Of a stretch of 64,000 nt of DNA, positions 1 through 64,000 are shown one piece after another. The DNA is from an uncultured Actinomycetes bacterium (GTDB lineage Bacteria; Actinomycetota; Thermoleophilia; RBG-16-64-13), in contig CAWJDT010000001.1 in assembly GCA_963841735.1 (NCBI GenBank), positions 224,001 to 288,000 of the forward strand, in the 5' to 3' direction. The first letter of the stretch is position 1, and the number at the start of each line of letters is the position of its first letter. The notes beneath the pieces are model-generated. The model was not told where the DNA came from, made no database searches, and worked only from the letters and a program-made list of their open reading frames with translations. The translations under genes were made by a program, and so were the position numbers.

Positions 1-137
1 ACCTTCTGCGGGTCGGCCTTCGCGAGGTCATCGATGACCACGTCAGCGCCGGCCTTAGCGAGTCCGAGCGCGATGGGACGGCCCAGTCCACCTGCGCCTC
101 CCGTAACGATCGCGACCTTACCTTTTAGATCGAACAT
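1..137 (-). CDS. short-chain dehydrogenase/reductase (SDR), 5' part only, runs off the window
   Basis: Not in the ORF track. Manual translation from ATG 137 gives [38 protein letters not shown] with the TGxxxGxG motif. RBS AGGAGGAGG at about 142-150. Confidence 0.85.
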
Positions 138-188
138 CAGACCTCCTCCTCTTTACCCAAGCTCAGTAAGTGTTGTTGTGTGCGACGG

Positions 189-1139
189 TCAGTTGTTGGC
201 CATGTAGAGCTGGAGCTGCTTGATCAGGACGAGGTTCTTCTCCTCCAGCACCTCTTCGCGCGTCCTGCCGCTGTAGTCGTACCAGCCCTTGCCCGACTTG
301 ATGCCCAGCTCGCCCTTCTCGACCTTCTCGGTGACCAGCTTGGAGGCCGTGGTCGCGTTACTCAGCCCGGGGAACACCCGGCCGGAGACGGTGGCGCAGA
401 TATCGAGGCCGATCATGTCGTCCACTTCCATGGGGCCTAGGCAGGCAAACCGGAAACCGGTGCTGCCCTTTATGGCTGTGTTCAGGTCCTCGGGAGTGCA
501 GATGCCCTCGTCGAGGATGAAGGCACACTCACGCGTGATGGCACCCATGACCCGGTTGACGATGAAGCCCGGCATCTCCTTGAGCACGAGGGCGGTCTTC
601 TTGCCCGACTCCTTCATCATGCGCTGGGTGAGATCGTAGGCGGCGTCGGAGGTCTTGGTGCCGCGATGAACCTCGACCAGCGGGATGATGTGGGCGGGGT
701 TGAAGTAGTGAATACCGATTATGGACGCGGGGTTCGGCATGCCCTCGGCCAAGGAATCCACCTTCATGCTGCCGGTGTTGCTGCCGATGACCACGTCCGG
801 GTTCACCGCTTGCAGGGCGCCTATGAGGGCCCGCTTGTCGTCGAGGTTCTCACGGATGGTCTCGACTACGTAGGTGACTCCTTCGAGGGCCTGAGCCATG
901 TCGGTGGTGACCATGCCCTCGACCCGACCCACAACGACGTCGGCGGGCTCTTTGATGAGGTCGAACTCGATGAACTGCTTGACGTTCTGCTTGATCTGGC
1001 TCATAGCCCGGGTCAGGGGCTCTTCGCGGCGGGCCACCAAACGCACCTGGAACCCGTTCTGTGCGAAGGTCTGTGCGATGCCCTCACCCATAGTCCCGGT
1101 GCCAACAACAAGTATCTTCTCTGCGTTCTTAGCGCTCAT
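189..1139 (-). CDS. 3-hydroxyacyl-CoA dehydrogenase family protein
   Basis: GTGTMG Rossmann motif, VETIRENLDDK, GSNTGS, catalytic HYFNPAH..PLVE, PGFIVNR, GPMEVDDMIGLD, G.LG.KSGKGWY. Confidence 0.93.
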   Translation of the reverse strand: MSAKNAEKILVVGTGTMGEGIAQTFAQNGFQVRLVARREEPLTRAMSQIKQNVKQFIEFDLIKEPADVVVGRVEGMVTTDMAQALEGVTYVVETIRENLDDKRALIGALQAVNPDVVIGSNTGSMKVDSLAEGMPNPASIIGIHYFNPAHIIPLVEVHRGTKTSDAAYDLTQRMMKESGKKTALVLKEMPGFIVNRVMGAITRECAFILDEGICTPEDLNTAIKGSTGFRFACLGPMEVDDMIGLDICATVSGRVFPGLSNATTASKLVTEKVEKGELGIKSGKGWYDYSGRTREEVLEEKNLVLIKQLQLYMANN

Positions 1140-1175
1140 ATGTCAGTCTCCCGCACTGTGGCTTTTCTTCTCGAC

Positions 1176-1248
1176 CCCATTAATTCACAAGTGGGGATTA
1201 GTGTCAAGGAATTGTTCATATTATGGTGACGCAGTTCACGTGCTGAAC
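1176..1248 (-). promoter_or_regulatory. conserved promoter plus tandem operator, copy 1
   Basis: Minus-strand TTGACA (1207-1202), N17, ATTAAT (1184-1179). Boxes GTTCATATTATGGTG (1214-1228) and GTTCACGTGCTGAAC (1234-1248). Same layout at 2318-2390 and 4467-4538. Confidence 0.8.
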
Positions 1249-1376
1249 AGACGACCTACAAACCCGCCCCGTCTCGCGGAGAGAGCCTGTGGGCACCAGA
1301 GCATTCCGGTCGGAAATGGGGAACGCCTTGGCGGACCCCATGCCCGCCAAGGCGTTCCGAAAACAAGCGTTAGAGC

Positions 1377-2232
1377 TTACTTCTGGTGCTGGGGACGATC
1401 CCCTACGAAGTCGGCGGCTATCTTGTCGAAATTGTGCCGAGTGGCCTCCAGGGCAACGGCGTACATCTCGGCCAGAACGTGAACGCGCTCATCGTCCTGC
1501 AACGCACGCTTCCACGGACGCATGACGAGCTCATGGGTCAGGCGGCGAACAGGCCGGCCTGTCTTCATGATGTGCTTGGCGATCTCATAGGCACGCGGGA
1601 TGAGCTGATCGTGCTCGACGATCTCGTTAATAAGACCCCACTCCAGGGCGGTCTTGGCGTCGATCTTCGGCTCCATGTACGCCATGTAGGCGGCCCGCTT
1701 CTGCCCGACGCAGACGCGGTAGGAGAAGTTCATGCCGTCGCCGGGAACGATGTTGTGCGAGAAATGGGCGTCGGAGAAGTAGAAGTCCGGGACGCACAGT
1801 GCGATGTCCGCCATGAGCGCGAACTCGTAGTGCTGCCCGATGCCATTGATGGCCCCGATGACTGGGACTTCGATGTCGTTGATGAAATTCTCGACGAAGT
1901 TCATCGTATCCGGGACATTGCAGTTGTACTTGAGAGCAGTGTCGTTGGAATCTTCGACTTCATCGAAGGAGGCGGGATCGCTCTTCTGCGTGATCCAGTA
2001 GGGGTCGGCGCAGGTCAGGATGATGACCTCGTTCTGCTTGTCATGCCCAATGGCGGTCCAGAGTTCGCCGTAGGTCATCTGAGTCTGGTAGCTCCAGACA
2101 CAAGCCTCGCCCTTCCAGTGAAGGCGGCAGAAACAGAATACCGTCCTCGGTACGCTCCATGTGAGCGAAATCCTTGAACCGCTCGCTGTATTCCTCCAGC
2201 GTTTCCACGTGAACATATGGCTGTAGTGCCAT
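1377..2232 (-). CDS. crotonase-superfamily protein, 6-oxocamphor hydrolase-like, with one frameshift near 2131
   Basis: ORF 2041..2232 (MALQPYVHVETLEEYSERFK...DGILF) joins ORF 1377..2258 (CRLHWKG...) if one A is removed from the AAA run at 2131-2133. Motifs EVPVIGAING..QHYE and HFSHNIVPGDG. Paralogue at 3432 is intact. Confidence 0.85.
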
Positions 2233-2317
2233 GGATACTTCCTCCTTGTTCCAATCAACTCATGACCGTGTTCTGGAGCTGGTGCCCAGTTCTCCCACGT
2301 TTGGACACTCTTCTTGC

Positions 2318-2390
2318 CCCATTAATCCACACGTGCGGACTAGTGTCAAGAAACTGTTCATGTTATGATGGTAAAGTTCATGTGATGAAC
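2318..2390 (-). promoter_or_regulatory. conserved promoter plus tandem operator, copy 2, in the divergent region upstream of iclR
   Basis: ATTAAT 2321-2326 and TGTCAA 2344-2349 with a 17-bp spacer. Boxes GTTCATGTTATGATG 2356-2370 and GTTCATGTGATGAAC 2376-2390. Confidence 0.8.
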
Positions 2391-2434
2391 AGTATGCGAC
2401 CCTGGGCAGCCGGCCAGCGCGCGGAAGGAGTGTT

Positions 2435-3268
2435 GTGCCTCCCAAGCCAGAGAGAGCAGATCGAGCGGCCATCTATCAGGTGAGAGTACTTGATAGAGCC
2501 ATAGATATCCTCGACGCCTTCACGCTGCGCCGAACAGACCTGAACATCCGCGAGATCGTCGAGGCTACCGGACTCAACCGATCGACCGCCATACGGCTCG
2601 TATCGAATCTTGAGCGCCGCGGACTCCTGCAGCAAACACCCACCACCAGCCGATACCGGCTCGGCCGTAGGCTCTTTGAGATGGGAAGCATCGTCTACTC
2701 GTCGCTGTCGCTTGTCGAGGCGGCAGCCGGGCCTCTCTCGGGCCTCGAAAGGCAATCGGGCGCCACCATCTTTCTGGCGGTCCGCAACGGCGACTACTCT
2801 GTCACGGTCGACCGCCGGCAAGGCGTTGGTGACGGATTCGCCATGGTGCCGACACCAAGCGAAGTGGGGACCGTTCGCCCCTTGCCCTACGGGCCGGTTG
2901 GCCAGGTCTTCATGGCGACGCTCACCCCAGAAGCCCTTGATGCACTGCTGAACAAGTATCCCCTCGAGCAGTACACCCCCTACTCCATCATGGACCGCGA
3001 CCGGTTTGTCGAACGACTTCCGCTCATTAGAAGTGAGGGATACGCAATCGAAGTCAACGAGGTGGTGGAGGGCCTGATGGGAATAGCTGCTCCTATATTC
3101 GACTTCGCCGGCAACACGGCCGGCGTTCTGTCCTTGGGCTTGCCCGCGACGCGGGAGAACGACAAGGCCTTCCTGGATGCGGCCATCCGCAACCTCAAGC
3201 AAGCAGCCGCCGAAATATCGGCCAACATGGGCTATCCCGGCAGTACCGACGCGGTCGAGGGATCCTAG
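2435..3268 (+). CDS. IclR-family transcriptional regulator
   Basis: VRVLDRAIDILDAF, HTH (EIVEATGLNRSTAIRLVSNLERRGLL), YRLG, C-terminal GYAIEVNEVVEGLMGIAAPIFD...LSL effector domain. Confidence 0.95.
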   Translation: MPPKPERADRAAIYQVRVLDRAIDILDAFTLRRTDLNIREIVEATGLNRSTAIRLVSNLERRGLLQQTPTTSRYRLGRRLFEMGSIVYSSLSLVEAAAGPLSGLERQSGATIFLAVRNGDYSVTVDRRQGVGDGFAMVPTPSEVGTVRPLPYGPVGQVFMATLTPEALDALLNKYPLEQYTPYSIMDRDRFVERLPLIRSEGYAIEVNEVVEGLMGIAAPIFDFAGNTAGVLSLGLPATRENDKAFLDAAIRNLKQAAAEISANMGYPGSTDAVEGS

Positions 3269-3316
3269 GCCCGGCAAAGACTGCCTGGCAGGGCGCGCTC
3301 TCGGGGATCAAAGAAG

Positions 3317-3350
3317 ACAGCCCCCCCGCCCGAGCGGCGGTAGGGGCTGT
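3317..3350. terminator. hairpin between convergent iclR and crotonase genes
   Basis: ACAGCCCC...GGGGCTGT outer stem with an inner CCGCC/GGCGG stem and A/T-rich flanks. Confidence 0.6.
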
Positions 3351-3431
3351 TCTGTAAGTGACAGGCGTGGAATCAGACGGTCCTCTGATATCCCTCTTCA
3401 CGCGGCGATCAAGCAAGCACTGGCGACTTAT

Positions 3432-4280
3432 CTACGCCTTCATCATCTTGTCGTCGGAATACTCGATGGTGTCGAAGTCGTGGTGCGACTTCTCCAGGTT
3501 GAACGAGTACATCTCGGCGTAGACATGCTGGCGGATGTTCTGCTCCACCAGTTCCCGCCAGGGGCGCGCGCACACGTGGTGGCTGAGGCGCCGGGTGGAA
3601 CGGTTGGTCTTCATGAGATGCCGGGCGATCTCCCAGGCGCGCTCTTCGATCTTGTCGCGCTCGACGACCTCGTTCACCGCACCCAGCTTGAGGCAGGTAT
3701 CGGCGTCGAGGCCCTTGTTCATCAGGCTCATGTAATTGCCGCGCTTGATGCCCAGCACGTACTGCAGAGCCAGGGTCATGCCGTCCCCGGGCACATGCCC
3801 GCCCGCATGGACGAAGTGGTCGTCCTGCAGGATGAAGTCCGGGGTGCAGAGGGTGATGTCGCTCATCATGGCCATCTCCCAATGGATGCCCTGACCGGTG
3901 ATGGCACAGATAGTGGGGATCTCGATATCGTTGACGAAGTTCTCGACCACCTTGAGGGTGTCGTAGATCTGGACGTTGAAGCGCGGGATGTTGTCCGGGT
4001 TGTCCTCGATGTCCTTGAAGGAGGAGGCGTCCACATCGTTGATCCACTGGTCACCGGTTGCGGTGAAGATGAGGACCTCGTTATTGGTGTCGTGCCCTAT
4101 CGCGGTCCACAGTTCGGAGATGGCGTGGTGCATCTGGTAGCTCCAGCGCACCGGCCCGTCGAGGGTATGCATCTTGACCTCAAGGATGCCGTCTTCCGAG
4201 CGCTTGAACTTGAAGAACCTCTTGAAGCGCTCCGAGTACTCCTCCAGCGTGGCCATATGAACGTAGTCTTGTTCTGCCAT
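3432..4280 (-). CDS. crotonase-superfamily protein, 6-oxocamphor hydrolase-like
   Basis: TLEEYSERF...DGILEVKMHT..GPVRWS, EIPTICAITG..IHWE, QDDHF...VPGDG, LDADTCLKLGAVNEV. Start taken at the ATG of MAEQD. Confidence 0.88.
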   Translation of the reverse strand: MAEQDYVHMATLEEYSERFKRFFKFKRSEDGILEVKMHTLDGPVRWSYQMHHAISELWTAIGHDTNNEVLIFTATGDQWINDVDASSFKDIEDNPDNIPRFNVQIYDTLKVVENFVNDIEIPTICAITGQGIHWEMAMMSDITLCTPDFILQDDHFVHAGGHVPGDGMTLALQYVLGIKRGNYMSLMNKGLDADTCLKLGAVNEVVERDKIEERAWEIARHLMKTNRSTRRLSHHVCARPWRELVEQNIRQHVYAEMYSFNLEKSHHDFDTIEYSDDKMMKA

Positions 4281-4466
4281 TCCTACCAACTCCTATCGAT
4301 TGAGTTTCGGCTATTCGCGGCGTGCGCCACAAGTCACAGATTGAACCTTTGGCGGGCGGAGGCCTGCGCGGTGGCTTCACCCATGGTCCCCGGGCCCACG
4401 ATCAGCACCATCTGCTTGTTGCCCGGACTCAGGCCCCTACCTCCGACGCAGAGCGTCGTACTTGTG

Positions 4467-4538
4467 CCCATTAATTCACATCAAAGCACTAGTGTCAACA
4501 AGAGTTCATAGTATGATGCCGGTGGTCATGTGCTGAAC
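4467..4538 (-). promoter_or_regulatory. conserved promoter plus tandem operator, copy 3
   Basis: ATTAAT 4470-4475 and TGTCAA 4493-4498 with a 17-bp spacer. Boxes GTTCATAGTATGATG 4504-4518 and GGTCATGTGCTGAAC 4524-4538. Confidence 0.78.
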
Positions 4539-4638
4539 AACGCACGGTCCCGGCTCTCCGGTAGCCTATGATCTGACGCCAAGACGCCGCCCTGTGATAT
4601 ATTGCGATATAACGTATTAGACCGACGGAGGTCAAGCA

Positions 4639-4937
4639 ATGCACAACAAGAAGGGTCACCACCCCGGACACGGCCAAGCCGGCGGCAAGCCGGACACGGC
4701 AAGGCAGGACACGGCCACGGTGGCCACGGCCATCATCACCCAGGCTCTTCGCCTGAACAAGATCACCACGATCCCGCGCGGCAGCAGTCGTTCGCCGGCC
4801 CGTCGCACACCGGCGCGCCCGAAGCGAGCCACTCCGGACAGGCAGTGTCGTTTCCCCCGGCTGAGGATTGCCCGAAAAGGGGCGGCTCGGCCGACTGCCC
4901 GAGAGATTGCCGCAACTGTCCAAACCACGGACTGTAG
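4639..4937 (+). CDS. small His/Gly-rich protein with a C-terminal Cys cluster, probable 1-nt frameshift near 4689
   Basis: RBS GGAGG 4627-4631 and ATG 4639 (MHNKKGHHPGHGQAGGK). Adding one G joins the frame of ORF 4602..4937 (AGHGKAGHGHGGHGHHH...CPKRGGSADCPRDCRNCPNHGL). Confidence 0.55.
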
Positions 4938-5068
4938 ACAAACACTGAGCCCCACCTAGACTATTGTGAACAGATCGAGGTTATTGAGGCACGGCACATG
5001 CTCATGTCCTTCTCGGTACTCACCTTGCAGGTATTCTGACCCACCAAGCCCGGCCTCTCGGCCTGCTC

Positions 5069-7744
5069 TCAGTCTTCAGCATCTCCCCCGCGCCATTTCT
5101 CCCCTTCTGCCAGCACTCGCTCGAATATCAAGCCGGCAGCTTGGCTGTAGGGCCGGCTGAATGCTTCCGGGAATTCCCTTCTTAGCGCCTCAAGATCGAT
5201 GGGGGCCACTTCCACCAGAAAGCCGCTGCTTGCCATGCCCGCGCAGTTCTTGGAAGTAATGCCGTGCGGCGAGATGGTGTTTATGGCGCCTCCCCTGTCG
5301 AGCACTCCCGGCGCAAGGAAGTCTTGCCTGGCCCCGTGGTCGACGTAGGCCACCCCGGGCATCACCCTTTCCATGACCCGAGCACCCACCAGGACCCCGC
5401 CCCTCTCGTTGAAGACCTTGCAGATGTCGCCGTCCGCGATGCCGCGTTTGGCGGCTTCCGAGGGATGCAGCCAGACCGGCTCATACATGTAGCCATCGGG
5501 CCCTTTGACCTTGCAGGTGGGGATCTCCCGGTTCCAGCTCAGATCATCCATCTGCGCGTGCACCCTGTGCCGGGGGTGGTTGGACATGCACAGCAGTGGA
5601 TATTCCTTGGCCCGCGCACTGGAGATCCGCTCGTCATGGAGCCTGCTCTTCTCCACCCAGTGCGGCACCGGCGGTCTTTCGTCATCGTCGGGGAAGTGCT
5701 TCTTCAAGTCTAGAGACTCGAACTCCAGCTTGCCCGACGGAGTGGAGAGCGGATTGGCCTCGGGATCGCGATAGAAGTCGTACATGCCCGCCGAGTAGGT
5801 CTCCCAGTTGGGATCGGACGGCACCACGTAGTACTGCTTCTCCTTGAAGGTCTCCCAGTCGAGCAGGCCTCTCTCGGGGATCCCGCTCTGGTCGAAGCCA
5901 TGTTTGATCCAATCCTGGATGCTCTTGCCCTCGGTGTACTCTTCGAGCAGGCCCAGCCTCTCGGCCACCATGCAGACGATCTCGTAGTCACTCTTCGATT
6001 CCCCCAGCGGCTCGATGCACTTGTGCTCCAGGTACACCATCTCGAAGGTGACGCTCTCGGTGTCGTCGCCTATGTCATCCTCCTCGAATTTGGTGCTCAC
6101 CGGCAGGATGAGGTCGGCAAAGAGACAGTCGTTTTCGAGCCAGGGATGCTGCGCCATGAAGAACTCTATGGAGGGATGCTGGAAGGCTTCGGCGATGCGG
6201 TTGCTGTCGTTCCAGCAGGTCATGAGGCAGGGCGTGTCGGTCCAGATCATGTGGATGGGCGAGCAGCCCTCGGCGGGATACTCGTACCTGATGAACTGTT
6301 CCGCGGCCGGGGTACTCTGCAGTGAGCTCCCGTTGACTACGAACTTGCCGTCGAGAATGGCGTCGTGGACCAAAGTCTTGGGGATCCATTGCTTCGGCAG
6401 CCCGGTGAACGGGAAAGGCGAGTAGCCCCGATACGCGGCCCTGATGTTCACGCTGGGGTTGTTGATGATGCTGCCCGGAGAGGGCGGAAAGGCCGGATGG
6501 TCTTCGGAGCCGAACACCGCCCGGTTGATGATGGCAAACGAATGCTGCCCCGGTTTGCCCAGCCCCTGCATGGCAAGCAGGGCGCCCTCCAGGCGGGCCG
6601 GCTCGTGCGAGTAGGGCCCCCGGATATAGGGCCCGCCCAAGCCGTGTACCACCGAGGTCCGTTGCTTGGCCCACGCTCTGGCGAGGGCTTTGATGGTCCG
6701 CGCGGGGACGTGGGTCTTCTGCGCCGCCCACTGCGGGGTCTTGGGCACTCCGTCATCCTTGCCCAACACATAGTCCGCGAAGGCTTCAAACCCGACGCTG
6801 TGAGTGGCCACGTATTCCTTGTCATACGTGTCGTTGACGATCCACTGGTAGGCGATGGCCAGCTGTAGCGCCGCGTCGGTGTTGGGCAGTATGGGTATCC
6901 ATTTGTCGGCGAACACGGCGGCACCGTAGTTCAGGTCCGGGCACACATAGATCTGCTTGATGCCGAGGTCCTTCCAGAAGCTGCAGAACCGGCCGACGTA
7001 GTCGCCGGCGCTGAACCCCCGCGTGGTCGTGACAGGATCGCAGCCCCAGAACAGCAGCAGATCGCTGTTGCGCGAGATGTCCGGATACACGTTGGTGGGG
7101 CTGGGCATCAAACCGAAAGGCTCGCCCCCCCAGAAATGCTTTGTGCCCCAGTACCAGCCCTCCCAGCTGTCCGCGTTGCGCACCTGCAGCGTGCAGCCAC
7201 CAAGCATGTCCAGCAGCCTCACCTGGCATCCATGCGGCCCGTGAACCGACTTGGTCTCACCGTGGCCGTCGGCCTGGGCGAACACAGCCCAAGGGCCGTA
7301 CTTCTCGATGACCCTTTTCAGCTCCCCGGTGATGATATCCAGAGCCTCGTCCCAGGAGATCCTCGCGTAGCCGCTCTTGCCCCGATTCTGAGCATTCCGC
7401 CCGCCCTGGCCGGTGGAGCCGGGAGCCCCATTCGGATCCCAGTCGACCCGCTTGAGCGGATACAAGATGCGGTTGGGGGAGTAGATGCTCTTCTTGTAGC
7501 CCAGGCCGAAAGGACCGATGGTGGTCTTCAGCGGCACGTCAAAGATCTTGCCCCGGGCTTCGATCTTCCAGGGCCGGAACTCCTCCGGCTTGTACTTCCA
7601 GTCGTAGGGCAGTGGTCTGATACGCACGATCTTGCCGTCCTTGACGTCCACCGCCGCAACGTGCGAACCGATGCTGAAAGCGCAGAGACCGGTGCTCTTG
7701 ATGTATGTCTGCTCTGCGCCGGTGCTTTCTTCCTTCTCTGTCAT
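5069..7744 (-). CDS. bis-MGD molybdoenzyme large subunit, pyrogallol transhydroxylase (AthL)/resorcinol hydroxylase-like
   Basis: VDVKDGKIVRIRP..W.IEARGK N-terminus with no Fe-S motif and no Tat signal. RNADSWEGWYWG carries the Ser ligand motif. Also TPSGKLEF, NHPRHRVHAQ and a C-terminal MGD-binding domain. Confidence 0.9.
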   Translation of the reverse strand: MTEKEESTGAEQTYIKSTGLCAFSIGSHVAAVDVKDGKIVRIRPLPYDWKYKPEEFRPWKIEARGKIFDVPLKTTIGPFGLGYKKSIYSPNRILYPLKRVDWDPNGAPGSTGQGGRNAQNRGKSGYARISWDEALDIITGELKRVIEKYGPWAVFAQADGHGETKSVHGPHGCQVRLLDMLGGCTLQVRNADSWEGWYWGTKHFWGGEPFGLMPSPTNVYPDISRNSDLLLFWGCDPVTTTRGFSAGDYVGRFCSFWKDLGIKQIYVCPDLNYGAAVFADKWIPILPNTDAALQLAIAYQWIVNDTYDKEYVATHSVGFEAFADYVLGKDDGVPKTPQWAAQKTHVPARTIKALARAWAKQRTSVVHGLGGPYIRGPYSHEPARLEGALLAMQGLGKPGQHSFAIINRAVFGSEDHPAFPPSPGSIINNPSVNIRAAYRGYSPFPFTGLPKQWIPKTLVHDAILDGKFVVNGSSLQSTPAAEQFIRYEYPAEGCSPIHMIWTDTPCLMTCWNDSNRIAEAFQHPSIEFFMAQHPWLENDCLFADLILPVSTKFEEDDIGDDTESVTFEMVYLEHKCIEPLGESKSDYEIVCMVAERLGLLEEYTEGKSIQDWIKHGFDQSGIPERGLLDWETFKEKQYYVVPSDPNWETYSAGMYDFYRDPEANPLSTPSGKLEFESLDLKKHFPDDDERPPVPHWVEKSRLHDERISSARAKEYPLLCMSNHPRHRVHAQMDDLSWNREIPTCKVKGPDGYMYEPVWLHPSEAAKRGIADGDICKVFNERGGVLVGARVMERVMPGVAYVDHGARQDFLAPGVLDRGGAINTISPHGITSKNCAGMASSGFLVEVAPIDLEALRREFPEAFSRPYSQAAGLIFERVLAEGEKWRGGDAED

Positions 7745-7765
7745 CTTGCCCACCTGGTTTGGAGG

Positions 7766-8602
7766 TCAGGTCCGCGTGATGGGCTCTCGGAGATGTAGCT
7801 CGATATCCCCAACGTTGACGTCTTGCGTCGCCTCGATCGGCTCGACCACCTTCGCGAGGTAGCCGGCCTTCTCGATACGCAAGGAGTACTCACCCGGTTC
7901 CTGGCGCTCGAACCAGAAGTCGCCAAAGTCGTCGGTCTCCAAAGAAGCCGCCTCCTTGCTCTCCGCGTTGGTGAGCGTGACGGTCGCGCCTATTAGGCAC
8001 TCGTCGGCGTCGGGGTCAAACACCGCGCCCGCTACAAAGTACTTGTTCGGCAAATTGAGGTAGCGCACGCGGGGCTTGGTCTGGGCCTCGGGCTTCAGCG
8101 TCTCCGCCTTGGCTATCAGCTCCTTCAGCTCCGCTTCCTCGCCGAACCTCAGCGCACCTGTTGGGCAGGCATCCACGCAACGAGGCTCCTTCCAGTCCTT
8201 GTCCAGAAGGTGCGCGCACATGGTGCACTTTTGAGAGATGTTCAGATCGTCATTGAAGTAGATGGCGCCGTACGGGCAGGCAGCGATACAGCTGTGCGCG
8301 CCGGCACATTTCTGCGGGTCGATGATGACTATTCCGTCATCCCGCTTGTAGATGGCTCCCGATTCGCAGGCAGACAGGCAAGGGGCATCATCGCAATGCT
8401 GGCAGATGTCGAGCATGTACCGCACTCTGACTTTCGGCACTGTGCCCTGCACGATGTCGGTCACCTTCATCCAGAAATGCCCCGTGTCGGGCTGCGGCTT
8501 CGCGATCGGGGTCCAGTCGTTGGAGACGTGCTCGTCCTTGCATGCCACCTGGCAGTTGTAGCAGCCGTTGCACTTGTCGATGTCGATCACGAGGGCTTTC
8601 AT
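7766..8602 (-). CDS. Fe-S small subunit, AthS-like, with C-terminal beta-sandwich domain
   Basis: MKALVIDIDKCNGCYNCQVACKDEH, CQHCDDAPC, CTMC...CVDACP. C-terminal GAVFDP...LETDDFGDFWFE...YSLRIE domain as in transhydroxylase beta subunits. Confidence 0.88.
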   Translation of the reverse strand: MKALVIDIDKCNGCYNCQVACKDEHVSNDWTPIAKPQPDTGHFWMKVTDIVQGTVPKVRVRYMLDICQHCDDAPCLSACESGAIYKRDDGIVIIDPQKCAGAHSCIAACPYGAIYFNDDLNISQKCTMCAHLLDKDWKEPRCVDACPTGALRFGEEAELKELIAKAETLKPEAQTKPRVRYLNLPNKYFVAGAVFDPDADECLIGATVTLTNAESKEAASLETDDFGDFWFERQEPGEYSLRIEKAGYLAKVVEPIEATQDVNVGDIELHLREPITRT

Positions 8603-8630
8603 GATGCCTGACCTTTGTTTGATGATTGCG

Positions 8631-11252
8631 TCACGCCAACATCCTCTCCCAAGCGAGCCCCGAAGCCTTGTCGTAGGGCCGGGCGAAGACATCGGGGTAC
8701 TGCTTGCTTAGCTCTTCCAGGTCCACGGGGGCGATATCCACCAAGAAACCTCCCGACACCATGCCGGTGGCATTCTTGGAGATGGTGTTGCGGGGAGTGA
8801 GCGTGTTGATGGCACCACCGCGCTCGAGTTCGCCCACCACTATCGGGTCGTACCGAGAACCGTGGTCCACTGAGACCACCCCGGGCATGATGCGCTCTGT
8901 CACGTAAGCCCCCACCAACACCGCGCCGCGCTCGTTGAAGACTCTGAGGATATCGCGGTGCTTGATGCCGCGGGCCGCCGCGTCATCTGGATGGATCCAC
9001 GCGGTCTGATACGCATATCCATCGGGGCCCACGATCTTGTTGGTCTCGATCTCGCGCAGCCACTTCATGTCGTCGTGCTGCGAGTGCACCTTCCACCGCG
9101 GGTGATGCGAGACACACAAGAGCGGGTACAGCTTGGCGCGGTCGCCGCTCAGCCGTTCGTCATGGCTGGGACCGCGCTCTATCCAGTGCGGCACAGGCGG
9201 CCGCTCAGTGTCATCGGGGAAGTTGTCGGCCAAGCGCTGGGAGAAGAACTCCAACTTGCCGGTGGGCGTCGTGAGCGGATGGTTCTCGGGGTCTTCGGCA
9301 AAGCCGCGCAGGCCGATCTCGTTGTTCTGCCAATCGGGGTCGGTCGGGATGACATAGTGACCGGCCTCCTTGAACTCGTCCCAGGTGATCAGGTCGCCTA
9401 TGCCCGAGGTGTCGAAGCCCACCCTGATCCACTCGTCCACCGTCTTGCCCTCGGTGAGCTGTTCCAACATGCCCAGCTTCTCGGCGACGGCGCAAACCGT
9501 CTCGTAGTCACTCTTGCTCTCGCCCAGCGGCTCGATGCACTTCTCATCCAAGAACAGCGTGCCGAACTCGGCGGTGTAGTTGTCTATGCCGATGTCCTCG
9601 TTCTCGAACTTGGTGGTGCCCGGCAGGATGATGTCGGCGAAGTGGCAGTCGTTCTCCAACCAGGGATGTTGGGCCACGATGAACTCTATCTTGGGGCTCT
9701 GGAAGGCCTGGCCCATGTAGTTGGTGTCGTTCCAGCAGGTCATCAGCGAGGGCGAGTCGGTCCAGATCATACGCAGCTCGGAGCAACCTTCCACCGGATA
9801 CTGGTACTTGACGAACTGGTCCTCGGTAAGCGCCCGGCTCTGCGTGGTGCCGTACCAGGTGAGAGGCTTCTCGTGGGTCGCTTCGTTGATGGCACGGTGC
9901 ACCAGGTCCTTGGGTATGAACTGCTTCGGCAGCCCGCCCACCTTGGGAGCGCCCCGCTCGGCCGCGCCCAGATCCGGATACACCAGGTGGCGCGGCACCG
10001 GAACCGACCCGCCGAAGGCGAACTTCGGCGGGTCGCCCACCCGCTTGCCCATGAGTCCCCACTCGATGGTGGTGAGCATGTGACGTCCGGGCTTGCCCAG
10101 GCCCTGCATGCCCAGCAGGCAGACCTCGGTGCGCATGTTCTCGGTAGCGTAAGGTGCGCGCGCCATATTGCCCCCGTTGGCGTGCACGGTGCAGGTGGGA
10201 CCGCCGGCCCAGACCCTAGCCAGCGCTTTGATGATGCGAGACGGCACCCCGGTCTTACCTTCGGCCCATTTGGGGGTCTTGGGCTCGCCGTCTTCCTCGC
10301 CCAGAACATAGGCCGCGAACTTGTCGAAGCCCACCACGTGCGTCTCTACGTACTCCTTGTCGTAAGTGCCTTCGGTGATCCACTGGTGGGCGATGGCGAG
10401 GTTCAGGGCCGCGTCGGTGTTGGGGAGTATGGGTATCCACTTGTCGGCATGCACTGCCGTGCCGTAGTTCACGTCGGGGCATACGTATATCTGCTTGATG
10501 CCCAACTCGGTGAACCAGTAGCAGAGCTGACTCACTGTCTGTCCGCCCCAGCCCCAGGTGGTGGTCTCGGGGTCGCAGCCCTGGAAGATGAGCGTCTGGG
10601 AGTGCTCCGCTATGTCGGGGATGATGTTCGATTGATAGGCGGCCTTGCCCACCGGCTCGTTGCCCCAGACGTGCTTGGCGCCCCAATACCAGCCCTCCCA
10701 GCTGTCGGGGTTGCGAGTCTGTATGGTGGCCTCGCCCATGAGCGACAGCAGCCTGCGATTGCAGCCGTGCGCGGCATGGATGACCTTGCCCTCGCCGTGG
10801 CCATCGTGCTGGCAGAAGATGCTGGAGAAGCCATACTCCTTGTCCACTCGCCGTATCTCGGCCGCGATGAGGTCGGTGGCCTCGTCCCAGGTGACGCGCA
10901 CGTACTTGCTCTTGCCTCGGTTCTGCGCGTTACGTCCGCCGGGACCGGTGGAGCCGGGCGCGCCGCTCGGATCCCAATCCACGCGCTTGAGGGGATACAA
11001 CACCCGGTTGGGTGAGTCGATGCGGTTCTTGTAGGCCAGGGTGAACGGCGGGATGAGGCACTTCATGCTGGCCTCGAACACCTTGCCCCGGGCCTCCATA
11101 CGCCAGGGCTTGCGGTCGTACTTCCAGTCGAAGTGGAACGGCCTTATGCGGATGATCTTGCCGTCCTTGACGTCCACCTGCACGGTGTTGCCGTCCTGGG
11201 CGACCCCGTTGAAGCTGAGGCCCTTGACTACCGTCTTCTCGTTGTCACTCAT
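8631..11252 (-). CDS. bis-MGD molybdoenzyme large subunit, pyrogallol transhydroxylase (AthL)-like, paralogue of 5069..7744
   Basis: VDVKDGKIIRIRP..WRMEARGK, RNPDSWEGWYWG, ADKWIPILPNTDAAL, TPTGKLEF, HHPRWKVHSQ. Confidence 0.9.
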   Translation of the reverse strand: MSDNEKTVVKGLSFNGVAQDGNTVQVDVKDGKIIRIRPFHFDWKYDRKPWRMEARGKVFEASMKCLIPPFTLAYKNRIDSPNRVLYPLKRVDWDPSGAPGSTGPGGRNAQNRGKSKYVRVTWDEATDLIAAEIRRVDKEYGFSSIFCQHDGHGEGKVIHAAHGCNRRLLSLMGEATIQTRNPDSWEGWYWGAKHVWGNEPVGKAAYQSNIIPDIAEHSQTLIFQGCDPETTTWGWGGQTVSQLCYWFTELGIKQIYVCPDVNYGTAVHADKWIPILPNTDAALNLAIAHQWITEGTYDKEYVETHVVGFDKFAAYVLGEEDGEPKTPKWAEGKTGVPSRIIKALARVWAGGPTCTVHANGGNMARAPYATENMRTEVCLLGMQGLGKPGRHMLTTIEWGLMGKRVGDPPKFAFGGSVPVPRHLVYPDLGAAERGAPKVGGLPKQFIPKDLVHRAINEATHEKPLTWYGTTQSRALTEDQFVKYQYPVEGCSELRMIWTDSPSLMTCWNDTNYMGQAFQSPKIEFIVAQHPWLENDCHFADIILPGTTKFENEDIGIDNYTAEFGTLFLDEKCIEPLGESKSDYETVCAVAEKLGMLEQLTEGKTVDEWIRVGFDTSGIGDLITWDEFKEAGHYVIPTDPDWQNNEIGLRGFAEDPENHPLTTPTGKLEFFSQRLADNFPDDTERPPVPHWIERGPSHDERLSGDRAKLYPLLCVSHHPRWKVHSQHDDMKWLREIETNKIVGPDGYAYQTAWIHPDDAAARGIKHRDILRVFNERGAVLVGAYVTERIMPGVVSVDHGSRYDPIVVGELERGGAINTLTPRNTISKNATGMVSGGFLVDIAPVDLEELSKQYPDVFARPYDKASGLAWERMLA

Positions 11253-11432
11253 ACATCAATCGGCCTTTCTCAGTTTCGCGATGCCGGCGTGATCGATCTC
11301 GAATGTCCCCGGGTCGACGACAATTTTGCGCTGGATGTAGTGCCACATCGTAGCTACCGCGATCTGGTCTATCATTCCAGCCATCGACTTCTTTCCCGAG
11401 CTTGCGGATTATCTTGAACGAGTCTAGACTAG

Positions 11433-11448
11433 TAACTTCGGAAAGTAA
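11433..11448. promoter_or_regulatory. candidate MarR operator
   Basis: Imperfect palindrome TAACTT-CGGA-AAGTAA just upstream of marR in the divergent intergenic region. Confidence 0.35.
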
Positions 11449-11467
11449 ATACCCATGGAGTTGACCA

Positions 11468-11935
11468 GTGGCAGGCAACCCGAAGCCCGCGGGCTTGATA
11501 AAGACCCTCGACGCCTCGATCAACGCATTCAACCAGGATGGCCGGCTCGGACGCGAGAGGGCGACTAGACGCGCGAGTCGCGTCACTGGCCTAGACTGGA
11601 CCTACTCAGCCCTTCTGATGGTCGAAGGAATGAAAGAATACGGGGCGCTTCGCATGACCGAGTTGGCAGAGCTGGTGGGTACCGCGCCGCCGACAGTCAC
11701 CAAGCTGATCAAGGACCTCGAGGGGAAAGGACTCGTCAACAAGACACCCGACGAGCAGGACGGACGGGTGAGTATCGTGAGTCTCACCGAGGAGGGCCAG
11801 CGGGTGGCGGAGGCGATAGGCAGCGCACGATTGGAGGCACTGCGGCAGGTCATGGATGGTTGGGACAAGGACGATCTGCAGCAGTTCACGGTCTTGTTTG
11901 AAAGACTTCGGGCAGACATGAGCCGGCTCTCCTAG
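11468..11935 (+). CDS. MarR-family transcriptional regulator
   Basis: LRMTELAELVGTAPPTVTKLIKDLEGKGLV...DEQDGRVSIVSLTEEG winged HTH. Confidence 0.93.
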   Translation: MAGNPKPAGLIKTLDASINAFNQDGRLGRERATRRASRVTGLDWTYSALLMVEGMKEYGALRMTELAELVGTAPPTVTKLIKDLEGKGLVNKTPDEQDGRVSIVSLTEEGQRVAEAIGSARLEALRQVMDGWDKDDLQQFTVLFERLRADMSRLS

Positions 11936-11969
11936 GATCCCCCACCTTCGTGGGAGAGAAGAAGAACAA

Positions 11970-13346
11970 GTGGAGTTGAGGATCCCTCTAGCCATCATTG
12001 GAAACGGCGCAGCCGCCGCTGAGGCGGTGTTGGCACTACGGGCCAGTGGCTACGACGGTGACATCCACCTGTTTTGTGACAACCGCCGGGCTCCCTACAA
12101 CCCGATGCTGGGCACCTACATCGTCTCGGGGGCGATACCGGTGGAGCGGGCCTTCCCCTTTGGAGACGAGCGCGGGTTCTATGGAGCCAATCGGGTCGCC
12201 GCCCACCTGGGTGAGACCGTGATCACTCTTGACGCCGCCGAGCAGGTCCTTGTCACCTCTGACGGCGGCTCGTACCGCTACGACCGTTGTCTTGTGGCCA
12301 GCGGGGCGCGGCCGTCGCTGCCTCCCGTGCAAGGATTGCGGGAGGCGCTTGGCGGCGGGCGCCTAGACGCACCGCGCACTGAGGAGCGCACAGGACGGCG
12401 CGTCTTCACCTTGCGGACTCTTGATGACGCGCTGGCTTTGAAGAGCGCGGTCGATGAGCTGCACACTCGTCCGGGCGAGCCTGCGCGCGCGGCGGTGATA
12501 GGCGCCTCGTTTGTGGGCGTGAAGATCGCGGCTACGCTGCGCGACCTGGGCCTACGCGTCTGCCTCATCGAGCGGGAGCCCACCATCCTCCCGTTGGGCG
12601 CCCACCCGGAGTGCGCCCGTCTGATGCAGACCCACTTACTCGAGGAGGGGTACGAGCTGCGTTTGGGAGCGGCACTTGCCGCCATCGACACTGGGGGTGG
12701 CACCGGCGGCGGGACCAGCACCGGGGCGATCCGCGCACCTGTGCGCCTGTACTTCGGCGCCGGCGACCGGGGCGCCGGCCCAAGCGGTGCCGACGAGACC
12801 GCCTGTGACGACGGCACTCCCCACGAGGACGTCGATCTGGTGGTGGTCTGCTCCGGTACCCGGCCGTCTCTGGGCTTCTTGACCCCCGGCCAGGTCGCCA
12901 CCCGCGAAGGCATCCTGGTGGACGAGCAGCTCCGTTCGAACGTCCCCACTCTCTACGCCGCCGGCGACGTCGCCCAGGGCAAGAACTTGATGTCTGGGCG
13001 TCACGAGATCATCGGTCTGTGGGCCAGCGCCCGCTACCAAGGCCGCGCCGCGGGACGCAGTCTCGCCGGCGTGGCCTCCGAGTACCCTGGAGGCGTACCC
13101 TACAACATTAGCCACGTGGGCCGCCTGCTCTTTGCCGGCATCGGTTGCATGAAGGAATACGACCGCATGACCATCTGCCGGGACGGAGACGCGGTGCAGG
13201 TGCGAGTTTGGCAAGAAGGACGTTTGAGCGGCGTGAATCTATTGAACTGCTGCCTTTCCGCGGGCACTATGAGACAAGCCTTGCTGAGAGCGGCTACCGG
13301 CGCGGCGACCGAGATGGAGGTTACGTGGACAAGCTTCAGCGGATGA
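11970..13346 (+). CDS. FAD/NAD(P)H-dependent pyridine nucleotide-disulfide family oxidoreductase (ferredoxin/rubredoxin reductase-like)
   Basis: IIGNGAAA, YDRCLVASGARP, VIGASFVG, GILVDEQLRSNVPTLYAAGDVA. Confidence 0.88.
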   Translation: MELRIPLAIIGNGAAAAEAVLALRASGYDGDIHLFCDNRRAPYNPMLGTYIVSGAIPVERAFPFGDERGFYGANRVAAHLGETVITLDAAEQVLVTSDGGSYRYDRCLVASGARPSLPPVQGLREALGGGRLDAPRTEERTGRRVFTLRTLDDALALKSAVDELHTRPGEPARAAVIGASFVGVKIAATLRDLGLRVCLIEREPTILPLGAHPECARLMQTHLLEEGYELRLGAALAAIDTGGGTGGGTSTGAIRAPVRLYFGAGDRGAGPSGADETACDDGTPHEDVDLVVVCSGTRPSLGFLTPGQVATREGILVDEQLRSNVPTLYAAGDVAQGKNLMSGRHEIIGLWASARYQGRAAGRSLAGVASEYPGGVPYNISHVGRLLFAGIGCMKEYDRMTICRDGDAVQVRVWQEGRLSGVNLLNCCLSAGTMRQALLRAATGAATEMEVTWTSFSG

Positions 13347-15586
13347 TCAAGGGCAAGATCCCCAGCGAAACCACGGGCATCGAGGTGCGCAAGTCCATCT
13401 GTACCATCTGCGACCCCAATACCCAGTGCGGCCTCGACTGCTACGTCAAGGACGGCCGCATCATCAAAGTGGAGGGTTCGCTGGAGAACCCGCATAGTGC
13501 GGGCACGCTCTGCTCGAAAGGGGCGGCTCAGCGCCAGTGGGTCTATCACGAAGAACGGCTGCGCACACCGCTGAAGCGCGTCGGACCGCGGGGCTCGGGA
13601 GAGATGGTGCCCATCTCCTGGACCGAAGCACTGGACACCGTCACCGAGAGCCTGCAGCGACTCAAGGCCGAGAGCGGACCAGAGTCTGTGGTCTTCTACT
13701 GCGGATACCCGAAGCAGCCCAGGCCATTCCTGCAACGGCTCGCCCTTCAGTTCGGGTCGCCCAACTACTGCACTGAGTCGAGCACCTGCTTCTCCTCTTT
13801 GGTGATGGCCTGGCGCCTCGACTACGGACAGATGGGCGGGCCCGACCTGGCCAACGCCAAGTGCGCGCTGGTGTGGACGGGTAACCCCTTGCACAGCAAC
13901 ACCACCATGGGCCGCAGGCTGATGGACGCCCGCGACCGCGGCGTGAAGTTCATCTTGATCGACCCGCGGCTCTCGCCCATGGCCGGCATCGCCGACCTGC
14001 ACCTACGCCTGCGGCCGGGCACCGACGGAGCGCTGGCCCTCGCCATGGCCCACGTCATCATCTCCGAGGGACTCTACGATACGCAGTTCGTCGGCGAATG
14101 GACCCGCGGCTTCGACGAGTTCCGTGCCTACGCGGCCCAGTTCACTCTCGACCGGGCGGAGCGCATCACCGGCGTTCCCGCAGGTCTGATACACGACGCC
14201 GCGCTCCTCTACGCAACCAGCAAGCCGGCTGCCATGCTCGGAAGCGCCGCCGCGGTGGTGCACAACACCAACGGACTGCAGAACCAGCGGGCAATCGCCG
14301 CCCTGGTCGGGCTCACCGGCAACTTCGACGTGCCGGGCGGCAACGTCGTGCAGCCCCCCGCCTGGCTGGAGGGCAGCCCCGCCGGCTTCGTCACCCGTCA
14401 GCACGAGTTCGAGATGCCCCGTCAATGGAGCGAGCTGCCCCCTCGCATTGGCGCCGCACTCTTCCCGGTGTGGGCGGAGATGAAGAACGAGGGGCAAGCA
14501 ATGGATCTCCCCCGGCAGCTTCAGACCGGCGAGCCTTATGCCCTCCGGGGAATGGTGGCCTTTGGCCTGAACCACCGCATGTGGCCGAATCCGAAGGGCC
14601 TGCTGAGCGCCCTGGACAAGCTGGACTTCATTTGCGACGTCGACCTCTTCCTGACCGACACTGCCAAGTACGCCGACATCGTCCTGCCGGCCTGCGGCTC
14701 GGTCGAGCGGAGTGAGATGCGCGCCTACCCGGAGCAGTACGTCATCCTCACTCAGCCGGTCATCGACCCGGTGGGCGAGTCGCGCTCCGACACCGACATC
14801 ATCTTCGGGCTCGCTTCCAAGCTGGGGCTGGACGATGTGCTCCTCAACCCGGCCGGGTCGGCGGGCGGAGCCGGCGGCACGCAGGCCCCCGGCCGCGGCT
14901 TCCTCCCCAACGGCGCCCCGGACTTCAGCCGCGCGTTCGAGGACGTGCTCGACTGGGTGTTAGAGCCCAGCGGCATGAAGGTAGCGGAGCTCAAGAAGCA
15001 TCCAGCGGGTATGCCGGTGCCGCACCCCCTGCCGCCAGCGTTCAAGAAGTATGAGAAGAAAGGGTTCCCCACTCCCAGCGGCAAGATGGAGTTCACCTCG
15101 TCGCTTCTGGAGAAGTACTCGGATCGCCCAGGTATCGCCGCGCTCCCCGTGTACGAAGAGCCTACCCTCAGCCCGGTGTCGACCCCCGAGATAGCCAAGG
15201 AGTACCCGCTCGTTCTGGGCACCGGCACGCGCCTGCCCATGTTCATCCACTCGCGTACGTTCCGGCTCCCCTGGACCCGCAGCCTGCGCCGCGAGGCCGC
15301 AGCCGACATCAACCCGGTGGATGCCCGCCGCCTGAGCATCGTCCAGGGCGACCGCATCGAGCTCTCGACGCCGGCCGGCTCCATCGAGGTGCTCGCAAAC
15401 GTGACCGAACTCGCCCATCCGGGGACGGTGCACATGTTCCACGACTACCCCGAGGCCGACGCGAACACCTTGCTCTCAAGCGACTACCTCGACCCCATCT
15501 CAGGCTTTCCCGGGTACAACGCTTCGCTCTGCGCGATCAAGAAGGTGGCGCCTCGCGCCGCCGAACACGGTGAGGTGACGCCATGA
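13325..15586 (+). CDS. bis-MGD molybdo/tungstoenzyme catalytic subunit with N-terminal [4Fe-4S], Cys-ligand type, acetylene-hydratase-like
   Basis: CTICDPNTQC...LCSKG, RLRTPLKR, ESSTC (putative Cys ligand), RPGTDGALALA, TPSGKMEF. Start GTG 13325 after GGAGG, alternative ATG 13343. No Tat signal. Confidence 0.88.
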   Translation: MDKLQRMIKGKIPSETTGIEVRKSICTICDPNTQCGLDCYVKDGRIIKVEGSLENPHSAGTLCSKGAAQRQWVYHEERLRTPLKRVGPRGSGEMVPISWTEALDTVTESLQRLKAESGPESVVFYCGYPKQPRPFLQRLALQFGSPNYCTESSTCFSSLVMAWRLDYGQMGGPDLANAKCALVWTGNPLHSNTTMGRRLMDARDRGVKFILIDPRLSPMAGIADLHLRLRPGTDGALALAMAHVIISEGLYDTQFVGEWTRGFDEFRAYAAQFTLDRAERITGVPAGLIHDAALLYATSKPAAMLGSAAAVVHNTNGLQNQRAIAALVGLTGNFDVPGGNVVQPPAWLEGSPAGFVTRQHEFEMPRQWSELPPRIGAALFPVWAEMKNEGQAMDLPRQLQTGEPYALRGMVAFGLNHRMWPNPKGLLSALDKLDFICDVDLFLTDTAKYADIVLPACGSVERSEMRAYPEQYVILTQPVIDPVGESRSDTDIIFGLASKLGLDDVLLNPAGSAGGAGGTQAPGRGFLPNGAPDFSRAFEDVLDWVLEPSGMKVAELKKHPAGMPVPHPLPPAFKKYEKKGFPTPSGKMEFTSSLLEKYSDRPGIAALPVYEEPTLSPVSTPEIAKEYPLVLGTGTRLPMFIHSRTFRLPWTRSLRREAAADINPVDARRLSIVQGDRIELSTPAGSIEVLANVTELAHPGTVHMFHDYPEADANTLLSSDYLDPISGFPGYNASLCAIKKVAPRAAEHGEVTP

Positions 15587-16086
15587 CCCACGCTTTCTAC
15601 CTGGATGTCGACCGCTGCACCGGTTGTTTCGCCTGCGCCGTGGCCTGCATGGACCAGAACGACTTGGAGGTCGGGCCCGAGCCCACTGCCTGGCGACAGG
15701 TCTTCAAGGTGGAGACCGGCACCGACTCCGAGGCGCGACTTCGGTACATCTCCCTGGCCTGCATGCACTGCGAAGACGCACCTTGCCTCATGGCCTGCCC
15801 CAGCGGCGCGATCGCACGTGAGCCGGGCACGCGAGTGGTCAAGGTCAGCGCCGAGCTGTGCATCGGTTGCCACAGCTGCTCCATCGCCTGCCCCTTCGGG
15901 GTACCCCGCTTCGGCAAGGACGGCACCATGCAGAAGTGCGACCTCTGCAGCGTCAGGTTGGAGAACGGTCTCGAACCAGCGTGCGTGCGGGTCTGCCCCA
16001 CCAAGGCGCTACGCCAGGGCGACCCGAACGCTCTGAGCATGGATGTGGAGAAGAAAGCCGCGGCGCGCCTGGCTACAAGCTCCTGA
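15583..16086 (+). CDS. 4Fe-4S dicluster electron-transfer subunit (DmsB/NrfC-like)
   Basis: Four Cys groups: CTGCFACAVAC, CMHCEDAPCLMACP, CIGCHSCSIACP, CDLC..CVRVCP. ATGA overlap with the upstream gene. Confidence 0.92.
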   Translation: MTHAFYLDVDRCTGCFACAVACMDQNDLEVGPEPTAWRQVFKVETGTDSEARLRYISLACMHCEDAPCLMACPSGAIAREPGTRVVKVSAELCIGCHSCSIACPFGVPRFGKDGTMQKCDLCSVRLENGLEPACVRVCPTKALRQGDPNALSMDVEKKAAARLATSS

Positions 16087-16093
16087 GGGGAGA

Positions 16094-16126
16094 GGACCCG
16101 GGCGCGCCTCGCGGGCGGCCGGGTCC
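16094..16126. terminator. GC-rich hairpin between convergent operons
   Basis: GGACCCGG...CCGGGTCC inverted repeat, no U-tract. Confidence 0.35.
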
Positions 16127-16142
16127 CGGCGGAAGAGGTCTC

Positions 16143-16586
16143 TCAGTCCCTGGAAACCACTCCCACCACCTCGATCTCGATCAAGTACTCGGGCTTCCCC
16201 AGTTGGACGATCATGACCGTGCTCGCCGGCGGGTCATCTACCAACAGGGACGCGTGCTTCTGGTAATACTCGAGCTCGGTCTTACGCATCTTCGGATAAT
16301 CCTCGCGCCTCTTGAGAAGAATCAAGGTCTTGATCACATTGTTCATGGAGCTACCTGCCTGCTCCATGCACCCGCGCACCTTGTCGAGAGCGACGAGCAT
16401 CTGCTCCTCGAACACTCCGGTCTCCACCTGCATGGTCTCGTCGTTCTGCCCCTGGCATCCTGAGACAAATACCAGGTTGCCGGCCACCACGGAGGCGGAG
16501 AACTTCCCGGCCTCGGGCGGGAAGTTGGGGTGCGCCAGCTTCTTGCCCCCCCAGTAGGCCGGCTGGAACTTGACGGTCTCACTCAT
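16143..16586 (-). CDS. Rid (YjgF/YER057c/UK114) family protein
   Basis: FSASVVAGNLVFVSG, AGSSMNNVIK, PPAST...LIEIEVVG. RBS GGAGG before ATG 16586. Confidence 0.9.
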   Translation of the reverse strand: MSETVKFQPAYWGGKKLAHPNFPPEAGKFSASVVAGNLVFVSGCQGQNDETMQVETGVFEEQMLVALDKVRGCMEQAGSSMNNVIKTLILLKRREDYPKMRKTELEYYQKHASLLVDDPPASTVMIVQLGKPEYLIEIEVVGVVSRD

Positions 16587-16615
16587 CGGATCCTCCTTGC
16601 GCAGCCCACCAGAGC

Positions 16616-18046
16616 TCATTTCCCTTCGCCGGACGATCTCGAGAAACCGGTGACATCCCCGACCCAGGCGATGAATCCCTCCGCATCCTGGTCGATGCAA
16701 TGCGCCGCATCCCAGAAGAACCAGGTATCCACTTGCTTGCCCCGGTTCTCCAGACCGGCAGACAGGTTGGCGACGGCCGTCTGCGATATGCCGCTCTCGC
16801 CCGTGCCACGCCGAAGCCACCAGTGACCGGCACAGCCGGGGTTGTTCTGTAGGATGAAGTACAGAGGATTCATCAGGTTCACCAAAATCTCGACGCCGGC
16901 GTCGAGATCGGCGCTCTCGATACCGGTGGTCTTCCGGAGACTGAAGTCGGTGAAATGCCTGGCCTCGGTGGTCTTGTCGCCGAAGAGAGAGGGCTCGGCT
17001 ACTTCCAGATCGAAGTCGTCGAAGGCAGGGATGCCTTTAAACCTGCCCGCGTGCGCGACATAGTCCGCAAAGGAGAAGACGGCGCGCCCGCCGTCCCACT
17101 GGATCCACCTGTTGTGTGCCAGATACTCGTTCCGTTCGCCATCCGCCAAAGCGTCGAGGTACTTTGTCGCCGAAGGGAGCAGGTAGTAACGCATGAGGTA
17201 CTCGGCGTAGTTCTCCGCGGTGAGGAGCCCGAACCCGTCTCTTCCTTGAAGGCCCAGAGTCGCCTGATACTCCGCGAACAAGGCTTTGAGCTCTCCTGAC
17301 AGCTCCTGGTCCACCTGCTTGCCGGTCTGGTTGCGAGGCACCTGGCCGTGCATCCACTCGTAGGCCATATCGGCGTGATCCAGGTCTGTGATGGGGGAGT
17401 AGCAGCCGGCCGCGTAGATGCTGTCGTCGGCGTCGGCAGCGCCGATCTCCTCTAGATACGGGTCATACAAGGGGCTGTTCCCGGAGGCACCCAGGAGTGC
17501 GGACAGCCCGCCGCCTGCGCTACAACCGGTCGAGACGATCCGCTCGACGTTCCCCGGCAAAACGCCCTGGTTATGACGAATATAGCGGACGGCCGCCTTC
17601 AGATCCACGATAGCTGCGGGGGCTTTGCCGTAGTAGGTGCCGTCGGGAGCCTGGTTGTCCCGACCGCGGGCGCCAGGCGACACCACCACATACCCCGCGG
17701 CCAGCGCCAGCTCCGCGTGGCGGCTGCCCACGGTGCCCTCACCGTTAGGCCCGCGCAGTTCTCCCCGCAGGTTGTTGGCCGACATATACCCGCCGATCGC
17801 ATTGGCGAGAAGAATAGGCGCGCTGGTAGCATCCACGGCAACGCCATCGACCTCAAGGGGCACGCTGACGTTCAGGCTCTGATACTCCTTGTCCACCGAA
17901 TAGGCTACGTAGCAGAGATGCGCGTACGAGCGGTAGGTGACTTCCTTCTCGCCCATGGAGGTCGCCACCTTCATCGTCACTACGGCGAAGTCGTCCACGG
18001 GGAACAGCAAAGTATCGCTGGATCGCTCTGTTGCTTTGCCTTGCAC
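16616..18046 (-). CDS. subtype-B tannase-like alpha/beta hydrolase
   Basis: SPGARGR, GKAPAAIVDLKAAVRY, GCSAGG nucleophile, PITDLDHADMAYEW, R.K..PAFD, LFGD....HFT, MNPL, W...H. These motifs match Lactobacillus TanB-type tannases. Confidence 0.85.
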   Translation of the reverse strand: MQGKATERSSDTLLFPVDDFAVVTMKVATSMGEKEVTYRSYAHLCYVAYSVDKEYQSLNVSVPLEVDGVAVDATSAPILLANAIGGYMSANNLRGELRGPNGEGTVGSRHAELALAAGYVVVSPGARGRDNQAPDGTYYGKAPAAIVDLKAAVRYIRHNQGVLPGNVERIVSTGCSAGGGLSALLGASGNSPLYDPYLEEIGAADADDSIYAAGCYSPITDLDHADMAYEWMHGQVPRNQTGKQVDQELSGELKALFAEYQATLGLQGRDGFGLLTAENYAEYLMRYYLLPSATKYLDALADGERNEYLAHNRWIQWDGGRAVFSFADYVAHAGRFKGIPAFDDFDLEVAEPSLFGDKTTEARHFTDFSLRKTTGIESADLDAGVEILVNLMNPLYFILQNNPGCAGHWWLRRGTGESGISQTAVANLSAGLENRGKQVDTWFFWDAAHCIDQDAEGFIAWVGDVTGFSRSSGEGK

Positions 18047-18108
18047 CGCTGGGCCCCTCTCTCGCTAGTCTGCAACCGACGCAATGCGCCGTCGCGCTCG
18101 TATTCCCA

Positions 18109-19734
18109 CTATCTCCAAGGCATCAGAGGCATGACCTTCTTATCGGGCGAGACAAAGATGGCCTTCTGGGGGCAATCTCGCTCGCAGTACAGACAGAGCA
18201 TGCAGTCGTCGACGTAGCTGAGTATGGCTCTGCTACCGCACGTCATGCAGCGCTGGACCTCAAGATTCGCTGTGTCTTCGTCAAAGCCCAGCTTGACCTC
18301 TCTGAAGTCTCCGACTCGCTCAACCGCGGGGACCATTGAGGGGTAGTTACGCGCCACCGGTTCGATGCCCTCCATAGGTGGCTTCTTGACCCTCTTGGGA
18401 AGTAGATATCTCCCATCTTTGAGGTCAAGCCCCCTGAGGTGGCGGTCGATCGAGACTGAAGCCCTCTTGCCCGCGGCTATCGCCTCGACCACAGACGCCG
18501 GCCCTGAGACCACGTCCCCGCCGGCAAATATGCCGGGACATGTCGTCTCCAAGGTGATCGGGTCGGCCTGGATGGTGCCGCCTCGACTGATCTTCAGCTC
18601 CGCGGGCAACAACGACACATCGGCAGCCTGGCCGATGGCCAGGATTACCATATCGGCAGCGACCGTCTTGGTAACCGTCTCATCGTAGGAGGGGCAGAAC
18701 TGTTCTCGTTGGTCGTAAACACACGTGCAGCGCACCAGTTCAACGCCTGCTACCTGCCCGTCGGCCCCCAGGATCTTCCGCGGTCCCCAACCGTCGTTGA
18801 TGAGGACACCTTCCTCAACGGCCTGGTCGATCTCCTCCCGGAAGGCCGGCATCGTTCCCTCTGTCTCCAGGCAGGCAAGCTCGACGTTCTCGGCCCCCAA
18901 GCGCAGCGCGGTCAAGGCCACATCGACAGCGACGTTGCCGCCGCCGATGACCACCACTCTGCCCTTGACCTCGGTCAGTTTCCCCAGGTTGACCCCGGCC
19001 AAGAAGTCCAGGCCCCAAGAGATGCCTTCCAGTCCGACACCGTCGATCTCCACCCGGCGGCTCAGCTGATTGCCCGCGGCATAGAAAACGGCTGGGTACT
19101 CCTTTTGGATCTCCTCGAGAGTGAGGTCCTTCCCAACGACGATCCCGGCCCTGAACTCCACCCCCATATCCGCGATGTAGCTGAGTTGGGCGTCGAGCAC
19201 ATCGCGCGCCAGCCTGTATTCCGGTATGCCCAGCCGCAACATGCCACCCAGCACCGGCCTCGCCTCGAAGACCGTCACCGAGTAACCCATACGGGAGAGG
19301 AAATAGGCGCATGCCAACCCCGCAGGTCCGGAGCCCACCACCGCCACCTTGGCGGCATAGATCTTCAGAGCGGGTTCGGCCTTCTCGCTCAACCAGAAAT
19401 CGGCGACAAACCGCTCGAGAGCATTGATGTTGACGGCTTCGTCCACTTCCTTGCGCGCGCACTCGGACTCGCAGGGATGAGGACATACCCGGCCGGTGAT
19501 CGCGGGGAGAGGCAGAGAATCTCTAAGAACGTCGATGGCCTCCGCGATCATCCCGTTCTTGAGCAGGTACATATAGCCCCGAATATCCACCCCGGCAGGA
19601 CAGGCTTTCCGGCAGGGGGGAGACTCCTCCTTGTCGGCAACGACGGTGTCCAGCCGGATGACATCAAGCGGGCAAGTAGTCACGCAGATCCCGCAGCCGT
19701 TGCATAGCTCGCCATCGACCCTTTCAACGGACAT
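18109..19734 (-). CDS. GltD/SfrB-like FAD Fe-S NAD(P)H oxidoreductase flanked by two ferredoxin half-domains
   Basis: N-terminal CNGCGICVTTCP. Core CRKACP, GRVCPHPCESEC, GSGPAG, GGMLRLGIP.YRL, GGGNVA, FAGGD, RCMTCG. C-terminal CMLCLYCERDCP. Confidence 0.88.
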   Translation of the reverse strand: MSVERVDGELCNGCGICVTTCPLDVIRLDTVVADKEESPPCRKACPAGVDIRGYMYLLKNGMIAEAIDVLRDSLPLPAITGRVCPHPCESECARKEVDEAVNINALERFVADFWLSEKAEPALKIYAAKVAVVGSGPAGLACAYFLSRMGYSVTVFEARPVLGGMLRLGIPEYRLARDVLDAQLSYIADMGVEFRAGIVVGKDLTLEEIQKEYPAVFYAAGNQLSRRVEIDGVGLEGISWGLDFLAGVNLGKLTEVKGRVVVIGGGNVAVDVALTALRLGAENVELACLETEGTMPAFREEIDQAVEEGVLINDGWGPRKILGADGQVAGVELVRCTCVYDQREQFCPSYDETVTKTVAADMVILAIGQAADVSLLPAELKISRGGTIQADPITLETTCPGIFAGGDVVSGPASVVEAIAAGKRASVSIDRHLRGLDLKDGRYLLPKRVKKPPMEGIEPVARNYPSMVPAVERVGDFREVKLGFDEDTANLEVQRCMTCGSRAILSYVDDCMLCLYCERDCPQKAIFVSPDKKVMPLMPWR

Positions 19735-21541
19735 GGTCGTCACCTCCCGAAGGAGCCTGGCAATCTTCCATGGGAAGCAGCGCGCCGTACCTTTCCTCAT
19801 AGGGTTTGGTGAGGTCCGGCCACCACTCTTGCGGTACCGGGTCCTTGTAGAGCTTCATCTCGCCCTGCTCGTCCTTGAGCATCACCCAAGCCAGCCAGTC
19901 CGGGTCATGCCGGCGAGGAAAGTCCTCCCTGAAGTGATCGCCCCGGCTCTCGGTGCGGAAGAGGGACGCTCTAATCTTCATCTCGGCAACCAGAGCCATG
20001 TTGCGGGTCTCCTGGACCAGGCGCAGTTCATGGATGTCTTGCGCCATCATCTTGGGCACCAGATGGCGGTTGACGAACTCAGCGATGGCCAAGGCCGCCC
20101 GCAGCCGGTCCTCGTGCTTCACCAAAAGGTAGAAATAGGGCACGGTGATACTGCGGATCACATCGGTGACCCAGGCCGGGCCAAAGCCGCCCTTGCGCTC
20201 CAGAGGAGCGCAGACCACGTCCATCGCCCGCTTGATCTCGGTCTCGTCCAGGTCTCCACCCGCGATGTTCGAGGCGCGCTCGGCAGCGGCCAGTCCTGCC
20301 CGGTTGCCCGTGACCATGGCGTGGTTCATGGCGAATCCCATGCCCGCGTACATGGCACCAGAGCCCCTGGTGGCACAGGCGTTGCCCGCTGCGTAAAGGC
20401 CGGGCACCGCCGTAGAGCAATCGGTATCGATCGGCGCGATGCCCGACCCCGTATAGAGTGGACGCGCCAGCGCCCCCGAGGGGGGCCACTTGATCATGCC
20501 GCCCCGGAACACATCCAGACCGATCTTGTCCGCCTGCGCCCAGGCGACCTCGATCCTCTTGAAGTACTCATCAAGCCATTCCCGCTTCTTCGGAGTCATG
20601 TCCCCCGGGTCGAAATAGAGAGGAGCCCGGCCGCCGTGGGCCTCCCACGCTGCGGTTATCACCGGACCGCCCTCGGCATTCAGCGTCGGCCGGCTGTACC
20701 AGCCCGAGAAGCCGCCGCCGATGGCATAAGGATTGAGGTACGAGTCCTCGACGACCTCGCCTGGGAAATCCTCGCCCCCGCCGCTGTTCTCCCGCTGTCG
20801 CTTGATCTCGAACCTGCTGCGGGTCACGCCGCCCGCGAACTCCTTGCCTGTCACCTCGGCGCCGGCCCGGTAGGCCATGGCTTCCCCGTCGCCGGTCCAG
20901 TAATGGGTGGGATACGTTTCACTCTTGAGGTTGGCCGAGCCGGTAGCTATCACCGTCGCGCCGGCACGGACGACATATCGCCGGCCCCCACGCACATGGA
21001 ACCCTACCGCTCCCGCCGCGGCTCCGTCCTGCTTGAGCAGCTCGACCATCATGACGTTGTCCAGGATCCTCACGCCGCTCTCGAGGACCTTCCTCCGGAG
21101 GGTCGGCGCGTACTTCCTGGACACCATGGTTATGTCCTCATACGCACTCGGTGGCGCGCCAACCGAACTTGTGTCGAACCTATAGAGTTGCCCGTTCTTC
21201 TCGTGGAACTGGACCCCCCAGCTGACGAGATCGTTGTATCGGTCTTCTGCCTCGCACAGGCAGATCTCGTCCCACTCACGGTTGTTCAGATACTCACAGC
21301 GTTTGCTGATGATATCCAGCCACTCCTGCAGCTTATGACCCCTCGACTCTCTGAAGAAGACGATGTCTCCCTCGGCGTAATGAGTGGACCCTGCCTTGCC
21401 GACGAACGCCTTGTCGGTCAGGGTCACGTCCAGACCCCTCTCTCGGGCCTTGATGGCAGCGAACATGCCGGCCATACCCCCACCGATGACCAGGACATCG
21501 GTCGTGATATGCCTCTCGGTACCCTTATCAGTCATGCCCAT
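19724..21541 (-). CDS. AprA/SdhA-superfamily FAD flavoprotein (non-canonical)
   Basis: DVLVIGGGMAG, VIATG, TGDGEAMAYRAGA, T.VPGLYAAG, SLFRTESRGDHFREDFP. Confidence 0.85.
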   Translation of the reverse strand: MGMTDKGTERHITTDVLVIGGGMAGMFAAIKARERGLDVTLTDKAFVGKAGSTHYAEGDIVFFRESRGHKLQEWLDIISKRCEYLNNREWDEICLCEAEDRYNDLVSWGVQFHEKNGQLYRFDTSSVGAPPSAYEDITMVSRKYAPTLRRKVLESGVRILDNVMMVELLKQDGAAAGAVGFHVRGGRRYVVRAGATVIATGSANLKSETYPTHYWTGDGEAMAYRAGAEVTGKEFAGGVTRSRFEIKRQRENSGGGEDFPGEVVEDSYLNPYAIGGGFSGWYSRPTLNAEGGPVITAAWEAHGGRAPLYFDPGDMTPKKREWLDEYFKRIEVAWAQADKIGLDVFRGGMIKWPPSGALARPLYTGSGIAPIDTDCSTAVPGLYAAGNACATRGSGAMYAGMGFAMNHAMVTGNRAGLAAAERASNIAGGDLDETEIKRAMDVVCAPLERKGGFGPAWVTDVIRSITVPYFYLLVKHEDRLRAALAIAEFVNRHLVPKMMAQDIHELRLVQETRNMALVAEMKIRASLFRTESRGDHFREDFPRRHDPDWLAWVMLKDEQGEMKLYKDPVPQEWWPDLTKPYEERYGALLPMEDCQAPSGGDDHVR

Positions 21542-21556
21542 GCCTTTCTGGCTCCC

Positions 21557-21937
21557 CTACAAGTCCTCGACGTCTTCGGTTCTGGGAGGCTCGTACCCGA
21601 CCGGCGGACGGGTATTGGGGGGCGGCGGGTTCTTCATCCCTATCCGGAAGTACTCCCCGGTGTCTTTCCTCTTCCAGCCCATCCTCTGATGCAGGGGGAA
21701 TTCCACTCTGATCGCTCCCGGAACCGGGCAGTGCTCGACGCAGCAGCCGCAGAACCAGCACTCATCCGGGTACAGGACCACCGGTGGTCCGCTTTTTTTT
21801 CCGTTGGGAACCATCACATCCGAGTGGCATACGTTGACGCATCTGTTGCAGCCCTTGCAGAGTCCCTCGTCGATTGCGAGGGCCTGATTGGGTGTCATCG
21901 GGTTGGGCACCATATACGCTTTGCTGTACATCTCCAT
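21557..21937 (-). CDS. AprB-like 2[4Fe-4S] ferredoxin
   Basis: CKGCNRCVNVC.SDV and YPDECWFCGCCVEHCP..GAI. Confidence 0.85.
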   Translation of the reverse strand: MEMYSKAYMVPNPMTPNQALAIDEGLCKGCNRCVNVCHSDVMVPNGKKSGPPVVLYPDECWFCGCCVEHCPVPGAIRVEFPLHQRMGWKRKDTGEYFRIGMKNPPPPNTRPPVGYEPPRTEDVEDL

Positions 21938-21970
21938 AGCTCCCTATGAGTCGGCCGGCGCGGGCCCGGT

Positions 21971-23950
21971 CTACAGACCGCAGTGTTGTTGGTAATTCTG
22001 CTCGAACGCCGCAGCGTTGGGCGATTGCAGGTAGTAGTCGACGGTTTGCTCTCCGACTTTGATATCTCCGGCCTCCAGCTTCATGGTGATGAGCTTCGTC
22101 CACTCGGGAGGATCGAGCTCGGGGTAGTCCAGGCGGTTCAAACCCAGAGACCTACTACTGGCCTTGCGGTTCAAGGTCGCCTCCATCACGATCTCGCCCA
22201 GCGTGATCCGGTCGAGACACTCTACGGCGCGCATCAGCTCATGGGGGTTACGGGCGTAGACTCTGGCTGCTTCGCTTTCGCTGATGCTACTGAGCCAGCC
22301 GAGTCCCATGTCGAGAGTCTCCTCGTTCTTGAACTCTCCGCAGTAGTCCTGCATGATGCGGGCCAGACCTGCCCGCAGCTCTTTCCAGCCGATCCCCTCC
22401 GTCCGCCTGACCGGAGCGTACACTCGCTCTTTCTCCTTCTCCACCTGCGCCCGGTCCACCTGCCCAGGCGCGACTCTGCTCACATACTCCGCGGCCTTTC
22501 TTCCGGCATACCTGCCTGTGCTGGCCGCCTGCGCGTGGTTTCCCCCGCCGTAGCCAGATGTGCCAGCTACGTACAGGCCTTCCAGGCTGGTCTTGAGATC
22601 CCAGTCGAACAGCAGCCCGCCGCCGCTGCTGCCCCCTCTCCACTGGCGCGGCCCCATGCCCGCCCAGTAGGGATAGAAACGACTGTAGCGGTCGGGAGGC
22701 ATCACGTTGGTCTGCAGCATGTCTTTGTCGGGGTCGAACCCGGCCTGCTGATAGGTGTCGTAGATGATCTTGCACTTGCCCTCGTGGGGGATCATGAGCC
22801 CCCAGATGACCCGCCTCTCAAGCGCCGGCATCGAGGGCAGGTCGGCGTACAGAGGCAGAACGTACTCGCCCTTGCTTATGCGGTCGCCAAGGTCGGGAAT
22901 CAGTCGCGGGCTGTGGATCGAAGCGGGGATGTCCGGCCCGTTGAAGATGACCTTCTGGTCGGGAGACGCATGGTAGCGTTCCGATACCGTCTCGAGAACT
23001 CTCCCTTTCCAGTCCACCCAGGGGATCTCTTTGCCGTTGGCATCGACCATGGTGCACGCATACCAGGTGTTGTGAGCGTTGCCGGTGCCGTACTGAGGAT
23101 AGCCAAAGCCTCCGGAGTGCGGCATGGGCGTGGACTTCTCCATGAGGGTCAGCTCAGCACCCGCCCGCCAGGCCATGGCGGTGCCTTCCCCGGAACTCAT
23201 GATGTCTCCGTGGCCAGAACCAGAGAGCTCAGTGGAGAAGATCCACAGGCCGGTGGGCGCTGCGGTCGCAAGTATGGTGGCCTTGGCCTTGAAGACGTAG
23301 AACTCGCCAGTGCGGGTGTTTAGGCCGGTAGCACCGGTCACCCTGCCCCCGGGCTCTCCGCCTTCGGTGAGCAGGCCGGTAGCCATGACCCGGTCGTAGA
23401 TCTTTACTCCCTGCCGCTTCATCTCTTTGTAGACGGCCACCTTGATGTCGGTGCCTCCGTTGACCCTGATGCAGTGCCTGGCATCATAGTCGTAGGCGAA
23501 CAACAGCTTGGTCTCTTCGTCTCTGAATTCGGCCCCCTTGAACTCATCGTCCACGTCGCGGACCTTGACCCCCCAGCTCTCCACGTCCTGGAGCGCGTCC
23601 CAGCTCTCCTTGAACAGGATATAGGTGGTGATGCCGTTGCCGAACTCCCAGTGGATCCGGTAGTCCCCATACATGGCCAGCTCGATCATTTCCTCTGGGG
23701 GGATAGTCGAGCAAGGATTGGTGCAGGCCCCGTGCCAGTGGTCGACTCCCGCTCCACCCGCACCGCTTCTTATAGTGGCGCCCTTCTCCACCACCACCAC
23801 CTTGGCCCCGCGCTTGGCGGCGCTGATGGCGGCGTGACAGCCGGCGATCCCACCACCCAGAATCAGCACGTCCGCCTCGACTTCGTTCTCCTTGCCGTAG
23901 GAAACGGAGTAGGGCCACTCCAGCGCAGTATCCAGATTCTCCTGGTACAT
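21971..23950 (-). CDS. AprA/SdhA-superfamily FAD flavoprotein (non-canonical)
   Basis: DVLILGGGIAG, EKGATIRSGAGGAGVDHW (Apr-like RSGA motif), GEGTAMAWRAGA, TSLEGLYVAG, MQDYCG, RKASS...RLDYP. Confidence 0.87.
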   Translation of the reverse strand: MYQENLDTALEWPYSVSYGKENEVEADVLILGGGIAGCHAAISAAKRGAKVVVVEKGATIRSGAGGAGVDHWHGACTNPCSTIPPEEMIELAMYGDYRIHWEFGNGITTYILFKESWDALQDVESWGVKVRDVDDEFKGAEFRDEETKLLFAYDYDARHCIRVNGGTDIKVAVYKEMKRQGVKIYDRVMATGLLTEGGEPGGRVTGATGLNTRTGEFYVFKAKATILATAAPTGLWIFSTELSGSGHGDIMSSGEGTAMAWRAGAELTLMEKSTPMPHSGGFGYPQYGTGNAHNTWYACTMVDANGKEIPWVDWKGRVLETVSERYHASPDQKVIFNGPDIPASIHSPRLIPDLGDRISKGEYVLPLYADLPSMPALERRVIWGLMIPHEGKCKIIYDTYQQAGFDPDKDMLQTNVMPPDRYSRFYPYWAGMGPRQWRGGSSGGGLLFDWDLKTSLEGLYVAGTSGYGGGNHAQAASTGRYAGRKAAEYVSRVAPGQVDRAQVEKEKERVYAPVRRTEGIGWKELRAGLARIMQDYCGEFKNEETLDMGLGWLSSISESEAARVYARNPHELMRAVECLDRITLGEIVMEATLNRKASSRSLGLNRLDYPELDPPEWTKLITMKLEAGDIKVGEQTVDYYLQSPNAAAFEQNYQQHCGL

Positions 23951-23966
23951 AGATCCTCCTTGGTTA

Positions 23967-25037
23967 TCAGCCCGGCTGGAGCCGGCACCCCGTGGCGCCG
24001 GCGGTGACTTCTGAGACCCTGATGCAGGCCACCTGGTGACCTGGGCTCACTTCCCGCAACTCCGGCACGGCCAGGCTGCAGTCGGCTATGGCCATGTCGC
24101 ATCTTTGGTGGAACGGACAACCCGAAGGCGGGTTCAAGGGGCTGGGCACCTCACCCGACAGGATTATCCTTTCCCGCGTTTCTTCCACGACAGGGTCGGG
24201 CACAGGCACGGCCGAGAGCAGGGCTTTGGTGTAGGGATGCAGCGGGTGGTCACAAAGCTCATTCGCGGCGGCCAACTCGACCATATGCCCCAGGTACATG
24301 ACAGCGATGCGGTCGCTCACATGCTTTACCACGGCCAGGTCGTGAGCTATGAACAGATAGGTCAGGTCCTCGAACTGCGACTGTAGATCCTTGAGCAGGT
24401 TGATCACTTGAGCTTGGATAGAGACGTCCAGGGCGGAGATGGGCTCGTCGCATATGATCAAGGTAGGATCACAAGCCAACGCCCGAGCGATGCCTATGCG
24501 CTGGCGTTGCCCACCGCTGAACTCATGGGGGAAACGCCCGGCCATGCGAGGATCCAGCCCCACGATGCTAAAGAGCTCCTCTACTCTTGCCCTGCGTTGG
24601 GCCTTGCTCTTGCCCATCTTCTGTACCACCATCGGCTCCCCAACGATGCTCCCAGCGCTCTGGCGCGGATCCAGCGAACCATACGGGTCCTGGAAGATGT
24701 AGGCCATCTTCCTACGGATTGGCTTCACCTTCCTCTCCGAAAGCCCAGAGATGTCCCTGCCCTCAAAGATGATGCTGCCCGCCGTAGGCTTGTGCAGCCG
24801 CATGATGGCCCGGCCTACCGTGGTCTTGCCGCAGCCACTCTCCCCCACTATTCCCAGGACTTCGCCTCTTTTGAGCGTCAGGCTGACCCCGTCGACGGCC
24901 TGCACATCGGCCACCTTGCGCAAGAGCAGGCCGCGCAGCACGGGGAAGTAGACCTTGAGATCCTTGACCTCCAGCACCAGGTCTTGGTATTTGGTCTCCG
25001 CGACCTGTTGCCGCGTGGTCATCGTTTGGCCTTCCAT
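23967..25037 (-). CDS. peptide/nickel-family ABC transporter ATP-binding protein (OppF-like), cassette 1
   Basis: [45 protein letters not shown]. Confidence 0.95.
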
Positions 25038-26023
25038 CAGTCGGTCTCCCCGGGGTTCACATAGCAGCGGGTGCAGTGGGCCTCACCCACGGACTCAAGC
25101 TCGGGCCAGGGGTCGCACTGACAGCGCTCCACCGCATAGGTGCAGCGGGGCAGGAAGGCGCACTTGCCCGTCATGCGGCCTAAGTTGGGGGGCAGGCCCG
25201 GGATGGCTTCCAGCCGGCGGCCCTCCCCTTCGTCTATGCGCGGTACGCAGCGCAGTAGGCCGATGGTGTAGGGATGCCGGGGACGGGCGAATACTTCTTT
25301 GCAGGTGCCGCTCTCTACGATGCGTCCCGCGTACATGATGTAGAGGGTCTGGGCGTAGCGGGCCACCACTCCTAGGTTATGAGTCACGATGACCAGCGAG
25401 GAGTTGAACTTGGCCACCGCCGCCACCATCATCTCCAGGAGCTGGGCCTGGGTGGTGACGTCCAGAGCGGTGGTGGGCTCGTCGGCTATCACCAGTCTTG
25501 GGTTACAGGAGAGGGCCATGGCGATCATGGCCCTTTGTCTCATGCCGCCGCTGAACTGGTGGGGGTAGTCGCCCAGCCGGGTCTCGGCGTTGGGGATACC
25601 TACCATCTCTAGCAGTTCGGTCGCGCGGGCTTTGGCTTCTTTCTTGTTCATCTTAAGGTGGAGCTCCGGCATCTCGGTTAACTGCCGGCCTATGGTTAAG
25701 ACCGGGTTGAGCGAGGTCATGGGCTCCTGGAAGATCATGGCTATCTTGCCGCCTCTGACCGAGCGCATCTCGGGGCCGTTGGCCTCATAGGCCATGAGGT
25801 CGCGGCCTTCAAAGAGGATCTCGCCTTGCGTGATCTTGCCGGGGGGGCGGATGAGGCGCATCACCGAGAGCTGGGTGACCGACTTGCCGCAACCCGACTC
25901 GCCTACCACCCCTACGATCTCTTGCTCGTTGATGGTAAAGGAGACGTCGTCCACGGCCTTTACCAGGCCGTCGTCGGTACGGAACTGGGTGTGGAGGTTC
26001 TTGACTTCTAGGAGGGGGGTCAT
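25037..26023 (-). CDS. peptide/nickel-family ABC transporter ATP-binding protein (OppD-like), cassette 1
   Basis: [36 protein letters not shown]. Confidence 0.95.
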
Positions 26024-26932
26024 CTAGAGCGTCCCCCGCAGGCGGGGGTCAAGAGCGTCTCGCAGGCCGTCACCCATCATGTTGAAGCCGAAGACCGTCA
26101 GCATGATGAAGATCCCCGGGGCGATAGAGAGCACTGGGTTGGTTATGAGGTACTTGTATCCCCCCCTGATCATGCTGCCCCAGGCAGCAGTAGGAGCGTC
26201 GATCCCGGCGCCCAAGAAGCTCAGTCCCGCTTCGGCCAATATCGTCGCGCCCATAGCGACCGTCATCAGCACCAGACAGGGCGCGAAGGCATTCGGGTAG
26301 ATGTGGCGGAGCATCATCCGCCAGTTGCCCACGCCTATAGTCCGTCCTGCCAGGACATAGTCGTTCTGCTTGACACTCATGGTCTGGGCGTACATCATGC
26401 GGCACTGCCCCGAGATGCCCCCTATCCCCAGCGCGATGATGACGTTCCTGACCCCCCCTCCGAGCACGGCCGAGATCACCAGAGCCAAGACAAGCATTGG
26501 TATGGCCATCAAGGCGTCGATCGCCCGCATGATGATGGTGGACACCCAACCCCCGAAGAAGCCCGCGATCAGCCCCAACAACTGTCCGATGACCGCCCCC
26601 AGTGCAACCGCGCCTAGGGCCACGACAAGCGACGTCCGAGCCCCGTATATGCAACGACTCAGCGTGTCTCTCCCCACGCTGTCGGTACCCAACCAATGCT
26701 CGCTGCTCGGGGGAGCCAGCTTGTTGACGATATCCGACTCATAGGGATCGCCGGGAGCGATCAGCGGGGCGAAGATCGCAAGAAAGATCATGCCCACTAA
26801 GAGAACCAGGCCCAACACCGCCAGTTTCCGCCGGAAGAAGGCTCGGGCCAACCTCTTCCATTCAGGCCGTCTCGCCGGCCCCTCGTCTATCGCGGCGATG
26901 TCCTCGACCATTGACGCCATGTTCTTCTCCAT
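26024..26932 (-). CDS. ABC transporter permease (OppC-like), cassette 1
   Basis: HWLGTDSVGRD, EAGLSFLG, FNMMGDGLRDALDPR. Confidence 0.95.
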   Translation of the reverse strand: MEKNMASMVEDIAAIDEGPARRPEWKRLARAFFRRKLAVLGLVLLVGMIFLAIFAPLIAPGDPYESDIVNKLAPPSSEHWLGTDSVGRDTLSRCIYGARTSLVVALGAVALGAVIGQLLGLIAGFFGGWVSTIIMRAIDALMAIPMLVLALVISAVLGGGVRNVIIALGIGGISGQCRMMYAQTMSVKQNDYVLAGRTIGVGNWRMMLRHIYPNAFAPCLVLMTVAMGATILAEAGLSFLGAGIDAPTAAWGSMIRGGYKYLITNPVLSIAPGIFIMLTVFGFNMMGDGLRDALDPRLRGTL

Positions 26933-26949
26933 CGCTTTACCCACCGGCC

Positions 26950-27909
26950 CTATTTGTAGCTGTCGCGTATGCGCGGATCCAACCACGCGTACGCCACGTC
27001 GACGAGGATGTTCGTGATCACGATGATGGCAGCCATTAGCAGGACTGCCCCCTGCACCACCGGGTAGTCCCTCTCATTCACAGCGTCCATCAGCATCCGT
27101 CCGATGCCGGGAATACTGAAAACGGTCTCCACCACCACCGCGCCGCCAAACATGAAGCTCACCTGCATACCGATAGTGGTAACCACCGGGATCAGCCCGT
27201 TCTTGACCATGTGCCGGACGACGACAACCCGCTCCCTCAACCCCTTGGACCAAGCCGTGCGGATGTAGTCCTGGTGGGCGACCTCCAACATGCTGGAGCG
27301 TGCCTGTCGGGTCTGCGCCGCGATGCCGAATATCGAAAGACATATCACCGGCATGATCAGCATCTTGACGTGAAGACCGAAATCCTCAAACGGCGACGTG
27401 TACCCGTAGGTCGGCAGCAGCCCCCACTTGTAGGAGAGTAGGTAGATCAGCACGATGCCAACCCAGAAGTTTGGCAAGGTGATCCCCAGATTGGCCGTGA
27501 CACTCACGAGAGTATCGGGCCACTTGCTCCGTCGGATCGCCGCCATCACCCCAAGACTCAGCCCGCAGAGACTACTCACGATGATGGCCAAGATTCCCAG
27601 GTTGAGTGTGACCGGTAGCTTCTCTTTGACCATGGTGCTGACCGGCAAGTCATAGGTAAGCGACTCCCCCAGGTCGCCCCGGGCGGCGCTCCCGATCCAA
27701 TCGAAGTACTGCAGAACAACCGGCTTGTCTAGACCAAAATCATGCCTGAGGGCATCGAGTTCTTCCTGGCTGTAGTTGGCGTAGTCTTCTCCCAGCATCG
27801 CCATCAAGGGGTCACCCGGCAAGACGCGCATCATGATGAACACGATGACGGAAGCTACGATAAGGACGACGACCCCTGTCAGTAGCCGTCGAATTATGAA
27901 TGTAGTCAC
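26950..27909 (-). CDS. ABC transporter permease (OppB-like), cassette 1
   Basis: PGDP, GDLGES, QDYIRTAWSKGL, ETVFSIPGIG, RDYPVVQG, LDPRI. Confidence 0.95.
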   Translation of the reverse strand: MTTFIIRRLLTGVVVLIVASVIVFIMMRVLPGDPLMAMLGEDYANYSQEELDALRHDFGLDKPVVLQYFDWIGSAARGDLGESLTYDLPVSTMVKEKLPVTLNLGILAIIVSSLCGLSLGVMAAIRRSKWPDTLVSVTANLGITLPNFWVGIVLIYLLSYKWGLLPTYGYTSPFEDFGLHVKMLIMPVICLSIFGIAAQTRQARSSMLEVAHQDYIRTAWSKGLRERVVVVRHMVKNGLIPVVTTIGMQVSFMFGGAVVVETVFSIPGIGRMLMDAVNERDYPVVQGAVLLMAAIIVITNILVDVAYAWLDPRIRDSYK

Positions 27910-27948
27910 CTAGAACACCCGAGGTGGATAGCAGTTCTTTAGAGCAGC

Positions 27949-28015
27949 GCGATCTGAGCCGGCGGGCAATAACGTAACGGTGTGGCTGCCAAAGTAACCG
28001 GCCGGCTCAGATCGC
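27949..28015 (-). other. intercistronic RNA stem-loop after the substrate-binding gene, cassette 1
   Basis: Perfect 15-bp inverted repeat GCGATCTGAGCCGGC / GCCGGCTCAGATCGC. Confidence 0.75.
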
Positions 28016-28050
28016 ATCAAATCAATATCCCTTGCTTCTATCGCTGATTT

Positions 28051-29742
28051 CTACTGTTGTTCCATCCAGGCATTCTCGGGCAGGAACTCGATGGATACGT
28101 CGGCATAGCCGAGATCATGCACCTGTGGCGCCACAGGGGTGACCATCTTGAGCAACATGAGCGGCGCCACCATACAGTAGTCGTCTACCGCCATCTTGTT
28201 CATCTGCTCGTACAGCAGCTCGCGCTGGGCCAGGTCGGTCTCTACCTTCATCTGCCTGTAAAGCGCGTTGAACTCTTCGGGAATCCACAGGTCCACCCAT
28301 CTGACCATATCCTCGCTCAAGTTGGCCGCGAGGCTGGTGGAGTACTCCATCTCGATGCCGTTGTACGAGAGGCCAAAGAGCATCAACTCGCTCTTGAAGC
28401 CCTTCTCAGACTTGGCCACCATGGCCGGGTATCCCTCCGGCTTCAGGGTAATATTGATGCCCACTTCGGCAAGAGACTCCTGGATGAGTGTGAACATCTC
28501 GGTGTTCTCATCACCTGAGTTGTAGCTGAGCACCGTATTCCACGGGTTCTCCGTGCTGATATTGAACTTCGACTCGGCCAGCAGTTGCTTGGCCTTGGCT
28601 ACGTCATACGGATAACCCACGACATCCGGGTTGTAGGCCTGTATGCCCTCCACGCCCAACTGGTGGATGGGTAGCATGAAGCCTCCGAAGACTCCGTTCA
28701 CGATGGTGTCGTTGTCTAGAGCGCAGGCAACAGCCTCACGAACCTTCTGGTCAGAGAAGGGGGAATCTGGGCTCTTGCTGTCTCCGGCGATGCACCAGAG
28801 GCTCATGACACGGGACTTGATGGAGCTGCCCTCTGCCTCGAGAGCCTTAGCGTCTGCCGCCGAGCTCTGGTACAGCACCTGGCCTTCGCCGTTCATGTAC
28901 GACGTGAGACGAACCACAGGGTCGGCGACAAGCTTGATCTCCACAGCGTCCAGATAGGGCAATCCCTCTTGCCAGTAGCCCTCCCACTTCTCAAACTTTA
29001 GCGAACGCGCGGTCTTGTACTCGACGAACTTGAAGGGCCCAGTGCCGACGGGATTCTTCTTCATGTAGTCTTCCCCGTTGGCCTCATAGGCCGTGGGAGA
29101 GACCATCTTGCCCGCGTTGGAAGCACTCAGGCTCTTGATGAAGATGGGATCCATCTCGGACATGTTGAGGCGGATCGTGTAGCCGTCCACTACGTCCACT
29201 GAAGTCACACCTTCAAGCCCCGTGTTGGTGCCCGCGATGAACATGTCAAGATTCCACTTGGCGGCTTCCGCATTGAAGTCGGTGCCATCGTGGAACTTGA
29301 CCCCCTCGCGCAGGTGGAACGTGATGGTCTTCCCAGCCTCGTCGACGTCCCAACTGGTGGCCAGTTGAGGAACGGCCTCCCCCTGCTCGTCCAGACCGAC
29401 CAAGTTCTCTATCGCCCACCGAGCGTGGATGCTGTCCATGAAGCCGACGGTGCTCCAAAACGCGCCGAGATTGGTGGGGGCGCCACTGTGGATTACCGTC
29501 AACGTTCCCCCGTATTGGGGCGTATCGGCACCAGCGGGTCCTTGGGGCGCCTCCAGGACGCTTCTGGCAACCCCAGCCTCAGTGGTGACCGCACCCCCAG
29601 TGGAGCCGGTCACATCACTCGAGGAGGTACTGGTTTCGACAGTAGTGGTGGCGGTATCCCCTCCACAACCGGCCACCAACGCCGCCAGCAGAACCACCCC
29701 CAAGAGACATCCAAGCAACACCTGCAAACGCCTAGATTTCAT
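28051..29742 (-). CDS. family-5 ABC substrate-binding lipoprotein (OppA/DppA-like), cassette 1
   Basis: Lipobox LVAGC, Thr/Ser linker, PQLATSW, LREGVKFHDGTDFNA, PVGTGPFKF, GLPYLD. Confidence 0.95.
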   Translation of the reverse strand: MKSRRLQVLLGCLLGVVLLAALVAGCGGDTATTTVETSTSSSDVTGSTGGAVTTEAGVARSVLEAPQGPAGADTPQYGGTLTVIHSGAPTNLGAFWSTVGFMDSIHARWAIENLVGLDEQGEAVPQLATSWDVDEAGKTITFHLREGVKFHDGTDFNAEAAKWNLDMFIAGTNTGLEGVTSVDVVDGYTIRLNMSEMDPIFIKSLSASNAGKMVSPTAYEANGEDYMKKNPVGTGPFKFVEYKTARSLKFEKWEGYWQEGLPYLDAVEIKLVADPVVRLTSYMNGEGQVLYQSSAADAKALEAEGSSIKSRVMSLWCIAGDSKSPDSPFSDQKVREAVACALDNDTIVNGVFGGFMLPIHQLGVEGIQAYNPDVVGYPYDVAKAKQLLAESKFNISTENPWNTVLSYNSGDENTEMFTLIQESLAEVGINITLKPEGYPAMVAKSEKGFKSELMLFGLSYNGIEMEYSTSLAANLSEDMVRWVDLWIPEEFNALYRQMKVETDLAQRELLYEQMNKMAVDDYCMVAPLMLLKMVTPVAPQVHDLGYADVSIEFLPENAWMEQQ

Positions 29743-29957
29743 CACCCCTCCATTCAAGAACCCGATGTTGGCTCGCTCTCATCTTTGTCCGTCCTACCGC
29801 TCACTCGCTTCGCCCCATGCGCCCGCTCCTTTAGCTATGGAGGAACACGGAAGAACCGCAGTTGAGCCGTCATGTTTCATTGGACAGAACAAAGCGGCTA
29901 AGACCGTCTCGGCGGCCCGCCGCTGCAGCGGGACTCGCTCTCCAAAGATCTCCACCG

Positions 29958-30018
29958 CCCAATTAGTACCACAAATCGCCCCCAACTAGAATCGCCGTTC
30001 GTGTATCCACTTTAGTTG
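29958..30018 (-). promoter_or_regulatory. conserved promoter/operator of ABC cassette 1
   Basis: CCAATTAGTACCACA (minus TGTGGTACTAAT, extended -10-like), with GTGTATCCAC 40 nt away. Same arrangement at 37089-37148. Confidence 0.65.
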
Positions 30019-30305
30019 TTGCCGCCCGTGACGCCGTGCAGTCCACGTGGGAAGGCCGACCGACTTGTTCGCTTCCAAGAAGTTCGTGCTCCCTCGCTTC
30101 TCTCGGCCAAACGCTCCTGGTAATAGCCGACTAATGAGCTTCTCGTGGGCAAGTTCCTGGTGATGTGACCATAGGCCCAGAACATTTTGCCAGGCCAGAT
30201 ACCCCGGCCGCGCGAGACGAGCAACGAGCATGGCAAGTCCGCCGTTGTATAGCAAGCTTACTCGAACTCCTCTTCTAGTAGCGTATGGTGGGCTATACTG
30301 CTTTC

Positions 30306-31001
30306 ATGGCAGTCGAAGCTACATTTCGCCCACCAAGCCGCCGGCAGGGACACAAGTCGCTGGAGATGCTGCTGTTGGCGGCAGAAAACCAACTCAGGCA
30401 GCAGGAGCTCGATTTCTTCACAGTCGATAATGTGCTGGAACGGGCCGGCGTGTCCATTGGCTCGTTCTACGCGCGCTTCCCGGGCGGAAGAGACGCGCTC
30501 CTGCATGCCGTCCAGGATCGTCTGCATGCACGGCTGCAACCTGGCATCCTGGCAGCCCTCGCAGCCCAGGAGCGCGTTGACGAGTCGCTCGATGAGGCCG
30601 TGGGTCACGTCTTCGGTATCCTGATCGAACACATGTTGCGCGAACGTGAGCTTATCCGAGCGTTCATGATGTTCTCCGCGTTTGACACTGTGCTGCGCCA
30701 TAAGGGGCATTTGGTCTATATCGAGCGCAGAGAGGCCGTGACGAGGGTGCTGCTCGTCCACCGAGCCGAGATCGCACATCCAGACCCAGTGGCAGCCATC
30801 TATCTGGCTTTCGCCGTGTTCCACTCACTGATAAACGGCAGGTTTGTGTTCTTTGCCCAACATAGCGAGATCAGCCTCGGCGTAAGCAACGAAGAGATAT
30901 TCCAGCAAATCGGCCTGTGGATCAGCAACTATCTTCACGGCAATCGCTCCAACGAATCCGACCTAGTGAGACAAGCGCTCGCGGCCGCACTTCCCAAGTA
31001 G
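30306..31001 (+). CDS. TetR/AcrR-family regulator, probably leaderless
   Basis: LLLAAENQL...FTVDNVLERAGVSIGSFYARF HTH. TATACT at 30294-30299 lies 6 nt before ATG 30306 and there is no RBS. Confidence 0.9.
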   Translation: MAVEATFRPPSRRQGHKSLEMLLLAAENQLRQQELDFFTVDNVLERAGVSIGSFYARFPGGRDALLHAVQDRLHARLQPGILAALAAQERVDESLDEAVGHVFGILIEHMLRERELIRAFMMFSAFDTVLRHKGHLVYIERREAVTRVLLVHRAEIAHPDPVAAIYLAFAVFHSLINGRFVFFAQHSEISLGVSNEEIFQQIGLWISNYLHGNRSNESDLVRQALAAALPK

Positions 31002-31048
31002 CGGCCTCCTCCGAGCGAGCGTTCCGCGCGTCACGACGACCCTCGCCC

Positions 31049-32245
31049 TCACACCATGATGCACGCCACCTGGTGTCCAGGGCTTATCTCCCTGGTCTCG
31101 GGCATGGCCTCGCTACAGGCCCGTACGGCCACGCTGCAACGCTCATGAAAAGGACAACCTGCCGGTGGGTTAAGCGGGCTGGGCACCTCGCCGGCTAAGA
31201 CGATCCGCTCCCGGGTCGCCTCCACCTCCGGGTCGGGTACCGGCACCGCCGAGAGCAGGGCCTTGGTGTAGGGATGAAGGGGGTGGTCACAGAGTTCCGC
31301 CGCCGGGGCGCTCTCTACGATATGGCCTAGGTACATGACAACAATGCGGTCGCTCACGTGCTTGACCACCGCCAGATCATGAGCGATGAACAAATATGAA
31401 AGATCCGCGAACTTGGCCTGCAGGTCTTTCAAGAGGTTGATCACCTGAGCCTGGATGGATACATCAAGAGCGGAGATAGGCTCGTCGCATATGATCAGAG
31501 AAGGATCACAGGCCAGGGCCCGGGCGATGCCGATGCGTTGGCGTTGACCGCCGGAGAACTCATGGGGGAAGCGACCGGCCATACGGGGGTCCAGGCCCAC
31601 GATGCGCATAAGATCATCTACTCGGGCCCGGCGCTCCCCCTTTTCTTTGTAGGTCTTATGTACGCGCATGGGCTCCCCGATGATGCTCCCCGCGCTTTGG
31701 CGGGGGTCCAAGGACCCATAGGGGTCCTGGAACATGTAGGCCATCTTCTTGCGCAGAGGCTTCATCTGCCTCTCTTTAAGATGAGTGATGTCTTGGCCTT
31801 CGAAGAAGACCTGCCCGGCAGTAGGTTTGTAGAGGCGGATGATGGCCCGGCCCACCGTGGTCTTGCCGCAACCACTCTCTCCAACCAGGCCCAGGACTTC
31901 GCCCCGCTTGAGTTGGAGGCTGACCCCGTCGACGGCTTTGACATCGGCCACTTTGCGCAGGAGCAGGCCGCGCAGCACCGGGAACCAGACTTTGAGGTCT
32001 CTTACCTCTAAGACCAGGTCGCTCGGGGCGCGGCGGCCGTCCTTGCGGCTGCCGTCCTTGCGGTCACCGTCCTTGCGGCTGCCTCGGGCGCTCCCGTGGT
32101 CGCGATCCTTGCTGTGGTGGTCCTTGTGGTGATGGCGCCCGTCTTTGTCGCGGCGGTGCTCGTCGTGCCCACGAACATCTTTGTCGGAGCTCCCCTTTTC
32201 GCCCCGAGACCGGCCCTCTTCTCGCTGATGTTTGTCCGGCCTCAT
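31049..32245 (-). CDS. ABC ATP-binding protein (OppF-like), cassette 2, with a charged His/Arg/Lys/Asp-rich N-terminal extension
   Basis: Paralogue of 23967..25037, plus about 75 aa [10 protein letters not shown]...RKDGRRAPS. Confidence 0.93.
32037..32083. repeat. 15-nt tandem repeat x3 inside the oppF2 extension
   Basis: CCGTCCTTGCGG(CTG/TCA) repeated, encoding RKDG(D/S). Confidence 0.7.
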
Positions 32246-33231
32246 TGGACTCCCCCTTCCGGGTTCACATAGCAGCGGGTGCAGTGGGCCTCACCCACGG
32301 ACTCAAGCTCGGGCCAGGGGTCGCACTGACAGCGCTCCACCGCATAGGTGCAGCGGGGCAGGAAGGCGCACTTACCCGTCATGCGGCCCAAGTTGGGGGG
32401 CAGGCCCGGAATAGCTTCCAGCCGGCGGCCCTCCCCTTCGTCTATGCGCGGCACGCAGCGCAGTAGGCCGATGGTGTAGGGGTGCCGGGGGCGGGCAAAT
32501 ACTTCTTTGCAGGTGCCGCTCTCTACGATGCGTCCCGCGTACATGATGTAGAGGGTCTGGGCGTAGCGGGCCACCACTCCTAGGTTATGAGTCACGATGA
32601 CCAGCGAGGAGTTGAACTTGGCCACCGCCGCCACCATCATCTCCAGGAGCTGGGCCTGGGTGGTGACGTCCAGAGCGGTGGTGGGCTCGTCGGCGATGAC
32701 CAGTCTTGGGTTACAGGAGAGGGCCATGGCGATCATGGCCCTTTGTCTCATGCCGCCGCTGAACTGATGCGGATAGTCGCCCAGGCGGGTCTCGGCGTTG
32801 GGGATGCCTACCATCTCCAGGAGCTCGGTCGCCCGGGCTTTGGCTTCTTTCTTGTTCATCTTAAGGTGGAGCTCCGGCATCTCGGTTAACTGCCGGCCTA
32901 TGGTTAAGACCGGGTTAAGCGAGGTCATGGGCTCCTGGAAGATCATGGCTATCTTGCCGCCTCTGACCGAGCGCATCTCGGGGCCGTTGGCCTCATAGGC
33001 CATGAGGTCGCGGCCTTCAAAGAGGATCTCGCCTTGCGTGATCTTGCCGGGGGGACGGATGAGGCGCATCACCGAGAGCTGGGTGACCGACTTGCCGCAA
33101 CCCGACTCGCCTACCACCCCTACGATCTCTTGCTCGTTGATGGTGAAGGAGACGTCGTCCACGGCCTTTACCAGGCCGTCGTCGGTACGGAACTGGGTGT
33201 GGAGGTTCTTGACTTCTAGGAGGGGGGTCAT
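32242..33231 (-). CDS. ABC ATP-binding protein (OppD-like), cassette 2
   Basis: Protein reads the same as 25037..26023 except for the last few residues. Confidence 0.95.
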
Positions 33232-33253
33232 GGTGTCCTTGAGGCCGTGGTTT

Positions 33254-34150
33254 CTATATGGTCCCGCGCAGGCGGGGGTCCAAGGCGTCGCGCAGGCCAT
33301 CGCCGAACATGTTGAAGCCGAAGACCGTCAGCATGATGGGGATACCCGGCGCGATGGACATCTCCGGATTGCTGAGCAGGAACGTGTACCCCTCCTTGAT
33401 CATGAACCCCCAAGCAGCCGTGGGCGGGTTGATGCCGGCGCCCAGGAAGCTCAGACCCGCTTCGGCCAATATCGTCGCGCCCATGCCGATGGTCATCAGC
33501 ACCAGGCAAGGGGCGAAGGCGTTCGGGTAGACATGACGAAGCATCATCCTCCAGCTACCCACACCTATAGTGCGTCCTGCCAGGACATAGTCGTTCTGTT
33601 TGACGCTCATGGCCTGAGCACACATCATGCGGCACTGGCCAGGGATGCCCCCGATGGCCAAGGCGATGATGACGTTCTTGACCCCCCCGCCGAGTACCGA
33701 CGAGATGACCAGAGCTAGGACGATCATGGGTATGGCCATCATGGCGTCGATGAGCCGCATTATGATGGTGTGCACCCAGCCCCCGAAGAAGCCCGCGAGC
33801 AGACCCAACAACTGGCCGATGATCGCGCCGATGGTGACGGCGCACAGACCTACGATGAGTGAAGTCCGAGCCCCGTATACCACCCGGCTGAGCGTATCTC
33901 TTCCCACGCTGTCGGTACCCAGCCAATGCCCGCTGCTGGGGTGCAGCAGTTTGCCTGTCAGATCGGTGGCATAGGGATCATGAGGCGCTATCAACGGCGC
34001 GAAGATGGCCACGATGATCATCCCGAACACGATCGCCAGGCCCACTACGGCGAGCTTCCGCCGCAAGAACACCCTGACCAGCCTCTTCCATTCAGGCTGC
34101 CGTGCTGGTTCTTCGTCCCACGTCGCCGCGCAGTCGCCTGCACTAACCAT
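33254..34150 (-). CDS. ABC permease (OppC-like), cassette 2
   Basis: HWLGTDSVGRD, EAGLSFLG, GDGLRDALDPR. Confidence 0.95.
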   Translation of the reverse strand: MVSAGDCAATWDEEPARQPEWKRLVRVFLRRKLAVVGLAIVFGMIIVAIFAPLIAPHDPYATDLTGKLLHPSSGHWLGTDSVGRDTLSRVVYGARTSLIVGLCAVTIGAIIGQLLGLLAGFFGGWVHTIIMRLIDAMMAIPMIVLALVISSVLGGGVKNVIIALAIGGIPGQCRMMCAQAMSVKQNDYVLAGRTIGVGSWRMMLRHVYPNAFAPCLVLMTIGMGATILAEAGLSFLGAGINPPTAAWGFMIKEGYTFLLSNPEMSIAPGIPIMLTVFGFNMFGDGLRDALDPRLRGTI

Positions 34151-34184
34151 ACAGATTCTCCGTATTCCTCAGAAACAACACGCT

Positions 34185-35147
34185 CTACCTGTAGCTCTCT
34201 CTGATTCGCGGGTCCAGCCACGCATAGGCCATGTCCACCAAGAGGTTTGCAATAACGATCACGAGCGCCATGAGCAGGACGACACCCTGTACCGCCGGGT
34301 AGTCTCGGTCCATGACTCCGCCGGCCAGCATCCCTCCGACACCGGCGATGCCGAACACCCTCTCGACGAAGACAGCGCCCCCGAACATGAAGCTGACCTG
34401 CATGCCCATTGTGGTGACGACGGGTATCAGACCATTCTTCACTATATGCCGTCGGACGACGGTCTTCTCCTGCAGACCTTTGGACCAGGCTGTGCGGATG
34501 TAATCCTGGTGGGAGACCTCGAGCATGCTCGAGCGCGTCTGCCGCGTTTGCGCCGCGATACCGAATACGGCCATGCAGAGCACCGGCAGGATCGCCTGCC
34601 GCACGTGCTCACCGAAGTTGTCAAAGGGAGACACGTACCCCTGCGAGATGCTCACCCAGCCCAGTTTCAAGCCAAAGATGTACAGGAAGACAATGGCGAT
34701 CCAGAAACTGGGCAACGTTATCCCCAGATTAGCCGTCACGCTCACGACAGTATCGGGCCACTTGCCCCTTCGAATCGCGGCTATCACTCCGAGCGTCGGT
34801 CCAAGCAGGGAACTCACTATGAGCGCCAAGATGCCCAGGTTGAGGGTGATCGGGAGCCTCTCCTTTATCATCTGGCTCACAGGGGTCTGATAGTAGATGG
34901 ACTCTCCCAGGTCTCCTTTCAAAACGCCGCCGATCCAATCGAAGTACTGGGCTATGAGAGGCTTGTCTAGGCCATAGTCCTGCCTGAGTTTCTCGAGTTC
35001 TTCCTGGCTGTAGTTGGTGTAGTCCTCGCCGAGAACGGTGCGCAACGGGTCACCCGGCAACCAGTGCATCATGATGAACACCAATATGGTGACCACGAAC
35101 ATGACGACGACGCCCAGGAACAGGCGGCGGATGATGTAGCTTGTCAA
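34185..35147 (-). CDS. ABC permease (OppB-like), cassette 2
   Basis: PGDP, GDLGES, QDYIRTAWSKGL, RDYPAVQG, LDPRI. Confidence 0.95.
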   Translation of the reverse strand: MTSYIIRRLFLGVVVMFVVTILVFIMMHWLPGDPLRTVLGEDYTNYSQEELEKLRQDYGLDKPLIAQYFDWIGGVLKGDLGESIYYQTPVSQMIKERLPITLNLGILALIVSSLLGPTLGVIAAIRRGKWPDTVVSVTANLGITLPSFWIAIVFLYIFGLKLGWVSISQGYVSPFDNFGEHVRQAILPVLCMAVFGIAAQTRQTRSSMLEVSHQDYIRTAWSKGLQEKTVVRRHIVKNGLIPVVTTMGMQVSFMFGGAVFVERVFGIAGVGGMLAGGVMDRDYPAVQGVVLLMALVIVIANLLVDMAYAWLDPRIRESYR

Positions 35148-35184
35148 CTAGACCGCCCGGCAGTTCGCTGTCATGTAACGCAGC

Positions 35185-35250
35185 GCGATCCGAGCCAGCG
35201 GCCACACCAAGGCAGCATCACTGCGGGAGTAGCCCACCGACTCAGATCGC
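35185..35250 (-). other. intercistronic RNA stem-loop after the substrate-binding gene, cassette 2
   Basis: Homologue of 27949-28015. On the minus strand GCGAUCUGAGUCGG pairs with CUGGCUCGGAUCGC using G-U pairs. Confidence 0.7.
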
Positions 35251-35282
35251 ATAAGACTGGTAATCCGTGCCCTCACACCTGG

Positions 35283-36980
35283 CTACTTGCTGAGCCAGGC
35301 TATCTCGGGCAAGAACTCGCCAACTGTGTTGTTACCAAAGCCGTAGTCGTGCACCGCGGGCGACTTTGCGACAAGGCCCTCGTTGACCATGAAGGGCACC
35401 ACAAGGCAGAAGTCGTCCACCGCGATCTTGTTCAACTCTTGGTACAAGATCTCGCGCTTCGCCAGATCGTTCTCGACCTTCATCTGCCTGTAAACCGCGT
35501 TGAACTCTTCGGGGATCCAGATGTCGACGAATATGGGCGAGTCCTCACTGAAGTTCCCGCCGAGAGCGGTGGAGTACTGCATCTCGATTCCGTTATAGGA
35601 AAGGTCCGTCAGGATCAGCTCGTCCTTGAAGCCGTTCTCTGCCATGGCCTTCTGGGCCGGGAAGTTCTGACCGTTCAGTTCGAGATTGATGCCTACCACT
35701 TTCAGGTAATCCTGTATGACCGTCATGACTTGGCTTTCGTCCCCGGCCTGGATGATGTAGGTGAATCTCACATTCCACGGGTTCTCCGGGCTGATGTTGA
35801 ACTTGGATTCGGCCAACAGCTGCTTGGCTTTGGCCACGTCGTACGGATGGCCCGTGATAGCCGGGTTGTAGGCCTGCATGCCCTCGGCGGCCAGCTGCAT
35901 CGTGGGGAACATGAAGTCCCCGTATACACCCTTCACAATCGCATCCACGTCTAGGGCATAGGCCATAGCCTCACGGACCTTCTGATCTGAGAAGGGACAG
36001 GTATCGCTCTTGCTGTCCCCGCCGATCGACCACACCGAGAACACGCGAGTGTCCACGGTATACCCGTCTGCCAATAGGCCCTTGGCGTTGGCAGCACTGA
36101 CTCCGTAGAGTGCGTTGGCCTCTCCGTTCTGAAGTGCCATGAGAGAAGCCATGGAGTCGCTCACCAACCGGATCTCCACGCCGTCCAGATAGGGGAGCCC
36201 CGGCTGCCAATAGTCATCAAAGCGCTCGAACTTGAGAGAGCGCGCGGTCTTGTACTCAGCGAACTTGAAGGGCCCGGTGCCCACCGGATGCATCATCGCT
36301 TCCTTGTCGCCCATGGCCTCGACGGCGGCGGGAGAGACCATCTTGCCGGCGCCGCTCGAGTTCAGGCCCTGCAACCACAGAGGATCCCACGCCGAGAAGC
36401 TAACAAGCACTGTGTAGCTGTCCACTACCGTGACATCCGTTACGTCCGCCAGGTCCTTCTTGTCGCTTTCAAAGCGCCACTTGTCAAAATTCCACTTGAC
36501 CGCGTCAGCATTGAAATCGGTGCCATCGTGGAACTTGACACCCTCACGTAGGTGGAAGGTGATGGTCTTCGCAGCTTCGTCGATATCCCAACTCGTGGCC
36601 AACTGCGGAACCGGGTTCCCTTCCGCGTCCAGACCAATGAGGTTCTCGACCGCATACCGGGACATCTGCACATCCGTGAAGCCGGTCTGTAGCCAGAAGG
36701 CCCCGAGGTTGGTCGGAGCAGCGTAGTGAAGCAGCACAAGCGTTCCCCCATACTGAGGCGCGTCGCCACTCGCGGGTCCCTGAGGAGCCTCAAGGGCGCT
36801 TCTGACAACCCCACCCTCAGTGGTAGTCGCGCCCCCGGTGGGCCCAGTCGCATCACTCGAGGAGGTACTGGATTGGGAAGTAGTAGTCGTGGCGTCCCCT
36901 CCGCAGGCGGCCACCAAAACCGCCAGCAGAACCACCCCCAACACACATCCAAGCAACACCAACAAACGCCTAGACTTCAT
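35283..36980 (-). CDS. family-5 ABC substrate-binding lipoprotein, cassette 2
   Basis: Lipobox LVAAC, PQLATSW, LREGVKFHDGTDFNA, PVGTGPFKF. Diverged paralogue of 28051..29742. Confidence 0.95.
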   Translation of the reverse strand: MKSRRLLVLLGCVLGVVLLAVLVAACGGDATTTTSQSSTSSSDATGPTGGATTTEGGVVRSALEAPQGPASGDAPQYGGTLVLLHYAAPTNLGAFWLQTGFTDVQMSRYAVENLIGLDAEGNPVPQLATSWDIDEAAKTITFHLREGVKFHDGTDFNADAVKWNFDKWRFESDKKDLADVTDVTVVDSYTVLVSFSAWDPLWLQGLNSSGAGKMVSPAAVEAMGDKEAMMHPVGTGPFKFAEYKTARSLKFERFDDYWQPGLPYLDGVEIRLVSDSMASLMALQNGEANALYGVSAANAKGLLADGYTVDTRVFSVWSIGGDSKSDTCPFSDQKVREAMAYALDVDAIVKGVYGDFMFPTMQLAAEGMQAYNPAITGHPYDVAKAKQLLAESKFNISPENPWNVRFTYIIQAGDESQVMTVIQDYLKVVGINLELNGQNFPAQKAMAENGFKDELILTDLSYNGIEMQYSTALGGNFSEDSPIFVDIWIPEEFNAVYRQMKVENDLAKREILYQELNKIAVDDFCLVVPFMVNEGLVAKSPAVHDYGFGNNTVGEFLPEIAWLSK

Positions 36981-37088
36981 CACCCCTCCATTCAAGAACC
37001 TACTGCTGGCTAATCCTCGCTCTTGCCTACCCTGCTGCCCATCAATCGTCTAGCTCCATGCACCTGCTCCATTGGCTCACCGCCAGCG

Positions 37089-37148
37089 CCAATTAGTACC
37101 ACAGGCCCTCTGCAGGCTGAATGAACGTTGGTGTATACACTTTCGTTC
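37089..37148 (-). promoter_or_regulatory. conserved promoter/operator of ABC cassette 2
   Basis: CCAATTAGTACCACA, then palindrome GAACG-TTG-GTGTATACAC-TTT-CGTTC (37123-37148). Confidence 0.65.
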
Positions 37149-37266
37149 TGCTGCGCTCCACGCGCCCAGTCGTCCGCTATCCGGTATAACTCACGCCCGC
37201 TGGGGCCGCGCTGTTGAATGCACTCGGAATGTTTTTGTCGAACGGGTCACAAGTCCTCACACAACA

Positions 37267-37300
37267 GAAAGGGGGCGCAGCTTTCGCTGCGCCCCCTTTC
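37267..37300 (-). terminator. intrinsic terminator downstream of the repeat lipoprotein
   Basis: Perfect 15-bp stem GAAAGGGGGCGCAGC / GCTGCGCCCCCTTTC. GAAA loop on the minus strand, followed by TTTCTGTTGT. Confidence 0.85.
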
Positions 37301-37388
37301 AAAGCGCGCCCTGTCCTGGGGCTGCGGCATGATGCCGGTCAAACTACCTGCACCATTCCGCCCAAACTAGCTCTAGTGCCTCAAACTA

Positions 37389-38474
37389 CTACTTTACTAC
37401 CAGCTGAGCGGGATCGGTCAGTTCGATCTCGCCCTTGCCCTGGAACGTGTTCTCGTAGATGGCGCCAGTGACGGTGACCGTCTTGCCGACCAGAGTGTTC
37501 AGATCGCCGAAGGCGGCGATGTTCGCGTACGCGACCATGCCGTTGAAGCCAGCGCCGTCATCAGCGCTGTCAAGCTGGATCAGCCACTTCTCAGCCCCTG
37601 CCAAGTCCACAACACCGGCGACCGTTCCGGTCACGGAACCTTCCTCGCCATAGTGTGCTTTCGCCTCATCGGCGGTGTAAGCGGCGGCTTCCACAATCTT
37701 CAGCTGAGCGGCCTCGGTAAGCAGAATCTCAGCCTTGAGCTCGAACGCGTTCACGTACACCTCGCCGGTGACCTCAACGGTCTTGCCGATCAAGGCCTGC
37801 AGGCCGGCAGCGCCACCGAAAGCGTCGGCGCTGGCATATTCGACTGTGGCGTTGAAGCCGTCGTCGCCCTCAGAGCCGATCTGCAAGATGTACTTGTCGA
37901 TGCCTGCGCCCTTGTCAACCACAGCCATGACCGGTCCGGTCACAGTGGCGGTCGTACCTTCAAGGTCCAGAGCCGCATCCCAATTGGTGGCCGCAGCGGC
38001 AGCCGCGGAGGGACCAACCAGCTTGAACTGAGCCGCGTCGGTGAGCAGGATCTCAGCCTTGAGCTCGAACGCGTTCACGTACACCTCGCCGGTGACCTCA
38101 ACGTCCATCCCCACCAAAGCGCTCAGGGCAGCCATGCCGCCGAAAGCGTCGGCGCTGGCATACTCGACTGTGGCGTTAAAGCCGTCGTCGCCCTCAGAGC
38201 CGATCTGCAAGATGTACTTGTCGATGCCTGCGCCCTTGTCAACCACCGCGAGCACAGGGCCGGTGACCGTTACGGTCTCGCCCTCATGGTCGATGGCCTG
38301 ATCCCAAGGAACTGTGACAGCGGCAGCGACGGTAGTCGTCGGTGCTTCTGTCGTCGGTGCTGCTGTCGTTGTCGGTGCCACTGTCGTTGTCGTTTCCTCA
38401 GTCCCACCACATCCGGCGAGAACAAGGCTTCCCAAGAGAACTACCGCTACGAACAGTACGAACAACTTCTTCAT
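37389..38474 (-). CDS. lipoprotein with Thr-rich linker and three tandem OB-fold-like repeats
   Basis: MKKLF...LVLAGC lipobox. Three repeats of W..A....G..VTVTGPV..VVD...KYILQI...FNATV...LVG..VEVTG.VY.N.F..K.EI.LT..AQ. Confidence 0.8.
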   Translation of the reverse strand: MKKLFVLFVAVVLLGSLVLAGCGGTEETTTTVAPTTTAAPTTEAPTTTVAAAVTVPWDQAIDHEGETVTVTGPVLAVVDKGAGIDKYILQIGSEGDDGFNATVEYASADAFGGMAALSALVGMDVEVTGEVYVNAFELKAEILLTDAAQFKLVGPSAAAAAATNWDAALDLEGTTATVTGPVMAVVDKGAGIDKYILQIGSEGDDGFNATVEYASADAFGGAAGLQALIGKTVEVTGEVYVNAFELKAEILLTEAAQLKIVEAAAYTADEAKAHYGEEGSVTGTVAGVVDLAGAEKWLIQLDSADDGAGFNGMVAYANIAAFGDLNTLVGKTVTVTGAIYENTFQGKGEIELTDPAQLVVK

Positions 38475-38767
38475 TACGTACCCCTCTCCTTTGTCCCGCA
38501 TACGAGTTCGTATACGAAGTTGGACCAGCCTAAACAGACTAGACGTTCCGTCGTCGTCTGTCAATCGGAAGAAGACGGGTTTCGTTCATCCACCTTCGTA
38601 GATGCACTTCGGAGCATATCGCGGCCGGGCCGGCAAGAGAGGTACTGTGCGCTTGAACGAGCCAGAAACCTGCGACCTGAAAACGGCAGACCTGCACATG
38701 AGCCGAGCGCGCTAGGATGTATCCGAGGCAACAGTGGCAAGCGTGACGAGTCTGGAGCCTGAGCACT

Positions 38768-39454
38768 ATGGACCATCTGGAGGAATACAAATCATCACCC
38801 CCCATCCGGGTGCTGATCGCGGATGACCACGACCTGATACGCCAGGCTCTGAGAACGGTGATCGACAACGAGCCCGATATGGAGGTGGTGGGCGAGGCCG
38901 CAGACGGCGAACAAGCGGTCGCCCTGGCTGCCAGACTCAACCCCGACGCAGTGATCATGGACATAGAGATGCCCAACATGTCGGGAGTCGAGGCCACCAA
39001 ACAGATCAAGGCGGTGTTGCCCAGCGTCATCATCATCGTTCTAACAGTCCACGACAGCAACGAGTACATCCTTCGGATCCTTGAGGCAGGAGCCGCGGGA
39101 TATCTGACCAAGACTGTCATCAGCAAGGATATCCCCGCCGCGATACGCTCCGCCCTTAAAGGGGAGTCCATATTGTCCGAGGAGATCCTCAAGAAGCTGC
39201 TTGCGTATGCCCTGCGCTACCCGACAAAACGCCACGCCACGATTCTCGAAAGCCCTCTTACCGAGCGCGAGCTCGACATCCTCAGACTCGTAGCCCAAGG
39301 CGCCAGCAACAAGAGTATCGCCGCCCAGCTGACGCTCACCGAGAACACTATCAAGAAGTACATGATGAACATCTTCGCCAAAGTCGGAGCCACCTCCAGA
39401 ACCGCGGCGGTGATCAATGCCCAGCAGAACGGGCTGCTCCCGCCGAATGACTAG
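38768..39454 (+). CDS. NarL/LuxR-family response regulator
   Basis: IADDH, MDIEMP, GYLTK, LTERELDILRLVAQGASNKSIA HTH. Confidence 0.95.
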   Translation: MDHLEEYKSSPPIRVLIADDHDLIRQALRTVIDNEPDMEVVGEAADGEQAVALAARLNPDAVIMDIEMPNMSGVEATKQIKAVLPSVIIIVLTVHDSNEYILRILEAGAAGYLTKTVISKDIPAAIRSALKGESILSEEILKKLLAYALRYPTKRHATILESPLTERELDILRLVAQGASNKSIAAQLTLTENTIKKYMMNIFAKVGATSRTAAVINAQQNGLLPPND

Positions 39455-40589
39455 GCCCGCAAGACCGGGCCGCTCGGTGGCGGATCCACTTTCCCGCGTG
39501 CGAAGGTACCGCTACCTGCACTATGGGGTACTTCTTGTCAGCACCGCGGCCATACTCTTTCTCTACTACGCATACGAGAGCCATATGCCCACGCCGTCGG
39601 GGCACTATTTATCTTGGTTTTGGAGTGTGTTCTATTTCGAGTTTCGCAATGATGTCATCGGCCTTTTGATGCTGTTTCCTATACTATACTCGGCCATAAC
39701 TTTGGGCTGGAAGCGCGCAACAATCGTTGTGATAATACTTATTGCTTCTATCTTTCCCTATATTGTTACGTTCTCTTATAAGCCGTACAGCTGGATAGCT
39801 AGCTTTGGCTGTCTTCTCATACCACCGACAGTCATCATCAGTATCGAGATGAAACTGATGTCGGACGCAAGGGAGCGCAGAGCGGAAGAGGAGAAACACC
39901 GGGAAAAAGCCGAGTTCATGAGACAGCTCATTTCTGTGCAAGAGGATCTGCGGAAGCGCATAGCACAAGAGTTGCATGACGGCGTCGCCCAGAGTCTGCT
40001 GGTCACCGCGAGCGTCGCCCACAACATGCTGGACGACGGCCGGGTAGCAGACGAGGCCGTGAGAACAGAACTGGAGGCTATAAAGAGGCACAGCCTCGAG
40101 ATGGTGTCCGAGGTGCGGTCCATCTGTCAGGATCTCAGGCCCAGCGTGTTGGACCATCTGGGCCTCGTCTCCTCGATCAAGTGGCTCATCGACAACCTGT
40201 GCGAAGAGACAGGGATCAGGGTCGAGTATGAATCCGAAGGCACCGATTTCGAGTCAACACCAGACGAGAGCCTGGCGTTGTTCAGAATCGTTCAGGAGGC
40301 GCTGAACAACGTCAAGAAACATTCTCAGGCCGACACGGTCCATGTCTCCATAGCGGCCGGCGCAGACGGTATCTCCATCCAGATAAGGGACAACGGTAGG
40401 GGATTCCAGCTGCCGCAGACATACGGCCGGCTCGCGCAAAGCGGCAAGCTGGGCCTCCTGGGGATGGCCGAAAGAGCGCAGTACATCGGAGCCTTGCTGG
40501 AGATCAAGCCCGCGGAGGGCATGGGCACCACTGTAAGCATCTCTGCCCCCCGGAAGGCGCCTCAAGGTTCGACGGAGACCGGCGGATAG
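39447..40589 (+). CDS. membrane sensor histidine kinase (HisKA_3 type)
   Basis: N-terminal TM segments, RKRIAQELHDGVAQ, LRPSVLDHLGL, FRIVQEALNNV.KH, DNGRGF, GLLGMAER. Confidence 0.93.
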   Translation: MTRPARPGRSVADPLSRVRRYRYLHYGVLLVSTAAILFLYYAYESHMPTPSGHYLSWFWSVFYFEFRNDVIGLLMLFPILYSAITLGWKRATIVVIILIASIFPYIVTFSYKPYSWIASFGCLLIPPTVIISIEMKLMSDARERRAEEEKHREKAEFMRQLISVQEDLRKRIAQELHDGVAQSLLVTASVAHNMLDDGRVADEAVRTELEAIKRHSLEMVSEVRSICQDLRPSVLDHLGLVSSIKWLIDNLCEETGIRVEYESEGTDFESTPDESLALFRIVQEALNNVKKHSQADTVHVSIAAGADGISIQIRDNGRGFQLPQTYGRLAQSGKLGLLGMAERAQYIGALLEIKPAEGMGTTVSISAPRKAPQGSTETGG

Positions 40590-40598
40590 ACCTTTCGC

Positions 40599-41642
40599 CT
40601 ACTGCTCGGCCAACCGCCTGAAGTAGTCGTAGATGTCCTGGGAGGGTCCTTTGCCGGCATTCGCGGCTATCCATTTCTGGGCTGAGGGCTCGAAACAATC
40701 CATCCATAGCTCCAACTCGCCGGCGTTAGGCTCGACCACCGTCTGGCCCGCGCATTTCTGCCAGCCTCCGGCCTCCACCTCGAGGCTGGCGCTGCGAAGC
40801 CTCTCCTCGAACCACGGGCTGAGGGCGTCTATGGCCGCCCTCACTTCGTCGGGAAGCCCGTTCCAGACATCCCAGTTCATGGCCACTACAATACCGCCCT
40901 GGCCGAGCCCCAGATCCAGATGGCTGTCGAACGTCTCCTCCATACCCCTGTCGGTGACGACGTACACCGGCGCCATGCAACCCACGATCACGCCCTTTTG
41001 CGCAGACATAGCCCAATCCCCCGACGATATGTCCACCGGAGTAGCACCGGCAGCTTCGAGCACCAGGACGCTGTCACCCATGGAGGCTATCTTCATGCCC
41101 TTAATGTCGTCCGGGACGTGGATCTCCTTGTCGCTCACGTGTATGGACGTGTTCGTCGCGAGCGATCTGGCGAGGATCTTCACGCCGCCCATCTCCGCGG
41201 ACATCTCAGGGAATCTCTCCAGAAGCCTGTCCCAGATCTGCCTACCTCTGCCGTTGGGTACCGCGACGGACCCCAAGGTGACTACGCTGTTCAGACTCCA
41301 CTGCTTCGCCACATACGCGAGGTTGATCATGGCAATATCGCAGACGCCGCCCTCGGTGGCTTCAAGAGCTTCCCCGCCCTTGGCCAAGCTCTCGGCTGGA
41401 TAGATGGTGAACCTCACCCGGCCGCCGGTGGCTTCTTCGACCTTCCTGGTCCACTCTTCCATGGCCAGCGCAGGCGGAGCCGTCGAAGGGATGTGGTGGC
41501 TGACTTTGAGCTCGTAGACCCCGGCGGAAGCAGCGCTGCCGGTCTGCTCTTGGCCGGCACAGCCCACAACCAGCACACCTGCGGCCAACATCGCGGTCAG
41601 ACAGGCAAGCGGCAAGCTGGGCAATAACCGCGGCTTTTTCAC
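40599..41642 (-). CDS. TRAP transporter substrate-binding lipoprotein (DctP-like)
   Basis: Lipobox VVGC, LKVSHH, VEEATGGRVRFTIYPAESL, PDDIKGMKI, MNWDVWNGLPDEVR. No DctQM in the window. Confidence 0.85.
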   Translation of the reverse strand: MKKPRLLPSLPLACLTAMLAAGVLVVGCAGQEQTGSAASAGVYELKVSHHIPSTAPPALAMEEWTRKVEEATGGRVRFTIYPAESLAKGGEALEATEGGVCDIAMINLAYVAKQWSLNSVVTLGSVAVPNGRGRQIWDRLLERFPEMSAEMGGVKILARSLATNTSIHVSDKEIHVPDDIKGMKIASMGDSVLVLEAAGATPVDISSGDWAMSAQKGVIVGCMAPVYVVTDRGMEETFDSHLDLGLGQGGIVVAMNWDVWNGLPDEVRAAIDALSPWFEERLRSASLEVEAGGWQKCAGQTVVEPNAGELELWMDCFEPSAQKWIAANAGKGPSQDIYDYFRRLAEQ

Positions 41643-41674
41643 GTCTCTCCCCCGAGTCAGGGCGCCAAGTTCAA

Positions 41675-41747
41675 AGCCGACGTGGGGAATCGAACCCCAG
41701 ACCTGCTCATTACGAGTGAGCTGCTCTACCATCTGAGCTACGTCGGC
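41675..41747 (-). tRNA. tRNA-Thr(CGT)
   Basis: GCCGACG acceptor stem, D-arm GCTCAGATGGTAGAGC, anticodon arm GCTCA-CTCGTAA-TGAGC, T-arm TGGGGTTCGATTCCCCA. CCA not encoded. Confidence 0.97.
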
Positions 41748-41883
41748 GGGCGCCATAGTTTAGAAGTAAAGCAGAACGCTGACAAGCGCCCCTACAACGC
41801 GCTGCCAAAGAAACGCATCCGCGAAGCGATTTGGCGGCCGGGACTTCGCTTTTCAGCAGCCTTGTAGCCCCGACCTCGGGCTA

Positions 41884-43365
41884 CTAGCCCTCCGAACCTC
41901 CGCCGCCGGCCGGGCTACCCCCACTACCGGAGCCGCTACCCGGACCGGCCCCAACACCAGAGCCTCCCGTCGCCCCACCGCCCTCGCCGCCTGGGCGCCT
42001 GGGCCTGCGTCGCCGCCGATTCCGGCTGCCACCGCCCCCATTGCCGCCGCCGCTCTGCTCGCCACCGCCGCCCTCTGGCCTGGCGCCGCCGCCGGCTCCA
42101 CCACCCGTCTGCGAGTTACCCTCGCCTGAGCCTTGCCGCTGGTCGGAGCGTTGCCCGACAGGCCTGTCGGGCCCACGGCGCCGGTTGCCGCCGCCACCGC
42201 GGCCCTCGCCCTGGCCGCCGCCCGGGCCGCCGGAGCCTGTCCCACCTGGAGCGCCCGCATCCGCACCTGTACCAGCCTGGTCGGCACCGCCGGTTCCGCC
42301 GGCCGCGCCCTCAGCCCCCTGGCCTGGCGCCCGGCCCGGACCCCGCCGCCTCCCCCGTCCGCGCCTGCCCCGTCCGCGCCGAGGGCCCTCGGCACCCGCC
42401 GCGTCGGCCGGTTCCCCGTTTCCACCCACAAACGCATCCCCGTCCTCTACCGACTGGGCCTCGATGTTGCGCTCCATTGCCGCCAACCTCTCCATACCCG
42501 CCGGGCTCTCCAGCCACGACGCCGGTGAAGGCGGTTCCTCCTCGGGAGTGACCAGCAGCCCGCCGCCCTCTTGCCGTGAGCAAGTACGAAGCTTGACGTC
42601 GGCGAACGTCCCGTCGTCCATGCGCACGGTGAGGGATTCCTTGGTCATGCTGTAGCCCGCGACGGCGCCGTCTCCGCCGGGTCCGGAGACCGGAGTCCCC
42701 TTGGGCGGCGCCTCTTTGCGGAAGCGCACGTACTGCTCCTGCTCGTACTTGAGACAGCACATCAGACGGCCGCACAGGCCGGAGATCTTCACCGGGTTAA
42801 GCGGCAGGTTCTGCTCCTTGGCCATCCGGATGGATACCGGCTCGTCATCGCCAGGGAAGAGGGTGCAGCACAGGCCCCGGCCGCACGGGCCCAGTCCGCC
42901 CACCATGCGTGCCTCCTCGCGGGCCCCCACCTGGCGGAGCTCGATGCGAACCTTAAGCACCTTAGAAAGATCGGCGACCAGCGTCCGGAAATCGACTCTC
43001 TCCTCGGAGGTGAAACTGAAGGTGATCTTCTCGCCGCCGAAACCCAGGTCGGCATCTACCAGCTTCATGTCGAGGCCATGACTGGAAATCAGCTCCCGGC
43101 AGGTGGCCATAGCTTCTTTGCGCAGGGCCACATTGGCCGCCAACGACTCCAGATCCTTATCCGTGGCCACTCGGGCCACTTTTTTGAGCTGAGCCGGGAT
43201 ATCCGCGTCATCGACGGCGTGCGAAGGCTCGACTACCTGGCCTATCTCGGGGCCGCTCGAAGTCTGCACGACCACGCGATCTCCCCGGGATAGCTCGAGA
43301 CCGGCCGGGTCAAAATGATAGACCTTGCCCCCACCCCGGAAAATGACTCCCACGACCTCGGCCAC
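41884..43365 (-). CDS. ricT: PSP1-domain protein (RicT/YaaT-like) with a long Gly/Arg-rich tail
   Basis: ERVDFR.LV, RIELRQVGAREEAR..GG.GPCGR.LCC, KISGLCGRLMCCLKYE. Directly follows holB. Confidence 0.88.
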   Translation of the reverse strand: MAEVVGVIFRGGGKVYHFDPAGLELSRGDRVVVQTSSGPEIGQVVEPSHAVDDADIPAQLKKVARVATDKDLESLAANVALRKEAMATCRELISSHGLDMKLVDADLGFGGEKITFSFTSEERVDFRTLVADLSKVLKVRIELRQVGAREEARMVGGLGPCGRGLCCTLFPGDDEPVSIRMAKEQNLPLNPVKISGLCGRLMCCLKYEQEQYVRFRKEAPPKGTPVSGPGGDGAVAGYSMTKESLTVRMDDGTFADVKLRTCSRQEGGGLLVTPEEEPPSPASWLESPAGMERLAAMERNIEAQSVEDGDAFVGGNGEPADAAGAEGPRRGRGRRGRGRRRGPGRAPGQGAEGAAGGTGGADQAGTGADAGAPGGTGSGGPGGGQGEGRGGGGNRRRGPDRPVGQRSDQRQGSGEGNSQTGGGAGGGARPEGGGGEQSGGGNGGGGSRNRRRRRPRRPGGEGGGATGGSGVGAGPGSGSGSGGSPAGGGGSEG

Positions 43366-44486
43366 TACGTCAGGGCCTCCTTGATAGCACGGAACATGTC
43401 CCCGATCGCACACCGGGCATCCACATTATAGCGGAGCCGTTCCTGCACCCTCCGCACAGCCTCCACAGCGCCGGTGTAGGCCAGAGCTTTTCCGGATACG
43501 GCGTCCGCACGCAACTGCTCCATACGGTCCTGGTTGAGCACCGCCTCCTCCGCCCCCACCGAGACCAGAGCCAGGTCCCGGTACCAGCCGGCGAAGACGC
43601 CGACGGCCGTGTGGAGGCCGTACGTGAGCGCTCGCCTCTGCTGCCGCTTCGCCCTCTCTTCGTGCCGTTTCTTCAGCCACGCCTTGGTCCGGGCATCGCC
43701 GGCCCACTGCAGGGCCCGCTCCAGCTCCGCCTCCAGGTCGGTGGCCCGTTCTCCGGCCCGGGCTTCCACCGTGGCCATGAGTTCGTCGACAGCCTCCTGT
43801 GTCTCCATGAGCCCGGCGCGGGCGATGCCCCGAGCAAGATCTAGCGACTGGTCCCGCTGCCGCCGAGCGCTTTCTGATATGGCCAACTCACGGGCGTGAT
43901 CGAGGTCCCCTCCCGCGATCCGGGCGATGAGCACCGCCTCAGCCTCCGACTTGCCCGACCTGCGCGCCAAGTCGGCCGCCAACGCGGGAACCGGCACCGG
44001 CGCGAACACCACCGGCTGGCAGCGAGAGACGATGGTGGGCAGCAACCGCTCCGGGCGGTCGGTCACAAGGATGAAGTGCACGTGTGCCGGGGGCTCCTCC
44101 AGCGTCTTCAGGAAAGCGTTGGCGGCGGGGATGTTGAAGCTGTGCGCCTCCAGGATGATGTAGACCTTGACCCGGGCCTCATAGGGCCGATACACAGCAT
44201 GAAGGCTGATGCCGGCGACCTGATCCATGAGGATGAAGTTGCCCTCGGGGAAGACCGTCTCCACATCAGGATGCAGCCCGCCCAGCACGCGCCGGCAGGT
44301 GTTGCACTCGCCGCAGCCTCCGTCAGGGCAGGCCAGCCCCGCCGCGAAGGCCACCGCTGCCTCTGTCTTGCCGCCCCCTGGAGGTCCCTGAAAGAGGTAG
44401 GCATGTGAAGCGCCCTGCTCAAGCGAGCGTGCCAGGATGGACACCGCCATCGGCTGGCCCACGATATCGGCAAACAGATCGGTCAC
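43365..44486 (-). CDS. holB: DNA polymerase III subunit delta'
   Basis: HAYLFQGPPGGGK, C..C..C zinc module, HPDV, ANAFLKTLEEPP, LLPTIVSRC. Confidence 0.93.
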   Translation of the reverse strand: MTDLFADIVGQPMAVSILARSLEQGASHAYLFQGPPGGGKTEAAVAFAAGLACPDGGCGECNTCRRVLGGLHPDVETVFPEGNFILMDQVAGISLHAVYRPYEARVKVYIILEAHSFNIPAANAFLKTLEEPPAHVHFILVTDRPERLLPTIVSRCQPVVFAPVPVPALAADLARRSGKSEAEAVLIARIAGGDLDHARELAISESARRQRDQSLDLARGIARAGLMETQEAVDELMATVEARAGERATDLEAELERALQWAGDARTKAWLKKRHEERAKRQQRRALTYGLHTAVGVFAGWYRDLALVSVGAEEAVLNQDRMEQLRADAVSGKALAYTGAVEAVRRVQERLRYNVDARCAIGDMFRAIKEALT

Positions 44487-44624
44487 TCTACCTCCCAAAC
44501 CGGCCGGGGCCGGCCCGCCGGTGCGCGCCGGCCCCCGCGAGGGCGACCCCGAGCCGGGGGCCGCGTCTTCGCGGTCCGCCCCGCCGCCGCGCTCCGCGCC
44601 CGCGGTCCGGCTCGCCTGTGCGAC

Positions 44625-45329
44625 CTAGTGACTGAACAGCTCCAGCTCCTGCTCCACCATCGCCCACACCCGCTCCTGCACCTCGACCGCGCTCCCTCGA
44701 GCGTCGATCCTGCGGATGCGGTGAGGATGCTGCGCCAACAACTCCCGGAAACCCTCGCCAACTCGCCTATGGAAGTCCTGATTCTCGGCCTCCAGACGAT
44801 CCGGCACCGCCCCCAACCGCGTGGAGCGGACGGCGTCGTCGAGATCCAGATACAGGGTGAGGTCGGGGAACAGGCACTCGGTGGCCCACACGTTGAGCGT
44901 GATGATGTCGTCGGTACCCAGCCCGCGGCCGTAGCCCTGGTAGGCGAGCGATGAGTCGAGATAGCGGTCGCAAAGCACCACTTGGCCGTCCTCCAAGGCC
45001 GGCCGAATCACCTGCTCGACCAAGTGTGCGCGGGCCGCGGCATAGAGCAGCGCCTCCGACCGAGCCGACATCCCGTGATGACGCGGGTCGAGCAGCACGT
45101 CTCTTATGGCCTCACCCAGAGTGGTGCCGCCGGGCTCGCGAGTCACCAAGACCACATAGCCCCTCTCCCGCAGAGCCATGGCCAGCAGCTCCATCTGCGT
45201 AGACTTGCCGCAGCCATCGAGCCCCTCGAAGGTTATGAAAACACCCTTGAGACCGGTGCCCAAACCTGCAAGCGCCGATTCGTCGAGGCTCGCGTCCTCC
45301 GGTGGCTCCAAGTCGCGTATATCGCTCAA
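44625..45329 (-). CDS. tmk: thymidylate kinase
   Basis: FITFEGLDGCGKSTQ, TREPGGT, LLYAAARA, CDRYLDSSLAYQG. Exact start uncertain. Confidence 0.95.
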   Translation of the reverse strand: MSDIRDLEPPEDASLDESALAGLGTGLKGVFITFEGLDGCGKSTQMELLAMALRERGYVVLVTREPGGTTLGEAIRDVLLDPRHHGMSARSEALLYAAARAHLVEQVIRPALEDGQVVLCDRYLDSSLAYQGYGRGLGTDDIITLNVWATECLFPDLTLYLDLDDAVRSTRLGAVPDRLEAENQDFHRRVGEGFRELLAQHPHRIRRIDARGSAVEVQERVWAMVEQELELFSH

Positions 45330-45345
45330 GCCACCTCTTCCGATC

Positions 45346-47712
45346 TCAGGCTTCTTCGTCCGGAGCGGCCACCTGGCCTGTGCCCTCGGTCGCGGCCACG
45401 CCGGCGCCCTCAGCGACTTTGCCGGAGGCGGGCCTGCGCGTTACCGGCTTGCGCACCGCGGGTTTCTTCGCAGCGCCGGCCGTGGTCTTGGCCGCCGCGG
45501 CCGCACTGGTCTTCTTCGGCGCCGCCTTGCGGGTCGTGGCCGACTTGGTGGTCTTCTTCGCCGCTGTCTTGCGGGCCGGCGCCGCGCCGGCCTCGCCGGA
45601 GGCGTCCTCCGAGCCGTCCTTGGCGACGCGACTCCCTGTGGTCTTGCCCCCGGCCAGGCGCTCCGCCTTGGCCGCCTGCTTCTGCCGGTACTCTTCCTTG
45701 GTGGGGCAGTGAGGGTCGAGGCAAAGGATCCACGGCCGTCGCCCGCCAAGTATCTTGATCTTCGGGGTATTGCACTGTGGGCATATGTCATCGGTGCCGA
45801 TGATGTCGCCCCTCTGCGGCAGCGGATAGGTCTGGTCGCAGTTGGGGTAACCCTCGCAGCCAACAAACCGCTTCTTGGTAGCTTTCGACCGGATGACGCG
45901 CAACTTCTCGGTGCCGCACTTAGGACAGGGGCCCAATATGCGATCGTCGGTGATGCCCTCGTAGATCTTGGCGGCCATCTGCACCTTGTTCTGCTCCAGC
46001 GAAGTGTAGGCCTGGCGCAGCAGATCGCGAGAGGTCTTCACCACCTCTTCCTTGGTGAGATCGCGCACAGAGATGGAGTCCATGTCCCTCTCCAGCTGGG
46101 CGGTCATCTCCGGAGTGGCGATGAGCGGGGCGAACTCCTGGAGAGCCTCGGCCATCTTCATGCCCATCTCGGTGGGCTCCACCGGGTTGCCATGCACATA
46201 GCCCCGGTCGTACAGGTTCTGGAGAATGGCGTGCCTCGTGGCTTTGGTGCCCAGGTTGTGTTTCTCCATCAACTCGATCAGGGGCCCTTGGCCATAGCGG
46301 GACGGCGGCTGAGTCTCTTTGGCCTCGAAGCTCTTGTCCGCCAGTTCCACCAAGTCGTCCTTCTGCAGTAAGGGCAGCTCGAGGTCCTTCTGGCGGCTGT
46401 AGTGGTAGTACTCAAGCCACCCGGCTTTGACCACCCGGCTGCCTCGGGCGAAGAAGGGCTCGCCGCTGATGGCCACGTCCACCCGGTTGGACTCCATGAT
46501 CGCTTCGTCGGCTAGGGTAGCCATGAAGCGCCGGACCACCAGCTCGTAGAGGCGCCAGTCCCGTTCGCTGAGATCGCCCTGCTTGGGACCACCGGTGGGA
46601 TAGATCGGAGGATGGTCGGTGGTCCGCTTCTCGCCGCGGCTGGGATGCAACGCCGGCTGGGCGAGCAACTGCCCAGCTTCGCGCTTGAACTCTCCCTGAG
46701 CCAATATCTCCAGCGCCTCACGCAGATCGAGCGACGTGGGGTACACCGTGTTGTCGGTGCGCGGGTAGCTGATGTGGCCCGCCATGTAGAGGTCCTCGGC
46801 GATGCGCATCGCCATGGCCGCGCCGAAGCCCAGCGAAGTGGCCGCGCTTGTGAAGCTGGTGGTGTTGAAAGGAGCCGGACGCGGCACCTTGCGCGAAGTC
46901 TGCTTGACGGCCGTGACCTGGCCCGGGCTGGCGATCTTCTCAAAAATGTCCGTTGCTTTGGCTTCGTCGGTGAACCGCTCTTCCTTGTGGACGGCGGTGA
47001 ATCTCTGTCCCCCCGAATCCAGCTCCACCTTGACCACCCAGAACGGCTCGGAAACAAACGCCCGCCGCTCCAGCTCCCGCTCGGCGATCAACACCAAGGT
47101 GGGGGTCTGCACCCGGCCCACACTGAGAAACTGACTGCCCAAGCGCGAAGTGGCCAACGACACAAACCGGGTGAGAGTGGCCCCCCAGATGAGGTCGATG
47201 TCCTGGCGGGCCTCTCCGGCCCTGGCCAGCGGTTCGGAGAGTTGATCCAGATTCGCAAAGGCCTTGGTGATCTCGCTTGGGGTCAACGCCGAGAAACGAG
47301 CCCGGCGAACTGTGCGGGAGAGCTTCGCGTTCTCTTCCACCGCCAAGTTGAGTGCCTCCAGCCCGATCAGCTCGCCCTCGCGGTCGAAGTCGGTGGCGAT
47401 GATGAGAGTCGTGGCATCGACGGCCAATCTCTTGACCGCCCGCACCACCGACTTAGCGGTCTCGGTCTTGATCAAGGGCGCGTCGATGAGCGACTTGACA
47501 TCCACCTTGCGCCACTCGGAGTATTCCGGAGGAAAGTCCACCTGCACCACGTGGCCCTTGAGTCCGACGCACGCGCTCGCGACGGCCCGCGGTGTCGGTG
47601 AAATAGGTAGTAGGGGACGCGGAGGTGCGATTCCTCCTTGACGCCCGCCCAGGGCCAGTATCCCGGAGATCTTCTTCGCGACGTCGTTCTTCTCGGTGAT
47701 GATCAGCTGCAA
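45346..47712 (-). CDS. topA: type IA DNA topoisomerase with one C-terminal Cys4 zinc region and a Lys/Ala-rich tail
   Basis: IITEK TOPRIM, ATDFDREGELIG, SVGRVQTPTL, catalytic ISYPRTD, GTKATR. Compensating indels at about 47575-47650. Confidence 0.92.
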   Translation of the reverse strand: MQLIITEKNDVAKKISGILALGGRQGGIAPPRPLLPISPTPRAVASACVGLKGHVVQVDFPPEYSEWRKVDVKSLIDAPLIKTETAKSVVRAVKRLAVDATTLIIATDFDREGELIGLEALNLAVEENAKLSRTVRRARFSALTPSEITKAFANLDQLSEPLARAGEARQDIDLIWGATLTRFVSLATSRLGSQFLSVGRVQTPTLVLIAERELERRAFVSEPFWVVKVELDSGGQRFTAVHKEERFTDEAKATDIFEKIASPGQVTAVKQTSRKVPRPAPFNTTSFTSAATSLGFGAAMAMRIAEDLYMAGHISYPRTDNTVYPTSLDLREALEILAQGEFKREAGQLLAQPALHPSRGEKRTTDHPPIYPTGGPKQGDLSERDWRLYELVVRRFMATLADEAIMESNRVDVAISGEPFFARGSRVVKAGWLEYYHYSRQKDLELPLLQKDDLVELADKSFEAKETQPPSRYGQGPLIELMEKHNLGTKATRHAILQNLYDRGYVHGNPVEPTEMGMKMAEALQEFAPLIATPEMTAQLERDMDSISVRDLTKEEVVKTSRDLLRQAYTSLEQNKVQMAAKIYEGITDDRILGPCPKCGTEKLRVIRSKATKKRFVGCEGYPNCDQTYPLPQRGDIIGTDDICPQCNTPKIKILGGRRPWILCLDPHCPTKEEYRQKQAAKAERLAGGKTTGSRVAKDGSEDASGEAGAAPARKTAAKKTTKSATTRKAAPKKTSAAAAAKTTAGAAKKPAVRKPVTRRPASGKVAEGAGVAATEGTGQVAAPDEEA

Positions 47713-47798
47713 AAGGGAGTCTCCTCGCGCACCAGGGTACGGGACTTATAAGAGCGAACGATAGCATGCCCATCGGCGCGGACGCCCGGGCATCGAAG

Positions 47799-48135
47799 TC
47801 AAACGCCGGCTAGCGCGGTCTCCACTTGGGAAAAGATGGCGAAGATGCCGTCAAAGCCGGTGATGTGAAAGATCTTGAGCAAGAAGGGATCGTCCACGAC
47901 TAGACGAAAGTCGCCTCCGCCGGCCTGCGCCGCCTGATGCGCGCCGGCCAGGACACCAAGGGCGGTGGAGTCGATGAACTGCACCTGGGAGAGGTCGAGC
48001 ACCACACGGCCGCCCGAGGGCACGGACTCTTCAAGCGTCTCCCGCAACCGTGGAGCCGTGTACACGTCGAGATCGCCACCAACGTGGATGACGGTCGAAT
48101 CCGCCGTTCGCCTCGGTGCTGATAGACAGACTCAA
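47799..48135 (-). CDS. STAS-domain anti-sigma factor antagonist (BldG/RsbV-like), frameshift near 48100
   Basis: TVIHVGGDLDVYTAPRLRE, DLSQVQFIDSTALGVL (phosphorylatable Ser), KIFHITG. Confidence 0.88.
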
Positions 48136-48239
48136 ACGCTTCCTCTCAATGCCCGGGACGGCTGGATAGCACCTGTCCGAGCAGATCGACCAGTGACTTC
48201 AGTATATACATTTCGGGAAGAATCTGCGTTTCCCGCAGG

Positions 48240-48958
48240 CTAGCCGGTCGTGGAAGTGGTCACGGCCGTAGTCGTGGTAGTGGCAGCCGGCAGAGTGGTG
48301 GTCGTGGTGGCACCGGTGGCGCTAGTAGTGGTGTTACCGATGAGCTCGTCCAGTTGTGCTGGATGATCTTCGCATAGTCACCGTTGGGATCGAGCTGCAG
48401 GTATTTCTGCCAGGCCAGGGCGGCCGCCTCGACGTTCCCCAGGACTTCTGGGCCGTCCCTAGCTTGAGAAAGATGTCGGGGTTGTTGGGATCGACAACTA
48501 TGGCCTTGTTGAGCGTCACCACCGCCGGTTGCAGTGCCGCGGAGGTACCCATCGTAGTGATGTAGATGTCGGCCAGCCGCAAGTAGACTTCTTTGAGGCT
48601 CGGATCGACTTCTATGGCCCGCTCGAGCGTAGGCGATCCGCCAGCTGCAGGTACTGGGAATCGCCTTGGTCCCTCACCCGCTTGGTACAAGCGCTGGTAG
48701 ACGGTGGCGGCGCCCTGCATGGCTCGGTGTCGTCGGGATTCGGCCGCAAGAGCAGCCTCAGGTACGTAGCCAATTGGCCCAGCCCGGTGACAGGCACGGT
48801 GGTCTCGGTGCAGCCGCCCGAGAGAATCTCGGAGAAGGTTGAAGCCAGCACCGCCCGTAGCCGATGCCCATAAAGAGGAAGCCCGCCGCGAAGATGATCG
48901 CCAGCCCCAGAGCCACCCACTTGGCCCACTTCCTTATTCGCCTACGGTCAAGAAGCAA
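48240..48958 (-). CDS. membrane-anchored TPR protein with Thr-rich tail, several frameshifts
   Basis: MLLDRRRIRKWAKWVALGLAIIF TM segment. TPR fragments LERAIEVDP, LNKAIVVDPNNPDIFLKLG, AWQKYLQLDP in different frames. Confidence 0.65.
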
Positions 48959-49113
48959 GGTGTTCTCCTAGAGGTCGATTCCCCCGTGCAGGCCCGACGG
49001 CAGGGACCGGCCGGCCCTTACGGCTGCGGACTGCCCGACAGATTATGCCGTACTCGGGGCTTTGTCGCCACTATAAGCGCCGCAAAGCAGTCCCGCGACC
49101 AGAGATTGTGCGC

Positions 49114-52100
49114 CTATTCGAGTTCCCAGAGTAAGCAAGGATGCCCTTGGTGAGACCCTGGACGATCTTGTCCTGATAGGCGGCGGTCGCAAGCAGTCGG
49201 TCTTCGGCCGGATTGGTCATGAAGCCGATCTCGGGAATGATCACGGGCACGTCCGACCAGTTGAAACCGGTCATGTCGCTCCGGACCATGAGACCGCGAT
49301 TGGTCGCCCCGGTTGCCGCCACCAGCTCCTTGCAGGACTACGGTGGCCGCGCTCTTCGAGGCCACGGCGATGTCGTCCGTCCAGCCCGGCGACGCTGGCG
49401 GGATAGAGAACGTGCGCGCCGGCCACCGCCCGGTTGGGATACGCATCGGCGTGGACACGGACCAACAGATCGGCGCCGGCCTGATTCGCCATCAGCGCGC
49501 GCTGCACGTTGGATACGTTCACGTCCTGAGTGGTGCGGGTCATGATCACGGTGATGCCTTGGGCCTCAAGCGCGTCCCGCAGCTTCAGCGACACGGCAAG
49601 AACCAGTTGGCTCTCGCGAGTGCCCGTGACCACGCCCATGGCGCCGGCGCTGACCTTGGCCTTCTTCTCAGTGGATCCCGGCCCAATCGGTTCCAGGCTG
49701 TAGATCGGCCTTGGCCTGATGGCCGGGGTCGATGACCACTACCAGGCCTGATGTGGGACGCCCCAGGGTCCCAGCGATGTCAAAGGCATCGGTTCCGATG
49801 TTGTAGCCGGTTGCCGCGGGATTCTTGGTACCGGTCCAACTGATGGTGACGGTGTGAGTGCCTGAGCTCAGGGTCCCACTCTGCCACACCTTCTGTTGCC
49901 AGACCTCCTTGGCGCTGTAGAGATCGACGATGGTGGGGGCGCCGCCGTCGAGGATCAGCCGAGCTTTGCCGTACACCGGGCTCTTCTTGGTGACCCAGAC
50001 AAAGGAGGTGCCGGTGAATGTGACGGTTACCGACGACCCCACGCTGTTGGCGTAGCGGAAGCTACGGGCGGAGGCCGCCGGCGCCCAGGCGTTGGTTTTC
50101 CAAGTGCCCACATAAGCCAGACCAGCATCGCCCTGTTCGAAACGCTTGACCACGGGTGCCTTGGCGGTCGTAGTGGCGGTGGTCACCGGCATCGTAGTCG
50201 TGGTGGTTGGCGCCAGGGTGGTCGTGGTGGTTGGCGCGATGGTGGTCGGCAGGGCCTGCCCCAAGGTGCCCAGCGATGTCAAAGGCATCGGTTCCGATGT
50301 TGTAGTCGACAGCCAAAGGATTCTTGGTGCCGGTCCAACTCGATGGTGACGGTGTGGGTGCCCTGCTCCAGAGTCCCGCTCTGCCACACCTTCTGCTGCC
50401 AGACTTCCGTGGCGCTGTAGAGATCGACGATGGTGGGGGTGCCGCCGTCGAGGGTCAGCCGGGCCTTGCCGTACCTCGGGCTCATCTTGGTGACCCAGGT
50501 AAGGGAGGTGCCGGTGAACTGGACCGTGACCGAGCAGACGGACATGTTGGCGTAGCGATAGCTGCGGCTGGAGGCCGACGAGAGGGGAGCAGCGATCCAA
50601 GTGCCCCTATACAGCAGGTTTGCGTCGGCCTGTTCGTAGCGCTTGACCGGCGCCGGATCGGCCGCGATGGTGGTAGTTGTGCCCGGAGATACGGTGGTGG
50701 TCGTTGTGGTGGTGGTTGTGGCCGTGACCGGCGACGTGGTCGTGGTGGTAGAGGGAGGCGTCGTCGTGGTCGTGGTAGACGCGGCAGTGGTGGTAGTCAG
50801 CGGCGACGTGCCCGATGGTGCCCAGGATGTCGAAAGCGTCGACTCCGATGTTGGTGTTGGTCGCCAACGGATTCTTCGCGCCGGTCCAACTGATGGTGAC
50901 GGTGTGAGCGCCGTCGTCTCAGCGTCCCGCTCTGCCAGACCTTCTGCTGCCAGACTTCCGTGGCGCTGTAGAGGTCCACCTGCACCACCGGCCCACCATC
51001 GACGACGACGGTCGCGATTCCGTAGACCGGGCTCTTCTTGTTGAGCCAGATGAAGGAGGTGCCGGTGAACTTGACGGTGACCGCGGACCCAGAAGCGTTG
51101 GCGTAGCAGAAACTGCTGTTGGAGGCCGCCGATGCCGTCAGGAGTTGACGCTCCAGGTACCCTTGTACACCAGACTTGGATCGCTCTGCTGATAGCGAGT
51201 GTAGGGCGATACGATGCGTCGCGCCGTGATGTAGCTGGCACGGTAAGCGTTCTCGATGGTGACCAAGTCACCACTACGCGGCGCATTGATCATCATGCCC
51301 ACCACCAACGTAGATGCCCACGTGGCTGATGGGGGTGTAGAAGAAGATGAGGTCGCCGGGTTTGAGATCGGCTTTGCTGACAGGCGTACCGTACGTGGCC
51401 TGTGAGCCGGAGTAGTGCGGCAGACGTGGTCCCGAGCTTCCCGTAGACGTACATGGCGAACCCGGAGCAGTCGAAGCCCGTGCTCGTACTCGCACCGGCC
51501 CAGAGGTAGGGCACTCCCACGTACTTGAGCGCTTCTTGCACGACCTTGTCGCCCATCCAGGCGGGGCCATCGTCCGTGTAGACATAGACATCCTTGGTAC
51601 TGGCCGGACTCTTCCCCCAGAAGTTGGTGACACCCACCTCCACCGGACAAGCACCTTCGGCCGCCGGAACGGAGAGGATGGTGAGCTGCGTGCCGGAGTC
51701 GATCCGCCAGCCGGAAGCCGGAAGCACGGCCTTGCCCATACGCACCTCGGTCACCCCGTTCAGCCCACTGCCCGTGACGGTAAGGCCGCCCCCTCCCGCC
51801 ACCGGCCCGATCGTTGCGGAGAGACCGGTGATGCGCGGGCTGTTGAGACTCTTTACCTCCCGGTAGACCGCCCACCCAAGCCCCACAAAGTCAACCGTGC
51901 ATATCTGCGCGGCCCGGGCCTTCATCGCTGTGACGGTGGGACCCGGCAGGCTGGCGACCGTGGAGAGCAACACTACGCCTTTGTAGCGGGCAAAGTACGG
52001 GGCCAGCACGGCACCGTCGGGGAAGTCGTAGCCGGGCACCAAGCCTACCCGTTCATAGCTTGCCCAGCCTTTGGAGACGGCATACTCCGCCAGTTGGTGG

Positions 52101-52862
52101 CAGGCGTCATAGCGGCCGTCAGGATCGCCGGAGCCGCTCGTCCCGATGATGTTCTTCGTGACCGTGAAGCCGCTGACGCCGGGGTCTACGTTTGTGCCGA
52201 TGGCGATCCCGGTCTTCACCCCGAGCTGTTCTATAGCCGCTCTGGCAGCGGGCGCGAAGGGGCCGGCTGCAGGCGTCAGAATGATGGGCCAGCCCTTGGC
52301 CGCCGCCAGCGAGGCGGCGGCGAGAGCACCGGCGTAGCTGTCGCCAGGAGCTATCACCACTCCCGACACGCTGCCCAGCCTGATCTTGATCTCGCGGGCG
52401 ACCAGGGCCGCCGTCTGGTATCGATCGGAGCCCGTGACGCTGATCACCTGCACCTTAGGCACGACCACCTGCAGCGCCGTTCGCACCTGGCGCGCCATGT
52501 CGTAGGGGAGGCCGACGATGTAGATCAAGGCCGGCTTGAGCCGCTTGAGTTCCGCCGCCACATCCCCCGTGAGTGTGGGCGAACTGGTGGGCAGCAACGG
52601 ACCCTCGCACACCCCGGCCAGCACGGCCGCGGTGAGCGAGTCGCTGTAGCTGTTGATGTTGCTTAGGACCGCGGCGGGTGCCCCGCTGGGGAACGCCTTG
52701 CTTCGACAAGGAGATTGCGTTAGCTATGTGACTGCCCGTGGATGAGTTGATCGGGCTGGAAAGAGTGGGCCCTGCCAACGCAGGCGCGGATGCCGCCAGA
52801 AACATCACTATAAGCAGGAGCGCCCCCACTATAGGGACGAATACCCTCCCGATACGAAGCAT
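49114..52862 (-). CDS. secreted multidomain autolysin: signal peptide, CWB2 repeats, IPT/TIG, NlpC/P60, three beta-repeats with Thr linkers, Amidase_3; many frameshifts, 3' end approximate
   Basis: GSDRYQTAA, GWPIILT, G.DFPD (CWB2). YVGVPYLWAG...GFDCSG, DLKPGDLIFF, HVGIY (NlpC/P60). Three copies of SVTV.FTGTS..W...SP.YG....DGG...VDLYSA. VIDPGH, VHAD, PEIGFMTN (amidase). Confidence 0.8.
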
Positions 52863-53117
52863 GTCGTTCCTCCAGCATCGACCCGGCTGCGTCCCCTACG
52901 CTGGAATAGAACAACCAGCGAGCCCCCTCGGGGGAGGATCCGGTCCCGACTAAATCGCCGCCTGTGCCGCGAACCCTAGGGACCTACGCACCGGTGTTTT
53001 TTGCCGTGCGAGGATGGTATCGGCACAAACTCCACATACCCTGATACAGGTTGCGCGAGTGGAAGGCAGCCGCTGGGGTGGCAGTAGCGATCATTCGCCG
53101 CTGCCGAGTTCTTCCTA

Positions 53118-54629
53118 CTAGCGCGCTCCCAGCCCCAGCTTTGCGCGCACGGCCGTGGCCGCCCGAGCCACGGCCGCCGGAACCACGTCGCCTTCGGACA
53201 CGGTGGCGCCGTCCACCATGGTCATAGCCACGTCGGCGGCGGAGGCGGCCGCGACTAGCGCCACCACAGGGTCCGCGCGGGATGCGCTCCTGCCCAGGCC
53301 GGCCGCGGACGGGACAGAGATCCGCGCCTCCCCGTCAAGCCCGGACGGCTCTCCCGCGGGGAGCCGCACGGCGATAACGTCGGCCCGTTTGCCCCCTTCC
53401 AGGCTGCCGATCAGATGATCCCATCCCAGAGCGCGCGCCCCGTCAAGCGTAGCCATGCGGAGGACCGCGGCCGAGGTCAGCGGCGCGGCGCTCGGAGCAG
53501 GCGCCGGCTGTGGCCGGCGCGCCGCGAAGCGCGCGCTCGCGGCTCAGCGCTAGGGCCGCCCGCATCTCCGCGAACATGTCCAGGTCGTCGTTGGAGCAGA
53601 GACCGTCGGTGCCCAGTCCCACTGTGACCCCTGCGGCGGCCAACTCGGCCACCGGAGCGATGCCGCACTCCAAGCGCAGATTGGAGCGCGGGCAGTGAGC
53701 CACCGCCGCCCCGCTCGCGGCCAACGTGGCGATATCGGCATCGTCGATCTGCACCGCGTGCACCACCAGCATGTTCCAGCCCAGCGCCCCCGTGCCAGCA
53801 ACGTAGCTCACCGGGCTCTTTCCCGGTGGTCGCCACCGCTGCCCGCTCCAGAGGTTGGCCGCCTTGTACGCAAGCGCGATGGCACCCGTGCCGCGCAACA
53901 GCAGTTCCACCTCCGCCTGCGACTCGCCACATGAGCCGCCAGCCGGAGGCCGCGGCGGCGGGCAAGACGAGCCGTCTCGCGATACAGACGGGCGGATACA
54001 GTGTAGGGAGCGTGCGGAGAGATGCCCCACTCTACCGCGGGCCCGGTCGCGGCCGAGTTGGCGGCCGCTTCGCCACCCCGGGCGCCGCTACCAGCGACGT
54101 CGCGAGAGCCGCCGACGCCCTCGCCGCATAGTCGGTCGAGCCTCTCCTCCAGCCGCCGCATGGTCGCGGGCAAAGCCGGAATCGTCCAGACCAAAGACCT
54201 CCCAGGTAGACGCGGGCGCGCAGCCCCGCCGCGCGGGCTGCGCCCGCCACGGTCACGCCATCAGGCGTAGTGTCGGCGATGGCGGTGACGCCGCTCCGCA
54301 CGCACTCGTGGGCCCCCCACAAGGCCGAAGCCGCGTAGTCCTCGGGGTCGAGCTTGCGCCTGGCCATGAGCAGGCGCAGCATCCACTCTCCGAACCCGCA
54401 CTCAGGCGCGAACCCGCGGAAGGCCGAGTACTCAAGGTGAGTGTGGGTGTTTACGAGCCCAGGCAACAACGCACAGCCGGGAAACGCCCGGACCTCTTCG
54501 CCGGGATGCCGGCGCTTCATCTCCGCCGCCGCGCCCACCTCGACGATCAGCCCCGTCCGCGATCAGAACCCCTCCGTCCGGGATGGGCGGGCTGCTGACC
54601 GGGATGATCCAATCGCCGCAAAGGAGCAC
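53118..54629 (-). CDS. metal-dependent amidohydrolase (MtaD/SsnA-like deaminase family), frameshifted
   Basis: [63 protein letters not shown]...GSLE.GKRAD across several frames. Confidence 0.85.
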
Positions 54630-54687
54630 CGTTCCGCCTCCTATCGCCGGACGGCGCCGATTCGCCCCGGCGTGTCCACCCGGCGAC

Positions 54688-56184
54688 TCAGCCGAACAGC
54701 GAGTCGAAGGCCCGGGTCACCGCGTCCCAGAGCGACGATGGCACAAGGCCGATGGCCAAGGTCGCGGCGGCACACACCGCGAGCGCCGCGGCCATCCCTC
54801 CCGAGATAGGCGCCTTGAGCACGAGCTCTTCTTCGGGCTCTTTGAAGAACATGTAGACGATCACCCGCAGGTAGTAGTAGACCGAGACCGCGCTGAGCAG
54901 CACGCCGATCACCACCAGCCACCACAATCCCGCCCACACCACGCCGCTGAACACATAGAACTTACCTATGAAGCCGGCCGTTCCCGGGATACCGGTTAGC
55001 GAAAGCAGGAACAGCGACAGCAGCACCGCCGCCCAGGGGGAGCGCCTGCCCAATCCGGCGAAGTGCTTGAGTGAGTAGTCGAACTTCTCGGGCGATTGCG
55101 CCTTCAGATAGGCTAGTATCCCGAACGCACCCAGATTCATGAAGGTGTAGGCCACCAGGTATATCAACACTCCCTGGCCAGGATAGGAGTTGCCGCTCCA
55201 GCCCATGGCCCCCACGCCAGTGAGCAGGTAGCCGGCATGGGCGATGGACGAATAGGCCAGCATCCTCTTCACGTTGGTCTGCACCAGCGCATACAGGTTG
55301 CCTGCCAGCATGGTTGCGATGGCCAGCACCACGAACAAGCACGCCCCACCTCCCGATCTGCCCGGGGAACGCCACCACGAAGGCCGACATGATGACCGCG
55401 AAAGCCGCCGCCTTGGGTCCCACCGAGAAGAACGCGGCAACCGGAGTAGGCGCGCCTTGGTAGACATCGGGGGTCCACATGTGGAAGGGAGCGGCCGACA
55501 CTTTGAAGGCAAGGCCGACGGCAAACAGGAAGACGGCCAGGGTCACTCCCACTCCGCTCCGCCCGATACCGGCCCCGTCGATGCCGGCCAGCGCCTGCCC
55601 CGCGGTCCAGTAGTTGGTGCTGCCCGATAGGCCATACACCAGCGAGATGCCGTACAGCATGATGGCCGATGCGAACGACCCCGTCAGGAAGTACTTGAGC
55701 GACGACTCGTTGGCGCGCACCCGGTTGCGGAAGAAGCCGGCCAGCACAGTAGCTGCTGACGGCCATGAGCTCGAGCGCCACCCAGAAGAGGATGAAGTCG
55801 CGGGCCGCCGCCATCAGGTCCATACCGATGACCGCGAACAAGAGGAGGGCGTAGTACTCACCCATATGACGCCGGTGCGCCTCCAGGTATCCCGAGGACA
55901 TGAGAACCGTCAGCGCCGCTCCGATTGCGAACAGCGCCTTGAAGAACACCGCCCAGTCGTTCAGCACCAGCATGCCGCTGAAGGCCTCCTGGTGCCTCCC
56001 CGTCAGAGCCAGCGACGCCACCAACGACCCAAGGAGGCCGACGAGTGCCAGACGCCAAGACCGCGGTCCGGTCGGACCTGCCCGGTGGGTCGTTCTTGAG
56101 AAACGGCTCCACCAGCAAGATGAGGCAGGCCGCCACCAGCAGGATGAGTTCAGGAAGCAGAGTGATCAGATCAGCGGCTTTCAT
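54688..56184 (-). CDS. nuoN: NADH-quinone oxidoreductase subunit N, frameshifted
   Basis: LELM, ESSLKYFLTG, FKVSAAPFHMWTPDVYQGAP, KRMLAYSSIAHAGY, SLTGIP..AGF.GK. Confidence 0.92.
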
Positions 56185-57743
56185 CTAGAACCCCCGAACA
56201 GGGAGCCCACCAAGTGGGCGAGACCGCCGTGCTCAGCCAGATAGGGTTGCACCTGGTGGATGATGTTCTGGGCCGGAGCGTGCAGCACATTGAGGAAGGT
56301 GTGCGGATAAACGCCGATCCAGATGGCCAGGCCCACCAATGGCACCAGGGTGATGATCTCCCGGGCGCTAAGGTCTTTGAGCGAGGCCCATTTCTCGTTG
56401 GCCTGCTGGAACATGGTGCGCTGGTACATCCACAACAGATATGCCGCGCTGAGCACGATCCCTATGGAGATGATCGCCGCGAAGACCTTCGAGTACTGGA
56501 ACACGCCCACCAGGATCAGGAACTCGCCCACAAACCCGCTCAGCCCCGGCAGACCAAGGCTGCCCAACACGAACAGACTGAAGAAGGCGGCTGCCACAGG
56601 CATGGGCTTGGCCATGCCGCCGTAGTCGCTGATTAGGCGGGTGTGAGTGCGATCGTAGAAGAAGCCCACCATCATGAACAGGGCGCCGGTGAGCACGCCG
56701 TGGCTGACCATCTGCAGCACCGAGCCCTCGATGCCCTGCTGGTTGAAAGTAAACAACCCCGCGGTGACGAACCCCATGTGGCTCACAGACGAATAGGCCA
56801 CAAGGCGCTTCATGTCGGGCTGGACGAGCGACATGGCGGCCCCGTAGACCACGGCGATGGCCGACAGGATAAGCACCGGCACCATGGCCTTCACCGCCAC
56901 CGCGGGGAAGAACCCTATGCAGAAGCGGATCATGCCGTAGACCCCCATCTTCAGCAGCACGCCGGCCAGGATGACCGAACCGGCGGTGGGCGCCTCGGTG
57001 TGGGCGTCGGGGAGCCAGGTGTGCACCGGGAACATCGGCACCTTGATGGCGAAGGCGATGAAGAAGGCGATGAACGACCAAGTCGCCAGCGACCCGCTGA
57101 AGCCGGCCTGCTGCAGCGCCAGGATGTCGAAGGTGAGAGGACCTCCCTGCTTGGAGTACGACCATACGATGGCCAGGATGGCCACCAGCATGAGCACCGA
57201 GCCCACGAAGGTGAACAGGAAGAACTTGATGGCCGCGTAGACCCGGCGGGCGCCGCCCCAAAGGCCGATGATGAAGTACATGGGGATGAGTTGGATCTCC
57301 CAGAACACGTAGAACAGGAAGAGATCCATGGAGACGAACACGCCGAGCATCCCGGTCTCGAGCACCAAAAGGCTGATGAAGAAGGCCAGTCCGCGGTCCT
57401 TGATGGAGTTCCACGAGCCCAGGATGGCCACCACCGACAGGACCGTGGTGAGTAGGACCACGAGCAGGGAGATGCCGTCGACGCCCAGGTGGTACGAGAC
57501 GCCCAGGCTGCCGATCCAACTGGAGTTCTCGACGAACTGGTAGTCGGCGGTGCCGCTCTGGAACTGGGTGGCCAGGAACAGAGAGAGGCCGAATGTCGCG
57601 ATGGTGGTGACCAGGGCGGTGGTCCTGTAGGCATTGGGACGACCGCGCATGAACACGAGCATGACCAGAGCTCCCGCCAGAGGCAGGAAGGTCAGGAGCG
57701 AGAGCCCCCGGAAGCCTATCTGTGTCGCAAAGTCAAAGCCCAC
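56181..57743 (-). CDS. nuoM: NADH-quinone oxidoreductase subunit M
   Basis: LGVDGIS, FWE..LIPMY, IKVPMFPVHTWLPDAHTEAP, LLKMG.YG, AYSSVSHMG, GLPGLSGFVGEF. Confidence 0.96.
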   Translation of the reverse strand: MGFDFATQIGFRGLSLLTFLPLAGALVMLVFMRGRPNAYRTTALVTTIATFGLSLFLATQFQSGTADYQFVENSSWIGSLGVSYHLGVDGISLLVVLLTTVLSVVAILGSWNSIKDRGLAFFISLLVLETGMLGVFVSMDLFLFYVFWEIQLIPMYFIIGLWGGARRVYAAIKFFLFTFVGSVLMLVAILAIVWSYSKQGGPLTFDILALQQAGFSGSLATWSFIAFFIAFAIKVPMFPVHTWLPDAHTEAPTAGSVILAGVLLKMGVYGMIRFCIGFFPAVAVKAMVPVLILSAIAVVYGAAMSLVQPDMKRLVAYSSVSHMGFVTAGLFTFNQQGIEGSVLQMVSHGVLTGALFMMVGFFYDRTHTRLISDYGGMAKPMPVAAAFFSLFVLGSLGLPGLSGFVGEFLILVGVFQYSKVFAAIISIGIVLSAAYLLWMYQRTMFQQANEKWASLKDLSAREIITLVPLVGLAIWIGVYPHTFLNVLHAPAQNIIHQVQPYLAEHGGLAHLVGSLFGGSR

Positions 57744-57770
57744 AAACTCACCCGATCTCCGTCGTCGCCC

Positions 57771-59671
57771 CTATGCGAACACGATCACAGTCACGATCAC
57801 GAAGACCCCGATGAACATGCCCAGCAGGTAGTTCTGCACCTTGCCGGTCTGCAGCGGCCGCACGGCCAGGCCGGCGTGCTGCCACAGCCAGGCGGTGCCG
57901 TGCACGGCGCCGTCGATGACCTTCTCGTCGAAGTTGCGCCACACCCAGCGCGAGCCGTCCACCGTCAGCCGCACCACGGTGGCGGCATAGAACTCGTCCA
58001 CGTAGAACTTGTTGTAGACCACCTTGTAGACCGGCCGCAGCTTGGCACCCACCAGCGCGGGCAGGTCGACGCGGCGAATGTACATCAGCCAGGCCAGCGC
58101 GATGCCGAGCATGGCCACTACCAGCGACGCCACCATGAGGGCGTAGTCGATGGCCTTCAGCCCGTGCTCCTCCACTCCCAGGATGTGATTGGCGGGGGCG
58201 AACACCGGCTCCAGGAACTTCTGGATGAGCCCCAGCTTGCCCGGAAGGCCCAGGAAGCCACCCAACAACGAGGCCACCGCCAACACGATCAGCGGCACGA
58301 TCATCGACCAGGGGCTCTCGTGCACGTGCTTCTCGGTCTCCTCGTCCATGCGCGACTTCCCGAAGAAGGTCAGGAAGATCATGCGGAAGGTGTAGAAGGC
58401 GGTGATGAAGGCCGCCAGCAAGGCCCACCGCCCAGAGTAGGTACTTGCCGTCGCGCCACACCGCGCCCAGGATGTCATCCTTGGACCAGAAGCCCGCGAA
58501 CGGGAAGATGCCCGAAAGGGCCAAGGCGCCGGCCACCAGGGTGTAGTAGGTGGCGGGGATGCGCTTGCGCAGGCCGCCCATCTTGTCCATGTCCTGCTCG
58601 CCCCGTAGCGAGTGGATAACAGCGCCTGCGCCCAGGAACAAAAGGGCCTTGAAGAAGGCGTGGGTAACGAGGTGGAAGATGGCTATCGACCAAGCCCCCA
58701 CGCCCAGGGCCATGAACATATAGCCAAGTTGCGAGATGGTGGAGTAGGCCAGCACCTTCTTGATGTCCTTTTGACAGATGCCGATGATGGCGGCGAAGAT
58801 GGCGGTGAAGGTCCCTACGGCCCCCACTACCAGCATCGCCGTGGGCGCGCTGGCGAAGATCACCGCGCTCCGAGCCACCAGATAGACACCGGCGGTGACC
58901 ATGGTGGCGGCATGGATGAGGGCCGAGACCGGGGTGGGACCTTCCATGGCGTCGGGGAGCCAGGTATGCAGCGGGAACTGGGCCGACTTACCCATGGCCC
59001 CCATAAAGAGCAGCAGGGCAATGGCGATGAGCGTGCCCCCGCCGAACCCTCCCGCGCCCACCTGCTCGAACACCCCCACGTAGTCCAAAGTGCCGAAGGT
59101 GACGAAGATGAGCATCACGCCCAGGCCGAAGCCGAAGTCGCCCACCCGGTTGACGATAAACGCCTTCTTGCCGGCAGCGGCCGCCGCCGGCTTGTGGTAG
59201 AAGAAGCCGATGAGGTAGTAGGAGCAGAGCCCCACCGCTTCCCAGCCGAAGTACAGTAGAAGGTAGTTGCCGGCCAGCACCAGCGTCAGCATGCTGAAAG
59301 CAAAAAGGCTCAGGTAGGCGAAGAACCGGTAGTAGCCGGGATCGCCGCGCATGTATCCCCGCGAGTAGACGAAAATCAAGAAGCCTACTCCGGTGACCAC
59401 CAGCAGCATGACGGCCGACAACTGGTCCAGCTGGAACGCGACGGGTACTTTGAAGCTGCCAACTGCGAACCACTTCCACAGCTCGACCACCACAGGCTCC
59501 TCGGCCCCCTGAATCTGGATGAAGGCGGCGACGGAAAGCCCAAACGAGCCCGGCCATGGCCAGGATGGGCAGAACGTGCGCCGACTCCTTGATCCACCAG
59601 CGGCCGAAGATCAGGGTGACAACAAAGGCCACCAGCGGCAGGGTCGGTATGAGCCAGATGTAGTTGGCCAC
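57771..59671 (-). CDS. nuoL: NADH-quinone oxidoreductase subunit L, frameshifted
   Basis: GWEAVGLCSY, NRVGD, GKSAQFPLHTWLPDAMEGPTPVSALIHAATMV, AYSTISQLG, HAFFKALLF, LQTGKVQNY. Confidence 0.93.
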
Positions 59672-59681
59672 CGCTGCCGAC

Positions 59682-59987
59682 CTACCCTTTCATCCTGTCG
59701 AAGAGGTCGACCATGAGTGTCTGCCTGTTGCGGAACAGGGTGGTGGCGATAGCCAGGCCCACGGCCGCCTCAGCCGCGGCGATAGCCATGACGAAAAGCA
59801 CGAAGTGCTGCCCCGCCAGGTTCTCGTGGAAGCGGGCGAAGCCCACCAGGTTGATATTGACGGCGTTCAGCATCAGTTCGATGGAGAACAGGATGATGAA
59901 CAGGTTGCGCCGCATCAGCACCCCGGCTACGCCGATGATGAAGAGCGTCGCCGACAGGTAGAGATACCAGTCGACGGGGATAGGCAT
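59682..59987 (-). CDS. nuoK: NADH-quinone oxidoreductase subunit K
   Basis: RRN...SIELMLNAVN, AAAEAAVGLAI. Start 59987 or 60008. Confidence 0.95.
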   Translation of the reverse strand: MPIPVDWYLYLSATLFIIGVAGVLMRRNLFIILFSIELMLNAVNINLVGFARFHENLAGQHFVLFVMAIAAAEAAVGLAIATTLFRNRQTLMVDLFDRMKG

Positions 59988-60026
59988 GTCGGCGGGAGTC
60001 GCTCCCATCGCGGCTACACCTCCTCC

Positions 60027-60602
60027 TCAGCGGCTTCGGCGGAGGGCTGCTCGCCGGGCCCCCAGGCCCGCGTGGCCCCAGCCGGCCGATTTCTCTTTCT
60101 TGACCAGCACGATCGCGCCCACCATAGCCACCAACAGGACCACCGACGCTACCTCGAAGGGCAGCAGCATGTTGTTGAAGAGAGCCTCGCCGAACACCTT
60201 GGTGCTGCCCCCGGCCTCAGTGATCGCTTCGGGGCCGAACCCGCCTCGTACCGAGGTGAAGGTCACTCCGGCCAGCACCACCACGAACTCCGCCAGCACC
60301 AGCACCGACAGCCCCAGTCCCACCCAGCGTTGCCGGCGATGCGTTTGCTCCTCCTGCTCGAAGGTACGCAGGTTGAGCAGCATGATCACAAAGACGAACA
60401 GCACCATGATGGCGCCCGCGTACACCAGGATCTGCACCACAGCCAGGAAGTAGGCCTGGGTGAGGAAGAAGATGGCGGCCACATTGAGGAAGGTAAACAC
60501 CAGCAACAGCAAGGCGTGCACCATGTTCTTGCGGGTGATGACCCCCACGCCGCCGGCGGCGGCCAGGAAAGCGAAGACGAGAAAAAGCACCTTCTCGGTC
60601 AT
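60027..60602 (-). CDS. nuoJ: NADH-quinone oxidoreductase subunit J
   Basis: QILVYAGAIMVLFVFVIMLL, LPFEVASVVLLVAMVGAI. Confidence 0.94.
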   Translation of the reverse strand: MTEKVLFLVFAFLAAAGGVGVITRKNMVHALLLLVFTFLNVAAIFFLTQAYFLAVVQILVYAGAIMVLFVFVIMLLNLRTFEQEEQTHRRQRWVGLGLSVLVLAEFVVVLAGVTFTSVRGGFGPEAITEAGGSTKVFGEALFNNMLLPFEVASVVLLVAMVGAIVLVKKEKSAGWGHAGLGARRAALRRSR

Positions 60603-61165
60603 GACCGACCGTCCTTCGTGCCGGCGCGCGCCGCCCCGGTGTCCGCGGGCAGCGCGCCGCTCGCAGGCGCCTCGGCGCCGACCGACATCGCCCCGTCCAC
60701 CGGCAGCGCGAACAGCTCCTTTTGTGCGTACACCTGATTCGCGAGCAACTTCTCCTTGTCGAGGGCGAAGTCGCTCTTGTCGAAGGTGGCGAGCTCGTAG
60801 TGCCGGGTCATGACGATGGCCGCCTCGGGACAGACCTCCTCGCACAAGCCGCAGAAGATGCAGCGCGACAGATCCAGGTCGAAGCTGGCCGGACGGCTGC
60901 GCCCCTCTGGCATCTGCTCGCCCACGATGCTGATGCAGCGCGACGGGCAGATAGTGGCGCAGAGCATGCAGGCCACGCACTTGGTGTCGTTGGTCGCGGG
61001 GTCGGTCAGCAGTGCCTGGACCCCCCTGAAGCGCGGATAGGTCTGCAGCTTCTCCTTGGGGTACTCCACGGTGACCTTGTCCACCACAAAGTAGGTGCCG
61101 GTGACCGACATGCCCCGCAGGATGTCGACGAAGGCGCCCTTCTTGATGACGTCGATCAAGCCCAT
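60599..61165 (-). CDS. nuoI: NADH-quinone oxidoreductase subunit I
   Basis: VTVEYP, RFRG, CVACMLCATICP, RCIFCGLCEEVCP. Confidence 0.95.
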   Translation of the reverse strand: MGLIDVIKKGAFVDILRGMSVTGTYFVVDKVTVEYPKEKLQTYPRFRGVQALLTDPATNDTKCVACMLCATICPSRCISIVGEQMPEGRSRPASFDLDLSRCIFCGLCEEVCPEAAIVMTRHYELATFDKSDFALDKEKLLANQVYAQKELFALPVDGAMSVGAEAPASGALPADTGAARAGTKDGRS

Positions 61166-61166
61166 G

Positions 61167-62194
61167 TCAGTCCACCACGCTCACCACGATAGCCGTGACC
61201 ACCAGGTTGGCTAACGACAAAGGCAGCAGCACTTTCCAGCCGATGGACATAAGCTGGTTGTAGCGATAGCGGAAGATGGTCCAGCGCACCCACATGTACA
61301 GGAACATGAAGGCGAAGACCTTGAGAAAGAGCCAAACGGGGCCCGGGATGATGTTCCATGATTCGAACGGAGCGCGCCACCCCCCGAAGTAGAGCGTCGA
61401 GATGATGGCCGATATGACCACCATGTTCACGTACTCGGCAAACATGAACATGCCCCAGCGCATCCCCGAGTACTCGGTCAGATGTCCGGCCACCAGTTCC
61501 TGCTCGGCCTCGGCCAGGTCGAAGGGAGTGCGGTTGAGCTCCGCGATGCTGGCTATGAAGAAGATCAGTCCCGCCCACGATCTGCGGATAGAAGTACCAA
61601 TGCCAGAAGGCGCCTTTTTGAGCGTCGACGACGTCCACCAGGCTCATCGACCCGGCCATGAGTATGACCCCCACCACCGCGAAGCCCATGGCCAACTCGT
61701 AGGAGATCATCTGGGCGCCGGCCCGCAGGCCTCCAAGCAGCGAGAAGTTGTTGTTTGACGACCAACCGGCCAGCACGAACCCGTAGACCGCGATGGCCCC
61801 CATAGCCAGGAACAGCACGATGCCGGAATCGAAGTTGGCGATCACCCAGTCGAAGCGGTGTCCGAACAGGTTGGGCTCGCCCCCCACCGGGCCGAAAGGC
61901 AGCACGGCCATGACCAGGAAGGCAGGGACGAAAGCGATGTAGGGCGCCAAGCCGGAATACCCGCTTGTCCGCCCTGGCCGGGATCAGATCCTCCTTGGAG
62001 AGAAGCTTGAGGATGTCGCCGAACGACTGGAACGAGCCCCAGGGCCCCAGGTAGGTGGGACCCACCCGTCCCTGGAAGAAGCCGGCGAACTTGCGCTCGA
62101 AGAAGATGGCAAAGGCCACGATGAGGATGATCAGCACCGGCATCAAGACGGCCTTGATGAGCAGGAAGATGAGCTGGGCTACGGGATCGCTCAT
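61167..62194 (-). CDS. nuoH: NADH-quinone oxidoreductase subunit H, frameshifted
   Basis: ERK..G..Q.RVGP, D.LKLL.KED, GWSSNN.FSLLGGLR..AQMISYE, AELNRTPFDLAEAEQELVAG..TEYSG. Confidence 0.93.
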
Positions 62195-62357
62195 GGCAGC
62201 CTGCCGGGAAACCAAGCCCCGCACCCAGGGTGCGATGGGTATGCGCAAGAGAAGGACGCAGGGAGCGCGAATAGCAGGGCTATTTGCGCGACTGAGGACG
62301 CGCTATGGCGCCGCCCAGTGCAGCCTGAGGGCCGCGGCTTGATTTTCCGGCAGGCGC

Positions 62358-63690
62358 TCAACGGTCACAGTCTCCCAGTACCACGTCGACGCTGGCGAAG
62401 ATGGCCACCATGTCGGCGATCATCTCTCCCTCCACCAAGAGCCGGCACCGCCTGGCCGTGGTAGAAGCTCGGGGTGGCGAAATGCACGCGGGCGGGCTTC
62501 GCGCCGCCCTCCGACCGGATGTACACGCCCATCTCACCTTTGGGCACCTCGATGGCCTGGTAGACCTCGCCCTTGGGCACCTGTGGCCCCTGGAACACCT
62601 GGTAGAAGTCTTGGATCATCGCGGCCGAGTCGCGCAGCACGTTCTTCTTGACCGGCAGAGTGTGGGCCGCGTCTCGGGCGACGAACGGTCCGTCGGGAAG
62701 GTTGTCCAGGCACTGACGGATGATCTTGCACGACTCCCGGATCTCTTTCATGCGGACCAAGAAGCGGTCGTACACATCGGCGTTGTACTCCACCGCCACT
62801 TCGAAGTCCACTTCGTCGTAGGCCGCATAGGGCTCGTCCTTGCGCAGGTCGCGCGCCACCCCGGCCGCGCGCAGCGGTGGTCCGGTGACTCGCCAGGCAA
62901 AGCAGTCCTCGGAGGTGAAGATGCCCACGCCCTTGGCCCGCTTGTAGTAGATGCGGTTGTGCTTGACGATGCGCTCGTACTCGGCCACCCGCTTGGGCAG
63001 GAAGTCGATGACCTTGCGGCAGCGGTGGTCGAAGCCGTCGGGCAGGTCTTTGGCCACCCCGCCGATGCGGGCGAAGGAGTGGGTGAGCCGGGCGCCGGTG
63101 AGCATCTCCAGCAGGTCGAGCACGTACTCGCGGTCGCGGAAGCAGATGCAGAAGAAGGTCTGCGTGCCCAGGTCCATGATGTGGATGCCCAGCCACATGA
63201 TGTGATTGGAGATACGACACAGTTCGTGCGCGATGGTGCGGATGTAGCGGCCGCGGGCGGGCACCTCTACGCCCATGAGCTTCTCGGCCGCTTCGCAGAA
63301 GCCGTGGTTCATGGCGAAGCCGGCGATGTAGTCCAGCCGGTCGGTGAGCGGGATGATCTGGTGGTAGGTGCGCTCTTCGCAGAGCTTCTCCACCCCACGG
63401 TGCAGGTTGCCTATCTCAGGGCGCACCGCCACGATGACCTCGCCGTCCAGATCGAGCTCGGCCCGGTATACCCCGTGCATGGACGGATGCTGAGGGCCCA
63501 TGCTGATAGTCATGACCTCGCCGCCGGGCGCCGAGCGCCTGCGGCTCTTGGCCTTGCGCTGCTTGAGCTCCTCCAGGGTGGGGCGGCCGGCCACGACGCC
63601 GCCGGAGCCCACCGCCGGCGCGGCGCCGTGAACCGCGGCGGCGCCGTGTGCCGACACTGCCGCCTCGTGGGCGTCGTGTGCGGTGCTCAT
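62358..63690 (-). CDS. nuoD: NADH-quinone oxidoreductase subunit D, frameshift near the C-terminus
   Basis: MGPQHPSMHGV, LHRGVEK, DRLDY, E.PKGE. True end IADMVAIFASVDVVLGDCDR* lies in a shifted frame ending at 62358. Confidence 0.93.
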
Positions 63691-64000
63691 CTAGATCTTG
63701 CCCCGCAGGTCGGTGCGGATGCGCCCACCAACGGTACCCTGGAGCGGGAAGTCCTTGCGCAGCGGAAATCCTTCGAAGTCCTCGGTGGTGAGCAGCCGGC
63801 GCAGGTCGGGATGCCCCTCGAACACTATGCCGAACATCTCCCAGGCCTCGCGCTCGTCGAACCCGGCCGACGGCCACAGCCCGGTGACCGTGGCCAGCGC
63901 CGCCCCTTCGGCCAAAGCGGTCTTGATCCGCAGACGATGGCCGTGGGTGTGGCTGGTCAGGTGTGCGACCACCGCGAACGGAGCCGCGGAGCGCTCCGGC
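63691..64000 (-). CDS. nuoC: NADH-quinone oxidoreductase subunit C, 3' part
   Basis: EREAWEMFGIVFEGHPDLRRLL...FPLRKDFP. Confidence 0.93.
   Translation of the reverse strand, partial: PERSAAPFAVVAHLTSHTHGHRLRIKTALAEGAALATVTGLWPSAGFDEREAWEMFGIVFEGHPDLRRLLTTEDFEGFPLRKDFPLQGTVGGRIRTDLRGKI

Follow-up and report, generated by a model that had tools for sequence, protein, structure and literature searches.

Does a stretch of DNA that holds a tannase homologue, transhydroxylase-like Mo enzymes and beta-diketone-hydrolase-like crotonases encode one pathway or several? The window, 64,000 nucleotides of contig C1 from an uncultured actinobacterium of soil or sediment type, was followed up over its first 41.6 kb, which a sequence-only reading had taken as one contiguous, undescribed pathway for tannin- or polyphenol-type compounds. 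A polyphenol-related region is supported, the first 11 kb belonging to a gene set that follows the logic of pyrogallol, phloroglucinol and then ring fission. The single pathway did not stand, as the genes do not form one pathway locus and are read as the following three modules, each inherited separately:

Module A, window 1-11,252 plus ~7 kb to its left (G000:C1:217,306-224,000): a variant paralogous to the published phloroglucinol pathway
Module B, 11,468-16,086: MarR/NADH-flavoprotein/Mo-enzyme/FeS unit
Module C, 16,143-41,640: tannase/flavoprotein/Opp-ABC/LuxR-histidine kinase/TRAP genes

It is somewhat probable that the stretch is a mosaic of these three, in which module A represents an altered, paralogous pyrogallol/phloroglucinol fermentation set for a related but different substrate or another cofactor regime. 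Family assignments, residue conservation, synteny and co-occurrence were observed, and from these all substrates and reactions given below are inferred. The genome would be that of a polyhydroxybenzene specialist, with 12 AhtL-domain matches in 2.8 Mb. The part of module A that lies within the window comprises:

1-137 (-), first ~45 codons of a PGR-like SDR, NAD-type (adh_short_C2, 1.6e-61)
189-1139 (-), TfD-like 3-hydroxyacid dehydrogenase, 3HCDH family (3HCDH_N, 1.1e-44)
1377-2258 (-), true ATG 2232, crotonase ECH1, 6-oxocamphor-hydrolase type (PDB 1o8u, 1.2e-26)
2435-3268 (+), IclR regulator, divergent from ECH1 (IclR_C, 1e-26)
3432-4289 (-), crotonase ECH2, beta-diketone-hydrolase type (PDB 2j5g, 3.7e-34; 1o8u, 2e-31)
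5069-7753 (-), divergent AthL-like Mo subunit w1 (AthL 4v4c, E 8.3e-145; AhtL-like_1st Pfam domain)
7766-8692 (-), likely start 8602, BthL-like FeS subunit (Fer4_11, 1e-27; CarboxypepD_reg, 1.3e-12)
8631-11252 (-), divergent AthL-like Mo subunit w2 (AthL 4v4c, E 3.6e-139; AhtL-like_1st Pfam domain)

The two transhydroxylase-like Mo enzymes noted earlier were thus recovered as w1 and w2, with the BthL-like gene between them. They resemble AthL of Pelobacter acidigallici (4v4c) in the AhtL-like first domain, in His144 and the Mo-ligand Ser of the D-S-W motif (H144 and D174-S175-W176 are kept in both), and in having neither an Fe4S4 domain nor a signal peptide, while their partner shares with BthL both Fer4_11 and a C-terminal beta-barrel domain. 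However, Tyr152 and Arg153 are lost in both, Trp354 falls in a deletion and Tyr404 is replaced by Phe, and there are here two or three large subunits per one small subunit. The identity of w2 to w1 is 58%, and that of the pair to AthL_L and AthL_C5, the two AthL-type paralogues of the genome, only 36-38% (37% for w1 against AthL_L). The subfamily of w1 and w2 is very large and unnamed (5656 proteins at E<=1e-50 among 8000 candidates scored).

The SDR gene (251 aa in full) extends left to G000:C1:223382. Its beta-2 strand ends in VVIDD, which bears out the NAD-type Asp read there earlier, and it is 44-48% identical to three SDR paralogues in the same genome, one of which has LSGRT with Arg at this site. 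The 3HCDH-family gene was also present as claimed. In an alignment to Clostridium butyricum HBD (4kug) it keeps His138 and Asn188, with Lys56 changed to Leu, Asn221 to Gly and Ser117 to Gly; loss of Lys56 and Asn221 is reported for CsTfD (PMC10470551). The 3-hydroxyacyl-CoA steps proposed earlier were not upheld, as the enzyme lacks the two CoA-contact residues, like CsTfD, and a BKACE gene is found 3.5 kb beyond the left edge of the window; free-acid steps are the better reading.

The flank left of the window carries the rest of the SDR gene, a cupin, an AthL paralogue (AthL_L), the BKACE, an ADP-forming acetyl-CoA synthetase and a thiolase. Of the genes that the earlier reading had suggested looking for on this side, the thiolase was found, but UbiD was absent from the flank, and the flank genes scanned included neither a CoA-transferase nor a CoA ligase. 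The window itself has no UbiD gene, as had been stated, and four are found elsewhere in the genome. The gene order ECH-TfD-SDR-cupin-(AthL)-BKACE-AcdB-AcdA is kept in Actinomycetota relatives, with AthLw2/AthLw1/BthL/IclR upstream of the ECH-TfD-SDR run and the IclR gene (64-76% identity) at the same place.

The best solved relatives of both crotonases are 6-oxocamphor hydrolase of Rhodococcus (1o8u/1szo) and the Anabaena beta-diketone hydrolase (2j5g/2j5s), in agreement with the earlier assignment, at moderate similarity (E 1e-26 to 4e-34, 86-122 bits, ~210-245 aligned residues). His122, His145 and Asp154 of the former align with invariant H/H/D columns in two alignments of 19 and 28 family members, and the residues are present in ECH1 and ECH2, so that a beta-diketone-hydrolase type with its catalytic His/His/Asp kept is supported at sequence level. 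ECH2 is 46% identical to ECH1 and belongs to a separate, old clade. The ECH1 gene at 1377-2258 is present as described, but its gene model needed correction: in the present assembly the reading frame shifts by one base near window 2123-2142, which may mark a pseudogene instead of an assembly error. Where the two crotonases differ from the solved enzymes is in their genomic partners, a PGR-like SDR and a TfD-like dehydrogenase; no link of a 6-oxocamphor-hydrolase-type crotonase to such a setting was found in the literature searched.

The pathway can be called undescribed only in part, given that the lower phloroglucinol steps PGR, DPGC, TfD and TAL were published for Clostridium scatologenes (Zhou et al., 2023; PMC10470551). 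Module A shares with it an SDR, a 3HCDH lacking CoA contacts and BKACE in one operon-like run, as well as ATP formation at the acetyl-CoA level. It differs in having two crotonase-type hydrolases and a small cupin instead of a Cyclase-family DPGC, in the Asp-Asp of its SDR (versus the TR(S/N) NADPH motif of the PGRs described there), in the Gly at the Ser117 position and in the transhydroxylase genes embedded in the cluster. Neither the window nor the 200 kb to its left contains a Cyclase gene. The genome has four, located at C1:499-501 kb, C1:712 kb and C5:129 kb, and contig C5 holds a complete canonical cluster of BKACE, a pair of SDRs (one of them NADP-type), TfD, Cyclase, AthL and BthL. 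Because this canonical cluster coexists on C5, and the other genomes checked likewise have a Cyclase gene beside a BKACE gene elsewhere, module A is taken to act on a substrate that is related but not the same, or under another cofactor regime. The active-site changes claimed earlier were seen as altered pocket or cofactor residues in several enzymes, and the variant substrate drawn from them is the reading that best fits a module A coexisting with the canonical cluster in one genome.

Co-occurrence was surveyed in 79 loci of crotonase relatives from several phyla, which are mutually related and hence non-independent. Within 10 kb a PGR-like SDR was found in 48, a TfD-like 3HCDH in 50 and both in 45, with BKACE in 21 and an AthL-like gene in 24; these counts are lower bounds because many loci end at contig ends. 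Loci with ECH2 only show the same partners (SDR in 31/34, TfD in 29/34). A cupin, present in 25 of the 79 loci, is a second, unassigned candidate for a pathway step.

On this basis, module A would begin with Mo transhydroxylase-type enzymes (the AthL paralogue with pyrogallol-site residues and the two divergent subunits, with one common BthL-like subunit) converting a polyhydroxybenzene to a phloroglucinol-like 1,3,5-triol, which the NAD-type SDR would reduce to a cyclic 1,3-diketone. ECH1 and ECH2 would then hydrolyse a beta-diketone C-C bond in a CoA-independent retro-Claisen reaction, most likely opening the reduced ring. The resulting free 3-hydroxy acid may be oxidised by the TfD-like 3HCDH and the 3-keto acid cleaved with acetyl-CoA by BKACE, with ATP presumably gained by the ADP-forming acetyl-CoA synthetase.

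A less probable alternative is that module A degrades pyrogallol or phloroglucinol itself, with the crotonase replacing the Cyclase-type dihydrophloroglucinol cyclohydrolase without being its orthologue, and with SDR and TfD using NAD(H), not NADP(H). AthL_L keeps H144, Y152, R153, D174, S175, W176 and Y404, the sole change among the pyrogallol-site residues checked being W354 to F, and it may for that reason simply use pyrogallol, making module A isofunctional with the C5 cluster; it scores 1172 bits to the P. acidigallici enzyme, against 1716 bits for the AthL of C5. The crotonases also occupy the place held by Cyclase in that cluster, SDR3 is NAD-type where SDR_C5b is NADP-type, and PGR without DPGC is reported for SAR116 genomes in a 2026 preprint. 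Such replacement, however, predicts a complementary distribution, yet a Cyclase gene adjoins a BKACE gene elsewhere in all six genomes checked (this one and 5/5 other crotonase-bearing genomes), and three SDR-TfD-BKACE sets exist in parallel in the present genome.

Less probable still is that the crotonases split triacetate or an analogous linear beta-diketone acid into acetoacetate and acetate, replacing BKACE or acting beside it, with the ring left unopened by them. This would suit the loci of marine gamma- and alphaproteobacteria, which are arranged as Cyclase x2-(cupin)-SDR-TfD-crotonase and lack a BKACE within 10 kb, and the ECH2-only loci, where Cyclase (10/34) is more frequent than BKACE (4/34). 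Among the 45 core loci (crotonase, SDR and TfD), the ten from marine Proteobacteria with Cyclase and crotonase and no BKACE fit a linear diketone equally well or better than ring opening. Against it, crotonase loci of Actinomycetota and Bacillota have BKACE and no Cyclase, and the 15/45 core loci with BKACE only would encode no ring hydrolase nearby. That 18/45 core loci have neither gene nearby counts against the main reading.

Beyond this altered phloroglucinol-type set, module B comprises:

11468-11935 (+), MarR regulator of the Mo3 unit (MarR, 5.4e-12)
11970-13346 (+), Pyr_redox_2 flavoprotein (2.3e-44)
~13343-15586 (+), Mo3, soluble bis-MGD-type Mo enzyme (Molybdop_Fe4S4, Molybdopterin and Molydop_binding domains)
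15583-16086 (+), Mo3 FeS subunit, four-cluster type (Fer4_11, 1.2e-22)

Mo3, the third soluble Mo enzyme of the earlier reading, carries an Fe4S4 domain and lacks a signal peptide; among solved structures its best relative is acetylene hydratase (1.7e-65), and all NCBIfam models stayed under their cut-offs. The flavoprotein, whose best NCBIfam match is PadH (182.6 bits, under the cut-off of 475), is likely the NADH-side electron donor of Mo3, and the unit could act as an accessory NADH-linked soluble Mo enzyme. The trio is conserved in one genome (G069). Module C is made up as follows:

16143-16520 (-), RidA/L-PSP family protein (Ribonuc_L-PSP, 4.2e-18)
16616-18046 (-), tannase homologue without signal peptide (6yq4, E 6.5e-71; 4j0c, E 2.5e-63)
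18109-19800 (-), GltD-like NAD(P)H FeS flavoprotein (Fer4_20, Pyr_redox_2; NF009410 at 483.6 bits, slightly under the cut-off of 516)
19724-21541 and 21971-23950 (-), two Sdh/Frd/Apr-like flavoproteins (26% mutual identity)
21557-21937 (-), 2x[4Fe-4S] ferredoxin between these two
23967-29757 (-), Opp/Dpp-type ABC system 1 (F, D, C, B and lipoprotein binding protein with lipobox, 28051-29757)
30285-31001 (+), TetR regulator (TetR_N, 7.6e-07)
31049-36995 (-), second Opp/Dpp-type ABC system (system 2), a 7.2-kb tandem duplicate of system 1 that has diverged (binding protein with lipobox, 35283-36995)
37389-38564 (-), lipoprotein (lipobox LAGCGG), with no Pfam or NCBIfam family matched
38768-39454 (+), LuxR-type response regulator
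39417-40589 (+), HisKA_3 histidine kinase
40599 to ~41640 (-), TRAP (DctP) binding lipoprotein (DctP, 1.2e-28; lipobox)

The tannase homologue, the Apr-like flavoproteins, the three binding lipoproteins of uptake systems and the four regulator types (IclR, MarR, TetR and the LuxR regulator with its kinase) were all found as named earlier. In solved tannases the RHGxxDxD stretch is the acid motif, with residues that would act in catalysis. The homologue is similar over its full length to the enzymes of Lactiplantibacillus plantarum (4j0c) and Fusobacterium nucleatum (6yq4), with the GxSxG nucleophile (here GCSAG) and the C-terminal His aligned, but opposite RHGxxDxD it has RRGTGESG. Four orthologues (~72% identity) share this variant, whereas paralogues at 52-53% identity keep RHGTxDxF. 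Galloyl-type esters may enter through the Opp-type ABC system and TRAP binding protein and be hydrolysed by the cytoplasmic tannase variant, with the linked flavoprotein/ferredoxin/GltD set possibly carrying out a reduction.

A single coordinated tannin-to-acetate pathway over all 41.6 kb, with CoA-ester steps by the crotonases and 3HCDH, is very improbable: all gene classes do lie in one stretch, mostly on the same strand, and same-genus genomes with tannase orthologues also carry crotonases, but the tannase is 1.15 Mb from the ECH1-type gene in G012 and on another contig in G001 and G013, no Mo3 orthologue was found in five congeners (best match 33-39% identical), the CoA-contact residues of 3HCDH and any CoA ligase or CoA-transferase among the scanned flank genes are missing, and CoA-independent hydrolases give the best alignments to the crotonases. 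As a unit, the tannase module recurs in three of the four congeners fetched (G012, G001, G006), and the LuxR regulator and kinase adjoin the Opp genes in G012 and G001. At the right end of module C the longest DctP ORF overruns into tRNA-Thr (41675-41747).

The source genome (G000) comprises 2.82 Mb in eight contigs, with a G+C content of 63% (mean 0.633) and a completeness of 89.7%. Genes were picked by codon-position G+C and then scanned against Pfam, PDB and NCBIfam, and all of the gene classes named in the sequence-only reading were found to be real at the locus. Three modules are distinguished here, namely A (window 1-11,252 with ~7 kb of left flank), B (11,468-16,086) and C (16,143-41,640), none of which stands out in G+C content against the genome mean.

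Gene classes identified in the window
1-137, minus strand: first ~45 codons of the module A SDR (SDR3), whose full 251-aa gene extends into the left flank
1377-2258 and 3432-4289, both minus strand: two crotonases, ECH1 and ECH2, with 6-oxocamphor hydrolase (OCH) and Anabaena beta-diketone hydrolase (ABDH) as closest solved relatives
5069-7753 and 8631-11252: two AthL-like Mo subunits, w1 and w2 (4v4c, 8e-145 and 4e-139), with a single BthL-like FeS subunit between them
~13343-15586: third, soluble Mo enzyme (Mo3), with a Pyr_redox_2 flavoprotein before and a Fer4_11 subunit after it, the trio joined by four-base gene overlaps
16616-18046: tannase homologue (6yq4, E 6.5e-71)
Within the window: one 3HCDH (TfD3)
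Within the window: two Sdh/Frd/Apr-like flavoproteins (Flavo1, Flavo2), a ferredoxin and a GltD-like protein
Within the window: two Opp-type ABC systems and a TRAP binding protein, with a lipobox in all three binding proteins
Within the window: regulators of the IclR, MarR, TetR and LuxR/HK types

A single pathway spanning the whole stretch, as first proposed, was rejected from synteny in congeners. Orthologues of the tannase (71-72% identical) were present in 4 of the 15 same-genus genomes searched, and the run HK-LuxR-OppABCDF-(Flavo2-Fd)-Flavo1-GltD-tannase-DctP is conserved in G012, G001 and G006; it was not seen in G013. The tannase and the ECH1-type gene lie 1.15 Mb apart in G012 and on separate contigs in G001 and G013. 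The region is polyphenol-related but made up of juxtaposed modules, and most of its lower pathway corresponds to what has already been published.

Four enzymes make up the phloroglucinol pathway that PMC10470551 described in 2023: PGR, DPGC (Cyclase family), TfD and TAL (BKACE family). Module A matches three of these types with its SDR, 3HCDH and BKACE, the BKACE corresponding to TAL. For the fourth type, DPGC, no Cyclase gene (PF04199) was found in the window (C1:224,001-288,000) or its left flank. Four PF04199 genes are located elsewhere in the genome, at C1:499-501 kb, C1:712 kb and C5:129 kb, with the one on C5 sitting within a complete canonical cluster.

Gene order in the left flank and in the paralogous sets
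Left flank, same strand, downstream of the SDR: 113-aa cupin, 883-aa AthL paralogue (AthL_L), BKACE (C1:219515-220543, E 1.2e-86) and both subunits of an ADP-forming acetyl-CoA synthetase
Left flank, continued: MarR regulator, 384-aa family-less protein, 7-bladed lactonase
Farther left: TRAP transporter genes, a further AthL/AthL/BthL set, thiolase, hydantoinase-type genes
C5 canonical cluster: BKACE, two SDRs (one with an Arg-bearing NADP-type site), TfD, Cyclase, AthL, BthL
C5 canonical cluster, continued: FMN reductase, second BthL-like gene, IclR regulator, divergent AthL-like gene
C1:146-149.5 kb (L006 5953-9463): third set, SDR-BKACE-3HCDH-IclR

No Cyclase or crotonase was found beside the third set; Fer4_11 and NrfD-type genes come after it (L006 9788-11648; G000:C1:145953-151648 with the set). 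With the C5 cluster and this third set, the genome thus holds three paralogous sets, among which module A is the one with crotonases in lieu of a Cyclase. The lactonase and the 384-aa protein form a pair (L001 10278-12641, G000:C1:214278-216641) which recurs beside crotonases at L010, L013, L016, L026 and L031, loci from Actinomycetota, Acidobacteriota and Oscillospiraceae; a role in triacetate-lactone hydrolysis is only a guess. Also observed, at L124 1438-4075 and L002 1855-7492, were an SCP-x-type thiolase adjoining an HMG-CoA-synthase-like/ChsH2 OB-fold fusion, and one A and two B hydantoinase genes of the acetone-carboxylase/oxoprolinase family located 30-38 kb left of the window.

CsTfD is without two CoA contacts of HBD, Lys56 and Asn221, according to PMC10470551. 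When the window 3HCDH was aligned to C. butyricum HBD (4kug), His138 and Asn188 were found to be kept while Lys56 is replaced by Leu and Asn221 by Gly, so that the enzyme fits the TfD type rather than a CoA-ester dehydrogenase. Ser117 of HBD is also replaced by Gly in TfD3, and is retained in its two paralogues. PGR has a TR(S/N) NADPH motif according to the same paper, whereas in a comparison among paralogues of the genome SDR3 reads VVIDDLAK at that site and SDR_C5b on C5 reads VLSGRTMA. The end of beta-2 (VVIDD) agrees with the NAD-type SDR noted previously.

The two crotonases are 46% identical to each other. The best PDB match of ECH1 was 1o8u (1.2e-26), with enoyl-CoA hydratases at 1.5e-21 or weaker, and that of ECH2 was 2j5g (3.7e-34), with CoA-ester hydratases at 5.9e-09 or weaker. 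The catalytic His122, His145 and Asp154 of OCH (numbering confirmed by the H122A mutant entry 1szo) correspond to H143, H165 and D174 of ECH1, and these columns are invariant in 19/19 and 28/28 family members. Both proteins resemble OCH and ABDH in closest solved relative and in the catalytic His/His/Asp, and are putative enzymes of CoA-independent C-C hydrolysis of a beta-diketone. The ECH1 frame is broken by a single base near window 2123-2142, and an N-terminus common to all homologues is encoded in the upstream frame; an assembly error is plausible given the other split genes in the assembly. An intact ECH1 orthologue, P0002, is 94% identical.

With the family alignment as query and each species represented by one genome, 79 crotonase loci were obtained, the nearest being from uncultured Actinomycetota, Thermoleophilia and Actinomycetes MAGs. 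These nearest loci share the recurrent order AthLw2-AthLw1-BthL-IclR(-)-ECH-TfD-SDR-cupin-(AthL_L)-BKACE-AcdB-AcdA, in which the ECH slot is filled by ECH1 or ECH2. The co-occurrence search suggested by the sequence-only reading placed a PGR-like SDR within 10 kb of the crotonase in 48 loci, a TfD-like 3HCDH in 50 and both in 45 of the 79, with an AthL-like gene in 24, BKACE in 21, a cupin in 25 and a Cyclase in 12; these counts are descriptive of association among mutually related loci, of which many are cut by contig ends. The 45 core loci with SDR and TfD include 15 with BKACE only, 10 with Cyclase only, two with both and 18 with neither. A FastTree phylogeny of 92 crotonase copies resolved three clades: an ECH2 type (Pseudomonadota and Actinomycetota), a Chloroflexota type found mostly beside AthL/BthL genes, and an ECH1 type (Bacillota, Actinomycetota and Acidobacteriota). 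Loci with ECH2 alone have the SDR in 31/34 and TfD in 29/34 cases. New here, with no description found in the literature searched, is a conserved multi-phylum module of OCH-type crotonases with PGR-like and TfD-like enzymes, accompanied in this lineage by transhydroxylase paralogues.

The pathway had initially been put forward as a candidate undescribed one, a view which stands in part: its lower section is largely published in PMC10470551. In the main texts of openly accessible papers, none was found in which phloroglucinol or transhydroxylase genes are connected with either Eggerthellaceae or a crotonase-type diketone hydrolase. Neighbors of this kind may appear among the supplementary cluster tables of PMC10470551.

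The domain layout of w1 and w2 matches that of AthL (AhtL-like, Molybdopterin and Molydop_binding domains, no Fe4S4), with PF21423, the AhtL-like N-terminal domain, scoring 46.0 bits for 5069-7753 and 48.7 bits for 8631-11252 (cut-off 27). The D-S-W Mo-ligand motif (Asp174, Ser175) and His144 are kept in w1, w2 and the C5 gene AthL_C5b, by AthL numbering counted on our own alignment; the roles of Ser175 as Mo ligand and of Asp174 and His144 are reportedly those described by Messerschmidt et al. 2004. These three proteins are 55-58% identical to one another and 35-38% identical to the AthL-type paralogues. At Tyr152, Arg153, Trp354 and Tyr404 of AthL, which presumably line the substrate pocket, the first two positions are G and P in w1 and A and A in w2, while both subunits show a deletion at the third and F at the fourth, in an alignment that is gappy at ~354-404. 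AthL_C5b has likewise lost Tyr152 and Arg153, with Trp354 deleted and Tyr404 replaced by Phe in the same gappy region. The w1/w2 subfamily holds at least 5656 proteins at E<=1e-50 among 8000 candidates scored, with generic names only. Against the P. acidigallici enzyme, the left-flank AthL_L reaches 1172 bits.

Across its 2.8 Mb the genome holds 12 matches to the AhtL domain and about ten transhydroxylase-like paralogues, grouped so that one small subunit goes with two or three large ones, an arrangement that the window shares with relatives including L012. The paralogues are candidates for hydroxyl-shuffling steps among benzenetriols and benzenetetrols. The AthL of the C5 cluster (L005 7974-10574, G000:C5:125974-128574) has 1716 bits to the Pelobacter acidigallici enzyme, ~85% of the self-score as a bits-per-residue ratio, despite an actinobacterial host, which hints at inter-phylum gene transfer. 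Two UbiD proteins (C5:290,490-291,977 and C6:10,502-11,971) scored 385-389 bits against the VdcC model (cut-off 650) and are candidates for a gallate decarboxylase.

We infer all substrates and reactions discussed here. The five crotonase-bearing genomes behind L042, L051, L057, L017 and L024 all have Cyclase and BKACE genes, paired a few kb apart and elsewhere than the crotonase, and the window's own genome likewise has crotonases and a separate Cyclase-BKACE pair. The variant substrate proposed in the sequence-only reading is favored by this coexistence, by the occurrence of three parallel sets, by an SDR of the NAD type and by Gly in place of Ser117 in TfD3, and it appears somewhat probable that module A is a variant pathway for a related but different substrate. 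If the crotonase merely substituted for DPGC, a genome would be expected to hold one or the other, and the same six genomes, holding both, make such a replacement rather unlikely, even though AthL_L retains all checked pyrogallol-site residues except W354 (to F). A role of the crotonases on the linear diketone would fit marine loci with two Cyclases and a crotonase without BKACE, and is considered improbable. The AthL_L residues and the marine loci cut against a different substrate, and the three readings are therefore graded as they are. CoA-ester beta-oxidation by the crotonase/3HCDH pair was rejected on residue and family evidence.

Hydroxyhydroquinone is retained as a starting compound only if transhydroxylation came first, before the SDR step. 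Its direct reduction by the SDR was rejected on our own reasoning: 4-hydroxycyclohexane-1,3-dione would be hydrolyzed to 2- or 4-hydroxy-5-oxohexanoate, neither of which is a 3-hydroxy acid, so that the TfD/BKACE pair would not fit. Brune et al. reportedly described in 1992 sequential transhydroxylations from hydroxyhydroquinone or tetrahydroxybenzenes to a 1,3,5-triol, a process long known and to which, to our knowledge, no genes have been assigned.

We tentatively propose, at less than even confidence, that the crotonase-SDR-TfD module may be a distinct, widespread and hitherto undescribed ring-fission route for a phloroglucinol analog with OCH-type crotonases as physiological ring openers, coupled in this lineage to three transhydroxylase-type large subunits sharing one small subunit, which would fit sequential transhydroxylations. 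We know of a single type of ring-opening enzyme tied to phloroglucinol, the Cyclase-family DPGC. If the crotonase module is a second route, a new marker would have to be added to annotation tools, a 'missing DPGC' might be accounted for in some of the reports, and a mainstream role in physiology would fall to the 6-oxocamphor-hydrolase class. How tannins and other polyphenols turn over anaerobically is relevant to carbon storage in peat and sediment and to gut and rumen chemistry.

The module C tannase has full-length homology to bacterial tannase (TanB/TanLp type), and its GCSAG nucleophile and C-terminal His (AAHCID) align with 6yq4. It differs from solved tannase in the RHGxxDxD stretch, the acidic residues of which we take to be catalytic and gallate-binding, reading RRGTGESG (Asp to Glu, Asp to Gly); this variant is kept in the orthologues and absent from 52-53% identical paralogues. 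No signal peptide was found in the tannase. Seven short metagenome loci bearing the flavoproteins included one GltD-Flavo1 beside an AthL-like gene and one OppBCDF-Flavo1, and none reached a tannase. The Opp-type operons (window 23967-29757 and 31049-36995) form a 7.2-kb tandem duplication with 62-82% protein identity. The D subunits are the exception, at 100% over 324 aa and at least 97% for DNA in the stretch compared; identity of this kind amid 62-82% elsewhere looks like gene conversion.

The closest solved relative of Mo3 is acetylene hydratase (225 bits), with formate dehydrogenases close behind (220 bits). No Mo3 orthologue was found in five congeners (best match 33-39% identical), and among 400 other genomes of the phylum G069 alone has one (73% and 68% identical), with the flavoprotein-Mo3-FeS trio kept. 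Its neighbors there (a holin-like protein, an MFS transporter, a URO-D family protein and DUF1641) gave no lead on Mo3 and no support for it as a pathway member. At L113 9209-12562 (G069:C38), a 66-68% identical Mo3 copy and its FeS subunit adjoin a URO-D-family gene. The URO-D family includes methyltransferases used in anaerobic O-demethylation.

In NCBIfam, the flavoproteins, Mo3, ECH2, the cupin and the two family-less proteins stayed below the cut-off of every model. The SDR passed only a generic glucose 1-dehydrogenase subfamily model (231 bits, cut-off 215), and the GltD-like protein fell just below a generic NAD(P)-binding model (483.6 bits, cut-off 516). Frame breaks were also observed in nuoH/L/N-like fragments in the right part of the window (54688-61493), an AthL-like gene (C1:207.5-210.1 kb, L001 3562-6103), a DctM gene (L001 6605-7773) and a BKACE in three pieces on C6 (G000:C6:4628-5349). 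Together with ECH1 and the 89.7% completeness these suggest assembly indel errors, though some may be real pseudogenes.

The sole Rfam match was a tRNA; this tRNA-Thr (CGT) at window 41675-41747 lies exactly where the catabolic genes give way to housekeeping ones (PSP1, holB, tmk, topA), and the longest DctP ORF runs wrongly through it. Cell-wall-binding CWB2, TIG and NlpC/P60 domains occur together in one protein (window 51293-52624), which fits a monoderm cell wall.
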